NCBI GenBank assembly: GCA_963666565.1
Contig: OY762911.1
Location: 2,944,001-3,008,000, forward strand
Direction: 5' to 3'
DNA: 64,000 nucleotides
Origin: Thermoanaerobaculia bacterium
GTDB lineage: Bacteria > Acidobacteriota > Thermoanaerobaculia > Multivoradales > Multivoraceae
The first letter of the stretch is position 1. Each line of letters opens with the position of its first letter. The notes under the pieces were generated by a model. That model was given only the letters and a program-made list of their open reading frames with translations, searched no databases and had not been told where the DNA came from. This document shows positions 1 to 64,000 of this stretch, in pieces. The translations under genes and the position numbers were made by a program.

Positions 1-1897
1 TGACTACGGAAGTCCCGCCCAACTCGAACTGGGAAAGCGGCCGATCAGGCCAGATCCTGCCGATACGGCTTCGACCGTTTGCCGAGACCCACGTCATCCA
101 CAAGGACTCGTCGGGCGCTCCTTTCACCGTGAACGAGCCGTCCGCTGCCACCCTGGATTGGCGCAGGAACGCTTGGCCGGGCCGCAACGTCGTCGAGTGC
201 GTAACGGTGTCGCCTTGTTGGACATTGATCTGGAGGAGCCCGGTGCCTGCCCGCGAGCCTGGAATCCGCTCGAAACCGACAAGACCCCCATTCACCGGAA
301 CGCCGTCCAGCGTCAAAGTGCTTTGGATGGTGCGGTTCCGGTACACGAGGTCCACTTCGACGCGGTCGGCAGGGTCGTAGGCGTGGACCTGAATCTCCTT
401 CGACACGAGGAGTGAGTCAGAGGAATCCCGGAGGTCGATCCGGTAACGACCGGATGCGAGCTGGACCACCGCGAACGAAGATGGGGCTCGGTTCCCTCCA
501 CCTGTCGGTTGGAGATTGGCCGTCGCCAGAGGCGCTTCCATCTCACGAAACCGGTCCATCACGCGCACCGTGCCATGTGTCACTCCGTGCGCTCTCACGA
601 GAACGGTGCGAGGCGCGGGCATCCATATCTCCCCGAGGTCGGCACGCTCTGAGGCGTCGAGGGCAATGAGCCGTGCGATAGGAGGCCCTGTCCTACACTC
701 CGCACGCAGGTAGTAGCGGCCCTCGCTCAGTCCGCCAAGGAGGAAGCCGCCATCGCCGTCTGAGACGGTGATGTCCTGCCTGCCTCGCAGGCGGTGCAGA
801 ATGTGTGCATTACCGGCCGGCAGAAGCTCCAGTACGCACCCAGCGACGGGCTCGGCACCGCCAGCGGCGAACAGCCGTCCGGTCACGACAGCGCCCGGTT
901 CCAGATAGACGACGCCGAGGTCCATGACGCGCCCCGGATTCAGAGATAGGCCGTAGGCACCTGACAGGAGGTGGTTCTCCGCCTGGAAGTCGACTTGCAC
1001 GAGATCGGCCTGCCCAACGTCGCCGGGAATCGGGACGATCACGGGGGACGTCCCCTGCTCGACCTCCGTGCTGAGTGTCGAGTGCGACCGGACCCGCTTG
1101 ATCAAGACGCGCATCGTGAAGCGATCAACGGGAACCCCGGCGGCGGAGAACACCTGCACCCGGACGCCCTCCGAACTTGCTATGCGGACTGCCGCTTCAT
1201 CGCCGGTCGCCTCTGCGGGTAGCCTGAGGAGGATCGGTTGGTCTGGCCAAGGCGAGCCGGCGATGTCTCTCGCGGCGCGGCCATAACCCTCAGCCTCGGC
1301 CAGGACCTCGGCTTCAGGAAAGGCCGACAGACCGGTTACGACAAACCGACCGTCGTTGCCGCTAGCGACGCATCGGCGCACAGCGTCGGCGGGGAATGGC
1401 GCGTTCTCGTCTCTCCAACGCACACAAACAGTAGCTCCTGTCGCCCCCCGGCCATCGGAAGAGAAGACGCGTCCCTCCAAGGACCGTCCTGGCCCGAGCC
1501 GGATTGTCGTCGGCATCCGACCGTCGTCGAAAGTGCCGACGAACCTCTCGTGCTGAGGATGATCGACGACGAGTGTCATTCCGCGAACGCTCGGAAGCCA
1601 ACGCTCCGTCGCACCGTTGCTTGTGGTTCGCGTCCGAATCAGGAGCGCGCCGTTAGGAAGCGGTGCACCTGCATGTGGCGCCCGGAGTACCTGGACGACC
1701 GCGCCTTCAATGCCGCCACCTTCGCCGTCCACGACCGAAACGGCCGCCGCGTCAGGAGGGGAGTCCTGCGAGAACCCCACGCCGGGCGCGACGGCGCTTG
1801 CAAGCGCCCCAGCGGCCAGCAGCAACCTCGACCCGCGAACCGGACGAAGTTCGTGTTGGAGCGGCAGACCAGCCTGTCCGCTTCCCGTTGTTCTCAT
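1..1897 (-). CDS. Secreted carboxypeptidase-regulatory-like (Ig/prealbumin-fold) repeat protein, runs off the left edge
   Basis: Missing from the ORF track because it has no stop in the window. Manual translation is open from ATG 1897 to base 2: hydrophobic N-terminus RLLLAAGALASAVAPG, then repeats such as VVDGEGGGIEGAVV, SGNDGRFVVTGL, SDGDGGFLLGGLSEGRYYL, AADGSFTVKG. Confidence 0.75.
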   Translation of the reverse strand, partial: MRTTGSGQAGLPLQHELRPVRGSRLLLAAGALASAVAPGVGFSQDSPPDAAAVSVVDGEGGGIEGAVVQVLRAPHAGAPLPNGALLIRTRTTSNGATERWLPSVRGMTLVVDHPQHERFVGTFDDGRMPTTIRLGPGRSLEGRVFSSDGRGATGATVCVRWRDENAPFPADAVRRCVASGNDGRFVVTGLSAFPEAEVLAEAEGYGRAARDIAGSPWPDQPILLRLPAEATGDEAAVRIASSEGVRVQVFSAAGVPVDRFTMRVLIKRVRSHSTLSTEVEQGTSPVIVPIPGDVGQADLVQVDFQAENHLLSGAYGLSLNPGRVMDLGVVYLEPGAVVTGRLFAAGGAEPVAGCVLELLPAGNAHILHRLRGRQDITVSDGDGGFLLGGLSEGRYYLRAECRTGPPIARLIALDASERADLGEIWMPAPRTVLVRAHGVTHGTVRVMDRFREMEAPLATANLQPTGGGNRAPSSFAVVQLASGRYRIDLRDSSDSLLVSKEIQVHAYDPADRVEVDLVYRNRTIQSTLTLDGVPVNGGLVGFERIPGSRAGTGLLQINVQQGDTVTHSTTLRPGQAFLRQSRVAADGSFTVKGAPDESLWMTWVSANGRSRIGRIWPDRPLSQFELGGTSVV

Positions 1898-2182
1898 TCT
1901 CGAAGCCGAGCCAAGCGAGGGACGGTCTTGGGGTTGCCTATCTCGGCGCGGCCGAGCGCGGGTCGCGCGACGCTACCGGGCGCTCTCGGATTCGGTGCGG
2001 GGAGGTTGCGAATCGCCGACGAGGAACTCGACGCGGGTTCCCCACCCGCTTCCGGTGCCGATTGGCACAGGGCGGAAGCCGCGAGAACCGGTCACCGGAG
2101 GGAACCAAAGCGCCGTCAGGGAGACGTTCCAGCGGTGAACCCGCTGGAACAAGCAGGTCGGTGGGCTCCCTTGGACCATCAC

Positions 2183-2578
2183 TCAACCTTGACAGATCGC
2201 CTCAGCCTCCTCAACGGAGGACGCACCAAGCATGAGAAGGCCCAAGTCAATCTGAGCTTGATCTCCCCTCCGTAATCCAGTAGCGAGTGTCGTGCAGGCG
2301 ACTTGGTTGCCAGAGGGAGTGACTCCATCTGGGGTGGGGTCCGTTTCGCGGACGGCCAGCGGTTCCCGGGGTTCGATCGGCGCAGCGGGGCACGGAATGG
2401 GCGTCACTGTGGTAGTGGACGTGATCTGCCCATTCCCGTGCTGCGTAATGGTCGTGGTAACGAGGTAGCAAGCGCCAGCACCACCAGCAGCGAGTGCGGG
2501 CGAACTGAAGAGCAGAAGCACTACTCCCAGAAGAAGTACCACGACGGTTGTCTGAGCGAACCTGCCTGTCCTGATCAT
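2183..2578 (-). CDS. Small secreted Cys-containing hypothetical protein
   Basis: Clear signal peptide (VVVLLLGVVLLLFSSPALA), RBS AAAGGAG about 10 nt upstream, and a promoter upstream. Confidence 0.65.
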   Translation of the reverse strand: MIRTGRFAQTTVVVLLLGVVLLLFSSPALAAGGAGACYLVTTTITQHGNGQITSTTTVTPIPCPAAPIEPREPLAVRETDPTPDGVTPSGNQVACTTLATGLRRGDQAQIDLGLLMLGASSVEEAEAICQG

Positions 2579-2626
2579 TGCCTACGGGCTCCTTTGGGCG
2601 AACTGCGGAAAGGGCGAAGAAAGACG

Positions 2627-2677
2627 ATCCTACACGTCGGCTGAGAAGGGTGTCAACGCAGTGTACTGCTCAGTACA
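2627..2677 (-). promoter_or_regulatory. Sigma70-like promoter with an adjacent palindromic operator
   Basis: Minus strand TTGACA (2656-2651)-N18-TAGGAT; perfect inverted repeat TGTACTG-CT-CAGTACA at 2662-2677. Confidence 0.5.
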
Positions 2678-2685
2678 TGTGAAGC

Positions 2686-2718
2686 AAAGGGGAGAGAGGC
2701 AAAGCTCTCTCCCCTTTT
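2686..2718. terminator. Intrinsic terminator downstream of the TonB receptor gene, probably bidirectional
   Basis: Stem AAAGGGGAGAGAG / CTCTCTCCCCTTT with short A/T tails on both sides. Confidence 0.75.
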
Positions 2719-2768
2719 CTAGCCTCTGATCCCCGGGCTCAGCCCCGGCGATCTCTGCGCCCCGGCTC

Positions 2769-5700
2769 CTAGAAGCGGAACCTCAGCGAGGCGCGCACCT
2801 GGCGCGGGCGCTGGAAGAAGCGCCGCACCGGGTAGACCTGCCCGTCGCCGCCCCAGGAGCGTCGCCGCTGCTGGTTGGTGGCGTTCAGCACCTCGACCCG
2901 GACTTCACCGCGCACGTCGCGGTAGCCCATGGGGAAGCCCCAGGCGCCGCTCAGGTTGAGGGTGTACTCGTCCGACGTGAAGCGGCCCTGCGTGCCTGGG
3001 GCATGCAGATTGAAGCCGACATCGCGGTTCGGAGTACCTGGTTTCGGGTCGTTGGGGTTGCGGTTGACCGTGGCCGAATCGTCGAGATCGATACGCGTCC
3101 CCTCCGAGCGGACCCAAGGCGTTCCGGTCTGGAAGCTCAGATGACCCGAGAGAGTCAGGTCCTGGTTGCCGAGGCGCCAGGTCTTGAACCCGAACGAGTT
3201 GTAGATCCAGGTCCGATCGTAGGCGCCGTTGAGACCGCGCCGGTTGATCATCGACACCGGATAGCCGAGCCACTGGGAGAGTGCCTGATCGCAGTCCACC
3301 GGGAAGAGCTCCGTGCGACCGGTGCGCCGGTCCGGAATCGCCTGGTTGGCGTTGCACTCGTCGATGTGCTGCTGTTCTAGCACGACACTCAGGTTCTCGA
3401 GGTAGCTGCTGTTCGTGTTGTTCCACCAAGCGCCGGCACCGGTCGTGTCGGTCTCCGACCAGGACACATTGTTGTACAGAGCCCAGCCGTCGGCGAAGCG
3501 CCGATTGAGCTGTATCTGAAGCCCGCGGTAGGAGTTCTTCGCCGGATCCGCCGAGGCCAGAGCCTCGTCGTTGAGGTTCCGGGGAAGGCCCTTGGCCTCG
3601 CGCGCGTCGGCCGTGTTGGTCACGATCTGCGCAAGGTCGTGGTAGTTGCCGGTGATGAAGATGTTCCGGCCCTTGTGGTCGTACTGGGTGTTGGAGAACA
3701 TCATGTCCTGCATCTTCCAGTCGATGTACTTGACGTCGAGCGCCCAATTCGGAGCGAACTGCCATTCAAGGCCGAGGATCAGATCGTCGCGGTAGTACGG
3801 GTCGATGTCGTGATCCCAGATCTCGCAGTCGATGGCGGACATCTCGCCGTCCTGGCATGGCCTCACGGCGTCCCACATCAGTCCAGGAACCAGGGTGCTC
3901 CAGGCGAAGTTGTAGCCAGGAAGACGTGCGCCGACGGTGCCGGTAGCACGCGTGTCGTTGCGGTCGGGAACCAGGCACCAGACGGCGGCCTCGACCGGAT
4001 CGCAGAACAGCCAGACTTCGTAGCCTTCGTAGCCGTTCCACTGATCGTGCATGCCGCCGGCGGTGTCGCCTCCGCCGGAGATCCAGGCCTGGTTCAGCAT
4101 CGCGTGGTACTGACCCCAGTTCGCGGTGAGCAGCAGCCGACCGTCACCCTTGACGTCGTAGGTGATGTTCACTCGCGGATCAGCGTAGGTGGAGTCCACG
4201 ACCTTGCGGCGAATGTCGTTCCAGCCCTCTTGGATCTCGGCACGCACGCCGAGGTTGAATGTCCAATGATCGCCGATGGTGAACCGGTCTCTGAGGTAGA
4301 AGGCGGTGTCCTTCATCTCGGCGTCGCCGGTCCCGCGACCGATACAACTCGTACGGTCGTTGAAGTCCGTACGGTGGATCTGGCCGTTGACCTTCGTGAT
4401 CTCAACTGGCGTGAGTTCCTCGCCGACCGGGCCCTGGCAGGTCAGTTTGGGCGAGTTGTAGTCGACGTAGGTGCAACCGCGCGACCGGGTGGTCTGCGGC
4501 GGGATGAACCCCGGGATCGGCGTGTAGGGGTTGTCGGGCGAGGTGGTCGTCGGACGAGCCCAGCCGAGGCCGCAGCTATCGTCCACGAGAGTGCCGGCGC
4601 CGCCGTACCCGAACGGGTTGTAGGAGTCGTAGCCCCAGCCGTTCATGAACGACGTACGGGCGTTCTCGCCCTCCCATTTCGTGTCCTGGTAGTCGATGCC
4701 GTACTTCAACTCGTGGTTGGCGCCGACGAATTGGGTCAGGCCGACGTTGGCCTGCTCTCGGGGGAACGCGTTGAAGCCGAAGCCGTCCGAGAGGATCCAG
4801 CCGTTGTGCCAGGCGCCGAGGTTCTCACCGTCGACGTAGACCTTGTAGTTGTTGCCCGGCCAGAAGAAGCCCTTGCTGGGGTCGAACGGGAACCGTAGCG
4901 GCCAGTTCGTGTCGCCGCCGGACGTGTTCAACTCGCTGTGCCCCGCTTCGGGTCCACGGTCGAGCGCCTTCGCCTGCAGACATGTGGTCACCATCTCCGC
5001 GGGGACTTCCGGCAGGTGGCTGAGGCCGAGCCAGTCGAGAATCGGTTGGCCGTCGACGCTGAGAACGTCCGGGTTTTCCTGGGCGAGCGTGTTGTGGCAG
5101 CCGAGAAACTTGTTCTCCTGCGTTTCCTGTTGGGCAAGCTTGGCCTCGAGGAACCAGTTGGACGAGATTGCCCAGTTCCAGTTGCCGGTCAGCAGGTCGC
5201 TGTCGTTCTCGTGCGGCGTCGGCGTCCAGTAGTCGAACGACTGCGGGTTGAAGTAGTTCCTGAACGTCGGCGTCTCGATCCACGAGGCGTTGAACGAGTG
5301 GGCGTTGTTCGCCTGCAGGTTCAGCTTCATGATCCGCGTGTCGTCGAACAGGCTGATGTCGTAGGGGTCGCCGCCGACCAGCCGCTCGGAGTACGCGTCG
5401 TCGAACTCGCTGTAGCCGGTGTAGAACCAGAACTTGTCGCGCGCGATGGGGCCGCCGAGGGAAACCTCGAAGCCGTCGCTGGCGCCGGCCCACTCGGAGC
5501 CGCCCGGCCGGCAGGGCTCGAGTTCGCGGGAGCCGTCCGTGCCGCCGGGGATCAGTCCGCGGCCCTGGTCCCGGTCATCGCCGTGGCAGCGCTTGAACCA
5601 GTCCGCCGGATAAGGCTTGTTCGTCCTCTCGGTCAGGGAAGGCTGGTCCTTGTAGTCGGCGCCCCAGTCGATTCGCTGGTGGTTCCAGAGGGTGTCCGCG

Positions 5701-6419
5701 TGGAACCGGTTCGTGCCCGACTTGACGATGACGTTCGTGGCGGAACCGACGTAGCGGCCGTACTCGGCCGACGATCCGCCGGCCTCCATGGAGACCTCGG
5801 TCAGGGCAGTCGTCGGCACCCGGACCCGGCTGCCGCCGAACTTGGCGAACGTCGTGTCGACGCCGTCGATGAACACGCCCTGGTCGGCGAAGTGCGCGCC
5901 GTTGACCGAGGGACGGGTCTGCTGGATGTCGTCGTTCTCCGCGTCGGCGGTGACGCCGGGCAGAGCGTTGATGATGCCGTAGTAGGTGCGGGTGACGCCG
6001 CCGATCTGCTCGCCGATCTCGCCGGAAACCGTGGCGCCGGCGGAGACGTTGAACTTGTCGACCATCGGCGTCTCGCCGGTGACGGTGACCTCGCCCTCGA
6101 TCGCAGCCTGCAGCGTGAGGTCGAGGGATGTGCGGTCGCCGGCCACCGCGCGCACCTGGGCCGCGGCTTCGCCGAGGCCCTCCAGCGAGGCGGTCAGGCT
6201 GTAGTCGCCGGGGGTCACGCCGACGAAGCGGTAGGCGCCGTTCTCGTCGGTGATGCCGAACTTGTCCCCGCGCTCGCCGCTCAGCGTGACGCTCACGCCG
6301 GGCAGGGGCGATCCGCCGGGATCCACGATCCGGCCGCTGATCGTCGCCGTCTCGGGCGCGTCGGCAAGGGCGCCGACGGGCAGGAGCAGCAGCAACGCGG
6401 CCACCAAGAGTCGTTTCAT
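2769..6419 (-). CDS. TonB-dependent receptor (Oar-like) with an N-terminal carboxypeptidase-regulatory domain
   Basis: Signal peptide MKRLLVAALLLLLPVGALA after RBS GGAGG; plug motif SAEYGRYVGSATNVIVKSGTN; C-terminal PRQVRASLRFRF ending in Phe. Confidence 0.92.
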   Translation of the reverse strand: MKRLLVAALLLLLPVGALADAPETATISGRIVDPGGSPLPGVSVTLSGERGDKFGITDENGAYRFVGVTPGDYSLTASLEGLGEAAAQVRAVAGDRTSLDLTLQAAIEGEVTVTGETPMVDKFNVSAGATVSGEIGEQIGGVTRTYYGIINALPGVTADAENDDIQQTRPSVNGAHFADQGVFIDGVDTTFAKFGGSRVRVPTTALTEVSMEAGGSSAEYGRYVGSATNVIVKSGTNRFHADTLWNHQRIDWGADYKDQPSLTERTNKPYPADWFKRCHGDDRDQGRGLIPGGTDGSRELEPCRPGGSEWAGASDGFEVSLGGPIARDKFWFYTGYSEFDDAYSERLVGGDPYDISLFDDTRIMKLNLQANNAHSFNASWIETPTFRNYFNPQSFDYWTPTPHENDSDLLTGNWNWAISSNWFLEAKLAQQETQENKFLGCHNTLAQENPDVLSVDGQPILDWLGLSHLPEVPAEMVTTCLQAKALDRGPEAGHSELNTSGGDTNWPLRFPFDPSKGFFWPGNNYKVYVDGENLGAWHNGWILSDGFGFNAFPREQANVGLTQFVGANHELKYGIDYQDTKWEGENARTSFMNGWGYDSYNPFGYGGAGTLVDDSCGLGWARPTTTSPDNPYTPIPGFIPPQTTRSRGCTYVDYNSPKLTCQGPVGEELTPVEITKVNGQIHRTDFNDRTSCIGRGTGDAEMKDTAFYLRDRFTIGDHWTFNLGVRAEIQEGWNDIRRKVVDSTYADPRVNITYDVKGDGRLLLTANWGQYHAMLNQAWISGGGDTAGGMHDQWNGYEGYEVWLFCDPVEAAVWCLVPDRNDTRATGTVGARLPGYNFAWSTLVPGLMWDAVRPCQDGEMSAIDCEIWDHDIDPYYRDDLILGLEWQFAPNWALDVKYIDWKMQDMMFSNTQYDHKGRNIFITGNYHDLAQIVTNTADAREAKGLPRNLNDEALASADPAKNSYRGLQIQLNRRFADGWALYNNVSWSETDTTGAGAWWNNTNSSYLENLSVVLEQQHIDECNANQAIPDRRTGRTELFPVDCDQALSQWLGYPVSMINRRGLNGAYDRTWIYNSFGFKTWRLGNQDLTLSGHLSFQTGTPWVRSEGTRIDLDDSATVNRNPNDPKPGTPNRDVGFNLHAPGTQGRFTSDEYTLNLSGAWGFPMGYRDVRGEVRVEVLNATNQQRRRSWGGDGQVYPVRRFFQRPRQVRASLRFRF

Positions 6420-6606
6420 CGAGTCCTCCATCGCCGACGGTTCGCGTCGGCCGTGTTGAAAGAAAGCGGCGAATCCTCGCGGAGTAAGGGCGCGATGTCA
6501 AATCCCGCCCCGCCGGGGCGTGCAAGGCGCTCTCCGATTCAACCTGTTGGTTCGGCGTTCAGCGTCTTGGAGCGCCAGCGTCGGTTCCGGCAAGGTCGCT
6601 TGACGC

Positions 6607-9036
6607 TCAGGGCCGCGGGCGGACCGGGGCCAGTTCGCCTCGCCCCTCGACGAGCCGGTAGAGGCTGTCCGGCTGGACGCTGGCGAAGCTCTCGGTCCGG
6701 TCGCTCGCGGGCCAGTAGACCGCGACCCTCTCGACGGCTTCTGGCTGGCCGAGCCCGATCGTCTGGCGCAGCGGGTTGCCGCCGAAACTGCCGCCGCCGT
6801 TGACGCGGCGGTGGATGCTGCGCCGGGCGCCGTCCGGGTCAAGGACGTCGACCCGGATGCGGGCGCCGATCGCCGAGCGGTTGCTCACCGTCCCCATCAG
6901 GCGGAGCGCCAGCCAGCGGTTGCCGAAGCCCGGGTTGCGGAAAAGGGCGTCGCCGAAGCGGTCGCCGGGGAAGGCCCCGCCCATCTGCTCGAACACGTCC
7001 AGGTCGCCGTCGCCGTCGAGATCGGCGAAGGCGACCGCGTGGCCCTTCTGCAGGTGGCCGAAGCCGGCGGCGAGGCTGACGTCGACGAACCGGCGGCCCG
7101 CCAGGTTCCGGTAGAGGACGTTCGGCATGATCGCCTCGTAGTCGGGATAGCCGGTGCCGAGGTAGAAGTCGAGGTAGCCGTCGAAGTCGAGGTCGCCGAA
7201 GTTCGAGCCCATCGGAAGCTGCAGGCGGGTGAGCCCGCTCTTCACGGCAACGTCCTCGAAGCCGCCCTTGCCGTCGCCCCGGTAGAGCCTGGCGAGTTCC
7301 CATGGACCCGGAAAGCCCTGGTAGCTGGCGGCGACGAAGCCGAGGCCGCCGCGGTCGCCGGTGTAGCTGGAGACGAATAGGTCCAGGTTGCCGTCGTTGT
7401 CGAAGTCCCAGAACCAGGCCGGGAAGCTCTGGCGGGGTCCGGCGACGCCGAGCCGGGGCGCTGTGTCCTCGAAGCTGCCGTCGCCGCGGTTGCGGAACAG
7501 GCGGTTGGGGCCGCCGAGCACGGAGAGGTAGAGGTCGGGAAAGCGGTCGTTGTCGTAGTCGCCCCAGACGGCTGCCTTGACGAAGGCGCGGGTGGCGACG
7601 CCGGCTTCCGCCGCGACATCCCGAAAGCGGACGACGCCGTCCTCGCCCTGGCCCTCGTTGCGGAAGAGTTGCGACGGCGCGTCGACCGCCGGGCCGTGCT
7701 CGTTGCCGACGAAGAGGTCGAGGTCGCCGTCGTTGTCGTAGTCGGCCCAGGCGGCGGTCTGCGTGGGGTAGTGGGTCTCGCCGAGGCCGGAGAGGAACGT
7801 GACGTCCCGGAAGACCGGCGGCCCCGGCTCGCCGCCGTCGGCCGACTGGTTCAGCAGAAGCGAGTTCGGGTGGCGGCCGTGCGGGCCGAACCAGGCGCCG
7901 CGCAGCACGAAGAGGTCGAGGTCGCCGTCGTTGTCGGCGTCGCCGTGGACGACGTTCAGGCCGCCGTAGAGCCCATCGAGGCCGGCCGCGGCAGAGAAGT
8001 CGGTGAAGGTGCCTGTGCCGTCGTTAAGGAAGAGCCGGGGCGAGACCGCGGGATCGAAGGTCGTGGTGAAGATGTCGAGGTCGAAGTCGCCGTCGAAGTC
8101 GTCGACGACGGCGCCGCCGGAGAGGTTGAAGCTGTCGATCCCGAGCTCGGGCGCGACGTTGACGAAGCGCGGGAACTCGGCCGCCGAACCGAAGGCCGCG
8201 AGCGGCAGCCGGTGATCCGGTTCGACCGCCGCCGGGTGGTCGCCCAAGGTCATGTGGGCCAGGTTCAGCAGCCACTTCGCCTTGACCTGCTGCACGGAGT
8301 TCGGCGGTACGGCCGCGAGGTACTCGCGGAGGAAGCGCGCCGCCTGCTCGGAGCCCTCACGTTCGCTGTGAACGGCATCGCCGCGGATCGGCAGGATGCA
8401 CGCGTTGGCCCCCCCTGGCGACCCGTGCAGCCCGGCGCAGTTGCGGCTTTCGCCGTAGCGCAGCCAGGCGACGGCGATCCGGAACAGGGTCTCGGTCTCG
8501 TCGCCGAGCGTCGCGGGCGATGCGGACGTGAGTTCGTACGCTTCGCCGAAACGCTCCAGCGCGGCCGGCTCGTCGCCGAGGCGGAGTTCCTCCTCGGCCA
8601 GGTCGACGAGGAGGCGGAACCGCGTGGCGGCGGGGGCATCGGCGGCCGCGGCGAGCGCTTCGCGCGCGGCTTGGGCCGGGGCCTCGCCCAGCCAGGGGTT
8701 GCGGTCGAGGTCTTGGGTGCGGATCGTCTCCAGCGTCTCGACCATCCGGGCGTGGCTCGCGTCGATGGAGGCTGGCCGGACGGGAGGTTCCTGGGCCGCG
8801 GTGGCTGGGGCCAGGAGCAGGGCAGTCAGGAACCACCATGAGCGGAGGCAAGGCCGTGTCGGCGCCGGCCTGGCGGCCGGCCCGGTTTCCTGGCCGCCTT
8901 CGGCGGCAGCGGGTCGGCACCCTGGTGGCGCGTCACCGCGCCACCAGCGTCCCAGTCCGTGCGCCCGTCCTCGGGCGCACGGATGGCAGACCCGCGCACC
9001 CGGCGAAGCCTCGGCAAGTCGGCGGGCAGCCAGCAC
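6607..9036 (-). CDS. CRTAC1/ASPIC-UnbV family FG-GAP repeat protein (start uncertain; repeat element in the N-terminus)
   Basis: Multiple DxDNDGDLDL repeats; C-terminal NRSAIGARIRV...GLG ASPIC/UnbV motif; GTG at 9036 just after the upstream stop. Confidence 0.88.
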   Translation of the reverse strand: MLAARRLAEASPGARVCHPCARGRAHGLGRWWRGDAPPGCRPAAAEGGQETGPAARPAPTRPCLRSWWFLTALLLAPATAAQEPPVRPASIDASHARMVETLETIRTQDLDRNPWLGEAPAQAAREALAAAADAPAATRFRLLVDLAEEELRLGDEPAALERFGEAYELTSASPATLGDETETLFRIAVAWLRYGESRNCAGLHGSPGGANACILPIRGDAVHSEREGSEQAARFLREYLAAVPPNSVQQVKAKWLLNLAHMTLGDHPAAVEPDHRLPLAAFGSAAEFPRFVNVAPELGIDSFNLSGGAVVDDFDGDFDLDIFTTTFDPAVSPRLFLNDGTGTFTDFSAAAGLDGLYGGLNVVHGDADNDGDLDLFVLRGAWFGPHGRHPNSLLLNQSADGGEPGPPVFRDVTFLSGLGETHYPTQTAAWADYDNDGDLDLFVGNEHGPAVDAPSQLFRNEGQGEDGVVRFRDVAAEAGVATRAFVKAAVWGDYDNDRFPDLYLSVLGGPNRLFRNRGDGSFEDTAPRLGVAGPRQSFPAWFWDFDNDGNLDLFVSSYTGDRGGLGFVAASYQGFPGPWELARLYRGDGKGGFEDVAVKSGLTRLQLPMGSNFGDLDFDGYLDFYLGTGYPDYEAIMPNVLYRNLAGRRFVDVSLAAGFGHLQKGHAVAFADLDGDGDLDVFEQMGGAFPGDRFGDALFRNPGFGNRWLALRLMGTVSNRSAIGARIRVDVLDPDGARRSIHRRVNGGGSFGGNPLRQTIGLGQPEAVERVAVYWPASDRTESFASVQPDSLYRLVEGRGELAPVRPRP
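8864..9003. repeat. REP/REPIN-like element, variant with a 69-bp loop insert, in frame in a CDS N-terminus
   Basis: Reverse complement reads CCGGGTGCGCGGGTC-TGCC[insert]TGCC-GACCCGC-TGCCGCCGAAGGCGGCC...GCCGGCCGCCAGGCCGGC. Confidence 0.85.
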
Positions 9037-9041
9037 GGCGG

Positions 9042-10889
9042 CTACTTCGGGCCGATGTTTCCCGTGGACGTCAGCACGGTCCCTGTCAGCGGATCGTAGA
9101 CGGCGATGACGTAGGTGTGTTCGCGCCGGCGAAGCTGCAGGTCCGTCTGGTAGTAGAAAACCTGGCCGGGGCTCGGTCTGGCGGGGCCGGCGATCCGGAC
9201 CTTCTCGACCGACATGTCGGCGCGGGCGCCGGTCATGTCCATCGCCGTGACGCGCACCTCGATTTCGGTGAGCCACTCGCCGGCCACGGGCAGAAGCTGG
9301 ATCTCGTCGAGCGGGATGGCGACCTCCACGGGGACCGAGATCCGGCCGCGTCGGCGGCCGCGGCCGCGTACCGGGTCGGAAAAACTCACCTCGAGGGGCC
9401 GGACGCCGGGCTGGCCCCCGAACAGCATGGCCGCCTCGACCGTCATGTCGACTTCGCGGTCGCGCGACATGTCCACGTAGCCTTCGCGGGTCCGCACGCG
9501 AAGCTCGGGGCGCCCGGCCAGACGGACCTCGACGTCGTGGAACGCGTCGTCCTCGCGCCGCCTCGGCTCGAAGCCCAGCCAGTAGTACGAGCGGGTGTCC
9601 TCGACCGCCCCGGCCAGCGCCGCGTCGCGCTCGGCGTTCAGCAGCGGCACGCCGCCGGTGGCGCGGGCCAGCAACTGGAGTGTGCCGTGGAGCAGGTCTT
9701 CCCGGTTCGTCGACCCGGCGACGACGCCGAGGCTGTCGGGCGTCGCGTCCGGCCCCAGCGCCCGCGAGGCGTCGCCCGCGAACTCCGCGCTCATGGCCGG
9801 CACGTCCACCGGATAGAGCGAGTAGCCGATCAGGTTCGCCGCCGAGACGAGCGGACCGTAGAGCTCGTCTTCCGAGGCCAGGAACCCGTCGGCCACGGCG
9901 GCGGCGTTGACGGTGTTCTCGCTCGCGTCCGCCACGGTATAGAGCGCCGGCGACCGCGGCCAGCCTCCCGCCAGCAGCAGCATGACCTTGCGGCCCGCGG
10001 GGTTGGAGAAGCTGCGCATGCTCGCCACCGCGGCCAGCACGGAGCGGCGCAACCGCTCCTCCATGCTCCTCGCGAACCGGCGCTCGAGGCCGGAGAGGGA
10101 CGAGCCCAGCACGTCCTGCGCGCTGCCGGTGTCCTCGGGGAGCATCGCGTCCGCCTCCCTCAGCCCGGCGCCGGGATCGGCGAATCCGGCCGGCACGGCG
10201 TCCGCCGGGCCGGCGATCTCCTCCGGCCTCAGCCGATCGCCCGAGAAAGCCTGGTCGGCGACGGCCTCCAGGACGGCCTCGGCTTCCCGGTCGCCGGCCA
10301 GGATCGTCCGTTCGCCGAGTCGCTGCCAGCCGTAGCTCGGCCGCTCGCGGGCGCGGGCGAGCGCGTCGGCCAGCCGGCCCGGCGCCGCGGTCCAGCCGGT
10401 CAGGGTGTCGATGCTCCGGCCGTCGAAGGCGACGGCGGCCATCCGGTCCGCAGGGTGGAGGCGCGACAGGTCCGCCTCCAGGCGGTCGAGCACCCGGTTC
10501 CGGTCGCGCTCCATGGCGAACACGTCGTCGACGAAGACGAGGAAGTTCGTGCCCACCGGCGTGTTCGGGTCCAGGCTCGGCACGCCGGCCACCGCTGCGC
10601 CGGCGCCGGCTCTGGCGATGCTCTCGTCGATCTCGGTGAAGTAGCTGATCGGCATCGGCTCGCCGTCCACCAGGAGCTCGAACTCCGCCGCCTCCAGCCC
10701 GTGGACCCGGTTTCCGTCTCCGTCGGTGACGACGACCTCGATGTTGACCACCCGGACATCGATCGTCTCCGTGAACACGGCCGGCAGTTCGCTCTGCTGG
10801 GCCGCGGCAGGGGCCGGGATCGCCGCGGCGAGCAGAGGAAGCGCCGCGACGATGCGGGCGGCGTGGACGGGACTGAGGAGGGTTGTCAT
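9042..10889 (-). CDS. VWFA-related secreted protein (Acidobacterial type)
   Basis: Signal peptide; FTETIDVRVVNIEVVVTD..G..VHGL; GRKVMLLL; YYWLGF; VRTREGY. Confidence 0.88.
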   Translation of the reverse strand: MTTLLSPVHAARIVAALPLLAAAIPAPAAAQQSELPAVFTETIDVRVVNIEVVVTDGDGNRVHGLEAAEFELLVDGEPMPISYFTEIDESIARAGAGAAVAGVPSLDPNTPVGTNFLVFVDDVFAMERDRNRVLDRLEADLSRLHPADRMAAVAFDGRSIDTLTGWTAAPGRLADALARARERPSYGWQRLGERTILAGDREAEAVLEAVADQAFSGDRLRPEEIAGPADAVPAGFADPGAGLREADAMLPEDTGSAQDVLGSSLSGLERRFARSMEERLRRSVLAAVASMRSFSNPAGRKVMLLLAGGWPRSPALYTVADASENTVNAAAVADGFLASEDELYGPLVSAANLIGYSLYPVDVPAMSAEFAGDASRALGPDATPDSLGVVAGSTNREDLLHGTLQLLARATGGVPLLNAERDAALAGAVEDTRSYYWLGFEPRRREDDAFHDVEVRLAGRPELRVRTREGYVDMSRDREVDMTVEAAMLFGGQPGVRPLEVSFSDPVRGRGRRRGRISVPVEVAIPLDEIQLLPVAGEWLTEIEVRVTAMDMTGARADMSVEKVRIAGPARPSPGQVFYYQTDLQLRRREHTYVIAVYDPLTGTVLTSTGNIGPK

Positions 10890-10960
10890 GTCTTGGGGTG
10901 GGACACGATAGCGCGGGGCGGTTGGGTGACGAAGTCGCCGCCGCTTCGCGCTGCGTTCAT

Positions 10961-11072
10961 GGCCGCCGGCGGCGACAGCCGGCGCGAACCTGAGTGGCGC
11001 CTGGGGGGCCACCCACGAACCAGTCCGTGCGCTCGCCAGTCGGTCGCGCGGATGGCGCTCCGGCGGGCCCGG
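10961..11072. repeat. Degenerate REP-like element (insert variant), intergenic
   Basis: GGCCGCCGGCGGCGACAGCCGGCG...CCAGTCCGTGCGCTCG...GCGCGGATGGCGCTCCGGCGGGCCCGG resembles the 8864 and 27164 copies. Confidence 0.65.
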
Positions 11073-11116
11073 TGCGGAGCGTTCACGGCCCGCATGCTCG
11101 TCGGTCTCAGGCGAAG

Positions 11117-12997
11117 CTAACGGGCGCCGCCGGGAGCGCGGAGGGGTTGCCTCGCCCGGTAGAGGCGAAGGCGGTCGAGCCGTTGCGGCGAGTTGCCGCC
11201 GGCGGTCTCGCGCTCGCGGTCGAGGGCCCGCTGTTGCCAGGAGACGGCTTCGTCGAAGCGGCCGGCCTCGGCCATCGCCATCGCGAGCGTTTCGAGGTGG
11301 TCGACGGCCGGTTGCTCGTCGACGACGGAGCGGGCGAGTTCCACGGCGCGTTCGCCGTCGCGCGCCGCTGCGTCGGAGCTGGTGGCGAGCAGCCGGGCGA
11401 GCAGGTGGCGGACGGCGAGGTCGCCTGGGAAACGTTCGAGCGCCGTCTCCAGCGTCTCGCGGGCGGCGGCGAACCGGCCGCTCTGGAACCGCGTCAGGCC
11501 GAGGTTGAAGTGGACGCGGAGGTCGTCCGGGGTCAGCGCGGCCAGGGCGGCGAGGTGCTCGGCGGCCCGGCCCGGCTCGCCGGCCTCCAGCAGCAGGGCG
11601 GCCAGCAGCCGGTGCGCCTCGATGGCGCCCGGGTCGAGCCGGACGATCTCCTCGAGTTCGGCGCGGGCGCCGGTGGCGTTGCCGGCGTCGGCCCGGGCCT
11701 GCGCCCGCATCAGCCGCCACTGGAGGTTCTCCGGGTCGAGGTCGGCGGCCCGCTCCAGGTGCAGCGCTCCCTCGGCGGTGCGGCCGGTGCGGCCGAGCAG
11801 GAGGGCGAGGTTGAAGTGCGCCGCGCCGTGGGCGGGATTCGCTGCGATCGCGTGCCGAAGGTGCTCCTCGGCGGCCGCCCGGTCGCCGCTCTCGATCAGG
11901 GAGCGGGCCAGATTGAAGTGGAGTTCCGGGTCGGCGTCGGCGTCGGCGTCGGCGTCGCCGTCGCCCTCGGCCAGGAGTTCCCGGTACAGGGCGACCGCCT
12001 CCTCGTTCCGGCCGGAGCGGGCGGCGCGCACCGCGCGGTCGAACCGGGCCTCGGTCTTCACGCCGTAGATCTGGAGCCGGTCCCGGAGAGGATCGGCGAT
12101 GGCGATCGGCACCTGCCGGTTGCGCGCGAGTTCGGCGCGGGCACGGGCGGCGTCTCCGCTCGCCCGCAGAGCCATGCCGAGGTGGTGGTGGACGACGCTG
12201 CCTTCCGGCTGCGAGGCGAGCACCGCCTCGAAGGCGGCGATCGCTTCCGCGGTGCGGCCCCGGTCCATCGCGACCCGGCCGAGGCCGAACCGCGCCGCGG
12301 CGCTCTCGGGCCGTGCGTCGAGCGCCCGCGCGTAGGCGGCTTCGGCGGCGTCCAGATCGCCTGCGTCGAGGTGAAGGTCGCCGGCGCGGATCAGGGTCGC
12401 CGTGTCGTCCGGGCGCAGCGCGAGGGCTGCGCGGGCTGCGAGCCGGGCGCGCTCCAGGTTGCCGGTGGCGTCGTGGAGCAGCAGCTCGTAGTAGGTCCAC
12501 TGGAAGTCGTTCGGCGCCAGCAGCCGGAGCTGCGCCAGGCAGACGGCGGCGGCGCCGTGAAGTTCGTGGTGGAGGTACTGCAGGCAGAGGTGGCCGAAGG
12601 AGTTGGCGGCGATCTGGGCTTCTTCGTCGGTGGCCGCGGCCTCCAGGGCGGCGCCGACGGCGGCGCGGCCGGCGGCGATCTGCTCGCGGGTCTCGGCGTC
12701 GAGGTGGTCGAGCGATGGGGCCGGCACGGCGTCGAGGGAGAGGAGGGCGCGGACCTTGCGGGCGTCGTCGGTGGGCTGCGGCGCCTGGGCGGCGGCCTGC
12801 GCGGCGCCGGCGAAGATGAGGCACAGGAAAAGGCCGCCCACTGGGTGCGCGGGTCCTCTGACCCGCTGCCGCCGAAGGCGGCCAGAAGAACGACGGCCGA
12901 AGGCCGACCTCTTTCTCCGGCCTGCACCGCTCTGCGGCGCCGGGCCGGAGGGCGGGTCAGAAGACCCGCGCACCCAGAGGAAGCGTAGTCGGGTCAA
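11117..12997 (-). CDS. Tetratricopeptide repeat protein
   Basis: Serial TPR helices (ARFGLGRVAMDRG, LHFNLARSL, AHFNLALLL); TTG start overlaps the upstream TGA (TTGA). Confidence 0.88.
   Translation of the reverse strand: MTRLRFLWVRGSSDPPSGPAPQSGAGRRKRSAFGRRSSGRLRRQRVRGPAHPVGGLFLCLIFAGAAQAAAQAPQPTDDARKVRALLSLDAVPAPSLDHLDAETREQIAAGRAAVGAALEAAATDEEAQIAANSFGHLCLQYLHHELHGAAAVCLAQLRLLAPNDFQWTYYELLLHDATGNLERARLAARAALALRPDDTATLIRAGDLHLDAGDLDAAEAAYARALDARPESAAARFGLGRVAMDRGRTAEAIAAFEAVLASQPEGSVVHHHLGMALRASGDAARARAELARNRQVPIAIADPLRDRLQIYGVKTEARFDRAVRAARSGRNEEAVALYRELLAEGDGDADADADADPELHFNLARSLIESGDRAAAEEHLRHAIAANPAHGAAHFNLALLLGRTGRTAEGALHLERAADLDPENLQWRLMRAQARADAGNATGARAELEEIVRLDPGAIEAHRLLAALLLEAGEPGRAAEHLAALAALTPDDLRVHFNLGLTRFQSGRFAAARETLETALERFPGDLAVRHLLARLLATSSDAAARDGERAVELARSVVDEQPAVDHLETLAMAMAEAGRFDEAVSWQQRALDRERETAGGNSPQRLDRLRLYRARQPLRAPGGAR
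12841..12977. repeat. Complete REPIN-like element in frame in the TPR protein signal region
   Basis: CTGGGTGCGCGGGTCCTCTGACCCGC ... GCGGGTCAGAAGACCCGCGCACCCAG. Confidence 0.92.
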
Positions 12998-14730
12998 GGC
13001 GGCGTCCCTGGGGCCGCAGCGGCCCTCTGCACGATGTGGTAACGGCCAGTCTCAAGCGTGACTGTCTGCGCGGCGCCGTCGGGCCAGCGGACCTCGACGA
13101 CGAGGCGGTTCCGGTTCTCGGCTGGCTCGCCGGTGCCCGGCAGCGGGAAGAGCAGCCGCGGATCGCGGGCGGCTGCGTAGCTGCCGTCGGTATGCACCCT
13201 GCGCCAGCCGCCTCCGTCGACGACGCGGGCGCGCGCGCCGTAAACGTCGACGAAGTCCTGCCGGTCGTCGCCGACTGCCTCCACCAGCCTCAGGCCGACC
13301 CAGTCGTCCGCCGGCTGGCGCCGGTTCAAGAGCACCCGCGCCGGTCCGGCGTTGTTCGTCACGACGAGATCCGGGTCGCCGTCGTTGTCCAGGTCGCCGA
13401 CCGCCAGGCCGCGGCTGACCTCGACGTGAACCGGCCGCTCGCGGCGTTCCGCCGGCACGGTCTCGAAACGGCCGTCACCGAGACCGCGGAAGAGCTGGTT
13501 CTCCATCCGCAGCGGGTGAGGATCGCCGGCCTCGACCTGGCTCTCGATCCGCCGCACCGCCCCGTTCGCGACGTAGAGATCGAGCACGCCGTCGCCGTCG
13601 AAGTCGAGGCTGGCGGCGCCGAAACCCGTCATCGGCCAGCTCGCGTCGATCAGGCCGGCCTCGCGGCTGCGGTCGTCGAAGATCCCGTCGCCGTCGTTCA
13701 GGTAGAGCGTGTTGTGCTCGCGGACGAGGTGGGAGAGGAAGATGTCGGGCGCGCCGTTGCCGTCGAAGTCGCCGACGGCCACGCCCATGCTGGCCTGCGG
13801 GCGGCCGTCGCGGTCGAAGGCGGCGCCCGCGAACACCGCGTCCTCGACGAAGGTCCCGTCGCCCCGGTTGAGCCAGAGGTGGTTGGCCATCTGGTCGTTG
13901 GCGACGTAGAGGTCGACGAGACCGTCGCCGTTGAAATCGGCGGCGACCGCGCCCAGCGCCGTGCCGGCGTCAACCGAGTCCGCGCCCAGGCCGGAACGGA
14001 CCGTGGCGTCGACGAAGGTGCCGTCGCCCAGGTTGCGGAGCAGGCGGTCGGCCTGCGCCGGCTGGCTGAGCGGCCCGCAGTAGTCCGGCTGGCCGCCGGT
14101 CAGGAAGCAGCGCTTGCGGTTGGCGCGGTGGAAGCGGTGGTAGTTGCCGACGTAGAGGTCGAGCCAGCCGTCGGCGTCGTAGTCGAAGAAGACGGCCGGC
14201 ACGCTGAATCGCCGGTCGTCTGCGCCGGCGGCCGCCGTGACGTCCTCGAAGCCGCGTCCGTCGATGTTGCGAAGGAGCCGGTTCGAGCCCAGGTTCGTCA
14301 GGTAGAGGTCGACCCAGCCGTCGCGGTCGTAGTCGCCGGTGGCGACGCCGGTGTTGTAGCCCGGCGCGTGGAGGCCGACTTCCCGCGTGGCGTCGGCGAA
14401 ACGGAGTTCCCCGGTCTCGGCGAGAGCGTTGCGGAACAGGCGGTCCGTGGGTTCGGCGGCCGGCGGCGGGAAGACGGGCTCGCGATCCTCGTCGCCGTCG
14501 AAGGAGCGGCCCTGCCCGAGGTAGACGTCGAGGTCGCCGTCGTTGTCGTAGTCGAACAGGGCGACTCCGGCGCCGACGACTTCGGCAGTGTAGAGCTGCC
14601 CGGTCATGCCGTTCCAGTGGACGAAGTCGATGCCCACCTCGGCGGCGACCTCTTGGAAGGCAGGCGAGACATCCTCGAGGCTTCCGGGCGCCGCGGCGAG
14701 GGCGGTGCTGAGCGCCAGTACGACCATCAT
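12994..14730 (-). CDS. CRTAC1/ASPIC-UnbV family FG-GAP repeat protein
   Basis: GVALFDYDNDGDLDVY, ASMGVAVGDFDGNG, SRGLAVGDLDNDGDPDLVV. Confidence 0.9.
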   Translation of the reverse strand: MMVVLALSTALAAAPGSLEDVSPAFQEVAAEVGIDFVHWNGMTGQLYTAEVVGAGVALFDYDNDGDLDVYLGQGRSFDGDEDREPVFPPPAAEPTDRLFRNALAETGELRFADATREVGLHAPGYNTGVATGDYDRDGWVDLYLTNLGSNRLLRNIDGRGFEDVTAAAGADDRRFSVPAVFFDYDADGWLDLYVGNYHRFHRANRKRCFLTGGQPDYCGPLSQPAQADRLLRNLGDGTFVDATVRSGLGADSVDAGTALGAVAADFNGDGLVDLYVANDQMANHLWLNRGDGTFVEDAVFAGAAFDRDGRPQASMGVAVGDFDGNGAPDIFLSHLVREHNTLYLNDGDGIFDDRSREAGLIDASWPMTGFGAASLDFDGDGVLDLYVANGAVRRIESQVEAGDPHPLRMENQLFRGLGDGRFETVPAERRERPVHVEVSRGLAVGDLDNDGDPDLVVTNNAGPARVLLNRRQPADDWVGLRLVEAVGDDRQDFVDVYGARARVVDGGGWRRVHTDGSYAAARDPRLLFPLPGTGEPAENRNRLVVEVRWPDGAAQTVTLETGRYHIVQRAAAAPGTPP

Positions 14731-14767
14731 GGCTGGGCGGCATCATACGACCGCCGCTGGGTGCGCG

Positions 14768-14908
14768 CTGGGTGCGCGGGTCTTCTGACCCGCTGCCGCC
14801 GAAGGCGGCCAACAGCATCGTCGCCGGCCTTGGGCCGGCGGCCCGACTGTCCGGGCTGCGCCGCTCCGCGGCGCCGCCCGATGCGGGTCGGAAGACCCGC
14901 GCACCCGG
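14768..14908. repeat. Complete REPIN-like element, intergenic
   Basis: GGGTGCGCGGGTCTTCTGACCCGC...GCGGGTCGGAAGACCCGCGCACCC, with a short duplicated left end. Confidence 0.92.
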
Positions 14909-14918
14909 TGGGGGATGT

Positions 14919-17474
14919 CTAGCGGACCGGCTCCGTGCCGACCACGTTGTCGCGCTCCAGCGCATCGAGTTCCGATTCGCTCAGGCCGAGCAGCCGGCTC
15001 AGCACCTCGCGGTTGTGCTCGCCAAGCGTCGGCGCGGGCCACTCGACGGCGTAGGGCCGGTTCTCGCCGTCATCGCTCACGGGCCGGAATGGCGCGGACG
15101 GGTTGGGATGGTCGCCGACATGGGCGCGCTCGCGCCACTGCCAGTAGCCGCGGGCATCGAGATGCGGGTCGTAGAGCACGTCGAGGGTGTTCCGCAGCAC
15201 GGCGGCCGGCACGCCCGCGCCGGCGAGGCGTCGCTCCAGGGCCAGGCCGTCGTGGAGACTGGTGCGGGCCGCCAGCGCCCGGTCGAGTTCGTCCTCGCGC
15301 CGCTTCCGGGCCTCGGCGCTGGCGAAGCGGCCGTCCTCCGCGTCCATTCCGAGCGCCGCGCACAGGCCGCGCCACTGGTCCCCGGTCTCGACGGTGACGG
15401 TAATCCAGGGCTCGGCGCCGATGCACGGATAGACGCCCCAGGGCGCGAAGACCGGGTGGCGTCCGCCGGAGCGCTCGGGCGGGGCGCCGCGGACCGCCTG
15501 CTCGATCAGGCCGTGGGCCGCGAGCGGGAACATGGACTGGACGTGGGAGAGGTCGACGTACTGGCCCTCGCCGGTCCGCTTGAGGTGGCGGAGGGCGGTC
15601 AGCAGCGCCGCGGCCCCGTTGATGCCGGCGATCGGGTCGCCCAGGGCGACGTGCTGCATCGTCGGCGGGTCGCTGGCGCGGCCGTTCAGGTGGGGCAGCC
15701 CCGAAGCCTGCTCGACGGTCGAGCCGTAGGCGCGGTGGTTCAGCCACGGGCCGCTCGCGCCGAACGGCGGCATGGAGACCATGACGAGCTCCTGGTTCGC
15801 CCGGCGCAGGCAGTCGTAGTCGAGACCCAGCTTCGGCAGGACGCTGGCGGTGTAGTTCTCGATCACCGCGTCCGACTTCGCGACGAGCCGCAGCAGCAGG
15901 TCCTTGCCGCGCCGGCTGGTCAGGTCGAGCGTGATCCCCAGCTTGTTGCGCCCGGTCGTGTTGAAGGCGGTCGATTGCTCGTAGAGCTTCTGCGCGATCG
16001 ACTCCGGCGTCGACTCCCAGCCGCGCCACCAGTCGAAGTACTGGCACGACTCGACCTTGATCACCTCGGCGCCCAGGTCGGCGAGCTGGCGGGTGGCGAG
16101 CGGGCCGGCCCAGCCCATCGTCAGGTCGACGATGCGGATGTCCTGGAGGTGGGCCGGCCGGCGGCTGGCCGGTCGGCGCGCCGGCCCGACATCCGACCGT
16201 CCGCTGACGGGAGCTCGGACTGTGACGCTGGTTGCGCGCGGACGCGCCGCCAGGGTTCTGGCCGGCATCCGGTCCGCCGGCTGCTCGGGGTCGACGGCCG
16301 GTTGCGCGCTGGACCCCTGGCCTTCGGCTGCAGTCGCTACGCGGTCGTGTTCGCCCAGGCGCGGCGCCCTCCCGCCAATTGCCGCGGGAGTGCGGTGCAG
16401 GCGAAACGGCGTGCCTGCGGCGGGAAAGCTCCCCTGGTCGGGATGTTCGGCTTCGACCCAGGCGCCGCGGTCCCGGAACTGCTCGAGGTCGAACAGCTCG
16501 GCCGGCGTCGGCGCCAGCGCAAGCGGGATGCGCGCGGCCTGCCCGGCTTCGACCCACTCCAGGGCGGTCCGTTCGAGCAGGCGCGGGCGGATCGCCGCGT
16601 CGATTCGGTCGGCGTCCTCCAGCCGGTTGATCGACACCTGGTATCGGGGTTCGGTCCCGAGTTCGGGAAGGCCCAGGAGGGCGCAGAAGCTCCGCCATTG
16701 CGAGGGCGTTACCGTCGTCACGCCGAGCCAGCCGTCGCGGCACGGATACACGCCAACCGGGAAGGTCGGCCAGAAGCGGTTGATGCCGAGGCGGGGACGG
16801 ATCTCGCCGGTCGCGAGTGTGCCCGGAGGGCCCGGTTCGGTGATGCACATCGCGGCCTCGAAGATGGAGACGTCGAGGTGAAGCGGAGCGTCGAGCCGGC
16901 CGGTCCCGCGCGCCAGCAGATGGCCCGCGGCGGCGACGTATGCGAGTGTGCCGGCGACGATCTGCGGCGCGTGGCCCGTCGCCAGAATCGGCGGGCCTTC
17001 GGCGGTTCCGATCGCCCGGGCTGCGCCGGTGTGGGTGCTGATGACCGGGTCCGTGGAGGCGCGGCCGGCATAGGGCCCCGAGGCGCCGAACCAGGAGATG
17101 GAGAGCCGCGTCTGGCGGTCGAGCAGCCTCCTCTCAGCGGTGGGGTCGGCGTCGAGGATGAGATCGGCGGCACCGAGGAGGGCGCGGGCCTCCGCGTGCT
17201 CCGGGAGGGCCGCAACGCTTCGCTTGCCGAGGGAGAGCCACGTCGCGAGCGCGCTGGCCTCGGGCGGGGACGACCGCGGATGGAAGGGATGCAGGCGGCG
17301 GATCGGGTGGCCTTCGCCCGGCGGTTCGAGGTTCGTCACCGTCGCGCCGAGGTCGCGGAAGAGCTTGCCGCAGTAGGCGGTCGCGACCGTGCCGGCAAGG
17401 TCGACGGCGTGGATGCCGTGCAGGGCACCGCGTCGGGGTTCTCGTTTCGCGGACTTCTCGGTGTCGTCTTGCAT
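14919..17474 (-). CDS. Double-domain family III CoA transferase (CaiB/BaiF)
   Basis: Two CoA_transf_3 units: ATAYCGKLFRDLGA...APRLGEH and DLTMGWAGPLATRQLADLGAEVIKVE...APTLGEHN. Confidence 0.9.
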   Translation of the reverse strand: MQDDTEKSAKREPRRGALHGIHAVDLAGTVATAYCGKLFRDLGATVTNLEPPGEGHPIRRLHPFHPRSSPPEASALATWLSLGKRSVAALPEHAEARALLGAADLILDADPTAERRLLDRQTRLSISWFGASGPYAGRASTDPVISTHTGAARAIGTAEGPPILATGHAPQIVAGTLAYVAAAGHLLARGTGRLDAPLHLDVSIFEAAMCITEPGPPGTLATGEIRPRLGINRFWPTFPVGVYPCRDGWLGVTTVTPSQWRSFCALLGLPELGTEPRYQVSINRLEDADRIDAAIRPRLLERTALEWVEAGQAARIPLALAPTPAELFDLEQFRDRGAWVEAEHPDQGSFPAAGTPFRLHRTPAAIGGRAPRLGEHDRVATAAEGQGSSAQPAVDPEQPADRMPARTLAARPRATSVTVRAPVSGRSDVGPARRPASRRPAHLQDIRIVDLTMGWAGPLATRQLADLGAEVIKVESCQYFDWWRGWESTPESIAQKLYEQSTAFNTTGRNKLGITLDLTSRRGKDLLLRLVAKSDAVIENYTASVLPKLGLDYDCLRRANQELVMVSMPPFGASGPWLNHRAYGSTVEQASGLPHLNGRASDPPTMQHVALGDPIAGINGAAALLTALRHLKRTGEGQYVDLSHVQSMFPLAAHGLIEQAVRGAPPERSGGRHPVFAPWGVYPCIGAEPWITVTVETGDQWRGLCAALGMDAEDGRFASAEARKRREDELDRALAARTSLHDGLALERRLAGAGVPAAVLRNTLDVLYDPHLDARGYWQWRERAHVGDHPNPSAPFRPVSDDGENRPYAVEWPAPTLGEHNREVLSRLLGLSESELDALERDNVVGTEPVR
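16175..16270. repeat. Degenerate REP-like element in frame in the CoA transferase interdomain linker
   Basis: ATCCGACCGTCCGCTGACGGGAGCTCGGACTG...GCCGGCATCC matches the insert-variant copies; encodes [12 protein letters not shown]. Confidence 0.65.
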
Positions 17475-17523
17475 TGGAACTTGCCGCGAGAGCGTCGGCG
17501 ACGATAGCGGAGCCGGCCGCCCG

Positions 17524-17692
17524 CCGGGTGCGCGGGTCCTCTGACCCGCATGCCGCCGAAGGCGGCCATTAGCGTCGCCGGCCTTTGGGCGGCGTCCTTC
17601 TTGTCCGGGCTGCGCCGCTACGCGGCTTCGCCCGAAGAGCGGGTCGGAAGACCCGCGCACCCAGCGTCCGGCTGTCAGACCCACGCACCCGG
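17524..17692. repeat. Complete REPIN-like element plus a partial extra right end, between divergent genes
   Basis: Terminal inverted REPs at 17526 and 17662; extra GTCAGACCCACGCACCCGG. Confidence 0.9.
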
Positions 17693-17715
17693 CGGAGGGC
17701 GTAGGATGCGTTTCC

Positions 17716-18975
17716 GTGAAACGCCAGACGTATCTCCGGCTATCCGTCATGATGCTCCTGCAGTACGGCGTATGGGGCGTCTGGCTGCCGGTCCTGGCCC
17801 GCTACCTCCAGGCCGATCAGGCCGAGGGCGGCCTGGGCTTCAGTCCCGGCCAGGTCGGCTGGATCCTGGGCCTGGCGAGTTCGATCGGCGCCGTCACCGC
17901 GCCCTTCGTTGCCGGCCAGCTTGCGGACCGCTCGTTCTCGACCCAGCGCGTCCTCGCGGTGCTGCTGCTGGCCGGCGGCGCCGTCAAGATCGTCACCGCG
18001 TACCAGACGAGCTTCTCCGCCTGGCTTTGGCTCTCGGTGGCCTACTCGGTCCTCTACACGCCGACGCTGGCGCTCTCGAACTCGCTCGCCTTCGCGCACA
18101 TGGACGACCCCGACGGCCAGTTTCCGAAGGTGCGGGTATGGGGCACGATCGGCTGGATCGCGGCGAGCTGGGCGTTCCCGCTGTTCTGGCTGCTCTCCGA
18201 CGTGCGCTTCTCCTGGCTGCCGCCGTTCTACGTCGGGGTCGAGGCCACGGACGCGACGGCCCGCCTGGTCGACTCGCTGATCTGGAGCGGCCTTCTCGCC
18301 TTCGGTTACGCCCTGTTCTGCTTGGTGTTGCCTGCGACGCCGCCGCGGCGGGACGCGGAGGAGAAGCTGGCCTTCGCCAAGGCCTTCGCGCTGTTCCGCC
18401 GGCGCTCGTTCGCGGTGCTCGTCGCGGCGAGCCTGCCGATCGCGGTAATCCACCAGATCTACTTCATGCAGACCGCGCCGTTCATGAGCGAGGTCCTGGG
18501 GCTCGCGGACAGCCGGATCGGACCGGCAATGAGCATCGGCCAGTTCGCCGAGATCGCGGTCATGGTGGCCACGGGCTGGCTGCTGTCCCGGCTCGGGTTT
18601 CGGGGCGTGATCGTCGTCGGCGCCTTCGCCTACTGCGCGCGCTACGCGATCTTCGGCAGCGACTTTCTGCCCGTGGAGGTCATCGTCGCCAGCCAGGCGC
18701 TGCACGGCCTCTGCTACGCGTGCTTCTTCGCCGCTGCGTTCATCTACGTGGACCGCATCGCCGAGCCGGATGTCAGGCACTCGGCGCAGACGGTGTTCGG
18801 GATCGTGATTCTGGGTCTCGGGCCGGTCTTGGCGGCGCCGGTGCTCCAGGTGCTGTCGGAGGTCTTCACGAACGAGGCCGGCGTGCTGGACTATTCGGCG
18901 CTGTGGTACTCGCTGTCGGCGCTGGCGCTGCTGACGATGCTGGCCTTCGGGGCGCTCTTCCGCGACGAGACCTGA
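17716..18975 (+). CDS. MFS transporter, nucleoside:H+ symporter (NupG-like) family
   Basis: LSVMMLLQYGVWGVW, FPKVRVWGTIGWI, GQFAEI, LHGLCYACFF; about 12 TM segments. Confidence 0.9.
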   Translation: MKRQTYLRLSVMMLLQYGVWGVWLPVLARYLQADQAEGGLGFSPGQVGWILGLASSIGAVTAPFVAGQLADRSFSTQRVLAVLLLAGGAVKIVTAYQTSFSAWLWLSVAYSVLYTPTLALSNSLAFAHMDDPDGQFPKVRVWGTIGWIAASWAFPLFWLLSDVRFSWLPPFYVGVEATDATARLVDSLIWSGLLAFGYALFCLVLPATPPRRDAEEKLAFAKAFALFRRRSFAVLVAASLPIAVIHQIYFMQTAPFMSEVLGLADSRIGPAMSIGQFAEIAVMVATGWLLSRLGFRGVIVVGAFAYCARYAIFGSDFLPVEVIVASQALHGLCYACFFAAAFIYVDRIAEPDVRHSAQTVFGIVILGLGPVLAAPVLQVLSEVFTNEAGVLDYSALWYSLSALALLTMLAFGALFRDET

Positions 18976-19130
18976 TTCGCTGGGTGCGCGGGTCTTCCGA
19001 CCCGCCCACCGGGCGAAGCCGCGGAGCGGCGCAGCCCGGAGAAAAAGGACGCCGGCCAGAGGCCGGCGACGATACTGGCCGCCGCCTCCGGCGGCAGCGG
19101 GTCAGAAGACCCGCGCACCCAGCGAATCAG
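18972..19130. repeat. Complete REPIN-like element whose inverted repeat extends over both convergent stop codons
   Basis: CTGATTCGCTGGGTGCGCGGGTCTTCCGACCCGC ... GCGGGTCAGAAGACCCGCGCACCCAGCGAATCAG (34 bp, 1 mismatch). Confidence 0.92.
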
Positions 19131-19993
19131 ACGTCGCAGACGCTCACACCATGCGCGAGAGCGGCGAGCTTGTCGTCGCTCTTGGGGATGAACTCCTGGC
19201 CCACGATGCCCGTGTAGCCGGTTTCCAGGATGGCGCGCATGATCGCCGGGTAGTACAGCTCCTGGTCCTCGTCCAGTTCGTTGCGGCCGGGGTTGCCGGC
19301 CGTGTGGTAGTGCCCGATGTGCTGGTGGAAGTCGCGGATCGTGCGGATGACGTCCCCTTCCATGACCTGCGCGTGGTAGATGTCGTAGAGGATCTTGAAC
19401 CGGTCCGAGGCGACCCGGTCCACCAGTTCGACCAGCCAGGGCATGTTGTCGGCCATGTAGTCGGCGTGGTTGACCTTGGAGTTCAGCAGTTCCATGCAGA
19501 TGGTGACGCCCTCGCGCTCGGCGTGGCCGACGATCTGCTTAAGGGCCGTCACGCAGTTCTCCAGGCCGACGCTGTCGGCCATGCCGTCGCGGTTGCCCGA
19601 GAAGGTGATCACGTTGGGAAAGCCGGCCTCGGCGGTGGCGTCGATGGCTGTCGCGATCGCCTCCAGGCAGGCCTCGTGGTTGGCGGGGTCGTTCAGGCCC
19701 TTCGGGATGCCGTGGCTGTTCGTCATGGCGCAGGAGAGGCCGTGTTCCCGCAGGGTCGGGAAGGCCTCGGGACCCAGGATCTCGATCGATTCGAGACCCA
19801 TCGCGCTGGCGGCGGCGGCAAGTTCCCCGAGCGGTATGCGGCCGTAGCACCACTGGCACACGGACTGGCGGATTCTCCCGTTCCTGATCACCCGTTCCTG
19901 TTGGGCGGGCACGGCCGTGGGAACGGCGGCGGCCGCGGCGACCGAAGCGGCGCCGGCGATCAGGGTGCGGCGGGACAGAGGTTCTGCGTTCAT
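19127..19993 (-). CDS. Hydroxypyruvate isomerase family TIM-barrel protein with a Tat signal
   Basis: SRRTLI Tat motif; ELLNSKVNH, LYDIYHAQVMEGD, HYHTAGNPGRNE. Confidence 0.88.
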   Translation of the reverse strand: MNAEPLSRRTLIAGAASVAAAAAVPTAVPAQQERVIRNGRIRQSVCQWCYGRIPLGELAAAASAMGLESIEILGPEAFPTLREHGLSCAMTNSHGIPKGLNDPANHEACLEAIATAIDATAEAGFPNVITFSGNRDGMADSVGLENCVTALKQIVGHAEREGVTICMELLNSKVNHADYMADNMPWLVELVDRVASDRFKILYDIYHAQVMEGDVIRTIRDFHQHIGHYHTAGNPGRNELDEDQELYYPAIMRAILETGYTGIVGQEFIPKSDDKLAALAHGVSVCDV

Positions 19994-20039
19994 GGGATGT
20001 CCTCCGGTTGACGTTCATCTTAGCCCCCGGCGTTTCGCC

Positions 20040-20135
20040 CGGCTCTGTAGCCGCCTGCGGCCGGCGGCCCTGTCTTCCGGGCTGCGTCGCTCCGCGACAC
20101 AGCCCGTGGGCGGGTCGGAAGACCCGCGCACCCAG
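20040..20135. repeat. Partial REPIN-like element (right half), intergenic
   Basis: Ends GCGGGTCGGAAGACCCGCGCACCCAG; internal hairpin GTCGC-TCC-GCGAC. Confidence 0.85.
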
Positions 20136-20165
20136 CGGAAGGCCGGCTCGGCTACGATTCGGGCC

Positions 20166-21008
20166 ATGCGGACCAACGGCGAGTCGAGACGAGGCTGGCG
20201 GGCGCCCGCGCTCGTGGCCGTTCTGACGCTGCTCATGGCCTCGCTGACCACCGCCCAGTGGTGGCGCCCGGTGCCGGCTCGCTACCCCGAGGAGGGCCGC
20301 CAGTATCTGGAGGGCTTCGTCTTCTGCCGCGGCCAGTACCGGCAGGTCATCGACGAGTGGCTGGGCCAGGGCTGGTTCACGGACTACCCCGACTCCGAGT
20401 ACAACTTCATGACCCGGCTGGCCCAGTTGACGACGGTCGAGATCCAGCGGACCGCGTTCGGCGACCCGGAACACCTGGTGCTCACGCTCGACGACCCGCG
20501 GCTGTTCGAATTCCCGTTCCTGTTCATGTCGGACGTCGGCACGATCGGCATCGACGACGTCGAGGCGCAGAACCTGCGGCACTACCTGCTGGCCGGGGGC
20601 TTTCTCTACGTGGACGACTTCTGGGGGCCGACGGCGTGGGACCGCTGGGCGCGGCAGATCGGCCGGGTGCTGCCGCCGGGCGAGTACCCGATCGTCGACA
20701 TTCCGCTCGATCACCCGATCTTCAGCACCTTCTTCACGGTCGACGAGGTGCCGCAGATCCCGTCGATCCAGTACTGGAACATGAGCGGCCGCGCCGGCAC
20801 CTCGGAGCGGGGCATGGACTCCGCCGAACCGCACTTCCGCGGCATCTTCGACGAGAACGGCCGCCTGATGGTGGCGATGACCCATAACACGGACATCGCC
20901 GACGGCTGGGAGCGGGAGGGCGAGTCGCGGGAGTTCTTCGAGCGCTTCTCGCTGACGAAGTCCTACCCGTTCGGCGTCAACCTGGTCCTGTACGCGCTGT
21001 CGCACTGA
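20166..21008 (+). CDS. DUF4159 domain protein
   Basis: WFTDYPDSE, LRHYLLAGGFLYVDDFWG, HNTDIADGWE, GVNLVLYAL. Confidence 0.85.
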   Translation: MRTNGESRRGWRAPALVAVLTLLMASLTTAQWWRPVPARYPEEGRQYLEGFVFCRGQYRQVIDEWLGQGWFTDYPDSEYNFMTRLAQLTTVEIQRTAFGDPEHLVLTLDDPRLFEFPFLFMSDVGTIGIDDVEAQNLRHYLLAGGFLYVDDFWGPTAWDRWARQIGRVLPPGEYPIVDIPLDHPIFSTFFTVDEVPQIPSIQYWNMSGRAGTSERGMDSAEPHFRGIFDENGRLMVAMTHNTDIADGWEREGESREFFERFSLTKSYPFGVNLVLYALSH

Positions 21009-21118
21009 GGACGGCTCGGGGTCCGCGGGGCGGCGCGACGGACTGCTAGGGTCCGCGCATCCGCCCGGCCGCGCCGGCCGGCCGGTTCCCGAATCCACTC
21101 CCCGACGAGGACAGACAC

Positions 21119-22018
21119 ATGGCACGCACGCCGCTACGTTCCCGTTTCCCGGCGGTTCCCGCCGCGATCGCCGCCGCCCTCCTGGCCGCTCCGACCGCGG
21201 CGCAGCAGGACTTCTCTGCCGTCGAGGTGACCGCCGAACACGTCGCCGGCGCGGTCCACATGCTGACCGGCGCCGGCGGCAACATCGGCGTTTCGGCCGG
21301 CGAGGACGGCATCCTGATCGTCGACGACCAGTTCGCGCCCCTGGCCGACAAGATCCGGGCGGCGCTCGCCGGGATCTCGCCCGGCGACCTCGAGTTCGTC
21401 GTCAACACCCACTTCCACTTCGACCACACGGGCGGCAACGCCATCTTCGGCAAGGAGGCGCTGATCGTGGCCCACACGAATGTGCGCAAGCGGCTGGCGG
21501 AGGGCGCGGGGGTGCGCGGCCGACCCGCCGAGCCGGCGCCGAAGGAGGCCCTGCCGGTCGTCACCTACGACGACGGACTGTCGATCCACTTCAACGGCGA
21601 GGAGGTCGTGGTCGGCCACCTGCAGGCCGGGCACACGGACGGCGACAGCTTCATCTACTTCACGGACTCGAACGTCGTTCACCTGGGCGATCAGTTCTTC
21701 GCCGGGCGCTTCCCCTTCGTCGACGTCGGCAACGGCGGCAACGCGGTCGGGCTGCGGGACAGCATCGGGTGGGCGCTCGATCACCTGCCGGCCGACGCGA
21801 AGGTGATCCCCGGCCACGGGCCGCTGTCGTCCGTGGACGACCTGAGGAAGTACCACCGGATGCTCGCCGAGTGCGTGGCGACCGTGAAGGCGGGCAAGGA
21901 CGCGGGCAAGACGGTGGAGGAGATCCAGGCCGCCGGACTGCCGGACGAGTGGGACGGCTGGGGTTCCGGCTTCATCAACGAGGCCGTCTTCATCGGTTTC
22001 ATTTTCGAGAGCCTGTAG
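21119..22018 (+). CDS. Secreted MBL-fold metallo-hydrolase (cyclase-like)
   Basis: NTHFHFDHTGGN, GHTDGD, IPGHG. Confidence 0.9.
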   Translation: MARTPLRSRFPAVPAAIAAALLAAPTAAQQDFSAVEVTAEHVAGAVHMLTGAGGNIGVSAGEDGILIVDDQFAPLADKIRAALAGISPGDLEFVVNTHFHFDHTGGNAIFGKEALIVAHTNVRKRLAEGAGVRGRPAEPAPKEALPVVTYDDGLSIHFNGEEVVVGHLQAGHTDGDSFIYFTDSNVVHLGDQFFAGRFPFVDVGNGGNAVGLRDSIGWALDHLPADAKVIPGHGPLSSVDDLRKYHRMLAECVATVKAGKDAGKTVEEIQAAGLPDEWDGWGSGFINEAVFIGFIFESL

Positions 22019-22028
22019 GAGGGTCGCC

Positions 22029-23381
22029 GTGACGGTCATGCGTCTGGATGGAGTGCTGCGCTCGGAGTACGTCGCGCTGATGGCCGCGCTGGCCCTGGCG
22101 GCTGGGGTCGCTGGCGCGGCGCCGCCCGGCAGTTCGGATGTAGAGGGCGGCTGGCCGGCATGGCGCGGGCCGAGCCGCACGGGGTCGGCGCCGGCCGGCA
22201 ACCCGCCGATCGAGTGGTCCGAAACGAAGAACGTGCGGTGGAAGAAGGCGGTGCCGGGGCTCGGCCTCTCGTCGCCCATCGTCTGGGGCGACCGGCTGTT
22301 CCTGACCACCGCCGTGCCCACGGGCGAGAAGGTCGGCAACGCGCCGCCGGCCGGTCGGCGCGACGGTGTGCCGCCGGACCGGGTCCTGAGCTACGAGGTC
22401 CTCGCGCTCGACCGCGCGGACGGGTCCACGGCGTGGAAGCGATCCGTGCGGACGGAGGCGCCGCACGAGGGCACCCATCCCGACGGCGCCTGGGCCGCCG
22501 GCTCGCCGGTAACGGACGGCGAGGTGCTGATCGCCTTCTTCGGTTCGCGCGGCCTCTACGCCTTCGACCTCGACGGAGCGGAGCTCTGGCGGCGCGACTT
22601 CGGCGACATGAGGACCCGGCTCGGCTTCGGCGAGGGAAGTTCGCCGGCGCTTCACGGCGACCGCGTCTTCGTCATCTGGGACCACGAGGACGACTCCTTC
22701 ATGTTCGCCCTGGACAAGATGACCGGCGAGGAGATCTGGCGCCGCGACCGCGACGAGATGACGGCCTGGACGACGCCTCTCGTCGTCGTGCATGGCGGCC
22801 GGACGCAGGTCGTAACGAGCGCGACGAACCGCGTTCGCTCCTACGACGCGGACACCGGCGAGCCGATCTGGGAGGCGACCGGAATGACGCTCAACGCGAT
22901 TCCGTCGCCCGTCTACGAGGACGGCGTCGTCTACCTGACAAGCGGCTTCCGCGGCAGCAAGCTGCTGGCGGTGCGGCTCGACGGCGCCGAGGGCGACGTC
23001 ACGGGGACGGAGAACGTCGTCTGGTCGGTGGACCGGGACACGCCGTACGTGCCTTCGCCGCTGCTGCACGATGGCGTCATCTACTTCACGAAGTCGAACA
23101 GCGGCATCCTCTCGGCGTTCGACGCCGGGACGGGCGAGGCGCTCTACGCGAACCAGCGGCTGGGCGCCGTGCGCAACGTCTACGCCTCGCCGGTCGGAGT
23201 CGGCGACCGCGTCTACTTCGCCAGCCGCGACGGCGAGTTCCTGGTCGCCAGGGCGGGACCGACCTTCGAGGTCCTGGCCGAGAACGAACTCGACGACCGC
23301 TTCGACGCCTCGCCCGCGATCGTCGGCGACGAGATCTACCTGCGCGGCCGCGGCAACCTGTACTGCATCGCGGCCCCGTAG
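22029..23381 (+). CDS. PQQ-binding-like beta-propeller repeat protein
   Basis: WPAWRGP, NVRWK, SSPIVWGDRLFLT, repeated SP motifs. Confidence 0.9.
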   Translation: MTVMRLDGVLRSEYVALMAALALAAGVAGAAPPGSSDVEGGWPAWRGPSRTGSAPAGNPPIEWSETKNVRWKKAVPGLGLSSPIVWGDRLFLTTAVPTGEKVGNAPPAGRRDGVPPDRVLSYEVLALDRADGSTAWKRSVRTEAPHEGTHPDGAWAAGSPVTDGEVLIAFFGSRGLYAFDLDGAELWRRDFGDMRTRLGFGEGSSPALHGDRVFVIWDHEDDSFMFALDKMTGEEIWRRDRDEMTAWTTPLVVVHGGRTQVVTSATNRVRSYDADTGEPIWEATGMTLNAIPSPVYEDGVVYLTSGFRGSKLLAVRLDGAEGDVTGTENVVWSVDRDTPYVPSPLLHDGVIYFTKSNSGILSAFDAGTGEALYANQRLGAVRNVYASPVGVGDRVYFASRDGEFLVARAGPTFEVLAENELDDRFDASPAIVGDEIYLRGRGNLYCIAAP

Positions 23382-23531
23382 CGTCGTCGGCGCGTCGTCG
23401 TGGAGCGGCTGCGTGGCGTTGTCGGTGGCACCCGCCTGTCCGGGGGCCGGTAGAGAGGGTCCCGGACGGCTGGACTTCGTCGGGCTTCCCGGCGCCGGAT
23501 GCCTGCGTTGCGGGTTGGATGAGGTCGCACA

Positions 23532-23601
23532 CTGGGTGCGCGGGTCCTCTGACCCGCTGCCGCCGGAGGCGGCCAGAAAACGCGCCGGCCGTCAGGCCGG
23601 C
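23532..23601. repeat. Half REPIN-like element that overlaps and supplies the stop codon of the DUF255 gene
   Basis: CTGGGTGCGCGGGTCCTCTGACCCGCTGCCGCCGGAGGCGGCC...GCCGGCCGTCAGGCCGGC; TCA at 23592. Confidence 0.85.
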
Positions 23602-26237
23602 TCCCTTGGGTCGCCAGTGCCACGCAGGCCGGCGAGGGGAACTTCGAGTACGACGGTCTCGGGCAGCAGACAGAGTTGGTCGTCGCAGGCCTGGAGGCGG
23701 AGGGAGATCGGAACCGAGACGGGGCGTGGATCGGGAGCGGAGCTTGAAGGCCGGAGCGCGAACGTGATGCGCTGCCGACCCTCGTAGATCAGGACGTCGC
23801 CGGATTGGGTGCCGACCCGGGTTCGCCGCGGTTCCGGGTAGCGGAGGTTCGCGATGTCGAAGCCGCTGCCGGCCCCTTCGACCGTCGTGCCGATCAGGTC
23901 TTCCTGGAGCGGCTCGGGGCCGTTCAGGTGCCAGCCTTCGGCGATGACGAGGTCGACGTCGACTTCGTACTCGCCTGCGTCGCTGGCGGGCCGCAGGACC
24001 GCCGCCACGACGACGGCGCCGTTGCCGGCAAAGGCCCGCGGACCCGCGTCGCCTTCGAGGGCCACGGCGAGTCCGGTCAACATGTAGGTGTAGGCGGCCG
24101 GCATCCGTTCGAGGTTGGCGGCGAACGCGGCGACGGTCGCGAGCGCCCGGTCTGTGGCGTTCCGGTCGCCGGTGCGGCGGCCGAGTTCGGCCAGGGCGCG
24201 GACGGCGACCGAGTTGCCGGACGGCACGGCGCCGTCGGTCGGGCTCTTCGGCTGGGCGATCAGCAGGTTCGCCTTCTCCCGCTCGGCGATGAAGAAGCCG
24301 CTGCCGAGGCTCGGCTCGGCCGCGGCGCTGGCCGGAGCGGCCGCGGCGCCTGCCGGAGCGGCTGCGGCGTCTGCCGGAGTGGCCGCGGCGTCTGCCGGAG
24401 CGGCGCCGGCGCCTACCGCCGCAGTATCGGGATCCCAGAAGCGCTCGACCATCTCCGCCGCGACCGCCGCGGCCCGTTCGAGCCAGTCGCCGTCGGAGGT
24501 CACGTCGTGGATAGCGACAAAGGCGTGGGCGAGGTGGGCGTAGTCCTGAACCAGGCCGGGAGTCGACGCTTCGCCGTCCAGCCAGACGCGCCACAGGCCG
24601 CCTCCGTCGCGCCGGGCGTGCCGCCACAGGAAGTCCGCCGCCCGCGCCGCGGCCTCCGCGTAGGCGGGCTCGCCGAGGGCATCGGCGGCTTCTGCAAGGG
24701 CCCGGATCGTCATCCCGTTCCAGGAGGTGAGCACCTTGTCGTCGCGCAGCGGATGGAGGCGGCGCTCCCGGACTTGGTAGAGCCGCTCCCGGATCCCATC
24801 GAGCCGGTCGAGCAGATCGTTCAGCGGCAGTCCGAAGTCGGCGGCGCTCTCGTCCAGCGGCCGGTCGAGGAACAGGATGTTCCGGTGCTCGAAGTTGCCG
24901 GCGTCGCTCACGCCGAAGAGCCGAATCGCCAGTTCGGCGTGGTCGGGCGGAAGCGCGTCCCGGAGTTGGTCCTTCGTCCAGACGAAGAACTCGCCCTCGA
25001 CCGACTCGCCGTCCGCCGCTTCGCTGTCCGCGTCGGTGGCGGAATAGAAGGCGCCCTCCGGCGAGGTCATGTCGCGCAGCACGTAGTCGGCGGTCTCGCG
25101 GGCCACCCGCGCCAGCAGCGGATCGCCGGTCAGCCGCCAGGCCAGGGCGTAGGCGCGGAGCAGGTGCGCCTGGTTGTAGAGCATCTTCTCGAAGTGGGGT
25201 ACCAGCCAGCGCCCGTCCACGGAGTACCGGTGGAAGCCGCCGCCGACCTGGTCGTGGATGCCGCCGCGGGCCATCGCGCGCAGGGTGATCAGCGCGGCGT
25301 CGAGCGGCGCCCGGTCGCCGGTCCGAAGCGCCTCCTCCAGCAGCAGCAGAAGGTTCGTTTCGTTCGGAAACTTGGGCGCGTCGCCGAAGCCGCCGTGGAC
25401 CCGGTCCGTGCTGGCGACGAGGCCCCGTACTGCTTCGCCCACAACCGCGCGGCCCAGGTTCTTCGCCGCGCCGCGGGCCGCCGTGATCTGGCGCACGAGG
25501 TCGGTGATCTGCGCGGCGCTGGCTTCGAGGTCCGCGCGCCGCTCGCGCCACGCGGTGTCGACCTGGCGCATCAGATTGACGAACTGTTGCGGCGGAAAGT
25601 ACGTGGCGCCGAAGAAGGGCCGCCGGTCGGGGAGCAGGAAGCTCGACATCGGCCAGCCGCCCCGCTGCTGCGTGACCTGGACGGCGGTCATGTAGATGTC
25701 GTCGATGTCGGGCCGCTGCTCGCGGTCCACCTTGATGCAGATGAACAGCTCGTTCATCAGAGTCGCCACCTCGACGTTGTCGAAGCTCTCGCGCTCCATA
25801 ACGTGGCACCAGTGGCAGGTGGAGTAGCCGATCGAGAGGAAGACGGGCTTGTCCTCGGCCCGTGCGCGCTCGAACGCCTCCTCGCCCCAGGGGAACCAGT
25901 CGACGGGGTTGTGCGCGTGCTGCCGGAGATAGGGCGACGTCTCCAGGATGAGCCGGTTCAGGTAGAGGGGCTGGCCGCCGGCGTCGAGGAGTTCCGTCCG
26001 CGGCTCGTAGTCGGCGGGCATCGCGGCGAGCGTCGCCTCCAGCCTGGCCTGGAGCTCGGGCGGGCGCGCCGCGGCGCCGGGAGGCGGGATGGCGGATGCG
26101 GCGGGAGCGTTGGCCATGGTCAGGAAGGCGACGGCGAGGCCCACTGCGACCCGGGCGGCGCGGTCCTCCGTCCGCCCGCTGACGGGCGCACGGACTGCGA
26201 CGCGTGTGGCGCCGATCGCGCCACTCGGGTGGGGCAC
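23592..26237 (-). CDS. Thioredoxin/DUF255 (SPATA20/YyaL-like) protein with a C-terminal DsbD-N-like domain (start uncertain)
   Basis: [49 protein letters not shown]-terminal [12 protein letters not shown]. Confidence 0.9.
24320..24410. repeat. Coding 21-bp tandem repeat (about 4 units) giving an Ala/Pro-rich loop
   Basis: GCCGGAGCGGCCGCGGCGCCT-like units; encodes [28 protein letters not shown]. Confidence 0.75.
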
Positions 26238-26359
26238 GGCTTGCGAGGATACCGCCCCGAAGACGCGGCGCAGCCCGGACAGCAAGGCCGCCGGTCAGGA
26301 GCCGGCGACGATTGGACGCCGCCTTCGGCGGCAGCGGGTCAGAAGACCCGCGCACCCAA
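26167..26359. repeat. Two adjacent REP-like pieces: an insert module in the DUF255 N-terminus and a half REPIN upstream
   Basis: TCCGTCCGCCCGCTGACGGGCGCACGGACTG (26167) and GCCGCCTTCGGCGGCAGCGGGTCAGAAGACCCGCGCACCC (ending 26357). Confidence 0.82.
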
Positions 26360-26387
26360 GGGGATGGCCGCTGTACGATTCGCCGCG

Positions 26388-27119
26388 ATGTCTGAACTGC
26401 GGCCGCCTGCGGCGGGTCGGAAGCTGATCCTGGAAGTGCGGCGCGAGTTGAAGGCCGCGGGCGACCCGGAGCGGGCCAGGGGGCAGCAGGCGTACATGAG
26501 GTCGGAGATGCCCTTCTGGGGGGTGACGACGCCGGAACTGCGCAAGATCGGCCGCGCGGCGTTCAAGCGCCATCCGCTGGACGGCTTCGAGGAGTGGCGC
26601 TCCACCGTCCTGACCCTGTGGCGAACGGCCGGCCGCCGCGAGGAACGGCACGCGGCGATCGACCTCGGCGGCTACCGGAAGTACGAGGCGCTTCGCACGA
26701 TGAAGGCGTTGCCCGTCTTCGAGGAGATGATCGTCTCCGGCGCTTGGTGGGACTACGTCGACGCCGTCGCGAGCCACCGGCTGCGCGAGCTCGTCGAGCG
26801 CTATCCGAAGACGATGGCGAAGCGGATGAAGGTCTGGAGCCGGTGCCCCGACATGTGGAAGCGTCGCGCGTCGATGATCTGCCAGCTCGGTCGCAAGGGC
26901 GACACGGACCTCGATCTGCTCCACGCGACGATCGCCGAGAACCTGCTGGAATCCCGCTTCGGCGGCGAGTTCTTCATTCGCAAGGCGATCGGCTGGGCGC
27001 TGCGCGACCTGGCCTGGCACGACCCGGAAGAAGTGCAGCGTTTCGTGGGCGAGCACGAGGAGCGGCTGAGTCCGCTCAGCCGGCGAGAGGCGCTCAGAAA
27101 TCTGGGGGGCGGACGGTGA
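26388..27119 (+). CDS. DNA alkylation repair protein (AlkD-like)
   Basis: AYMRSEMPFWGV, WWDYVD, EFFIRKAIGWALR, LSPLSRREALRNL. Confidence 0.9.
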   Translation: MSELRPPAAGRKLILEVRRELKAAGDPERARGQQAYMRSEMPFWGVTTPELRKIGRAAFKRHPLDGFEEWRSTVLTLWRTAGRREERHAAIDLGGYRKYEALRTMKALPVFEEMIVSGAWWDYVDAVASHRLRELVERYPKTMAKRMKVWSRCPDMWKRRASMICQLGRKGDTDLDLLHATIAENLLESRFGGEFFIRKAIGWALRDLAWHDPEEVQRFVGEHEERLSPLSRREALRNLGGGR

Positions 27120-29623
27120 GGGTGGTGCGAACGGCCTGCGGAGGCCGACGCTTCGCGCCGGATGCCGGCGAGCACCCGGGTGGCGCGAATTCGCGCCACC
27201 GGCGAGCCAGTCCGTGCGCCCGTCAGCGGGTGCACGGATGGCACCCCGGCGCACCCAGTGTGTGGCGGGCATGCCGTTTGCGCGTTGCGGGCGTGGTCGC
27301 CGTGCTGCTGCTGGCGGCGCTTGCGGTGCTCGGCTGTGGCGGCGCCGAGTCGTCGCTTCGCTGGGTCGACTGGGCGGACGCGGCCCACCGCCAGGTCGTC
27401 GTCGACCGGGAACCCGGCCAGTACCTGGGCCACCCGACGACGGTGCTGCTCTCCGACGAGCGTTCCATCCTCACCGTCTACCCGAAGGGCCACGGCGCCG
27501 GCCCGATCGTCATGAAGCGGAGCGGCGACGGCGGGCTCACCTGGTCCGAGCGTCTGCCGACGCCGGCAAGCTGGGCGACGTCGATGGAGACGCCGACCGT
27601 CTTCCCGGTCGATCTGGCGGACGGGCGGCGGCGGCTCGTCATGTTCTCCGGGCTCTACCCGGTGCGGATGGCCCGTTCGGAGGACGAAGGCGAGACCTGG
27701 ACGGAGCTCGAGCCGATCGGCCACTTCGGCGGCGTCGTCGCGATGTCGTCGGTCGAGCGGCTGCGCAGCCTGGACGGCGAGCTGATGGCGCTCTTCCACG
27801 ACGACGGCCGGTTCTTTCGCCGGCCGACGTCCCGTTACGAGCGGATTCCAGGGTTCGAGCCCGAGTTCAAGGTCTACAAGACGATCTCGCTCGACGACGG
27901 TCTCACCTGGTCCGAACCGGAGGTCATCGCCGAGCATCCCGAGGCGCACCTCTGCGAGCCGGGGCTGATCCGCTCGCCCGACGACCGCGAGATCGCCGTG
28001 CTGCTGCGGGAGAACAGCCGCCAGTTCAACTCCTTCGTCGTCTTCTCGCCCGACGAGGGCCGCACCTGGAGCCGGCCGATCGAGTTGCCGTCCTCGCTCA
28101 CCGGCGATCGGCACGTGGGCCGCTACACGCCGGACGGGCGCCTCTTCGTCACGTTCCGCGACCAGGCGCCGTCCAGCCCGTGGCGCGGCGACTGGGTGGG
28201 CTGGCTGGGCCGCTACGAGGACCTGCGCCGCGGCAAGCGCGACCCGTGGGCCGGCGAGGCGCGGGTGCGGCTGATGGACAACACGTACGCCGCCGACACG
28301 GCGTACCCGGGCCTCGAAGTGCTGCCGGACGGCACGTTCGTGACCACGACCTACGGCCACTTCACTCCGGGGGAGGAGCCGTGGATCGCTTCGGTCCGCT
28401 TCACGACGGCGGAGCTCGACGAGGCGGCCGCCGCCGCGCCGGCCGAGGCGCCGCCGAAGCCGGTGTTGCGAGTGGGAACGAGCGGCGACTACCCGCCGTT
28501 CTCCACAGGCGAAGAGGCGGTCCGCCAAGGCTTCGACATCGAGGTGGCGCGCCGGCTCGCTTCGGATCTCGGCTACGACCTGGAGTTCCGGCCGTTCGAC
28601 TGGCCCGATCTGAGCGACGCCGTCGCCGCCGGCGACTTCGATCTCGCGATGAGCGGCGTCACCTGGCGGCCCGGCCGGGCCGCCGTGGGCTGGATGAGCC
28701 GGGCGGTCGCGGCGGGCGGTCCGTGCGTGGTCGCTTCGGCGACGGCGGCCGACCCGCCGCGCCGCGTGGCGGTCAACCGGGGCGGCATCCTGGAACGCTG
28801 GGCGAGAGAGCGATTCGCCGGCGGCGCCGCCGGGACGCCGGCGCCTGACGCGGGCCGGCGAGCCGCCCGACGAGCGGCCGGCTGGCCAGTGGAAGTGATG
28901 GCCGTGGACGACAACCTGTCGCTGCCCGGCCGTCTCGAACGCGGCGAGGTGGACGCCTTCGTCACCGATTCCTTCGAGGTCGAACACTTCGCGCGCGAGG
29001 GCTGGCGCCGGGAGTGCGAGCCGCCCGTCGATCGCAAGGTCTTCTGGGCGTCGCCGGAGCGGGCCGCCGGCCTGGGTCCCGCCATCGACCGCTGGATCCA
29101 GCGCAACGAAGGCTGGATCGAGCAGCGGCGCGAGGAGTGGTTCGGGCAGGGGCAGGGCCGCGACGAACTGGACCACCTGCTCGACCTGACGGCGAGGCGT
29201 CTCGCCTTCATGCCGCCGATCGCTGCCTGGAAGGCGGCGCGGGGCGTGCCGATCGAGGACCTGGAACGGGAGCTGGTGGTGCTGGAGGCGGCCGAGCGGA
29301 ACGCCGCGGAGTATGGGCTCGATCCAGCGCCGGTCCGCGCCTGGTTCGAACTCCAGGTCGATCTGGCCAAGGCCGTGCAGCGCCGGGCTCCGGCGGCGGC
29401 GCCCACCCTGGAACTGGACGCGATTCGGCCAGCCTTGATCCGCCTCGGCGAGCGGCAGATGCGGTCGTTGCGAGCTCTCGCCTCGGGCCTTGCCCCTGAG
29501 CTCGACGCCGCGGACCTCAAGGTGCTTGCGCCCTGGCTGCGCGCCGCGGAGGTGGAGCGGGTGCGCGTCGGGTTGCTGCGTGTGCTGGCGGAGGTCGCTA
29601 CTCGCGGTCGAGCGCCGCGATGA
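27116..29623 (+). CDS. Lipoprotein fusion: BNR/Asp-box sialidase-like domain + cyclohexadienyl dehydratase-like PBP domain + AroQ chorismate mutase
   Basis: GTG overlaps the upstream TGA; lipobox LAVLGC; four Asp boxes (SGDGGLTWS, SEDEGETWT, SLDDGLTWS, SPDEGRTWS); LRVGTSGDYPPFS..GFDIEVA; LTARRLAFMPPIAAWKAARGVPIEDLERE. Confidence 0.82.
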   Translation: MRVVRTACGGRRFAPDAGEHPGGANSRHRRASPCARQRVHGWHPGAPSVWRACRLRVAGVVAVLLLAALAVLGCGGAESSLRWVDWADAAHRQVVVDREPGQYLGHPTTVLLSDERSILTVYPKGHGAGPIVMKRSGDGGLTWSERLPTPASWATSMETPTVFPVDLADGRRRLVMFSGLYPVRMARSEDEGETWTELEPIGHFGGVVAMSSVERLRSLDGELMALFHDDGRFFRRPTSRYERIPGFEPEFKVYKTISLDDGLTWSEPEVIAEHPEAHLCEPGLIRSPDDREIAVLLRENSRQFNSFVVFSPDEGRTWSRPIELPSSLTGDRHVGRYTPDGRLFVTFRDQAPSSPWRGDWVGWLGRYEDLRRGKRDPWAGEARVRLMDNTYAADTAYPGLEVLPDGTFVTTTYGHFTPGEEPWIASVRFTTAELDEAAAAAPAEAPPKPVLRVGTSGDYPPFSTGEEAVRQGFDIEVARRLASDLGYDLEFRPFDWPDLSDAVAAGDFDLAMSGVTWRPGRAAVGWMSRAVAAGGPCVVASATAADPPRRVAVNRGGILERWARERFAGGAAGTPAPDAGRRAARRAAGWPVEVMAVDDNLSLPGRLERGEVDAFVTDSFEVEHFAREGWRRECEPPVDRKVFWASPERAAGLGPAIDRWIQRNEGWIEQRREEWFGQGQGRDELDHLLDLTARRLAFMPPIAAWKAARGVPIEDLERELVVLEAAERNAAEYGLDPAPVRAWFELQVDLAKAVQRRAPAAAPTLELDAIRPALIRLGERQMRSLRALASGLAPELDAADLKVLAPWLRAAEVERVRVGLLRVLAEVATRGRAPR
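27164..27258. repeat. REP-like element (insert variant) in frame in the lipoprotein signal n-region
   Basis: GGTGGCGCG-AATT-CGCGCCACC and TCCGTGCGCCCG-TCAG-CGGGTGCACGGA hairpins; ends CCGGCGCACCCAG. Confidence 0.85.
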
Positions 29624-30671
29624 TGCCGCGGGCCATCTGCCAGGTGGAGGATCGGCCTCCGAGATCGGGGGTGAGGCGCTCGCCCGCCTTGAGCACCGCC
29701 GTCACGGCGCGGTCGATCCGGTCCGCCTCCTCGTAGCGGTCGAAGTGCCGCAGCATGGCGATGGCCGGCGTCAGCAGCGGCAGCAGGTTCGCCTGGCCGG
29801 TGCCGATCAGGTGCGGCGCGTCGCCGTGGACGGCCTCGAAGACGTGGCAGTCGTCGCCGACGTTGATCGCGTGGCCGGTGGAGATGCCGCCGGCGAGGCC
29901 GGCGCCGAGGTTGCTCAGGATGTCGCCGTAGAGGTTCTCCATCACCATGATGTCGAAGTCGTACGGGTTCAGCACCAGGCGCATGCAGGCCGCGTCGACG
30001 ATGCAGTCGTCCACCTCGATGTCGGGGTAGTCGCCGGCGACGGACCGGACCGACTCCAGGAACAGGCCGTCGCTCTGCTTCATGATGTTCGCCTTGTGGA
30101 TCGCGGTGACCTTCTTGCGCCCGTGGCGCCGGGCGATGCGGAAGGCGTAGTCCGCGATGCGGCGGCTGGCGGCGCGGCTGACCACCTTCATGCTCTCGAC
30201 CACGCCGTCGACGATCTCGTGCTCGATGCCCCGGTAGACGCTCTCGGTGATCTCGCGGATGAGCAGCACGTCGAGGTCGGGATAGCGCGTCGCCAGCCCC
30301 GGAATCGACCGCACGGGACGCACGCTTGCCCACAGCCCCAGCATCTGCCGGAGCGCGACGTTCGGGTTCTGCGGTCCCGGCCCCACCCGCACGGCGTCGC
30401 GGCCCGGGCCGATGAGACGGGTCTTGAGCGCCACCCGGCACTCGCGGATCGCGTCGGCCGCCGGGCCCAGGACGGTCTCCGTGTTGCGCCGCACCGCGGT
30501 CGGCACGTCGACGCGGACGAAGTCGAAGTCGGCGCCGGCGGACTTCAGGATCTCGAGTACCGGCGGCGCGGTTTCGGCGCCGATGCCGATGCTGCCGACG
30601 ATCAGGGCGACCCGGGGTCGGGCCGCCGCGCTCCGGTCCGCCCCGGACGCGGCCTCGCCGTTCGCGGTCAT
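29598..30671 (-). CDS. Isocitrate/isopropylmalate dehydrogenase family protein (NAD-IDH-like)
   Basis: VTAIHKANIMK, FDIMVMENLYGDILS, FEAVHGDAP, TPDLGG. Confidence 0.9.
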   Translation of the reverse strand: MTANGEAASGADRSAAARPRVALIVGSIGIGAETAPPVLEILKSAGADFDFVRVDVPTAVRRNTETVLGPAADAIRECRVALKTRLIGPGRDAVRVGPGPQNPNVALRQMLGLWASVRPVRSIPGLATRYPDLDVLLIREITESVYRGIEHEIVDGVVESMKVVSRAASRRIADYAFRIARRHGRKKVTAIHKANIMKQSDGLFLESVRSVAGDYPDIEVDDCIVDAACMRLVLNPYDFDIMVMENLYGDILSNLGAGLAGGISTGHAINVGDDCHVFEAVHGDAPHLIGTGQANLLPLLTPAIAMLRHFDRYEEADRIDRAVTAVLKAGERLTPDLGGRSSTWQMARGIIAALDRE

Positions 30672-30832
30672 TGGGCGGCCTCCCGTTCCGCGGCCACGGC
30701 GTCGAGTTCGGCCAGCAGGGCGTCGGTCAGCTCTGACTTCCGAGGGACCCGGGCCGAGCCGCTCATTGGGCGGCCTCCCGTTCCGCGGCCACGACGTCGA
30801 GTTCGGCCAGCAGGGCGTCGGTCAGCTCTGAC
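30668..30832. repeat. 70-bp direct duplication of the upstream IDH gene 3' end, forming a 32-aa mini-ORF (30766-30668)
   Basis: 30668-30737 vs 30763-30832, 1 mismatch, 25-bp spacer. Confidence 0.9.
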
Positions 30833-31800
30833 GTATTGGCCGAGCCGCCCAGGTCGCGGGTGAGCGCCCGGCCGCCCACCAACAGGCGTTCGACGCCGGC
30901 GCGCAGGTGGGCCGCCGCCTCCGCCTCGCCGACGTAGCGAAGCATCAGTTCCGCCGACAGGATCAGCGCGATGGGATTCGCCAGGTCGCGGCCCGCGATG
31001 TCGGGCGCCGTGCCGTGGACCGCCTCGAACACCGCGCAGCCGGCGCCGTAGTTGGCGCCGGGAACGACGCCCAGGCCGCCGACCAGGCCGGCGCAGAGGT
31101 CGCTCATCAGGTCCCCGTCGAGGTTGCCCATGACCAGCATGTCGAAGCGGGTCGGGTCCGTGGCCAGTTCGAGGGCGAGGTTGTCGAGCGGCAGGTAGTC
31201 GACCTGGAAGAAGGGGTAGTTCCGTTCGCACTCGCGGGCGCAATCCAGGAACAGGTTGTCCGACAGCGGCGTGATCGACGCCTTGTGGACGATAGTCAGC
31301 CTCTTGCGGCCGTGGCTGCGCGCGTACTCGAAGGCGAACTGCATGATCCGACGGGAGGCGTCGCGGGTGACGATCCGGAGCGCCTCGACCACGCCGTCGA
31401 CAACCTCGTGCTCGCGGCCGCTGTAGAGGCCCTCCGTGTTCTCGCGCACGATGATCAGGTCGACGCCGTCGTAGCGGGCGCGGGTGGCGCCGGGCATCGA
31501 CTGGACCGGGCGCACGCACGCGAAGAGATCGAGGGACTGGCGCAGGAGCACGTTGACGCTGCGCCAGCCGCCGCCGACGGGCGTCTGCAGCGGTCCCTTG
31601 ATGGCGATCCGGTTGCGCCGGATCGAGTCGATCGCCTCGTCCGGGAGCGGCGACAGGCCCTGGTCGACCGCCGTGCTCCCGGCGATGACCGGCTCCCATT
31701 CGATCCGCCCGCCGGTGACGAAGTCGACGGCGCGCACCATCGCCTTGCTGACCTCGGGGCCGATGCCGTCGCCGGGCAGCAGGGTGATGGAGTACTTCAT
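30763..31800 (-). CDS. Isocitrate/isopropylmalate dehydrogenase family protein (NAD-IDH-like)
   Basis: ITLLPGDGIGPEV, RENTEGLYSG, FEAVHGTAPDIAG. Confidence 0.92.
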   Translation of the reverse strand: MKYSITLLPGDGIGPEVSKAMVRAVDFVTGGRIEWEPVIAGSTAVDQGLSPLPDEAIDSIRRNRIAIKGPLQTPVGGGWRSVNVLLRQSLDLFACVRPVQSMPGATRARYDGVDLIIVRENTEGLYSGREHEVVDGVVEALRIVTRDASRRIMQFAFEYARSHGRKRLTIVHKASITPLSDNLFLDCARECERNYPFFQVDYLPLDNLALELATDPTRFDMLVMGNLDGDLMSDLCAGLVGGLGVVPGANYGAGCAVFEAVHGTAPDIAGRDLANPIALILSAELMLRYVGEAEAAAHLRAGVERLLVGGRALTRDLGGSANTSELTDALLAELDVVAAEREAAQ

Positions 31801-31810
31801 GCGGCGCCCA

Positions 31811-31881
31811 CCGGGTGCGCCGGCGTCCTCGCCGGCTGCCGCCGCAGGCGGCCAGGGAGACGCGCCGGCCGCCAGGCCGGC
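31811..31881. repeat. Half REPIN-like element with a compensated REP stem, intergenic
   Basis: GGGTGC-GCCGGCG-TCCT-CGCCGGC-TGCCGCCGCAGGCGGCC...GCCGGCCGCCAGGCCGGC. Confidence 0.85.
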
Positions 31882-31905
31882 TCTACGCTGGCGGCTACTT
31901 CCATG

Positions 31906-33459
31906 CTAGGCCCCGTCGCTCACCATCGCCTCGATCAGGCAGGGACCCGGCTCGGCGAAGCCGCGTTCGAGCGCCTCCGTCAGTTCCTCGCCGGTGCGGA
32001 CCTGCACCGCGTTCATGCCGAAGCCGCGGGCCAGGTCGAGCCACTCGACCCGCGGGCTGCCCAACTCGGTCAGGTTCAGGCTCTGCGGCCCGAACTCCTC
32101 GACCCCGGCTCGCTGCAGCTCGACCTGGAGGATGCGGTACGCGTCGTTCGCGAACACCAGGTTGACGACGTCGACGCCCTCCCGGACCTGGCTCCACAGC
32201 GCCTGGATCGTGTAGAGGCCGCTGCCGTCGCCCTCCAGATTCAGGACCTTGCGGTCCGGACAGGCGATCGCGGCGCCGAGCGATGCCGGCAGGCCCATGC
32301 CGATCGCCCCGCCGTTCTCCTGGAGATAGGTGTGGGCCGGCGCGTTCATCGTGGCGGGGTAGAAGCCGGCGCCGGCGGTGATCCCCTCGTCCATCACGAT
32401 CGCCCGCTCCGGCAGGGTGGCGGCGATCGCCTGGGCGGCGGCGCGGACGCCGATCGGCCCGGTGGGCGCGGGCGGTCTCTCGACGCTCCGGGCCGGCGGT
32501 TCGTCCCCGGCGTCGAGGGCGACGGCCAGGTCGCGGACGGCGTGCCCGCTGTCCTCCGTCGGGTGGCTCAGGACGACGACGTCGACGGATTCCGGGATCA
32601 GCCGGCTGACGCCGCCCTCGTAGCCGAAGAAGGCGACCGGGTCGAGCGCGCCGGCCAGGACGACCGTATCGACGCCGCGGAAGAACTCCACCGCCTGTTC
32701 GGGAAAGTAGGGCACTCGCGGAAGCGGCGGCAGATGGTGACCGCGTTCCATGCGTCCGCAGAACGTCTCGGCGGCGAGCCGGCAACCGGTCTTCGCCTCC
32801 ACCCTGGCCGCCTCGCGCTGGGCGGCCTCGGTCAGGCCGGAGCTGCCGAGCAGCAGCATCGTTCGCTCGCCTTTCGACGTGGCGGTGCGGGCGCGCTCGA
32901 CCGCCTCCGGACCGGCCAGGGCCGCCGGCGGCGGAGTCGGCTCGACGATCGGGCCGTACGCCTCGTTCCACTGGCAGTCGGTCGGCACGATCAGCGTGGC
33001 GATCTGCCCGGGATGGTGCCGGGCGGCCGAGATGGCGTCCGCCATGTCGCGGGAGATGTGCTCGGCGGAAGCAGCGGTTCGTTGCCAGTCCGACACCGCC
33101 CGCGCCAGGCTCTCGACTTCCGTGTTGAGCGGCGGGTCGTAGTTCCGGTGCCAGGTCGGATGGTGGCCGATCACGTTGACGAGGGGAGTCCGTCCGCGGC
33201 GGGCGTTGTGCAGGTTGGCGATGCCGTTGGCGAAGCCCGGTCCGAGGTGGACCAGGGTAAGCGCCGGCTTGCCGGCCATCCGCCCGTAGCCGTCGGCGGC
33301 GCCGGTGGCCACGCCCTCGAACTGCGCGAGGACGCCGCGGACGCCGGGAATCTCGTCGAGTGCCGCGACGAGGTGGATCTCGGAGGTGCCGGGATTGGCG
33401 AAACAGACCTCGACGCCGGCGTTGGCGGCGGTCCGGAGCATGGCTTGGGCGCCGTTCAT
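31906..33459 (-). CDS. ThDP-dependent enzyme (acetolactate synthase large subunit-like / decarboxylase family)
   Basis: CFANPGTSE, FEGVATGAADGYGRM, GDGSGLYTIQALW...N ThDP motif; ATGA overlap with the Lrp gene. Confidence 0.9.
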   Translation of the reverse strand: MNGAQAMLRTAANAGVEVCFANPGTSEIHLVAALDEIPGVRGVLAQFEGVATGAADGYGRMAGKPALTLVHLGPGFANGIANLHNARRGRTPLVNVIGHHPTWHRNYDPPLNTEVESLARAVSDWQRTAASAEHISRDMADAISAARHHPGQIATLIVPTDCQWNEAYGPIVEPTPPPAALAGPEAVERARTATSKGERTMLLLGSSGLTEAAQREAARVEAKTGCRLAAETFCGRMERGHHLPPLPRVPYFPEQAVEFFRGVDTVVLAGALDPVAFFGYEGGVSRLIPESVDVVVLSHPTEDSGHAVRDLAVALDAGDEPPARSVERPPAPTGPIGVRAAAQAIAATLPERAIVMDEGITAGAGFYPATMNAPAHTYLQENGGAIGMGLPASLGAAIACPDRKVLNLEGDGSGLYTIQALWSQVREGVDVVNLVFANDAYRILQVELQRAGVEEFGPQSLNLTELGSPRVEWLDLARGFGMNAVQVRTGEELTEALERGFAEPGPCLIEAMVSDGA

Positions 33460-34022
33460 CGGGGCGGGAGGGTAGCAGGGGTTTCGTCGTTTTCGTCCCC
33501 GTAGGAGACGGCGAGGGGGAGGACGGTGGTCACCTTCACTTCGTTCAGCACGATGCTGGTGAGCACGCGATCCAGGCCCGGTATCGCCGCGAGCCGGTCG
33601 GCGAGGATGTGCTCCAGGTGGCGGTGGTTTCGGGCCACGACCTTGAGCAGGTAGTCGTGCGCGCCGGTCGTGAAGTGGCACTCGAGGACCTCCGGGATGG
33701 CACGGACCGCCTCCCGCAGGCTCTGCGACGTGCCCGGTTCGTGGTGGGTCAGGGCGACCTGGACGAAGCAGAGCAGCCCGAGATCGACCGCGTGACGGTC
33801 GAGCAGCGTGACGCGCCTCTCGATCACGCCGCGCAGCTTCAGCTTCTTCAGGCGCTTTTTCAGGCCCGAGCCGGAGAGCCCCACCCGGCGGGCCAGGTCG
33901 GCGTTGGTCCGCGAGCCGTCTTCCTGCAGAAGTTCGAGGATCGTGTAGTCGAGGTCGTCGAAGGGGCGCGCGTCGGAGAACGGTCTCTGCGGTGTCCTGC
34001 CTGCCTTGCTGCTTTCGTTCAT
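33456..34022 (-). CDS. Lrp/AsnC family transcriptional regulator
   Basis: DDLDYTILELLQEDGSRTNADLARRVGLS; PEVLECHFTTGAHDYLLKV. Confidence 0.92.
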   Translation of the reverse strand: MNESSKAGRTPQRPFSDARPFDDLDYTILELLQEDGSRTNADLARRVGLSGSGLKKRLKKLKLRGVIERRVTLLDRHAVDLGLLCFVQVALTHHEPGTSQSLREAVRAIPEVLECHFTTGAHDYLLKVVARNHRHLEHILADRLAAIPGLDRVLTSIVLNEVKVTTVLPLAVSYGDENDETPATLPPR

Positions 34023-34108
34023 GGGGGACGACTATACACCATGGAACGGCGACTGGGATCATGAATCCAACTTGTTCTACCGGATTCGTTCTGTTATCGT
34101 TCCAACCG

Positions 34109-35353
34109 ATGACTATGAGTGCAGTACGTGATACCGCTGGCCCGGTGCAGGCAGACGCTCTCCCACGTTCCGCCGGGACCCCGCTGGCCTCCCTGATCGC
34201 CCCGTGGCTGCGGGGCCGCGAGCGCTCGCTGCTGCGCCGGCTGGTGAACCAGGTGGGGCGGCCGGGCGTCGTGTCGCTGGCGGGCGGCCTGCCGGCTGTC
34301 GAACTGTTCCCCGCCGACGCCTACGCGGACGCGTTGCGGGGGCTCCTGGCCGATCCGCGCTCGCTCCAGTACGGAGCGCCGAGCGAGGATCTGGCCGGGC
34401 GCGTCGCGGAGTTGATGAAGCGCCGGGGCGTGCCCTGCCGGCCCGAGGAGATCCTGATCGCCAGCGGCGCCCAGCAGGCTCTCGACGTCGCGGTGCGGGC
34501 GTTCCTCTCCCCCGGCGACGCCGTCGCGGTCGAGCGCTTCATCTACACCGGCATCCGGGAGGCGCTGGCGCCGTTCCGCCCTAGGCTGATCGGTCTGCCG
34601 AGTTGCCTGGATCGCGGCCTGGACGTCGACGCCCTGGAACGGCGCCTGCGCGCGGGAGAGCGGCCGCGGCTGCTCTACACGATTCCGGACGCGCACAACC
34701 CGCTCGGAGTCAGTCTGACGCCTGAGGACCGCCGGCGGCTGCTTGCCCTGGCCCACGACTACGACTTCGTCATCCTGGAGGACGATCCCTACGGCCTGCT
34801 GTGCTGCGACGGGGAGTTCGAGCCGCCGCTGGCCGCGCTCGACGACCAGCGCGTGATCTACGCCGGCAGCTTCTCGAAGGTGCTGGCGCCGGGCCTGCGG
34901 CTGGGCTGGATGCGGCGGCCGCCCGCGCTGGCCGACGAATTCGCGGCGGTGAAGGAAGCCGGGGACCTGGAGTGCTCGCGGCTGACGATGCTCGCCGTCG
35001 ACCGGCTGCTCTCGGAGCTCGACTTCGAGGCGCACCTCGGGCGGCTGCGTTCGACCTACCGTCGCCGACGGGACGCCATGCTGGAGGCCCTTGCGCTCCA
35101 CCTCCCTGCCGGCTGCGCCTTCTCCGAACCGGCGGGCGGCATGTTCGTCTGGGTGGAGCTGCCGGAAGGAACCGACGGCCTGAAGCTGTTGGAACGGACG
35201 ATGGCGGAGCACGGGCTCGCCTTCGTGCCGGCCGCCGCCTTCGCCGACCGCAGCGACCGCGAGGCGCCGCGGAACGCCGCCCGCCTCAGCTTCTCGACCC
35301 TCGAGCCGGAAGCTCTGCACGAGGCGGTGGCGAACTTCGCCGCCTGCATCTGA
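34109..35353 (+). CDS. PLP-dependent aminotransferase class I/II (Aro8/LysN-like)
   Basis: SLAGGLP, GAQQALD, HNPLG, EDDPY, SFSKVLAPGLRLGW. Confidence 0.9.
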   Translation: MTMSAVRDTAGPVQADALPRSAGTPLASLIAPWLRGRERSLLRRLVNQVGRPGVVSLAGGLPAVELFPADAYADALRGLLADPRSLQYGAPSEDLAGRVAELMKRRGVPCRPEEILIASGAQQALDVAVRAFLSPGDAVAVERFIYTGIREALAPFRPRLIGLPSCLDRGLDVDALERRLRAGERPRLLYTIPDAHNPLGVSLTPEDRRRLLALAHDYDFVILEDDPYGLLCCDGEFEPPLAALDDQRVIYAGSFSKVLAPGLRLGWMRRPPALADEFAAVKEAGDLECSRLTMLAVDRLLSELDFEAHLGRLRSTYRRRRDAMLEALALHLPAGCAFSEPAGGMFVWVELPEGTDGLKLLERTMAEHGLAFVPAAAFADRSDREAPRNAARLSFSTLEPEALHEAVANFAACI

Positions 35354-35439
35354 CGCAGCGAGGCGCCGGGCGCCGAGCCCGACGAACGAACGAAGAAGCC
35401 GTTTCCGAAGAAACGACCGAAACCGAAGAGGAGAACGAC

Positions 35440-36663
35440 ATGAACAGCATCGCCACACAGCTCATGCACGCCGAGCCGGCCGCGCTCCCCCTCGGCGCCG
35501 CGCCCGATTCCGCGGTCCCGCCCGCGAGCGGTTCCGAAACCGAGCCGCGCCGCGCCGCCGCGGCGGAGGACGACTTTCCGATTCTCGGCTTCGACCACCT
35601 GGAGCTCTACGTCGGCAACGCGAAGCAGTCGGCCGCCTGGTACTGCCACGCCTTCGGCTTCGAGTGCGCCGGCGTACGCGGCCTCGAGACCGGTGAACGC
35701 GAGCGCGCCTCGTACCTCGTCGAACAGGGCGATATCCGGCTGGTGCTGACGAGCGGCCTCCATTCCGGCCACGACGCCGCCCGTTCCGTCCGCCGGCACG
35801 GCGATTCGGTGGCGGTCATCGCGCTCTCCGTGCCGAGCGCCGACGAGGCGTTCGCCGCCGCCGTTTCCCGCGGCGCCGAGGCCGCGGTGCCGCCGGCGAC
35901 CGCCAGCGACGAGCACGGCGAACTGCGGCACGCGGCCATTCGCCTCTACGGCGACTGCGTGCTCCAGTTCATGGAGCGGCGCGACTACGCGGGCGTCTTC
36001 GGCCCGGGCTTCGAGCGCGTGGCGGAAGTCCCGGGCGCCGCGAAGCCCGAAAGCTGCGGCCTGCTCGCCATCGACCACGTCGTGGCCAACGTCGAGCTCG
36101 GCCGGATGAACGAGTGGGCGCGGTTCTTCTCCCGCGTCCTCGGCTTCAGCCAGCTCGTCCACTTCGACGACGAGGCGATCTCCACCGAGTACTCGGCGCT
36201 CATGTCGAAGGTGATGCAGGACGGTTCGGGCGCGATCAAGTTCCCGATCAACGAGCCGGCCGAGGGCCGCAAGAAGTCCCAGATCGAGGAGTTCCTCGAC
36301 TTCCACGAGGGGCCGGGAGTGCAGCACATCGCCTGCCGGACGGACGACATCGTGGCCACCGTGTCGCGGCTGCGCGAGCGCGGGATCGAGTTCCTGCACG
36401 TGCCGCGGGCCTACTACGACGACCTGGAGGAGCGGGTCGGCAGGATCGACGAACCGATCGGCCGCCTGGCCGAGCTCGGCATCCTCGCCGACCGCGACGA
36501 GGACGGCTACCTGCTCCAGATCTTCACCAAGCCGGTGGAGGACCGGCCGACGCTGTTCTACGAGATCATCGAGCGGCACGGGGCGCGCGGCTTCGGCGAG
36601 GGCAACTTCAAGAGCCTGTTCGTGGCGCTGGAACGCGAGCAGGCGGCCAGGGGGAACCTGTGA
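35440..36663 (+). CDS. hppD: 4-hydroxyphenylpyruvate dioxygenase
   Basis: DHLELYVGNAKQ, IDHVVANV, GVQHIA, LLQIFTKP, GFGEGNFKSLF (HPPD-type rather than HmaS-type C-terminus). Confidence 0.95.
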   Translation: MNSIATQLMHAEPAALPLGAAPDSAVPPASGSETEPRRAAAAEDDFPILGFDHLELYVGNAKQSAAWYCHAFGFECAGVRGLETGERERASYLVEQGDIRLVLTSGLHSGHDAARSVRRHGDSVAVIALSVPSADEAFAAAVSRGAEAAVPPATASDEHGELRHAAIRLYGDCVLQFMERRDYAGVFGPGFERVAEVPGAAKPESCGLLAIDHVVANVELGRMNEWARFFSRVLGFSQLVHFDDEAISTEYSALMSKVMQDGSGAIKFPINEPAEGRKKSQIEEFLDFHEGPGVQHIACRTDDIVATVSRLRERGIEFLHVPRAYYDDLEERVGRIDEPIGRLAELGILADRDEDGYLLQIFTKPVEDRPTLFYEIIERHGARGFGEGNFKSLFVALEREQAARGNL

Positions 36664-37589
36664 GCCTCGGCGTCCTCGCGGTCGAGGGCCCGCCGGGCGG
36701 CCCGATCGCCGGCGGGGATCTGACGACCGGCCGCGCCGGCTTCATCGAGCGCGCCCAGTCGCGGGGCGATCTCTTCGTCGAGCAGCCCTACGAGCTCTAC
36801 AGCGAGGCGAATCAGGAGACCTGGCGACGCCTCTACGGCGCTCTGCGCGGGCGCTGGCCGCGCTGCGCCCATCCGCGCTTCCTCGAAGGCGTCGAGCGAC
36901 TGGCCCTGGCGCCGGACCGCATCCCCAGGCTGAGCGAGATCAACCGCTTCCTCGAACCGCTGAGCGGCTTCAAGGCGCGGGCCGTGAGCGGCTACGTGCC
37001 GGCCTGCCTGTTCTTCGACTGCCTGCGCCGGCGCGAGTTCCCGACCACGATCACGGTGCGCGACGGCGCCCGGCTCGACTACCTGCCCGAACCCGACATC
37101 TTCCACGACCTGGCGGGCCACGTGCCGATGCACACGGACCCGGCGTTCGCCGGCGTACTCGTCCGCTTCGGCGAAGCGGCGAGAGCGGCGGCCTCCCGCG
37201 CCGGCGACGGCGACTGCCGCCGCGCGATGAGCGCCGTCCGGGCGCTGGCGCGCTTCTTCTGGTTCACGATCGAGTTTGGTCTCATGCGCCGTCCCGGCGG
37301 AGAGGGCTTGTGCGTCTACGGCAGCGGCCTGCTGAGCTCGGCGGGGGAGATCGAGCACGCCCTGGAGTCCCCGGACGTGCAGCGGGTCCCGTTCCGGCTC
37401 GAGTGGGTGGTCAACCAGAGCTTCGAGATCGACTCCCTCCAGCCGCTGCTCTTCGTGGCCGACGGCTTCGACCAGCTTGGCCAGGAGGTGCGCCGCCTGG
37501 AGCGCTGGCTGCGGGCGGGCCGCCTGGACAACGTGGCGCCGGGCGAGCCGGCGGTCAGCCGGGAGGACCTGGGCCGCGGCGCCGGATGA
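36660..37589 (+). CDS. phhA: Phenylalanine 4-monooxygenase
   Basis: YLPEPDIFHDLAGHVP and FWFTIEFGL iron-ligand motifs; GTGA overlap with hppD. Confidence 0.9.
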   Translation: MSLGVLAVEGPPGGPIAGGDLTTGRAGFIERAQSRGDLFVEQPYELYSEANQETWRRLYGALRGRWPRCAHPRFLEGVERLALAPDRIPRLSEINRFLEPLSGFKARAVSGYVPACLFFDCLRRREFPTTITVRDGARLDYLPEPDIFHDLAGHVPMHTDPAFAGVLVRFGEAARAAASRAGDGDCRRAMSAVRALARFFWFTIEFGLMRRPGGEGLCVYGSGLLSSAGEIEHALESPDVQRVPFRLEWVVNQSFEIDSLQPLLFVADGFDQLGQEVRRLERWLRAGRLDNVAPGEPAVSREDLGRGAG

Positions 37590-37599
37590 GGCGCTTGCC

Positions 37600-37919
37600 T
37601 CGGCACTGCTGGCCACGCCAGTCGTTCTCACGGCACGCACGCGCACCCTGGCGGAGTACAGGTCGCCATCCGCGGGGCAGTACGCCTCGGAGGGACGAAC
37701 GACGAGATGTACATAGCCGTCGCCGTCCGGTCGGGCGAAGTCGGTCAGGTCGATACCCGCGGTTGCGAGCGACGCTTGCGGTCCGGCGCCCACCAGAGTG
37801 GCCTCCCATTCCGCGAGCAGAGATCTGGCGCCTTCGATGCCGGGCCAGCCGAACGTCGGCGGATAGGTCGCCGGATCGCCATGGACGACGCTGCCCGTCC
37901 CGTTCAGCCAGAGCGACAC
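37600..37919 (-). pseudogene. Possible gene remnant
   Basis: About 105 codons of natural-looking sequence (SLWLNGTGSVVHGDPATYPPTFGWPG...) with no own stop; the frame runs on antisense through phhA. Confidence 0.3.
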
Positions 37920-38093
37920 GGCTATTCGCGATATGCCCGAGGCTCGCCGGAGCGGCGCGGCACGGCGCCCCCGGAAGCGCCGAAGTCTCCGGAGAGTGTC
38001 CGTCGGCGTAGGCGGTGGCAGGGGCGGCGGGGTACGCGGCGCCGGTGCCCGGCCGGAAGCCGCCCCGAGAGGGAGCGGCGGGTGCGAAGGGCT

Positions 38094-38699
38094 TCAGGAG
38101 GCCTGCGCGGCGTCCCTCGGCGGAGCTTTCAACGGCAGCGCGGTGGTGTGCTTGACCTCGTTCAGGACCATGCTGGTCAGCAACCTGTCCACTCCCGGCG
38201 CGGAGGTGAGATGCTTGGCCAGGATGCGTTCCAGGTCGGCATGGTCGCGGGCCACGATCTTCAGCAGGTAGTCGTACTCGCCGGTCAGGGAATGGCATTC
38301 CATGACCTCCGGAATGTTCTTGACCGCCTTCCGGAAGGGCTGTGCCGTGCCCAGGTCGGGATGGGTCAGGGCGACCTGGACGAAGCACAGCAGCCTGAGG
38401 CCGACCGCGTGGCGGTCCACGAGCGCGACGCGGCTCTGGAGGACGCCGTGCTGGCTCAGTCTTTTCAGTCGCTTCTTCAGGCCGGAGGCGGAGAGTCCGA
38501 CTCGGCGGGCGACCTCGGCGTCGCTGCGGTTCGAATCCGCCTGCAGGAGGTTGAGGATGGCGTGGTCGATTTCGTCGAGGGGGCGGGGCGTGGAGCGGCG
38601 CCGCTGCGGCGTCGCCCTGGGACGACTGCTTTCGGGTACCGGAGATGGTCGCGCGTTGTCAGGCACTAGGGTGAGGGATTGTCGTCTCGGCTCTGTCAT
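38094..38699 (-). CDS. Lrp/AsnC family transcriptional regulator (paralog of 33456-34022)
   Basis: DEIDHAILNLLQ; GLKKRLKRL; LLCFVQVALTH; PEVMECHSLTGEYDYLLKI. Confidence 0.92.
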   Translation of the reverse strand: MTEPRRQSLTLVPDNARPSPVPESSRPRATPQRRRSTPRPLDEIDHAILNLLQADSNRSDAEVARRVGLSASGLKKRLKRLSQHGVLQSRVALVDRHAVGLRLLCFVQVALTHPDLGTAQPFRKAVKNIPEVMECHSLTGEYDYLLKIVARDHADLERILAKHLTSAPGVDRLLTSMVLNEVKHTTALPLKAPPRDAAQAS

Positions 38700-38754
38700 T
38701 CCAGGAGCGGGAACGGATCACAACGGACTCGAAAACGGCCCGAACTGGACACTG

Positions 38755-38783
38755 TGTATACGACAGGCGAGAGGTAGTGTCAA
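38755..38783 (-). promoter_or_regulatory. Sigma70-like promoter for the second Lrp gene
   Basis: TTGACA-N17-TATACA on the minus strand. Confidence 0.55.
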
Positions 38784-38943
38784 CGTCCGAAACCTGTCGG
38801 ATCGAGACGGCTCGGTCGGACCGGATTTCGGCTGCTACTCCTGGAAGAGTCGATTCGATGCCAAGCACTCTGGAAGTGCCGGGTTTCGTTCCGAACGGCG
38901 CCGCCGGGATCGCGGATTCGGTTACGATTCCTCACCCTTTCCG

Positions 38944-40860
38944 TCAATGCTGGACGCGGGGCGAGACGTTCGCTGCGCAGCGTCCGCCGAAGGCGCCGGT
39001 GTCCGTGATTGCAGGCGCCGGCGTGCCGGCCTCCTTGACGTACGTCTTCGACTCGCCGTTCTCGGTGTCCCGGACGGTCAGCTCCATGCCGAGCGTCGTC
39101 GCCGAGGCCGCGTACACCCAGTGGTGGCCGTTGTAGCCGCAGCCGTCCAGCACCTTGACGAGGACCTCCCAGTTGTCGTCGTCGAAGAAGCAGAACAGGC
39201 CCGAGTCGTCCGTCCGCGGGCGGATCGTCCGGGCCGGACCCCCTTCGCCGGCGCCGGTTCCGTCCGCGGCGCCCGGCGACCAGGCCAACGAGACCTCGTA
39301 GCGGCCGTTCAGCAGGCAGAGCGTCGTGTCCGTCTCCGTGCAGCCGCCGCCGTCCCGCGTGGCCGGCGTCTCGTTCGTGGCGGCGGAGGCGGCGCCCGCC
39401 GGACCGGCGTGGGCCGGGCCGCCGGCCGCCAGCGCGGTCCTGGCCGTGAGCCAGGGCGTGGGAGCGAACCGCCGCGCGGCCGCGACCGACGAGGCCGCGG
39501 AGTCCGGGCACGCCGCGAACGCGTCGCCGTCCGTGATCGCCGGCGAGGGCATCGCCGGTTCGTTCCGGTACTCCCGGAGGACGCCCGTCGCCGTGTCCCG
39601 GACGCGCAGGGCGTAGCCGAGGTCGGTGGCGGACGCGGCGTACACCCAGTGGCGATCGTTGAGGGCGCAGCCGTCGAGGACCTTGACCAGCATCTCCCAG
39701 TTGTCTTCGTCGAAGAACCGGAACAGGCCGGAGTCGTTCGTGCCCTCGCGGACGACGTTCGCGTCGCCGCTCCGGCCGTCGGCCGTCCACCAGCCGAGGG
39801 AGAGCGCGTAGCGCGAGTCCCGAAGGCACAGCGTGGTGGCCGCGGCTTGGCAAGTTCCCGCGGGCCGCGAAGCCTCGACGAGGAACTTCAGCGAGGCCGT
39901 GCTCTCCCGCTTGCCGTCGAGCGACACGGTGAGGGACACGTCGTGGAAGCCCGGCGACTCGAACGCGTGGTCGACGGTGGAGCTTCGCGACGTGGAGGCG
40001 CCGTGGAAGTTCCAGAGGCGGTGCCGAACGGTGCCGGTGCTCACGTCGAGGAATCGGAGGGGCGTGCCGGTCGTGGCCCGGCAGAGACCGTCCTCGCAGG
40101 GGACGTCGACCCCGATGGCCGCCGTCGGGTGCCTGTCCGGCGCCTGCTCGGAATCGGTGGTGAACGTCGCGTCGCCGGTTTCGGCGCTGTCGCCGCAGCC
40201 GGGGACGGTCCAGACCCTGTAGGTGTACTCGCTGGCCGGTCGCAGACCGGTCAGCTTCGCGGTCGTCGTGCCCGCCGGCACCTCGATGCAGGCCGCGCCC
40301 GGCTGGCTGCCGCGGTACCACCAGGGACCCGCGAAGTCGACGACCGAGAGGATGGCCGAAGTCGCGGTGATGTCCGAGACTTCCAGGTTCGCGACGGCGG
40401 TTTCTCCGGGCGGGTTCCCGGGTGGCCGGAGCAGGGTCGTGAACTCGGCGGGGCTGCCGAGGCCACTGGTGCAAAGGCTGTCGCTGAAGGCCCCGAAGCG
40501 GTAGTCGACGCCGGGGGTCAGACCGGTCACTTTCGCGGTCGCCCCGCTCACCGGTCCCGTGCATCCGGCGACGCTCGAGGTGCCGCCCACTACCTGTCCC
40601 CAGTACCAGTCCCCAACGTAGCCGTCGCGGGAGAGCGTCAGCGTTGCGGAGTCGTTGGTGACGTTGCCGGCGGCGAGGCTCTGGGCCGCGACGGGGGCAG
40701 AGGGCGCGAGGAGAGCCAGCAGCAGGGTGGCCGCGACGGCGAGCCGCGGGTGGGGATGTCGAGGCGGCGCGCTTCCGTTCCGGACACGGTCGCGGAAAGG
40801 ACTGGAGGGCGCCGCGCTCGGGACGCGGCGTGTACGGGACGCGATACGCATTGTCAACAT
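38944..40860 (-). CDS. Secreted FN3-like/PKD protein with two Cys-rich C-terminal repeats (paralog 1)
   Basis: Signal peptide; TGLTPGVDYRF and TGLRPASEYTY FN3 ends; PKD-like HAFESPGFHDVSLTV; two SGLF.FF..DNWE.LVKVLDGC repeats. Confidence 0.85.
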   Translation of the reverse strand: MLTMRIASRTRRVPSAAPSSPFRDRVRNGSAPPRHPHPRLAVAATLLLALLAPSAPVAAQSLAAGNVTNDSATLTLSRDGYVGDWYWGQVVGGTSSVAGCTGPVSGATAKVTGLTPGVDYRFGAFSDSLCTSGLGSPAEFTTLLRPPGNPPGETAVANLEVSDITATSAILSVVDFAGPWWYRGSQPGAACIEVPAGTTTAKLTGLRPASEYTYRVWTVPGCGDSAETGDATFTTDSEQAPDRHPTAAIGVDVPCEDGLCRATTGTPLRFLDVSTGTVRHRLWNFHGASTSRSSTVDHAFESPGFHDVSLTVSLDGKRESTASLKFLVEASRPAGTCQAAATTLCLRDSRYALSLGWWTADGRSGDANVVREGTNDSGLFRFFDEDNWEMLVKVLDGCALNDRHWVYAASATDLGYALRVRDTATGVLREYRNEPAMPSPAITDGDAFAACPDSAASSVAAARRFAPTPWLTARTALAAGGPAHAGPAGAASAATNETPATRDGGGCTETDTTLCLLNGRYEVSLAWSPGAADGTGAGEGGPARTIRPRTDDSGLFCFFDDDNWEVLVKVLDGCGYNGHHWVYAASATTLGMELTVRDTENGESKTYVKEAGTPAPAITDTGAFGGRCAANVSPRVQH

Positions 40861-40897
40861 ACGGAACTCCGTGAACCCTGCGAGGAGGCTGCCCGCG

Positions 40898-43669
40898 TCA
40901 ACGATCAGCCGCGAGCGCGGTTTCCGTCGCGCAGCGTCCGCCGAACGCCCCGGCGTCCACGATCGCCGGCGCGGGCTCGCCAGCCTCCTTGAACCAGGTC
41001 TTCGATTCGCCGTTCTCCGCGTCGCGGACGGTCAGCTCCAGGCCGACCGTCGTCGCCGAAGCCGCGTACACCCAGTGGTGGCCGTTGTACGCGCAGCCGT
41101 CGAGCACCTTGACCAGCATCTCCCAGTTGTCGCCGGTGAAGAACCAGAACAGGCCCGAGTCGTCGGTCCGCGCCCGGACCGTCCGGCCCGGCCCCCCTTC
41201 GGCGGGTTGGCTTCCGTTCGCGGCGCCCCGCGACCAGGCGACGGACACTTCGTAGCGGCCGTTCAGCAGGCAGAGCGTCGTCGCCGTCTCCGTGCAGCCG
41301 CCGTCCTCCGTCGCCGGCGCGGCGTGGCCCGGATTCGCGCCGGGCGAGTCGCCGGCGGCCGGCGTCGCGGGGGCCGCCGCGGACGAGGGCGGAAGAGCGG
41401 CGGCCCACGCTTCCGCGAGCGACGAGGCCGCCGAAGGCTCGCACGCCGCCGCGAAGGCGTCGCCGTCGGCGACGGCCGGCGAGGGCATGCCCGGCTCGTT
41501 GCGATACTCCTTGACGACGTCCGTCACGGTGTCCCGAACGTTCAGTTCGTAGCCGAGGTTGGTGGCTGACGCGGCGTACACCCAGTGGCGGCCGTTCAGG
41601 CTGCAGCCGTCGAGCACCTTGACCAGCATCTCCCAGTTGTCCTCGTCGAAGAACCGGAACAGGCCGGAGTCGTTCGTGCCCTCGCGGACGACCGGCGCGT
41701 CGCCGCTCGGGCCGTCGGCCGTCCACCAGCGGAGCGAGAGTTCGTAGCGCGAGTCCCGCAGGCACAGAGTGGTGGCCGTGGCCTGGCACGTTCCCGCGGG
41801 CCGGGAAGCCTCGACGAGGAACTTGAGCGACGCCGTGCTCTCCCGCTCGCCGTCGAGCGACACGGTGAGGGACACGTCGTGGAAGCCCGGCGACTCGAAC
41901 GCGTGGAAGACGGAGGAGCTTCGCGACGTGGAGGCGCCGTGGAAGTCCCAGAGCCGGTAGCGAACGGTACCGGTGCTTGTGTCGAGAAATCGGACGGGCG
42001 TACCGGTCGTGGCCCGGCAGAGGCCGTCCTCGCAGCGGACGTCGACGCCGATGGCGGCCGTCGGGTGCCTGTCCGGAGGCGACTCCGTGGTGAACGTCGT
42101 ACTCTCGATCTCGAAGCCTTCCGTGCAGCCGGCGCTGTTCCAGATCCTGTAGGTGTACTTCGTGCCGGGTTTCAGGCCGGCGAGGCGCACGGTCGTCGTG
42201 CCCGCCGGAACCGCGATGCATGCCGCGCCGCGCTGGCTGCCCCGGTACCACCAGGGACCCTGGTAGTCGCCGATCGAAAGGGTTGCGGAAGTCGGCGTGA
42301 CCCTTGAGATCTCCGGGGTCTCGATGACGGGTCCGGGAGGTTCGACCAAGGTCGTGAACTCGATGAGATCGCCCAGACTGAGAGTGCAGGAATCGTTGCT
42401 GAAGGCCGTGGCTGCGTAGTTCGTGCCGGGTGCGAGCCCCGTCAGTCGCACGGTCTCTCCGCTCACCGGTCCTTCGCACTCGGCGCCGAGTTCGCCGAGC
42501 GAGGTGCCGTCTTTGGCGCCGCGGGCCGCTTTCAGGTAGTGCCAGTCGCCTTGACCCCTGTAGCTGCCGAGCGTCAACGTCGCTCCGCTGCTGGAGATGT
42601 TGGACGCGGTCAGCGATTCCGCAGCCGGCGTGCCGCTCACCTCGTCGGACCATTCGCCGTAGTCGCTGGCGCCAACCGTCGCGAGAGACCGCACGCGCAC
42701 GGTGTACTCCGTGCCGTTGGCCATGTCGGCCTTCCCCGCGCCGGGGAGCGTGACCCATGTATTGAGCGTGGAATTCAGCGAGCCCTGGCCGCCGGACGTG
42801 TCCGCCCGGGTCTGCCGGTCCCCGTCGTTGTAGTCCGAATCGGTACTCGACTTCCACTGAATCTCGTAGGCTTCGGCGTCGCTCTGCCCGGTCCACTCCA
42901 CGTACAACCCCAGATTGGCCTTGTCGCCATTCAGGGGCGAAACCGTCATGTTCGCCACCTGCGCCCTCAGCGTGGCGGACGCGGCCGCCGTGGCCAGTTC
43001 GGTGCTACAGGCGTTGTCGTCGTACGCCTTGAATGTGTAGCTCGTGTCCGGGGCCAGACCGGTTGCCGTCGCCGTCGTCGTTCCGGCCGCTACCTGGGAC
43101 GAGCAACTGCCTCCGGCGGGCGTCGTGTACTTGTACCACCAGGCGCCGCTGTGACTGGTCAGATTCAGCGTCAGACTGGTGGCGGTCTTGGTGTTGTAGC
43201 TGTTGTGAGCCGCGTTCGAGGTTTCGTCGACCGACAAAGAGGGGCCCGAAGTCGTTCTGAAGTCCACTTCGAGATTCTTGTCGTTGATGTGGCGCGAACT
43301 GGGCGGTCCTGAACAAGTGGCCCAGACGGTGACCGTGTGGCTCGCACCCTGCGTCAGTTCGGTGATCGTGACGCTGTCTCCGGATATGTCGCCTCTACAG
43401 TTGATCACGGTACCGCCCGACACGCTGTACTGCCAGTTCCCGGTGTAGCCGGCACGGGTGAGCGTGATCGTCACGGAGTTGTTGCCGATGTTGCTGGCGG
43501 CGATGCTCTGGGCCGTGGCGGGCGCCGACAGCCCGAGGAAGGCGGCGACCAGCGTGGCCGCGAGGGCGAGACGCGGGAGGAAGCGCGAGGCGAGGCGCGC
43601 GGGATGGGTCGGCGATTGCGCGGCCGGCCGCGCCTTGGGCGTAGTGGGTGCCGGGGCTTCCATGCTCAT
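40898..43669 (-). CDS. Secreted FN3-like/PKD protein with two Cys-rich C-terminal repeats (paralog 2)
   Basis: RBS AAGGAG; same architecture with about 5 FN3-like modules. Confidence 0.85.
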   Translation of the reverse strand: MSMEAPAPTTPKARPAAQSPTHPARLASRFLPRLALAATLVAAFLGLSAPATAQSIAASNIGNNSVTITLTRAGYTGNWQYSVSGGTVINCRGDISGDSVTITELTQGASHTVTVWATCSGPPSSRHINDKNLEVDFRTTSGPSLSVDETSNAAHNSYNTKTATSLTLNLTSHSGAWWYKYTTPAGGSCSSQVAAGTTTATATGLAPDTSYTFKAYDDNACSTELATAAASATLRAQVANMTVSPLNGDKANLGLYVEWTGQSDAEAYEIQWKSSTDSDYNDGDRQTRADTSGGQGSLNSTLNTWVTLPGAGKADMANGTEYTVRVRSLATVGASDYGEWSDEVSGTPAAESLTASNISSSGATLTLGSYRGQGDWHYLKAARGAKDGTSLGELGAECEGPVSGETVRLTGLAPGTNYAATAFSNDSCTLSLGDLIEFTTLVEPPGPVIETPEISRVTPTSATLSIGDYQGPWWYRGSQRGAACIAVPAGTTTVRLAGLKPGTKYTYRIWNSAGCTEGFEIESTTFTTESPPDRHPTAAIGVDVRCEDGLCRATTGTPVRFLDTSTGTVRYRLWDFHGASTSRSSSVFHAFESPGFHDVSLTVSLDGERESTASLKFLVEASRPAGTCQATATTLCLRDSRYELSLRWWTADGPSGDAPVVREGTNDSGLFRFFDEDNWEMLVKVLDGCSLNGRHWVYAASATNLGYELNVRDTVTDVVKEYRNEPGMPSPAVADGDAFAAACEPSAASSLAEAWAAALPPSSAAAPATPAAGDSPGANPGHAAPATEDGGCTETATTLCLLNGRYEVSVAWSRGAANGSQPAEGGPGRTVRARTDDSGLFWFFTGDNWEMLVKVLDGCAYNGHHWVYAASATTVGLELTVRDAENGESKTWFKEAGEPAPAIVDAGAFGGRCATETALAADR

Positions 43670-43807
43670 TTCCGTTCTCCTTGAAGGTCGCTCCGCAGTC
43701 GTGCGGCCACGTATCGCTTCGTCGCCGATCATCGCGTTGTCGGAGGTTCTCGCGCCCCGAACCGGCTGCGGAGCTGCTTGCGCGGTTGCGATTTCGCACT
43801 CGCCGCG

Positions 43808-46564
43808 TCAACGATCAGCCGCGGGCGCGGTTTCCGTCGCGCAGCGTCCGCCGAACGCCCCGGCGTCCACGATCGCCGGCGCGGGCTCGCCAGCCTCCTT
43901 GAACCAGGTCTTCGATTCGCCGTTCTCCGCGTCGCGGACGGTCAGCTCCAGGCCGACCGTCGTCGCCGAAGCCGCGTACACCCAGTGGTGGCCGTTGTAC
44001 GCGCAGCCGTCGAGCACCTTGACCAGCATCTCCCAGTTGTCGCCGGTGAAGAACCAGAACAGGCCCGAGTCGTCGGTCCGCGCCCGGACCGTCCGGCCCG
44101 GCCCCCCTTCGGCGGGTTGGCTTCCGTTCGCGGCGCCCCGCGACCAGGCGACGGACACTTCGTAGCGGCCGTTCAGCAGGCAGAGCGTCGTCGCCGTCTC
44201 CGTGCAGCCGCCGTCCTCCGTCGCCGGCGCGGCGTGGCCCGGATTCGCGCCGGGCGAGTCGCCGGCGGCCGGCGTCGCGGGGGCCGCCGCGGACGAGGGC
44301 GGAAGAGCGGCGGCCCACGCTTCCGCGAGCGACGAGGCCGCCGAAGGCTCGCACGCCGCCGCGAAGGCGTCGCCGTCGGCGACGGCCGGCGAGGGCATGC
44401 CCGGCTCGTTGCGGTACTCCTTGACGACGTCCGTCACGGTGTCCCTGACCCGCAGCGCGTAGCCCAGGTTCGTGGCGGATGCGGCGTAGACCCAGTGGCG
44501 GCCGTTCAGGTTGCAGCCGTCGAGCACCTTGACCAGCATCTCCCAGTTGTCCTCGTCGAAGAATCGGAACAGGCCGGAGTCGTTCGTGCCCTCGCGGACG
44601 ACCGGCGCGTCGCCGCTCGGGCCGGCGGCCGTCCACCAGTCGAGCGAGACCTCGTAGCGGGAGTCCCGCAGGCAGAGTTCCGTGGCGGTCGCTTCGCATG
44701 TCCCCGCGGGATGGGCGGCCTCGACGAGGAACTTGAGCGACGCCGTGCTCTCCCGCTCGCCGTCGAGCGACACGGTGAGGGACACGTCGTGGAAGCCCGG
44801 CGACTCGAAGGTGTGGAAGACGGAGGAGCTTCGCGACGTGGAGGCGCCGTGGAAGTCCCAGAGCCGGTAGCGAACGGTGCCGGTGCTCATGTCCAGGAAC
44901 CGGACGGGCGTATCGGTCACGGCTCGGCAGAGGCCGTCCTCGCAGGGGAGATCGACGCCGATGGCGGCGGTCGGGTGCGTGTCCGGTTCGGACTCCGTGG
45001 TGAACGTCGTACTGGCTACCTCGGCGCCCTCGGCGCAGCCGGGGCCGAGCCAGACCTTGTACGTGTACCTCGTGCCCGGTAGCAGCCGGGTGAGGGTGAC
45101 GGTCGTCGTGCCCGCCGGAACGGCGGTGCACGCCGCGCCGCGCTGGTTGCCCCGGTACCACCAGGCGCCCCGGTAGCCGCCGAGCGAGAGGGTTGCCGAA
45201 GTCGCGGTGCTATCGGGAACCGTGAGGCCTACCGGAACGGGTTCGGCCAGGGTCGCGAACTCGACAAGTTCGCCCAGGCCGGTGGAGCAGTCGCTGTTGC
45301 TGAAGGCCGCGGCCGCGTAGTTGGTGCTGGGCGCAAGCCCCGTCAGTCGCAGGGTCTCTTCACTCACCGGTCCCGTGCACTGGGCGCCGAGTTCGCCGAG
45401 TGCGGTGCCGTCTCCGGCGCCCCGGGCGGCTCTCTGGTAGTACCAGTCGCCTTGACCCCTGTAGTTGGCGAGAGTCAACGTCGCTCCGCCGCTCGAGACA
45501 TCGGAGACGCTCAGCGTCTCGACCGCCGGGGTGCCGCTAACCTCGTCGGACCACTCGCCCTGTGATGAAAGGCCACTCGAGCTGATGGATCGGACACGCA
45601 CCGTGTACGCCGTTCCGTTGTCCATGTCGGCGTTCACCGCACCGGGGAGCGTGACCCATGTATTGACGACGTGGCCGGACTTGCCCGCCTTGATCTGCCG
45701 ATTCCCGTCGTTGTAACCGGAATCGCTGTCGGATTTCCACTGTATCTCGTACTCTTCCGCGCCGTCCTGTCCGGTCCACTCCACGTACAGGCCCCGCCAT
45801 TGCTTGTCGGCATTCAGGGGTGAAACCGTGACGTCGGTTACCTTTGCCCTCAGCGTGGCCAGGGCGGTCGCCGTCGCGAGCACCGTGCCGCAGGCGGCGT
45901 CGCTGTACGCCTTGAACGTATAGGACGTGTTCGGGGTCAGGCCGTCTACCGTCGCCCACGTCGTTCCCGCCGACACCGCCGACGAACAGGTTCCCCCCGT
46001 GGGCGTCGTGTACTTGTAATACCAGGCGGTACTGTGATTAGTCAGAATCAGCGTCAGACTGGTGGAGGTTCTGGTGTCGTGGGTGTTGTCGGTGTCGCTG
46101 AAGGTGTCGTCCACCGACAACGTGGGGCCCGAGAGCGTGGTGAAGGTCGCCTCAAGAATCTTGTCGTTGATGAGCCGCGCACTGGGCGGGCCCTCGCAGG
46201 TGGCATAGACAGTGACGGTATGGGACAGCGCCTGGGTCAGTCCGGTGATGGTCACGCTGTCTCCGGATACGTTGCCGGTACAGGCGATCGCCGTGCCTCC
46301 CGACACTTCGTAGTGCCAGTTCCCGGTGTAGCCGGCGCGGGTCAGCGTGATCGTCACGGAATTGGTGGTGATGTTGCTGGCGGCTACGCTCTGGGCCGCG
46401 GCGGGCGCCGGCAGCCCGAGGAAGGCCGGCAGCAACGTGGCCGCGAGCGCGAGTCGCGGCAGGAGGCCGCCGCCCGTGGACGCCTGCGTGGCCGGCCTCT
46501 TCCGGCAGAGGCACGGGCGGAGCCGGAGCTGGCAGGACGAGTGATTCTTGTGCACGAGATGCAA
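43808..46564 (-). CDS. Secreted FN3-like/PKD protein with two Cys-rich C-terminal repeats (paralog 3)
   Basis: Colinear with paralog 2; the last approximately 640 bp are near-identical at an offset of 2910. Confidence 0.85.
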   Translation of the reverse strand: MHLVHKNHSSCQLRLRPCLCRKRPATQASTGGGLLPRLALAATLLPAFLGLPAPAAAQSVAASNITTNSVTITLTRAGYTGNWHYEVSGGTAIACTGNVSGDSVTITGLTQALSHTVTVYATCEGPPSARLINDKILEATFTTLSGPTLSVDDTFSDTDNTHDTRTSTSLTLILTNHSTAWYYKYTTPTGGTCSSAVSAGTTWATVDGLTPNTSYTFKAYSDAACGTVLATATALATLRAKVTDVTVSPLNADKQWRGLYVEWTGQDGAEEYEIQWKSDSDSGYNDGNRQIKAGKSGHVVNTWVTLPGAVNADMDNGTAYTVRVRSISSSGLSSQGEWSDEVSGTPAVETLSVSDVSSGGATLTLANYRGQGDWYYQRAARGAGDGTALGELGAQCTGPVSEETLRLTGLAPSTNYAAAAFSNSDCSTGLGELVEFATLAEPVPVGLTVPDSTATSATLSLGGYRGAWWYRGNQRGAACTAVPAGTTTVTLTRLLPGTRYTYKVWLGPGCAEGAEVASTTFTTESEPDTHPTAAIGVDLPCEDGLCRAVTDTPVRFLDMSTGTVRYRLWDFHGASTSRSSSVFHTFESPGFHDVSLTVSLDGERESTASLKFLVEAAHPAGTCEATATELCLRDSRYEVSLDWWTAAGPSGDAPVVREGTNDSGLFRFFDEDNWEMLVKVLDGCNLNGRHWVYAASATNLGYALRVRDTVTDVVKEYRNEPGMPSPAVADGDAFAAACEPSAASSLAEAWAAALPPSSAAAPATPAAGDSPGANPGHAAPATEDGGCTETATTLCLLNGRYEVSVAWSRGAANGSQPAEGGPGRTVRARTDDSGLFWFFTGDNWEMLVKVLDGCAYNGHHWVYAASATTVGLELTVRDAENGESKTWFKEAGEPAPAIVDAGAFGGRCATETAPAADR

Positions 46565-46674
46565 GGTTCCCCTTCTTTCCGGTCGACCAGTGACGGCGAG
46601 GTGGCAGCCCCACTCCGAATCGGAGCGTTGGTGACGACACGAAACCGCCGCGGAAACAACGCTGTTCAGGCACC

Positions 46675-46703
46675 CTTATAGGGAGATCGAGACGCGCTGT
46701 CAA
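46675..46703 (-). promoter_or_regulatory. Near-consensus sigma70 promoter for the FN3/PKD array
   Basis: TTGACA-N17-TATAAG on the minus strand, about 110 bp upstream of paralog 3. Confidence 0.65.
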
Positions 46704-47154
46704 TGACTTGAGTCGGTGCGTGCGCGGACCCGTGATTGAAGTGGAGATTGGCAACGGAACATCGCGTGTCGATTCGGCACCGATGGTTCGTCCAAAGCGG
46801 AATTCCGCCCTGGATGCCGGCGTCGAGACTGCCTTCGCGGTCGTGTTTCCCTACTTGCCGCAGAACCGCGACGCGAGCTCCGGGAGCAGCCTGGCGAGTA
46901 CGGTGAATGCCGGGTCGGGGGAGGCGGCGGCAGCGGCGGCGAACCTCGCTCCGGCGGTCCGCCGGCGCCGCTGCGGGCCCGTCGCGACCTCCGGGCGCGG
47001 CGCGAAACGAGTCGTCCCCGTCCGGCGCCCGCCTGGCCGCGCCCGCGCGGGCGTGACGACCGGTCGGGCGCGGCGCGGCCCGGATCCGGTAGGTTCGGGG
47101 CGCCTCGTTTGTTGAGCGTTCGGTTTGGCCTTAGCCCCTGGCGGAGTGGTCGGA

Positions 47155-49311
47155 ATGAAGGAAACGAAGTTCGAGTCGTTCGCGTCGCTGCGCGATTCCC
47201 TCGCGGCGATGTCGATCAAGACTGTCGAGACCGAGGTGTTGCGCATCGCGGCATCGGTCGAGAGCGGGGAGGGCGGAGCGGCTGCGGTCCGTTCGGCGGT
47301 CGTCGAGTGGCTGGAGGATCGGGCCGGCGAACGGCTTCCCGAACGGGCCGCGGAGCGGACGTTCTCCTGGGAAGGCGACCGCCTTCGCTGCGAAGCGGTG
47401 CGGCTGGAGGACGGCGAAGACGACCTCTGGGCGGTGCGCGTCGAGGACGGAGGCGAGAACGGAGCTTCGGGCTCGCTGGCGAACGAGATCGGCGTCGCCG
47501 GGAGCGGCGACGCGCCGGTGCGGCTCTTCGCGCGGGTTCTGTCCAGCGTCGGTCACGCCTTCGGCGAGGCGCCGGACCTGATCGCCCGGCTCGCCGAGCG
47601 GTACGAGCTGAAGCAGTTCGGCGTCCCGCTTGGCGCGTCGCCGCTTCTGATCAAGACGGAGCGCGACGCGGAGGCGCTCGTCAAGTGGCTCACCCATGCC
47701 TCGCGGCGCCTGCCGGTCATCACGCTCTCCGTGCCGGACGACGCCGAGGATCCCTACCGGCCGCTGCTCGATCCGGTGGAACTCGCGCGCGACGCGGCGG
47801 GGATCGCCCAGGTGGCCGTGCTGCCCTCCAGGTTCACCTGGTTCCTGACCCAGCGGTTCTCGAAGAAGCTGTCCGTCTACCGGGGCGCGATCCGCATCTA
47901 CCAGCCGGGGTTCGACGGCGTGAACGCCGGCGACTCGCACTGGGCGGTCATGGCCGACCGCCTGAGCGCGCCCGCGGGCGCCCAGCGGCATCGCGCCGAC
48001 ATCCTGCGCCGCGTGGGGGAGCGGAGCGTCGCCGACCAGGAGGCGCCGCCGGCGTTCGCGGACTTGCGCGAGCGCGCCGGCGGGAAGCCGCCGCCCGTCG
48101 AGTCCGCGGGTGCGGCTCCGGCAGTCGCCGAACGTGGCGGCGTGGCCGCACCGACTGCCGAGCCCGATGGCGCCGCCGGGGAGGAGGTCGCAAGCCCTTC
48201 GGAGGTCCGCGCGAAGAAGTCGCCCGGCGACGAAGCAGCTTCGCCCGACCTTGCGGCGACCGTCGGAGGCCGAAACGCGCCAGCGGACGCAGCGGATCCC
48301 GCCGCGCCGCCACGCAGGGAACGGGGCCGCACACCGGGTGCGCCGGGGTGCCGTTCGTCCGCCCGATCGACGGGCGCACGGACTGGTTCGCGGGTGGCGT
48401 CCGAGACGCCACCCGGGTTCTCGCCGGCTGCCGCCGAAGGCGGCCAGAAGGACGCGCCGGCCGTCAGGCCGGCCCCGCGTCCGACGCCCGGTTCCACGCA
48501 AGGTCCGCCGGCAAGCGAACCGCGGACGACCGCCGAGAGGACCCCGGCCGCGCCGCCCGCCACGCCGGCAGCGTTGCCCGAACGGGCGCCCGGCTTGTTC
48601 GCCCGCCTGGGTTCGCTCGCCCGGATGCTGAGTTCGGGCGGCTACGCGACCGGGGAGGCCAGGATCCGGGCTCCCGCCGAGCGCGAGAAGGAACGGATGG
48701 AGCGAGAGCTTCAGTCCAGCCGGCGCCAGTTCGACGAACTGACCACGAAGCTGCGATCGACGCGCGAGGAAGCCGAGTACTTCCTCACCGAGAACCAGGA
48801 GGCGGAAGCTCTGGCGGGCAAGCGGCAGCGGCAGATCGACGAGGCGAACGCCCGCATCGCGCAGCTCGAAGAGCAACTCCGCTCCCTCGGCCACACGCCG
48901 CTGCCGGGCGGATGGGAGGACTTCGTGGACTGGTGCGAGCGCGAGCTGGGCGGCTCGCTCATCCTGTCTCCCAAGGCGCGCCGCGAGATCAAGGGCGCCC
49001 ACTTCGCCGATGCCCCGCTCGCGGCGCGCTGCCTGCTGTGGCTTGCCGGGGAGTACCGGGACGGCCGCCTGAACGGCGCGGGAGCGTCCCTGCGGATCGA
49101 AGAGTCCGGGATCCGCAACGAGCCGTGCGGCGGAGACAAGGTGCCGCTCAAGTGGCGGGGCGAGAACCGCCACGCGGACTGGCACCTGAAGAACGGAGGC
49201 AATACGCGGGACCCGGCGCGCTGCCTGCGCATCTACTACTTCTGGGACCAGGAGACGCGGCAGGTTGTCGTCGCGTCCATGCCCGCGCACGTGCGGAGCG
49301 CCATCACCTGA
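47155..49311 (+). CDS. Hypothetical protein: globular N-domain, disordered linker, coiled coil, and a possible RelE-like C-terminal domain
   Basis: Coherent ORF after a GGAG RBS; coiled coil EREKERMERELQ...LEEQLR; C-terminal WHLKNGGNTRDPARCLRIYYFWD...VVVASMPAH. Confidence 0.8.
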   Translation: MKETKFESFASLRDSLAAMSIKTVETEVLRIAASVESGEGGAAAVRSAVVEWLEDRAGERLPERAAERTFSWEGDRLRCEAVRLEDGEDDLWAVRVEDGGENGASGSLANEIGVAGSGDAPVRLFARVLSSVGHAFGEAPDLIARLAERYELKQFGVPLGASPLLIKTERDAEALVKWLTHASRRLPVITLSVPDDAEDPYRPLLDPVELARDAAGIAQVAVLPSRFTWFLTQRFSKKLSVYRGAIRIYQPGFDGVNAGDSHWAVMADRLSAPAGAQRHRADILRRVGERSVADQEAPPAFADLRERAGGKPPPVESAGAAPAVAERGGVAAPTAEPDGAAGEEVASPSEVRAKKSPGDEAASPDLAATVGGRNAPADAADPAAPPRRERGRTPGAPGCRSSARSTGARTGSRVASETPPGFSPAAAEGGQKDAPAVRPAPRPTPGSTQGPPASEPRTTAERTPAAPPATPAALPERAPGLFARLGSLARMLSSGGYATGEARIRAPAEREKERMERELQSSRRQFDELTTKLRSTREEAEYFLTENQEAEALAGKRQRQIDEANARIAQLEEQLRSLGHTPLPGGWEDFVDWCERELGGSLILSPKARREIKGAHFADAPLAARCLLWLAGEYRDGRLNGAGASLRIEESGIRNEPCGGDKVPLKWRGENRHADWHLKNGGNTRDPARCLRIYYFWDQETRQVVVASMPAHVRSAIT
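48334..48473. repeat. REP-like element (insert variant) in frame in the linker of 47155-49311
   Basis: GGGTGCGCCGG...CGGGTGGCGTC-CGA-GACGCCACCCG...TGCCGCCGAAGGCGGCC...GCCGGCCGTCAGGCCGGC. Confidence 0.88.
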
Positions 49312-49320
49312 ACCGGCGCT

Positions 49321-49410
49321 GTCGCCGGCGTGCGGCCGGCGTCCCTGCCGTCCGGGGCGCGCCGCTCTGCGGCGCCGCCCGCGGGCGGGTCGGAAGACCC
49401 GCGCACCCGG
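49321..49410. repeat. Half REPIN-like element between convergent genes
   Basis: GCGCCGC-TCT-GCGGCGC...GCGGGTCGGAAGACCCGCGCACCCGG. Confidence 0.85.
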
Positions 49411-49433
49411 CGGAAGGCCCGCGAACTCTCGTC

Positions 49434-50930
49434 TCAGTAGCCCGGCGGGCGCTCGAAGCCGCCGATCCGCTCGCTCAGGCGGCGAGCGAGGTCGAGCGTC
49501 GTCCTGTCTTCCAGGAAGGGCCCCGCGATCTGGAGGCCGACCGGCAGGCCGTCACTTGCCGTGCCGGCCGGGATGACGGTCGCCGGCAGGAAGACGACGC
49601 CGGTCAGGCCGACCCACAGCGTCTGCTCGCCGTAGGCGCGCGGTTCGCCGTTGACGGCGATGCGGCGCGCGCCCATCGGTTCGCTGTGGTCGTGGGGGAT
49701 GGCGGTGGTCGGGAGGCAGGGGAGGAGCACCGCGTCCCGGTCCTTGAAGAAGTCGTGCCACTTGCGGCGCATCTGCAGCCGGCGCTCGTTGGCGGACAGC
49801 CAGGCGCGGTGGCGCTGGGAGGCCCAGCGCGCGGCGAGGGCGCCTTCCTCGTCCTCGCTCATGCCGCGGACGGCCAGTTCCTCGATCTTCTCGTGGCTGA
49901 AGCCGCCGCACATCGCGGCGCCCAGGAGCTGGCCGAAGACGCGGGTCGCGTAATCGAATGTGAAGTCGGGCCGGGCCTCGCGGTCGACGGTGGCGCCGGC
50001 GGCCTCCAGTGTGTCGGCGGCCGCTTCGAGGCGTTCGCGGACCCGGTCGTCGATCGGGCAGGACGGCTCGTCGAACCACACCGCGACCCGGTAGTCCGAG
50101 ATGCTCTCGTGGCGAGGCGGCGGCAGTTCCAGGCGGTAGGCGGGAGCGTGCCACTCGTCCGGCCCGGCGAGGAGGCCGAGGCCGAGTTCCAGGTCCTCGA
50201 CGGTGCGCGCCATCGGCCCGGCGACCGCGATGTCGGCCTGGGTCAGGGTGCCGGGCGGCCCGGGGATCTGGCCGAGCGCCGGCACGATGCCGTAGCTGGG
50301 CTTGTGGCCGAAGACGCCGCAGGTCGAGGCGGGGCCGCGGATCGAGCCGCCGATGTCGCTGCCGAGCTCGAACGGCGTGAACCCCGCGGCGAGCGCCGCG
50401 GCCGAGCCGCCTGACGATCCGCCCGGCGTCCGCTCCACGTTCCAGGGGTTGTTCGTCCGGCCGAACACCTCGTTGTAGCTCTGCGTATCGCCGGCGTAGA
50501 TGGGCAGGTTCGTCTTGCCGAAGATGACCGCGCCGGCCGCGCGCAGGCGGGCGACGGGAACGGCGTCGACTTCGGGAACGTGGCCGCTGAGCTCCGGCGC
50601 GCCGGAGGTGGTGCGCATGCCGAGGGTCTGGAACGAGTCCTTGATCGTCATCGCGACGCCGTGCAGCGGTCCGGGTTCCCGGCCCTCGGCCAGCGCCTTG
50701 TCGGCGGCGTCCGCTTCGCGCCGCGCCCGCTCGGCGTCGAGGGTGACGACCGCGTTGAGCGGCGGATTCAGGCGGTCGACCCGGTCGAGCAGGAGTTCCA
50801 GGTAGTCGCGCGACGAGATGAGACCGTCGCGGATGGCCGCGGCCGCCTGCGCGGCCGTCCAGTACGCCGCGTCTTCGGCCGGTTCGCGGGCGCTTGCAGT
50901 CGAGGGAGGCGAGGGAGAAGCGGACGTCAT
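49434..50930 (-). CDS. Amidase (amidase signature family)
   Basis: GPLHGVAMTIKD, GGSSGGSAAALAAG, GSDIGGSIR. Confidence 0.93.
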   Translation of the reverse strand: MTSASPSPPSTASAREPAEDAAYWTAAQAAAAIRDGLISSRDYLELLLDRVDRLNPPLNAVVTLDAERARREADAADKALAEGREPGPLHGVAMTIKDSFQTLGMRTTSGAPELSGHVPEVDAVPVARLRAAGAVIFGKTNLPIYAGDTQSYNEVFGRTNNPWNVERTPGGSSGGSAAALAAGFTPFELGSDIGGSIRGPASTCGVFGHKPSYGIVPALGQIPGPPGTLTQADIAVAGPMARTVEDLELGLGLLAGPDEWHAPAYRLELPPPRHESISDYRVAVWFDEPSCPIDDRVRERLEAAADTLEAAGATVDREARPDFTFDYATRVFGQLLGAAMCGGFSHEKIEELAVRGMSEDEEGALAARWASQRHRAWLSANERRLQMRRKWHDFFKDRDAVLLPCLPTTAIPHDHSEPMGARRIAVNGEPRAYGEQTLWVGLTGVVFLPATVIPAGTASDGLPVGLQIAGPFLEDRTTLDLARRLSERIGGFERPPGY

Positions 50931-51148
50931 GCCCGGAGGCTAGCAAGCGGGCACGACGACGTCCGCCACGGCTGCCGTCCGCTCCGGCGGAGGCCCCGAT
51001 CCGTGCAACGAGCGCCGATTGCGTCTTAGGTCATTAGGGACCGGCGCCAGGCCTTGTCCGCGGGGCCCGGGGCCGGGGCCTGTAGTACGCTTCTTCCTGC
51101 CGTCGCGGCCGCCCGGCGCGGGACGATCGAGAAAGTCGGGGGCTGACG

Positions 51149-51775
51149 ATGACGACATCCGAGAGGTTGGGAACGGAGACGGCGTGGACGAGCGGAAGGA
51201 CGGCCGCGAGGCGCAGGGCGCTGACCGACGCGGGGATGGACCGCCCGGTGGCGGAGACGCTTGTCGACCTGCTGGATGAACAGGCGGCGCCGACGATGAC
51301 GAGGGCTGAAGCGGACACGCGGTTTGCGGCGATGCTCGAGCGTCACGACGCCCGGTTCGCGGCGATGCTGGAGCGTCACGAGACGACGAAGGTCGAAGTG
51401 GACGCGCGATTCGCGGCGATGCTGGAGCGTGACGATGCGAAGCGGGCACGGGACCGGGCGGAGGTCAAGGCTCTTTTCGCGGAGTTCAGGGGCGAAGTGG
51501 ACTCCCGCTTCGCTCAGGTCGATGCACGCTTCGCTCAGGTCGATGTGCGCTTCGCTCAGGTCGACTCTCGCTTCGCGGAGTTGAAGGGCGAACTGGACGC
51601 CCGGTTCGGCCTGGTCGAGGCCCGGTTCGGCTCGATCGAGGGACAGGTCGCGGGGCAGACCGCGGGGCTGGCGGGTCAGTTGGGCACGCTGAAGTGGACC
51701 TTCGGCAGCCTCATGGCCTTCAACACGCTGCTTCTCGGCGTTCTGACCTACGCGGTGGCCTTCCAGGCGCCGTGA
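51149..51775 (+). CDS. Membrane-anchored coiled-coil protein (DUF1640/CCDC90-like) with tandem heptad repeats
   Basis: LTDAGMDRPVAE head; three RFAAMLERH/D repeats; VDARFAQ 21-bp repeats; LKW plus a C-terminal TM helix. Confidence 0.75.
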   Translation: MTTSERLGTETAWTSGRTAARRRALTDAGMDRPVAETLVDLLDEQAAPTMTRAEADTRFAAMLERHDARFAAMLERHETTKVEVDARFAAMLERDDAKRARDRAEVKALFAEFRGEVDSRFAQVDARFAQVDVRFAQVDSRFAELKGELDARFGLVEARFGSIEGQVAGQTAGLAGQLGTLKWTFGSLMAFNTLLLGVLTYAVAFQAP

Positions 51776-52215
51776 GCCTGATCGACGGCGTCGGCGGCGC
51801 CTTCGTCTTCACGGAGGACCCCAAACGGCTCGCGGACTGGTACGCGGAGCACCTCGGCATCGAGTTCGAGGGAAGCGAGGAGTTCGGCGCCTTCTACGTC
51901 CGCTACGTGGCCGCGGACCCGGACGATGCGGCCTGGGTCATGGACACGACCTTCGCGATCATGAAGGCGAAGAGGCCCGTACCGCCGATGCCGCGCAACG
52001 AGGGTGCGGAGCAGGGCGACATGTACGGCGATCAGCCGTTCATGGTGAATCTGCGCGTGCGCGACCTGGACGCGGTGCTGGCGCGCCTCGCCGAACGGGG
52101 CGTTGAGGCGCTCCGCCGGGACGACGAGGGCTACGCCCTGTTCGCGTGGATCCGGGACGCCGACGGAAACCGGGTCGAGCTGTACCAGCCGCGCATGGAG
52201 GACGCATCCGGGTGA
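51772..52215 (+). CDS. VOC/glyoxalase family protein
   Basis: GVGGAFV...LADWYAEHLG; MVNLRVRDLD; WIRDADGNRVEL; GTGA overlap. Confidence 0.88.
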   Translation: MSLIDGVGGAFVFTEDPKRLADWYAEHLGIEFEGSEEFGAFYVRYVAADPDDAAWVMDTTFAIMKAKRPVPPMPRNEGAEQGDMYGDQPFMVNLRVRDLDAVLARLAERGVEALRRDDEGYALFAWIRDADGNRVELYQPRMEDASG

Positions 52216-52284
52216 GGCCGGAAAGGCGGGCCGGCCGCGGGCTGGCTCCACTCCGGCGGCCGGTTTCATGCAAGAGTGTCGTCC

Positions 52285-53928
52285 ATGAGATGGCCATTCG
52301 TCGCCTGCATGATGGCCTCGGGACTGGCTTGGGCCTTGCCGCCTGCGGCGGCTCAGCCCGACCCGGCACCTCCCGCGGATCTGCTCTTCGGCGAGGAGAT
52401 CGACGTCCGGGTAGTCAACCTGGAGGTGGTGGTCGAGGACCGGTCGGGCGACCGCGTGCATGGGCTCGAAGCGGACGACTTCCGGCTCCTGGTGAACGGC
52501 GTCGAGGTCGAAGTCGACTACTTCACGGAGATCCTCGAGAACCGGGCCGTCGAATCGCGCGACGGCGCCGCGCCGCCGGCGATCGGCGACGGCGACTCGG
52601 TACAGACGAACTACCTGCTGTTCGTCGACGACGACCATACGCACGTCACGTTCAGGAAGCCGGTAATCCGCGGTTTCGCGAGGCAGTTGGCGAACCTAGG
52701 CCTGCGGGATCAGGTCGCCGTCGTCGTGCAGACCCGCCGCCGGCTGCAGGTTCTGAGCCCGTTCACGACCGACCGCCGGCGGACCCGCGCGGCCCTCGAA
52801 CAGCTCGAACGTGGGCGACCGTTCGGCGGGGTTCTCAGGTCGCCTCGCCTGATCGACCAGCAGCGCTTCGCCGCTGTCCGGGTGGGCGGTTCACTGCCGG
52901 CCGCCAGGTTCGACGAGGATCTGACGTCCGTCGCCGCCGACCTGCCGTTCGCCTCCATGGACCTGCCGAGCGCCGCGAGCGAAGCGCAAGCCGAGAGCCT
53001 GGCGCGCGACCTCGAGTTCTCTGTGACCGCGGTCAGCTCGACGATGCGGGCGCTCGACGTGCCGGACGGTCGCAAGGTGCTCCTGCTGGTGGCGGGCGAC
53101 TGGCCGGTGGGGTCGTTTCGGCCCGGAGGGCGGGGGATAGGGCTTCGCCCGGACTGGGACATTCTCGACGGCCTGGTCGACACCGCCAACGTGCTTGGCT
53201 ACACGATCTACCCGGTGGACCAGCAGAAGGGGCCGAGCGTCTGGCGTTGGCAGAACCTGCGGAAGGTCGCGGACGGGACGGGGGGCAGGGCGTTCATGGC
53301 GGGCGCCAACCTGCGTGCGCTCGGGCGGGCCAGCGAGGACGTGGCGAACTACTACTGGCTCGGCTTCGTGCCCGAGTACCGCCGCGACGACCGGGCCCAC
53401 GACGTGCGGGTCGAGGTTCGCCGGCCCGGCCTGCGGGTGCGCTCGCGGAGCGGGTACGTCGATCTCTCGCGCCGAGCCGAGGCGGACATGGAGACGCAGG
53501 GCCGGCTGCTGTTTCCCGACCGGACCCGGACCCGCGGGGCGCCGTCACTGCGGGTGGAGATCGCCGAGCCGGAACCGACCGGGCCGTTTCGCCGCAAGAT
53601 GCTGGTGCCGGTGACCGTACACGTCCCGGTCGGCTACTTCCCCGCATTCCCCTTCGAGGATCGGTTCCTCGCTCGCCTGGAACTCCGCTTCGCCGTCGTC
53701 GACCGGAACGGGCAGCAGGCGCGGATTCCGGTCATTCCGCTCAGCTTCGCCGGCAGGACGCAGCCGGCCCCGGACGCCGTCGTACCGTACGACACCGTTC
53801 TGACCCTGCGCCGGAGGCCGCACGATCTGCTCGTCTCCGTACACGACCCGGTAAGCCGGCTGACCGTCAGCGTACGGACGCAAGTCGGGCCGCGGATGGC
53901 GCCGGCCGCGACCGGGGACGCGCCTTGA
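52285..53928 (+). CDS. VWFA-related secreted protein (paralog of 9042-10889)
   Basis: FGEEIDVRVVNLEVVV, GRKVLLL, YYWLGF, VRSRSGY. Confidence 0.88.
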   Translation: MRWPFVACMMASGLAWALPPAAAQPDPAPPADLLFGEEIDVRVVNLEVVVEDRSGDRVHGLEADDFRLLVNGVEVEVDYFTEILENRAVESRDGAAPPAIGDGDSVQTNYLLFVDDDHTHVTFRKPVIRGFARQLANLGLRDQVAVVVQTRRRLQVLSPFTTDRRRTRAALEQLERGRPFGGVLRSPRLIDQQRFAAVRVGGSLPAARFDEDLTSVAADLPFASMDLPSAASEAQAESLARDLEFSVTAVSSTMRALDVPDGRKVLLLVAGDWPVGSFRPGGRGIGLRPDWDILDGLVDTANVLGYTIYPVDQQKGPSVWRWQNLRKVADGTGGRAFMAGANLRALGRASEDVANYYWLGFVPEYRRDDRAHDVRVEVRRPGLRVRSRSGYVDLSRRAEADMETQGRLLFPDRTRTRGAPSLRVEIAEPEPTGPFRRKMLVPVTVHVPVGYFPAFPFEDRFLARLELRFAVVDRNGQQARIPVIPLSFAGRTQPAPDAVVPYDTVLTLRRRPHDLLVSVHDPVSRLTVSVRTQVGPRMAPAATGDAP

Positions 53929-53940
53929 GCCCGGGCGCCG

Positions 53941-54462
53941 CTACTCGAGACCCAGGCAGGCGTCCTTCGCGCCGGCCGGGTTCATCGCCTCGGCGCCGGC
54001 GCCGATGTAGGCGATCCTGCCGTCCTTGCCGACCACGTAGGTGACGCGGTTGGCGGCCGTGGGGAACCTCTCCATCATGCCGCCGTACTGCTTGGCGACT
54101 TCGCCGCCGACGTCGCTCAGGAGCGCGAAGTCGAGCTCCAGTTCCTCGGCGAACCTCTTGTTTTCGCCGAGTTCGTCGGTGCTGACGCCGAAGACGATGG
54201 AATCGCTGCCCGTGAAGTCGGAGATACCAGCCTGGTATCCCTTCATTTCCATCGTTCAGCCGGCGGTGAAAGCCTTGGGGAAGAAGGCCAGGACGACGTT
54301 CTTCCGGCCGGCGAAGGAGGACAGGGTCACCTGGCTGCCGTCGGTGCTGGGCAGGGTGAAGTCCGGCGCGGCGTCGCCGACGGCGAGGTCCGCCGCGCCC
54401 GCGCCCGGCGGGGCGAGCGTGACGGCGGTGGCGAGCATTGCGGCTGGCACGAGGCTCTTCAT
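53941..54462 (-). CDS. Selenocysteine-containing peroxiredoxin (AhpC/TSA, BCP-like) with a signal peptide
   Basis: Two in-frame ORFs joined at TGA 54258-54256: [16 protein letters not shown]. The UGA sits exactly at the peroxidatic Cys of PxxxTxxC. Confidence 0.88.
54214..54244 (-). promoter_or_regulatory. Putative bacterial SECIS element
   Basis: GAAG-G-GATACC-AGGCT-GGTATC-TCCGA-CTTC hairpin; apical loop about 22 nt after the UGA, with G at loop position 2. Confidence 0.7.
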
Positions 54463-54670
54463 GGGTTCTCCGTTTTGGGGGCCGCCCTGCTCTTCGAGTT
54501 CCGGGCGGCGTTGCGCTTGGTGGTCGTGGCGGCGGGAGTGTAGCAGCGTCGAACGGGGATGGAGTTCGCCTCGCGCGGCGCCGTCCGTTAGGCTCGGCGG
54601 TGCAGGCGCCCGAGCTTGAACGCACCGACTCGAATCCGCCGCAGCCGACCTTCCGGAAGGAGTTGAGCAG

Positions 54671-55780
54671 ATGACGAAGACGACCGGAAACCGCATGTTC
54701 CGATCCATGGCCGGCGGCGCCGCCGCACTGTCGATCGCGGCGCTGCTCCTGCCCGCCGCCCTGCCCGCCGCCGACGGCGACGGGGACATTCCGCGGACGG
54801 CGAGCGGCCGCCCGGACCTGACCGGCGTGTACGACATCGCCACCCTGACACCGCTCGAACGGGATCCGAAGTTCGGCGAGAACCTCTACCTCTCGCCCGA
54901 GGAGGCGGAGGAGATCGCCCGGACCGTCGCCGACCGGCGGGCCGCCGATCTCAAGGCCAGCGACCCGACGCGCGAAGCGCCGCCGGCCGGCGGCGACGGA
55001 TCTCCCGGCGCCGCGGGCAACGTCGGCGGCTACAACGACTTCTGGCTGGACTACGGCAGCCGCTCGATCTCCATCGACGGCAAGTTCCGCACCTCCCTGG
55101 TGTTCGATCCGCCGAACGGGCGCCTGCCGGAGATGACGCCGGAGGCGCAGCGGAAGCGGACGGCCTTCTTCACCCTCTTCCGCGAGAACACGGGGACGGC
55201 GTGGTGGCTCGAGAACGACGGCCCGGGCCCCTACGACGACATCGAGCAGCGGCCCCTCGGCGAGCGCTGCATCCTCGGCTTCGGCTCGACGTCGGGGCCG
55301 CCGATGCTGCCGACCGCCTACAACAACCTGAAGCGGGTGGTGCAGACCGAGGACCACGTGATGATCCTGGCCGAGATGATCCACGACGCGCGCATCATCC
55401 GCATCGGCGGCGAGCACCTGCCAGCCGGGAACGCGGCGTACATGGGCGACTCGGTCGGCCGCTGGGAGGGCGACACGCTGGTCGTCGAGACAAGGAACTT
55501 CGGCGCCAAGCCGGGGATGTACACCTACGGAGCGGGCGAGAGCCTCCAGGTGACCGAGCGCTTCAGCCGCATCGACGAGCACACGCTGAACTACAGCTTC
55601 ACGGTCGAGGATGCGACGACGTGGGAGACGGCGTGGAGCGGCGAGTTCCCGTGGCCGGCCGCGGACGGGCGGGTCTACGAGTACGCCTGCCACGAGGGAA
55701 ACTACGCGATGGGCAACATCATGCGCGGCGCCCGGCTGCTCGAGGCCGATGCGGCGGCCGCGGCCTCCGGCGGTGAGTAG
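54671..55780 (+). CDS. Conserved secreted hypothetical protein
   Basis: Signal peptide; [38 protein letters not shown]. Confidence 0.82.
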
Positions 55781-55798
55781 GAGTCTCCGCCCATTCGC

Positions 55799-58700
55799 TT
55801 GAAGCGCTGCGCGGCAACGTTCGCTTCGCTCGCGGCAGGCGCGATGCCGCTCGCCGCCTGCGGCCAGCCGGCGCTCGATGGCGTACCGCCGGGCTTCGAG
55901 CTCCACCCGGCGTTCCGGCTCGAAATCGCGGCGGCCGAGCCGGTAACGGTCGACCCGATCGACCTCGCCTTCGACGAGCGCGGGCGCGTCTTCGTTCTCG
56001 AACTGCCGGGCTATCCCGACATGGAGCGCCCGGCGCGGATCGCCGAACTCACGGACGGCGACGGCGACGGACGCTGGGACGAGCGCCGCCTGTTCGCGGA
56101 CGATCTCGGCATGGCGGATTCGATCCTGCCATGGCGGCGGGGGCTGCTGACGGCGGCGCCGCCGCACCTCCTCTACCTCGAGGACACAAACGGCGACGGC
56201 AGGGCGGACCGGCGGGACGTGCTGCTGAGCGGCTTCGCGGAGGGCAATCCGCAGCACAACGTGAACGCGCTCCGCTACGGCCTGGACAACTGGGTCCACG
56301 GCGTCAACGGGGGCAACGGCGCGCGCGTCTTCTGGCCGGACGCGCCCGAGGAGGCCGCGGATATCGGGCAGGACGACTTCCGGGTGGACCTCGGCGGTGG
56401 CCGCTTCGAGCGGACCGGCCGCGGCGCCGGCGGGTTCGGCATGACCTTCGGCCCCTGGGGGCGGGCCTTCGGCACGCACAACCTGGACCATCTGAGCCAG
56501 GTCGTCGTTCCGCGCCGCTACCTCGATGGGCTGCCGCCGGCCTGGCAGGACGGCCGGCAGCGTCTGGCGGCGCCCCCGGACGGTGGCCCGGCCGAGCTGT
56601 TTCCGATCGGCGTGCGGCAGACGCGGCCGAACCACCCGGAGCAGTCGAGCCGCTTCTCGGCGGCCAGCGCGGTGACGGCGTACGCCGGCGGCGCCTTCGG
56701 CAGCGCGGGCCTGGGCGGAGACGGAGCCATCCTGGGCGGCGGCGGAACCGGCACTGTTGAGCGGGGGATCGACGTGTTCGTGGCCGATCCGTCCGCGAAC
56801 GTGGTCCATCGCGCGGTCGTCGACACCTCGGGCGCCGCGGCCGAAGCGGCGCGGGGCCGGCCGGGAGTCGAGTTCCTGGCCTCGACCGATCCGCTGTTCC
56901 GGCCGGTCAACCTGACGGTGGGGCCGGACGGCGCGCTCTACGTCCTGGACATGCACCGCGGCGTCGTCGAGCACCCCGAGTGGATCCCCGACCCGATGGA
57001 GGCGGAACTCGACCTCTACGAGGGCGACGACCGGGGCCGCATCTACCGTGTGGTGCCGGCCGCCGGCCTGCCGGCCGGGCATGCCGCCTTCGGCGGCTAC
57101 GACCGCTCGCGCCCCGGCGAACTCCTCGACGCGCTGTCCCACCCGAACCGGTGGCGGCGACTGACCGCGCAGCGCCTCCTCGTCGAGGAGTTCGCGACGG
57201 ACCCGCCGGAGCCCCTCGTCCGGGACCTCCGGCAGATGCTGGAGAACGCGCGGCCGCTGGGGAGGCTTCACGCCCTGTGGACCCTGAGCGGCCTCGGGGC
57301 GCTCGATCCCGAGAGCCTTGGCGCGGCCCTGGCCGACCCGGCGCCGGAGCTCCGGCGCAACGCGGTGCTGGCGTTCGAGGAGACGTCAGGCATCCTGACG
57401 GAGCGGCGCCGGCCGTCCGGCCGGCGCGACTTCCGGCCGCCCGCGGCGGCAGCCCGCGAGGGCGCCGGCGCACCCGGCGTCGGGCCGCGATCGGCGCTGG
57501 CATCCGATGTCGTGGCGCTGATCGGCGATGCGGACTCGGGCGTGAGGCTCCAGGCGATGCTGACCGCCGGACTCCTGCTGCGGTCGGGAATCGACGGCGC
57601 CGAGGCGATTCGCGACGCGGCGATGTCGGCGGTCGTGGCGGGATTGACGGCTTCGGCCGGCGAGTCGCCTGCCGCGCCGCGGTCGGCGGACGAGACGCCG
57701 GCGTCCCCGGACCCGACGGACGAGACGCTCGCGTCCCCGGAGTCGGCGAACGAGGAGCGTTGGCTGCGGCTCGCAGCGGTTTCGGTCCTCGCCGGCGATC
57801 CGGTCGCTTCCCTGGAACTCCTGCTGACAGCGGGCGGCGGCGCGGACGACGTGGTGGAACGGATCGCCGCCCTGCTGCCCGCCGAACGGCTGGGCGAGAC
57901 GATCGCCAGCGACGTGGTGCTGCGGACCCTGGCCGGGTCCGGCGCCCAGGCTTCCGGGACAGGCCGCGCGCTGCTGGCCGGCCTTACGGCGGCGGCCTCC
58001 GGCGGGGAGAACCGGCGGCCCGCGGATTCGACTCTGGCCGTACCGTTGGCGCGCCTGCGGCGTTCAACCGACGACGGCCTCGCGGCCGCCGCGTGGCGCC
58101 TGAGCGCCGCGCTCGGAGCGGGAGCGTCGGCGGAAGAGATCCGGCTTCTCGACTGTGCCGGAATCCGCGCCGGGGATCCGGCCGGTCCGGTTGAGGAGCG
58201 GCTTCAGGCGCTGGCGCTGTTCGCCCTGCGCCGCCAGTGGCCGGCGGATTCGGCGGATGTGGCGGTGCGCTGCCCGCGGACCGGCGGCGGCCCGGCCGAT
58301 ACCGCCTTCACCGGCGGGTCGTGGCTGGAGCGGATGGGGTCGCTGCTCGAAGCGGGGCATCCGCAAGAGGTTCAGCGGGCCGCGATGGCGGAATTCGCGG
58401 CGGCGGACCAGACCGCCGTGACGGCGCACGTGATCGACCGCTGGCCGTACATGGGACCGGCCGCCCGGCGCGACGCGGGCAGCTACCTCATCCGCGGCCG
58501 CGGCCGGCACGGGGCGCTCCTCGACGCGATCGAGAGCGGACGCATCCGGGTCGGGGAGATGAACTTCGACCTGGAGCGGCGCCGCTTCCTGCTGCGTTCG
58601 CCCGAGCCGGAGATCCGCCGGCGGGCGCAAGCCCTGTTCGACGATGCCGGAGTCGTCACCCGGGCCGGCGCGATCGAGGCGATGCGGCCCGCGCTCGAAC

Positions 58701-59413
58701 TCGACGGCGACGTCGCGCGGGGCGAAGCGTTGTTCCTCGAACTCTGCGCCCGCTGCCACCGGAGCGGCGGCGCCGGCGGCGGGCCGGGCCCGGACCTGTC
58801 CGGCATCGGACGCAAGAGCGGCGAGACGCTCCTGCACGACATCCTGGACCCGAACGCGGCGGTCGACGCCGCCTACGTGAACTACATCGTGGAGACCGTG
58901 GACGGCGAGGTCCACACCGGTCTGCTGGCGGAGAGCGCCGGCGGCGCGGTCGCCCTGCGCGCGGCCGAGGACCTGCTGATCGAGGTGCCCGCCGAACGCG
59001 TCCGCGAGATCCGCAGCGACGGCCTGTCGATGATGCCGGAGGAACTCGAGGCGGGGCTCGAACCCGCCGACATGGCGGACCTGCTCGCGTTCCTGAGCAG
59101 ATCGCATCGAACCGCCCGTCCGCCGGGTGCGCGGGTCTTCCGACCCGCTGCCGCCGAAGGCGGCGTCCAACAACGTCGCCGGCAAAGCCGGCGGCCATTC
59201 ATCGGGGCCGCGCCGCTTCGCGGCGCCGCCCTGAGCGGGTCGGAAGACCCGCGCACCCGGCCGGTCGGAAGACCCGCGCAGCCGGCCGGTCGGAAGACCC
59301 GCGCACCCGGCAGATCCGCCAACCCGGCGAACTATCGGCGTCGTTGGACGGCTTCGATCTCCAGGAAACGCTCCTTCAGCCGGACGGCCTGCTCGAGATC
59401 GAGCACCAGGTAG
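55799..59413 (+). CDS. PVC-type membrane-bound dehydrogenase / heme-binding CxxCH protein; C-terminus extended by a repeat element
   Basis: Lipobox LAAC; propeller region DTNGDGRAD; FRPVNLTVGPDGALY; CARCH; SMMPEELE. Confidence 0.88.
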   Translation: MKRCAATFASLAAGAMPLAACGQPALDGVPPGFELHPAFRLEIAAAEPVTVDPIDLAFDERGRVFVLELPGYPDMERPARIAELTDGDGDGRWDERRLFADDLGMADSILPWRRGLLTAAPPHLLYLEDTNGDGRADRRDVLLSGFAEGNPQHNVNALRYGLDNWVHGVNGGNGARVFWPDAPEEAADIGQDDFRVDLGGGRFERTGRGAGGFGMTFGPWGRAFGTHNLDHLSQVVVPRRYLDGLPPAWQDGRQRLAAPPDGGPAELFPIGVRQTRPNHPEQSSRFSAASAVTAYAGGAFGSAGLGGDGAILGGGGTGTVERGIDVFVADPSANVVHRAVVDTSGAAAEAARGRPGVEFLASTDPLFRPVNLTVGPDGALYVLDMHRGVVEHPEWIPDPMEAELDLYEGDDRGRIYRVVPAAGLPAGHAAFGGYDRSRPGELLDALSHPNRWRRLTAQRLLVEEFATDPPEPLVRDLRQMLENARPLGRLHALWTLSGLGALDPESLGAALADPAPELRRNAVLAFEETSGILTERRRPSGRRDFRPPAAAAREGAGAPGVGPRSALASDVVALIGDADSGVRLQAMLTAGLLLRSGIDGAEAIRDAAMSAVVAGLTASAGESPAAPRSADETPASPDPTDETLASPESANEERWLRLAAVSVLAGDPVASLELLLTAGGGADDVVERIAALLPAERLGETIASDVVLRTLAGSGAQASGTGRALLAGLTAAASGGENRRPADSTLAVPLARLRRSTDDGLAAAAWRLSAALGAGASAEEIRLLDCAGIRAGDPAGPVEERLQALALFALRRQWPADSADVAVRCPRTGGGPADTAFTGGSWLERMGSLLEAGHPQEVQRAAMAEFAAADQTAVTAHVIDRWPYMGPAARRDAGSYLIRGRGRHGALLDAIESGRIRVGEMNFDLERRRFLLRSPEPEIRRRAQALFDDAGVVTRAGAIEAMRPALELDGDVARGEALFLELCARCHRSGGAGGGPGPDLSGIGRKSGETLLHDILDPNAAVDAAYVNYIVETVDGEVHTGLLAESAGGAVALRAAEDLLIEVPAERVREIRSDGLSMMPEELEAGLEPADMADLLAFLSRSHRTARPPGARVFRPAAAEGGVQQRRRQSRRPFIGAAPLRGAALSGSEDPRTRPVGRPAQPAGRKTRAPGRSANPANYRRRWTASISRKRSFSRTACSRSSTR
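57408..57477. repeat. Half REPIN-like element in frame in the middle of the CxxCH protein
   Basis: Close match to the reverse complement of the 31811-31881 copy; encodes RRPSGRRDFRPPAAAAREGAGAPG. Confidence 0.8.
59123..59310. repeat. Complete REPIN-like element with a triplicated right end
   Basis: Element 59125-59258, followed by two more 25-bp CCGGTCGGAAGACCCGCGCA(C/G)CCGG units. Confidence 0.92.
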
Positions 59414-60750
59414 ATCTCGTTCGGGCGCGGCCCCCGGCGGAGATAGTCGTAGAGGTAGCCGGGGATCTTGTCGTGGCGGCCGAGGACTCGCCAGAACGCC
59501 TCCGTCGCAAGGTTCCAGGCACGCTCGGCAAAAGGCGTCGCCACACGGTGCTCGAAGGGCCGGAGATCGTGCATCGCCTCCAGCGCCAGGTAGTTCAGCC
59601 GGCGGGTCGTCTCGTCGACCGGGTACGACAGCACGGAATCGAACGGCATCGGGTCGCCGAACCACGGCGTCAGCGATTCCAGCGCCGTGTTCGGCCCGAG
59701 CGGATAGGGCTCGGCGAACGTGGCGTGGTTGGTGTAGAGCAGCAGGCGGCCGTCCCAGCCGTTCTCCTCCAGCGCCTCGATCAGGGCGACCGTCGTGTAC
59801 TGGTGGTCCCGGTGGGTGTCGAGCAGCGGGTTCGGAGCGGCAATCAGCTCGGCGCCGGTCCAGTCGACCTCGCGCCGCATGTCGGCCACGAGCTCGGGCC
59901 AGGTCGAGACGAACGGCCGCGTGGCCAGTTGCGGTTCCGTGTTCAGGCGCCGGAAGAGGCCGTCGTCGTCGAGGTCGGCGAGGATGGAACCGGCGGCCTC
60001 GGGCCGCCGCTCGTAGAGCCGGCGCAGGGTGCCGTCGAAGTACCCCAGGTTGCGGGCGCGGTTGAACGGGACGTGGCCCAGGAAGGGGATCGTCAGGCTG
60101 TCCCAGGTGCGCATCCAGCCCTTGATCCGGTAGTGCTCGCCGGTGTCCGGGAACAGGCCGCCGTAGTTCTTGCCGCCGTAGTCGCCCGCGGTCACGGTGA
60201 CGACGTCGGAACGGGTGGTCGCGTAGAGGCCGAAAGCGGCGATTTCGGCGTCGTCGGGATGGGGAGCGAGGACGAGCACCCGGGTCTCTTCGTTGATCGG
60301 GGGATTCTCGAACACGACCAGCCGGGTCGGCCCGAGCCGCCAGCCGATGCTCCGGCCGACCATCTCGATGCGACCGGCGCCGGCCGCGGGCGACACGTTC
60401 AGGTAGCGGCGTCCGGTCGAGCGCGGCGCGAAGGACTGGGTGAAGCTCCGGCCGCCGGCGCGGAATTCGATGCTGGGAGAGAGCGAGGGCAGCAGGGGCC
60501 TCGTCCTGGCGTGGAACTCGAGAAGCGCCGTCACGCCATCGCCCGGCGCCTCGCTCGGCCAGTCGAAGCCGTCGCGGCCGAGGTCGACCTCGTGGTTCGT
60601 GCCGCCGCGCCGGTCCAGAGCGTAGTCGTGAGCCTCGCGCGGATCGTGCTCGAAGAAGTGCCGGTAGCCGCTGCCCCGGCAGTGGCCGAGCAGTCCGACC
60701 GCCAGCACGGCGGTCGCGATCAGGGCGATGCGGCGGCGCTCGCGTGTCAT
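59332..60750 (-). CDS. PIG-L family deacetylase
   Basis: VLVLAPHPDDAEI and DTHRDH motifs; N-terminal signal/anchor. Confidence 0.85.
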   Translation of the reverse strand: MTRERRRIALIATAVLAVGLLGHCRGSGYRHFFEHDPREAHDYALDRRGGTNHEVDLGRDGFDWPSEAPGDGVTALLEFHARTRPLLPSLSPSIEFRAGGRSFTQSFAPRSTGRRYLNVSPAAGAGRIEMVGRSIGWRLGPTRLVVFENPPINEETRVLVLAPHPDDAEIAAFGLYATTRSDVVTVTAGDYGGKNYGGLFPDTGEHYRIKGWMRTWDSLTIPFLGHVPFNRARNLGYFDGTLRRLYERRPEAAGSILADLDDDGLFRRLNTEPQLATRPFVSTWPELVADMRREVDWTGAELIAAPNPLLDTHRDHQYTTVALIEALEENGWDGRLLLYTNHATFAEPYPLGPNTALESLTPWFGDPMPFDSVLSYPVDETTRRLNYLALEAMHDLRPFEHRVATPFAERAWNLATEAFWRVLGRHDKIPGYLYDYLRRGPRPNEIYLVLDLEQAVRLKERFLEIEAVQRRR

Positions 60751-60761
60751 CGTCGTCGGGG

Positions 60762-63700
60762 TCAGGGCCGGGAAGAGGGCGGCGGCGCGCCAATGTACCG
60801 GCAGTGGCCGCGGGCGCCGAGCAGTTCGTCGATCCTGGACACCAGGCCGGCGTCGACCGGCGCCCGGCTGCCGTTCGCGCCGGCGATGACGGTGCGGTCG
60901 TCGAGCTCCAGTTCGAACTCGACGGCGACGCCGCCGTTGCGGCCGCGGCTGCGGCGGTTGTCGAGCAGGTCGCGCAGCCGTTCCAGGTCGTCCTCGAGGC
61001 CGTTGGCGCCGACGGCGGCCCGCCCGCGGAGGTCGAGGCGGATGCGAAGGCGGCGGGCGAGCTTGGCGGAGGCCTCTTCCAGCGGCACGACCTTGCCGAC
61101 CACCAGGTTCGGCTCCTCGCGCCGGCGGTCGACGCGGCCGGTGAAGAACAGGACGGCGCCGCGCTCCAGTTGCTCCTCGTACTCGGCGTAGGCATCGGCG
61201 AACAGCACGCCCTCGACGCGCGCGCTCTTGTCCTCGAGCTGGACCATCGCCATCTTCTGGCCGGGGTTGCGCCCCTTACGGGTGCGGGTGGTGCGGAGCG
61301 AGCCGAGCAGCGCTCCGAGCACCACCTCGGTGTCCGCCGGCAGGGCCTTCAACTGCTCGACGTTCACGTTGCCGAACCGTTCGAGCATCTCCCGGTGGTC
61401 GTCCAGCGGGTGGCTCGAGGCGAAGAAGCCCAGCGTCTCCTTCTCGTGGGTCAGGAGTTCGGTCGCGCTCCAGGGCGGCACGGCCGGCAGTTCCTGGCCG
61501 GCGTCGTCGGGCTCGTGCGCGTCCTCCGAACCGCCGCCGAACAGGAGGCTGCCCTGGCCGCTCTCGCGGTCGGCCGCCGCCCGCTGCCCGGCCTTGATCG
61601 CGGCCGGGAGCGCGTCGACCATGGCCGCCCGCTGGTCCTTGCCGTGGACGCCGTCGAAGGCGCCGGACTTGATCAGCGCCTCGACGGTCGTGCGGTTCAC
61701 CGTCTGGAGCGGCACCCGCCGGCAGAAGTCCCACAGGCTGCTGAACCCACCGCCCTCCTCGCGCGCTTCGAGGATGGCCCGCACCGCCTTCTCGCCGACG
61801 CCCTTGACCGCCGACAGCCCGAAGCGGATGTGCCCGGCGCCGCTCGTCTTCTTCTCGCCGGGCTCGAACACGACGTGGAAGCGGACGCCGGAGCGGTCGA
61901 TGTCGGGCGCGCCGACCTCGATCCCGCCTCCGCCCGGGAGCTTCACCCGCCCGCACTCGTCGACGTAGTGGACCAGCTTGTCCGTGCTGTCGGCGGCGTA
62001 GGTGAGGACGGCGGCCATGTACTGGACCGGGAAGTACGTCTTGAGGTACGCCGTCTGGTAGGCGAGCAGCGTGTAGCCCACGGAGTGGGACTTGTTGAAG
62101 CCGTAGCCCGCGAACTCCTCGATCAGGCCGAACAACCGCGTCGCCTGGTGCTTCGCAAGCCCCTTGTCCCGGGCGCCGGCGACGAAGCGCTGCCGGGCCG
62201 CGTTGATCGTCTTCCGGCTCTTCTTGCTGATCGCCTTGATCAGCGTGTACGCCTCGCGGAGCGGCACGTCGCCCAGCTCGTGGACGATCTGCATCACCTG
62301 TTCCTGGTAGACCATGATGCCGTGAGTGTCGGCCGTGTGCCGGTCGACGATCTCGTGGACCCGCGGGGTCTCCTCGCGGCCGTGCTTGCGGTCGCAGTAG
62401 GTGGGGATGAGCGCCATCGGTCCGGGCCGGAAGAGGGCGTTGGCGGCGACCAGGTCTTCCAGCCGGTCGGGTTTCATCTGCAGCAGCAGGTTGCGCATGC
62501 CCTCCGACTCGAACTGGAACGTGCCGGCGGTGTCGGCGCTGGCGAAGACCTCCAGCACCTTCGGGTCGGCGAGGTCGATGCGGTCGAGGTCGAGCGGGTC
62601 CTCTCCCTCGGCGGCGCCCGGAACGGCCGCGGCGATCGCCTCCGGCGGCAGGGTCTCGCGCACGAGCTGGCGGCAGCGCTCGATGATGGACAGGGTGGTC
62701 AGGCCCAGGAAGTCCATCTTCAGCAGGCCCATCTTCTCGACGGTGGGGCCGTCCCACTGGGTCACCAGCACGTCCTTCGAGCCCTGGGTGCGGCTGGTGG
62801 CGAGCGGCACCAGGTTCTCGAGCGGCTGGGTCGCGATGACCAGCCCGGCGGCGTGAACGCCGCTGTGCCGGGTGATTCCCTCGAGCTGCCGGGCGGTGTC
62901 GATCGTCTCGCGGACCTGCTCGTCGCCGTCGTAGAGGTCCTTCAGTTCCTTCTCGCGGCCCAGGGCCTGTTCGATCGTCACGCCGAGTTCGGAACCGATC
63001 AGCTTCGAGATGCGGTCGACCTGGGCGAGCGGAAGTTCGAGGACCCGTCCGACGTCCCGGATCGCGGCGCGCGCCTTCATCGTGCCGAAGGTGATGATCT
63101 GGGCGACGTAGCCGTACTTCTCGCGGACGTACTCGAGGATCTCGGCCCGGCCGTCCTGACACAGGTCGATGTCGATGTCGGGGTACTCGCTGCGGTCCGG
63201 GTCGGTGAAGCGCTCGAACAGCAGGCCGTAGCGGACCGGGCAGGCGTGCGAGAGGCCGAGCGTGTAGCCGACCATCGTGCCGACGCCCGAGCCGCGCGCC
63301 GTGGCCGGGATGCCGCGCTTGCGGGCCTCGTTGACGAAGTCCCAGACGATCAGGAAGTAGGCGCTGATTCGCTTGCCGGCGAGGACGGAGAGTTCGTGGT
63401 CGAGACGGCGGCGGTGAGCGTCCTCGATCCGGTCGCCGTAGCGCCAGGCGAGACCGGCCTCGCTGAGTTCCCGCAGGGCGCGGTCGCAGTCGGCGTGGAG
63501 GACGGCCAGTTCCTCCTCGCCCGGCTGCTCGGCCAGCGGTTCCACGCGGTAGCCGGCGCAGAAGCGGTCGAACCGGGCGTCGCTGCCCGGCTCGGGCGCC
63601 GCCGCGCCGGCCGGCAGAGGTTCGGGTTCCGTGCGCTCGACCCGGACCAGCGGCGCGTGGTTGGCGGTGAAGTCGAGTTCGACGTTGCAGCGGTCGGCGA

Positions 63701-64000
63701 TGCGGCGGGTGTTGCGGAGCGCCTCGGCGGTCGCCGGCTCGTCGAAGAGCTCCGTCATCTGCTCGGGGCTCTTGACGTAGAGCTCCTTCGGATAGTGGAG
63801 CCGGTCCTCCGACTGCTTCGGCTTGTTCGTCGAGACGCAGATCAGCGTGTCGTGGCTGTCCCAGTCCTCGGCGGTCAGGAAGTGCGGGTCGTTGTCGCAG
63901 ACGAGGGGCAGGTCGAGGTCGGCGGCGAGGCGCAGGACCAGGTCGTTGACCTCGTCCTGCTCGGTGGTGTCGTGCCGCTGCAGTTCGAGGTAGAAGCAGG
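60762..64000 (-). CDS. dnaE: DNA polymerase III alpha subunit (5' end outside the window)
   Basis: ARGSGVG, LLFERF, PDIDID, GLLKMDFLGL, YGFNKSH, OB fold; the frame is open to the window edge (PHP part FYLELQRH, NDPHFL). Confidence 0.97.
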   Translation of the reverse strand, partial: CFYLELQRHDTTEQDEVNDLVLRLAADLDLPLVCDNDPHFLTAEDWDSHDTLICVSTNKPKQSEDRLHYPKELYVKSPEQMTELFDEPATAEALRNTRRIADRCNVELDFTANHAPLVRVERTEPEPLPAGAAAPEPGSDARFDRFCAGYRVEPLAEQPGEEELAVLHADCDRALRELSEAGLAWRYGDRIEDAHRRRLDHELSVLAGKRISAYFLIVWDFVNEARKRGIPATARGSGVGTMVGYTLGLSHACPVRYGLLFERFTDPDRSEYPDIDIDLCQDGRAEILEYVREKYGYVAQIITFGTMKARAAIRDVGRVLELPLAQVDRISKLIGSELGVTIEQALGREKELKDLYDGDEQVRETIDTARQLEGITRHSGVHAAGLVIATQPLENLVPLATSRTQGSKDVLVTQWDGPTVEKMGLLKMDFLGLTTLSIIERCRQLVRETLPPEAIAAAVPGAAEGEDPLDLDRIDLADPKVLEVFASADTAGTFQFESEGMRNLLLQMKPDRLEDLVAANALFRPGPMALIPTYCDRKHGREETPRVHEIVDRHTADTHGIMVYQEQVMQIVHELGDVPLREAYTLIKAISKKSRKTINAARQRFVAGARDKGLAKHQATRLFGLIEEFAGYGFNKSHSVGYTLLAYQTAYLKTYFPVQYMAAVLTYAADSTDKLVHYVDECGRVKLPGGGGIEVGAPDIDRSGVRFHVVFEPGEKKTSGAGHIRFGLSAVKGVGEKAVRAILEAREEGGGFSSLWDFCRRVPLQTVNRTTVEALIKSGAFDGVHGKDQRAAMVDALPAAIKAGQRAAADRESGQGSLLFGGGSEDAHEPDDAGQELPAVPPWSATELLTHEKETLGFFASSHPLDDHREMLERFGNVNVEQLKALPADTEVVLGALLGSLRTTRTRKGRNPGQKMAMVQLEDKSARVEGVLFADAYAEYEEQLERGAVLFFTGRVDRRREEPNLVVGKVVPLEEASAKLARRLRIRLDLRGRAAVGANGLEDDLERLRDLLDNRRSRGRNGGVAVEFELELDDRTVIAGANGSRAPVDAGLVSRIDELLGARGHCRYIGAPPPSSRP

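What the first reader, a model, noticed from the sequence alone, without database searches (positions are those of the whole stretch)
8864..59310. Dense modular REP/REPIN-like palindrome family that colonises coding sequences in frame
Seen: about 17 copies in 64 kb of an element built on the 24-mer GGGTGCGCGGGTCTTCCGACCCGC. Full copies are two inverted 24-mers about 135 bp apart enclosing three more hairpins. At least 8 copies lie in frame within genes (8864, 12841, 16175, 26167, 27164, 48334, 57408, 59123). They are read on different strands and frames ([30 protein letters not shown]), so the unit is DNA-level rather than a peptide motif. Known: REP doublets (REPINs) are spread by RAYT/TnpA-REP HUH transposases and are mostly extragenic; in-frame palindromic insertions are best known from Rickettsia palindromic elements. 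Inference: this is a possibly undescribed REPIN family remodelling proteins in this lineage. No transposase is present in the window.
Basis: partly seen in the sequence, partly recalled or inferred. Interest (0 to 1): 0.85.

Follow-up and report, generated by a model that had tools for sequence, protein, structure and literature searches.

The report
REPIN palindromes, some inside genes
A small palindromic mobile DNA element, copied by a single domesticated transposase encoded elsewhere in the genome, litters this GC-rich acidobacterial chromosome; most copies lie between genes, a few sit in frame inside real proteins, and both behaviours are already documented in other bacteria.

Summary
The repeat family is real. 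The window holds 17 repeat intervals and the genome 739, or 1.26% of its bases. The unit is a 26-nt REP made of a conserved head and a 7-bp hairpin. It often occurs as ~137-bp inverted doublets (REPINs) that fold into a long stem enclosing three hairpins. The genome holds one RAYT (Y1 HUH transposase) gene, bracketed by these REPs. Close RAYT homologues in other genomes carry the same REP; distant ones carry different palindromes.

The family is mainly extragenic: 573 of 739 intervals are fully intergenic and favour convergent gene junctions.

Of the eight copies claimed to be in frame:
- Four are inside real ORFs: two linkers, one 75-nt insert, and one tail created by stop loss.
- Three lie just upstream of start codons.
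- One is ambiguous.

Elsewhere in the genome, DnaE and HisD carry in-frame inserts absent from 25 of 25 congeners.

Intragenic REPs, including one in dnaE, were described by Di Nocera et al. 2013 (PMC3733652). This scan had already reported this family, and an in-frame array, on other DNA of the same genome (e1-1535376, e1-4727402). Verdict: a new member of a known kind.

The parts
8860..9003 (.). Family-B element plus shared hairpin modules at the 5' end of the FG-GAP/ASPIC gene (called 6607-8745, minus strand). It is ambiguous whether part of it is translated.
   Evidence: 287 genome hits, 21 of them at least 80% of the query length; fold z -7.4. No ATG/GTG/TTG lies between the repeat and a conserved signal-peptide-like segment. 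Part of it is shared with G013 and G014.
10956..11072 (.). Repeat interval between two minus-strand genes, at the right edge of a 2.2-kb segment (8918-11116) that G013 lacks.
   Evidence: gene calls.
12843..12975 (.). Full REPIN (133 bp), intergenic. It ends 1 nt from the GTG start (12841) of the TPR gene and 18 nt from the stop of gene 12994-14730.
   Evidence: Empty site in G013 and G014; G032 has REP ends at this junction.
14770..14906 (.). Full REPIN (137 bp), intergenic, between the start of gene 12994-14730 and the stop (14919) of the CoA-transferase gene.
   Evidence: Empty in G014; G013 has only a half element.
16150..16340 (-). Decayed family-B copy read in frame inside the hypervariable linker between the two CoA_transf_3 domains of one ORF (14919-17474).
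   Evidence: Two Pfam domains in one frame. 37 genome hits to 16180-16270. The linker differs among 19 orthologues while its flanks are near-invariant. Another clade's linker is a different dispersed repeat.
17526..17662 (.). Full REPIN (137 bp) in a divergent spacer.
   Evidence: Absent at the orthologous site in G013, G014, G009 and G032.
18982..19120 (.). Full REPIN (139 bp) between convergent genes 17716-18975 (+) and 19127-19993 (-).
   Evidence: Empty in G013, G014 and G009, where the two genes abut or overlap.
20053..20133 (.). Half element with one REP (20110-20133), intergenic.
23526..23604 (.). Single REP (23534-23557) plus a hairpin module in a convergent spacer.
26150..26240 (.). 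Family-B hairpins immediately upstream of the start (26144) of the DUF255/thioredoxin-domain gene. Not in the CDS.
   Evidence: A signal-peptide-like N-terminus begins right after the repeat. Absent in G013, G014, G009 and G032.
26265..26357 (.). Half element ending in a REP (26334-26357) in the same divergent spacer.
27150..27256 (.). Family-B element between the stop (27119) of a plus-strand gene and the GTG start (27293) of a lipoprotein-like gene. Not in the CDS.
   Evidence: Absent in 5 of 5 syntenic genomes.
31796..31900 (.). Variant REP plus modules between two minus-strand genes.
   Evidence: 243 hits. Absent in 4 of 5 syntenic genomes.
48334..48510 (+). Family-B element plus shared modules read in frame in the low-complexity linker of a single 721-aa protein (47146-49311).
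   Evidence: Coding signal in the same frame on both sides, with none across 48060-48540. Homologues have both conserved ends in one protein with a variable linker. The repeat-coded stretch is present in P0002 (96% identity) and absent in P0003.
49321..49408 (.). Half element with a REP (49385-49408) between convergent genes, at the right edge of an 11.9-kb segment that five sister genomes lack.
57399..57480 (+). Half element (variant REP plus two hairpin modules, minus orientation) inserted in frame: net +75 nt, 25 codons, in the DUF7133 / PVC-type haem-binding protein gene.
   Evidence: 116 genome hits. The block is missing from 20 of 20 orthologue rows that cover the place. DNA alignment. 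Contigs of 4 runs bridge it with 0 differences.
59125..59308 (+). REPIN (59125-59258) plus two tandem REPs inserted at a convergent gene junction. The upstream gene has lost its stop and its frame runs on for about 104 codons to 59413.
   Evidence: The TIGR02603 domain ends at residue 1100 of the ORF. 11 of 11 orthologues that reach the end stop 2-3 codons after ...AFL. Contigs confirm the stop-less junction.

Best explanation
This is a REP/REPIN population maintained by one RAYT, a domesticated Y1 HUH tyrosine transposase of the TnpAREP kind. The gene lies about 2.2 Mb from the window, at G000:C1 about 749.06-749.86 kb.

The unit is a 26-nt REP: a conserved head (C-Y-GGGTGC) followed by a 7-bp stem and 4-nt loop. 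Two inverted REPs about 137 bp apart form a REPIN. As single-stranded DNA it folds into a 25-bp stem closing three smaller hairpins. Those inner hairpins also occur on their own and in a second, rarer family with the same head.

Inferred mechanism: the RAYT binds the folded REP on single-stranded DNA, cuts beside it, and copies or recombines doublets, halves and tandem arrays in trans. This step is not shown here.

Shown here: copies differ between sister species at orthologous sites. They sit mostly in short spacers, above all between convergent genes. Selection has left only a small minority inside genes. Those survivors are in frame and lie in linkers, loops, or C-terminal tails formed when a stop codon was displaced. 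The GC-rich element seldom carries a stop and encodes R/A/G/P-rich peptide, which probably makes such copies tolerable.
For: - REP abundance: 862 copies at up to 3 mismatches.
- Pairing of neighbouring copies: 121 convergent against 8 divergent, with a spacing peak at 113-115 nt, plus 208 tandem pairs mostly 25-28 nt apart.
- The logo shows an invariant head and stem. Fold z = -10.2.
- One PF01797 match in the genome. It scores 76.3 bits, E 2e-21, on NF047646 'REP-associated tyrosine transposase'. It aligns to E. coli TnpAREP (4ER8) with E 2e-5, with the HUH motif and the YI..NPV..G motif in register.
- The gene is bracketed by inverted arrays of REP heads, with four direct REPs and an inverted one at its 3' end.
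- RAYT homologues at 66-75% identity in named MAGs have the same 24-mer doublets on both sides. Homologues at 45-60% identity have other palindromes.
- The element matches in 18 of 18 congeneric genomes and in 1 of 12 genomes from the other families of the order that were sampled.
- The three genomes with the fewest REPIN matches (G002, G010, G012) have no RAYT match.
- 573 of 739 intervals are fully intergenic. Repeats occupy 33% of convergent, 18% of divergent and 11% of tandem spacers.
- 12 of the 13 window intervals that could be tested lack the element in at least three of five syntenic sister genomes.
- In-frame inserts with empty orthologous sites: 57408 in 20 of 20 rows; DnaE, 180 nt, in 25 of 25; HisD in 25 of 25.
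- Ton-Hoang et al. (PMC3333891, passages read) show that TnpAREP acts on single-stranded REP/BIME DNA and makes linker variants and tandem copies.
Against: - The NF047646 score (76.3) is just under its cut-off of 80, and only profile positions 44-146 match.
- The head is GGGTGC, not the GTAG or CGTC tags that define the two REP superfamilies of PMC3733652.
- G005, G006 and G018 have 31-76 REPIN matches but no RAYT match. All three are draft assemblies of 20-200 contigs.
- No RAYT specific to family B was found.
- Nothing here shows catalysis, transcription or translation. No RNA run was listed.
- Gene calls are my own crude codon-bias calls and missed at least one gene, so the intergenic and intragenic fractions are approximate.
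Confidence: 0.9

Rival explanations
1. The elements are classical MITEs: deletion derivatives of an insertion sequence with 24-nt terminal inverted repeats, moved by a DDE transposase that makes target-site duplications.
For: The full elements have perfect 24-nt inverted ends, are about 137 bp long, and are present or absent between species.
Against: - The ends occur far more often singly and in head-to-tail arrays 25-28 nt apart (208 tandem pairs), which MITEs do not do.
- No consistent target duplication is seen at four filled/empty pairs.
- The only gene bracketed by these ends is a Y1 HUH RAYT.
- The REP sequence changes with the RAYT lineage.
Confidence: 0.03
2. All the 'in-frame' copies are reading artefacts of a GC-rich genome. 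None is part of a made protein, because true gene boundaries exclude them or the host genes are pseudogenes.
For: 64% of frames in random 138-nt stretches are stop-free. Three of the eight named copies do fall outside the CDS once starts are placed. No RNA or protein data exist here.
Against: - For 57408, DnaE and HisD the insert lies between conserved coding blocks of one frame. Its net length is a multiple of three for 57408 (75 nt) and DnaE (180 nt); the HisD length was not resolved. Orthologues have empty sites.
- The genus searches with the DnaE and HisD segments returned one orthologous locus in G000.
- For the CoA-transferase and the 721-aa protein, the single-ORF form is kept in 19 and 5 relatives respectively.
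Confidence: 0.07
3. The repeats are host regulatory hairpins (terminators or mRNA stabilisers at gene ends) that spread by recombination and are kept for function. The RAYT is a bystander.
For: Enrichment at convergent junctions and 3' ends and strong folds. PMC3733652 argues that many REPs act as RNA elements.
Against: - Species-specific presence at otherwise conserved junctions, where relatives have genes that abut without any hairpin.
- REP sequence tracks the RAYT lineage.
- Copies inside DnaE and HisD cannot be terminators.
- This reading concerns the elements' effect, not their origin, so it can coexist with the main one.
Confidence: 0.15

Closest known systems
E. coli REP/BIME elements with TnpAREP (the 'REPtron'), Ton-Hoang et al. 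2012, PMC3333891 (passages read); structure 4ER8
   Same: - A short imperfect palindrome with a conserved 5' head.
- Inverted pairs with variable linkers, and tandem arrays.
- One Y1 HUH gene bordered by the repeats.
- The protein aligns to 4ER8 with the HUH and C-terminal motifs.
   Different: - The head is GGGTGC rather than GTAG.
- The pair encloses three extra hairpins (about 137 bp).
- The host is an uncultured acidobacterial lineage with 70% GC.
- Only about 25-30% protein identity over 107 residues.
REPIN-RAYT systems of Pseudomonas fluorescens (Bertels and Rainey 2011, PMC3116915; search listing and abstract only)
   Same: - Doublets as the replicating unit.
- A single-copy RAYT.
- Genus-wide vertical presence with lineage-specific REPIN sites.
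   Different: RAYT group membership was not tested. A visible minority of copies sits inside genes.
Intragenic GTAG- and CGTC-tagged REPs (Di Nocera, De Gregorio, Rocco 2013, PMC3733652; passages read)
   Same: - In-frame REP singles, dimers and clusters coding 20-80 residues.
- Many N-terminal cases are really extragenic.
- Inserts lie in linkers, and in replication genes including dnaE.
   Different: A different tag and lineage. Here empty orthologous sites in up to 25 congeners date the inserts as species-specific.
Rickettsia palindromic elements (RPE), as summarised in PMC3733652
   Same: Palindromic repeats tolerated in frame within functional proteins.
   Different: Here a dedicated RAYT is present and about four fifths of copies are intergenic. 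No sequence relation was tested.

Membership tests
REP/REPIN-RAYT system (REPtron) | Short imperfect palindrome with a conserved 5' head, present in hundreds of copies | tested here: met
   862 copies at up to 3 mismatches. The logo has head C-Y-GGGTGC, a 7-bp stem and a 4-nt loop, with positions 0-23 at 88-100% except position 16.
REP/REPIN-RAYT system (REPtron) | Inverted doublets (REPIN/BIME) able to fold into a long hairpin | tested here: met
   121 convergent against 8 divergent neighbour pairs, with peak spacing 113-115 nt. MFE -72.9 kcal/mol, z -10.2.
REP/REPIN-RAYT system (REPtron) | A Y1 HUH transposase gene of the RAYT clade, at one or few copies, flanked by the REPs | tested here: met
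   One PF01797 match. NF047646 at 76.3 bits, cut-off 80. 4ER8 at E 2e-5. Five REPs at the 3' end and inverted head arrays on both sides.
REP/REPIN-RAYT system (REPtron) | REP sequence specific to the RAYT lineage | tested here: met
   The same 24-mer doublets flank homologues at 66-75% identity (L052-L055, L062, L130). Other palindromes flank more distant homologues.
REP/REPIN-RAYT system (REPtron) | Predominantly extragenic, near 3' ends of genes | tested here: met
   573 of 739 intervals are fully intergenic. Convergent spacers are occupied 33%, tandem 11%, divergent 18%. These rest on my own crude gene calls.
REP/REPIN-RAYT system (REPtron) | RAYT binds and cleaves single-stranded REP DNA | not testable with these tools
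   Needs purified protein and oligonucleotides, as in PMC3333891.
GTAG- or CGTC-tagged REP superfamilies (PMC3733652) | GTAG or CGTC tetranucleotide at one end of the palindrome | tested here: not met
   The head is GGGTGC with C-Y before it. Neither tag is at the foot of the stem.
Rickettsia palindromic elements | Palindromic repeat inserted in frame in genes whose orthologues lack it | tested here: met
   57408, DnaE and HisD, but this holds for a small minority of copies only.
Rickettsia palindromic elements | Sequence or lineage relation to RPE families | not tested
   No RPE sequence was compared.
MITE | Target-site duplication and a parent IS with matching termini | tested here: inconclusive
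   No regular duplication at four filled/empty pairs. No parent IS was looked for beyond the Y1 family.
CRISPR array | Direct repeats separated by unique spacers of similar length | tested here: not met
   Tandem REPs follow each other at 25-28 nt, leaving no room for spacers.

The most novel reading that the evidence does not exclude
In this genus the RAYT-driven palindromes may be a regular source of new protein sequence, not just rare tolerated accidents. Supporting observations:
- Species-specific in-frame inserts sit in essential enzymes (DnaE, HisD, a peptidase M16, probably GlmM).
- The same permissive linker of a fused CoA-transferase has been refilled by different dispersed repeats in different species.
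- Stop codons at abutting convergent genes are displaced, so REP DNA becomes C-terminal tails, even on the RAYT itself.
If the rate is well above that of classical REPIN hosts and the inserts are translated, this would be an RPE-like process with its transposase still in place.
Probability: 0.3. Interest if true: 0.5.

Novelty: new member of a known kind. Interest (0 to 1): 0.32.

Why it matters
It adds a well-resolved REPIN-RAYT system from an uncultured acidobacterial lineage. The REP has an unusual head and a four-hairpin doublet. Because many congeneric genomes are available, individual insertions can be dated.

It also gives clean filled-versus-empty examples of palindromes inserted in frame into housekeeping genes. 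These could be used to test how such inserts are tolerated.

For annotation, it is a warning. In 70% GC genomes, ORFs run through REPs, so starts and ends next to them are easily miscalled.

Tried and rejected
- Rfam at gathering thresholds found nothing in the window.
- A genus search with the 721-aa protein failed on the server. The question was answered with the search for homologous proteins instead.
- RNA evidence: no RNA holder was listed for 56900-59500. The four DNA runs, all from one study, were used only to check the assembly.
- A covariation count on 78 full elements was discarded. The alignment mixed the two orientations of the near-palindromic element, so the apparent compensatory changes are artefacts.
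- Target-site duplication: projected 'overlaps' at empty sites mostly reflect unaligned flank bases. No regular duplication emerged.
- A peptide-motif reading was rejected because the same DNA is read in several frames and on both strands.
- My strict 'embedded' screen missed the linker cases 16175 and 48334, because their flanks score as non-coding. Its 16 of 738 is therefore a floor. The 93 of 739 intervals lying inside crude gene calls is a ceiling that includes start miscalls and possible two-gene fusions such as L161 and L162.
- RAYT group typing, structure prediction and complex prediction were not run.

Full report
**What is there.** The window is part of a single-contig genome of 4.79 Mb with 70% GC. 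Genome-wide it occurs 862 times, 406 of them exact. A logo of all 862 copies shows that the conserved unit is slightly longer. C and then T/C precede an invariant GGGTGC head, followed by a 7-bp stem, a 4-nt loop and the return stem. One C/T polymorphism lies in the loop-proximal stem.

Neighbouring copies are strongly ordered: 121 convergent pairs against 8 divergent. The spacing peaks at 113-115 nt, giving elements of 137-139 bp, with a minor class at 162-163 nt. There are also 208 head-to-tail pairs, mostly 25-28 nt apart. A full doublet folds as single-stranded DNA into a 25-bp outer stem closing three hairpins: -72.9 kcal/mol, shuffles -40.9 +/- 3.1, z -10.2.

The inner hairpins also occur alone. 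They also occur in a second, rarer family (about 45-55 copies) that has the same GGGTGCGC head but two other hairpins. BLAST with nine window copies, merged, gives 739 intervals covering 1.26% of the genome, 17 of them in the window. Rfam has no match.

**The transposase.** The genome has one match to Pfam Y1_Tnp. The ORF scores 34.4 bits on PF01797 and 76.3 bits on NCBIfam NF047646 'REP-associated tyrosine transposase', just under that model's cut-off of 80. It aligns to E. coli TnpAREP (4ER8) at E 2e-5, with the HUH histidines and the YI..NPV..G motif in register.

Arrays of REP heads bracket the gene in inverted orientation. Four direct REPs and an inverted one overlap its 3' end, and its own frame runs on through those four REPs.

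A scan of named genomes found 85 relatives. Those at 66-75% identity are in MAGs labelled Acidobacteriota, Thermoanaerobaculia or Candidatus Multivorans, and they carry the same 24-mer doublets directly on both sides of the gene. Those at 45-60% identity, many in Verrucomicrobiota, are flanked by other palindromes.

The element matches in 18 of 18 congeneric genomes and in 1 of 12 genomes from the other families of the order that were sampled. A RAYT match is found in 15 of 25 congeners. The three genomes with the fewest REPIN matches (G002, G010, G012) have none. Three REPIN-rich draft genomes (G005, G006, G018) also show none. Ton-Hoang et al. report that in E. coli, loss of tnpAREP leaves REP numbers little changed (PMC3333891).

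**Where the copies sit.** I called genes with a codon-bias model trained on the genome's long high-GC3 ORFs. It is crude and missed at least one gene in the window. By these calls, 573 of 739 intervals are fully intergenic, 56 overlap a gene end, and 93 lie at least 90% inside a call. Only 13.8% of repeat bases are in gene calls, which cover 88.8% of the genome. Repeats occupy 173 of 531 convergent spacers (33%), 98 of 531 divergent (18%) and 292 of 2559 tandem (11%). Density is highest in the 200-kb bin that holds the RAYT, with 85 intervals against about 30 elsewhere.

Against 80-kb syntenic stretches of five sister genomes, 13 of the 17 window intervals could be tested. For 12 of them the element is missing in at least three genomes. 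Often the neighbouring genes simply abut or overlap there. The copies are therefore younger than the species splits.

**The eight 'in-frame' copies.**

(a) 57408. A half element (variant REP plus two hairpins) adds a net 75 nt in frame to a DUF7133 / PVC-type haem-binding protein. All 20 orthologue rows that cover the place lack it.

(b) 59123. In relatives this gene ends 2-3 codons after ...AFL, and its stop overlaps or abuts the stop of the convergent neighbour. In G000 a REPIN plus two REPs lies between the genes. The neighbour keeps its stop, but this gene has none until 59413, so about 104 codons of REP DNA and antisense neighbour are appended. Contigs from four runs of one study bridge both places with no differences. 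They may come from the sample the genome was assembled from.

(c) 16175. The ORF holds two CoA_transf_3 domains. The fusion is kept in 19 congeners, with near-invariant flanks and a hypervariable linker of roughly 25 to 110 residues. The G000 linker matches 37 family-B copies. The linker of another clade is a different repeat, dispersed in those genomes with 19, 7, 7 and 5 matches.

(d) 48334. The 721-aa protein is one gene. Five full-length homologues share both ends and differ in a low-complexity linker. The repeat-coded stretch is present in a 96% identical protein and absent from a 69% identical one.

(e) 12841, 26167 and 27164 lie 1 to about 36 nt upstream of start codons that are followed by signal or lipoprotein peptides. 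Only the spurious 5' extension of the ORF covers them.

(f) 8864 is unresolved. No canonical start lies between the repeat and a conserved signal-like segment, and part of the repeat is shared with G013 and G014.

So four of eight hold, three do not, and one cannot be told. Open frames alone mean little here: 64% of frames in random 138-nt stretches, and 77% (359 of 468) in full elements, are stop-free.

**Elsewhere in the genome.** A strict screen required coding signal in the same frame on both sides and no stop. It flags 16 of 738 intervals. In 71 more, an upstream ORF runs into the repeat. I scanned fifteen host proteins against Pfam.
- DnaE carries a 180-nt family-B insert with three 33-nt tandem units between the finger and HhH domains. 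It is missing from 25 of 25 congeners.
- HisD has about 69 extra residues, missing from 25 of 25.
- A peptidase M16 has a 138-bp REPIN inside its C-terminal domain. G001 shares it. 22 of 24 congeners with a match lack most of it, though G014 keeps a remnant.
- By domain spacing, a phosphoglucosamine-mutase-like protein, a polyprenyl synthase, a hydantoinase and an MFS loop look similar. These were not checked against orthologues.
- Two long ORFs (L161, L162) look like neighbouring genes joined through REPs.

**Comparison with what is known.** The anatomy matches REPtrons and REPIN-RAYT systems on every feature I could test. The exception is the head, which is neither GTAG nor CGTC (PMC3733652). 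Intragenic REPs are described in PMC3733652 (passages). That paper covers singles, dimers and clusters coding 20-82 residues, a warning that N-terminal cases are often misannotation, placement in flexible linkers, and examples in dnaE. PMC3333891 shows single-strand cleavage needing little more than a CT, and recombination that creates linker variants and tandem copies. This fits the modular mosaics seen here. That fit is an inference.

Two literature searches found nothing on REPs in this lineage: 'REPIN, RAYT, coding, in-frame' and 'Candidatus Multivorans, Thermoanaerobaculia'. Supplementary tables of PMC3733652 were not opened.

Earlier notes of this scan on the same genome reached the same reading. 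One covers REPs elsewhere (e1-1535376) and one an in-frame REP array in a BNR protein (e1-4727402). I saw the latter interval independently.

**Verdict.** This is a real, dense REP/REPIN family with its RAYT. It is predominantly extragenic, with a genuine but minor and already documented habit of surviving in frame in linkers, loops and tails.

Noticed in passing
window 37575-49433: An 11.9-kb segment absent from all five syntenic sister genomes; in G013 the flanks are 20 bp apart. It holds three large paralogous genes (38944-46555, with 300-nt internal repeats) and the 721-aa linker protein. A REP half-element sits at its right edge.
   Followed up: partly
window 8918-11116: A 2.2-kb segment with one 615-aa ORF (no Pfam match on the long ORF) that G013 lacks. 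Repeat intervals bound it on both sides, so REPs may mark recombination or integration points.
   Followed up: no
window 14919-17474 (-): A fusion of two CoA-transferase family III domains in one ORF, conserved in 19 congeners.
   Followed up: partly
L001 1787-1932 (G000:C1 about 749.7 kb): The RAYT's own reading frame continues through four direct REPs (WVRGSSDP-type repeats) for about 48 codons. Homologues mostly stop matching near residue 243.
   Followed up: partly
G000:C1 600-800 kb: Repeat density peaks in the 200-kb bin that contains the RAYT gene: 85 intervals against roughly 30 per bin elsewhere.
   Followed up: no
G000:C1:2261586-2261715 region (DnaE): The 180-nt insert in DnaE ends in three exact-looking tandem copies of a 33-nt unit (11 codons each).
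   Followed up: partly
G000:C1:752819-755230 and 755227-757410: Long ORFs in which unrelated domains are joined through REP-containing stretches without a stop: GFO/IDH/MocA plus aldo-keto reductase, and radical SAM/SPASM plus an unknown C-terminal half. These may be neighbouring genes fused by stop loss.
   Followed up: no
window 24312-24416: Four or five tandem 21-nt units inside the DUF255/thioredoxin-domain gene, coding an Ala/Pro/Gly-rich stretch. The length varies among sister genomes: the alignment breaks at 24314-24430 in G009.
   Followed up: no
window 26400-27119 (+): A conserved plus-strand gene of about 240 codons that my crude gene caller missed, seen by frame scores and 85-88% identity to sister genomes.
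   Followed up: partly
REP position 17 of the 24-mer, genome-wide: A C/T polymorphism (66% C, 34% T). The T form creates a TGA in one of the six frames of the REP.
   Followed up: no
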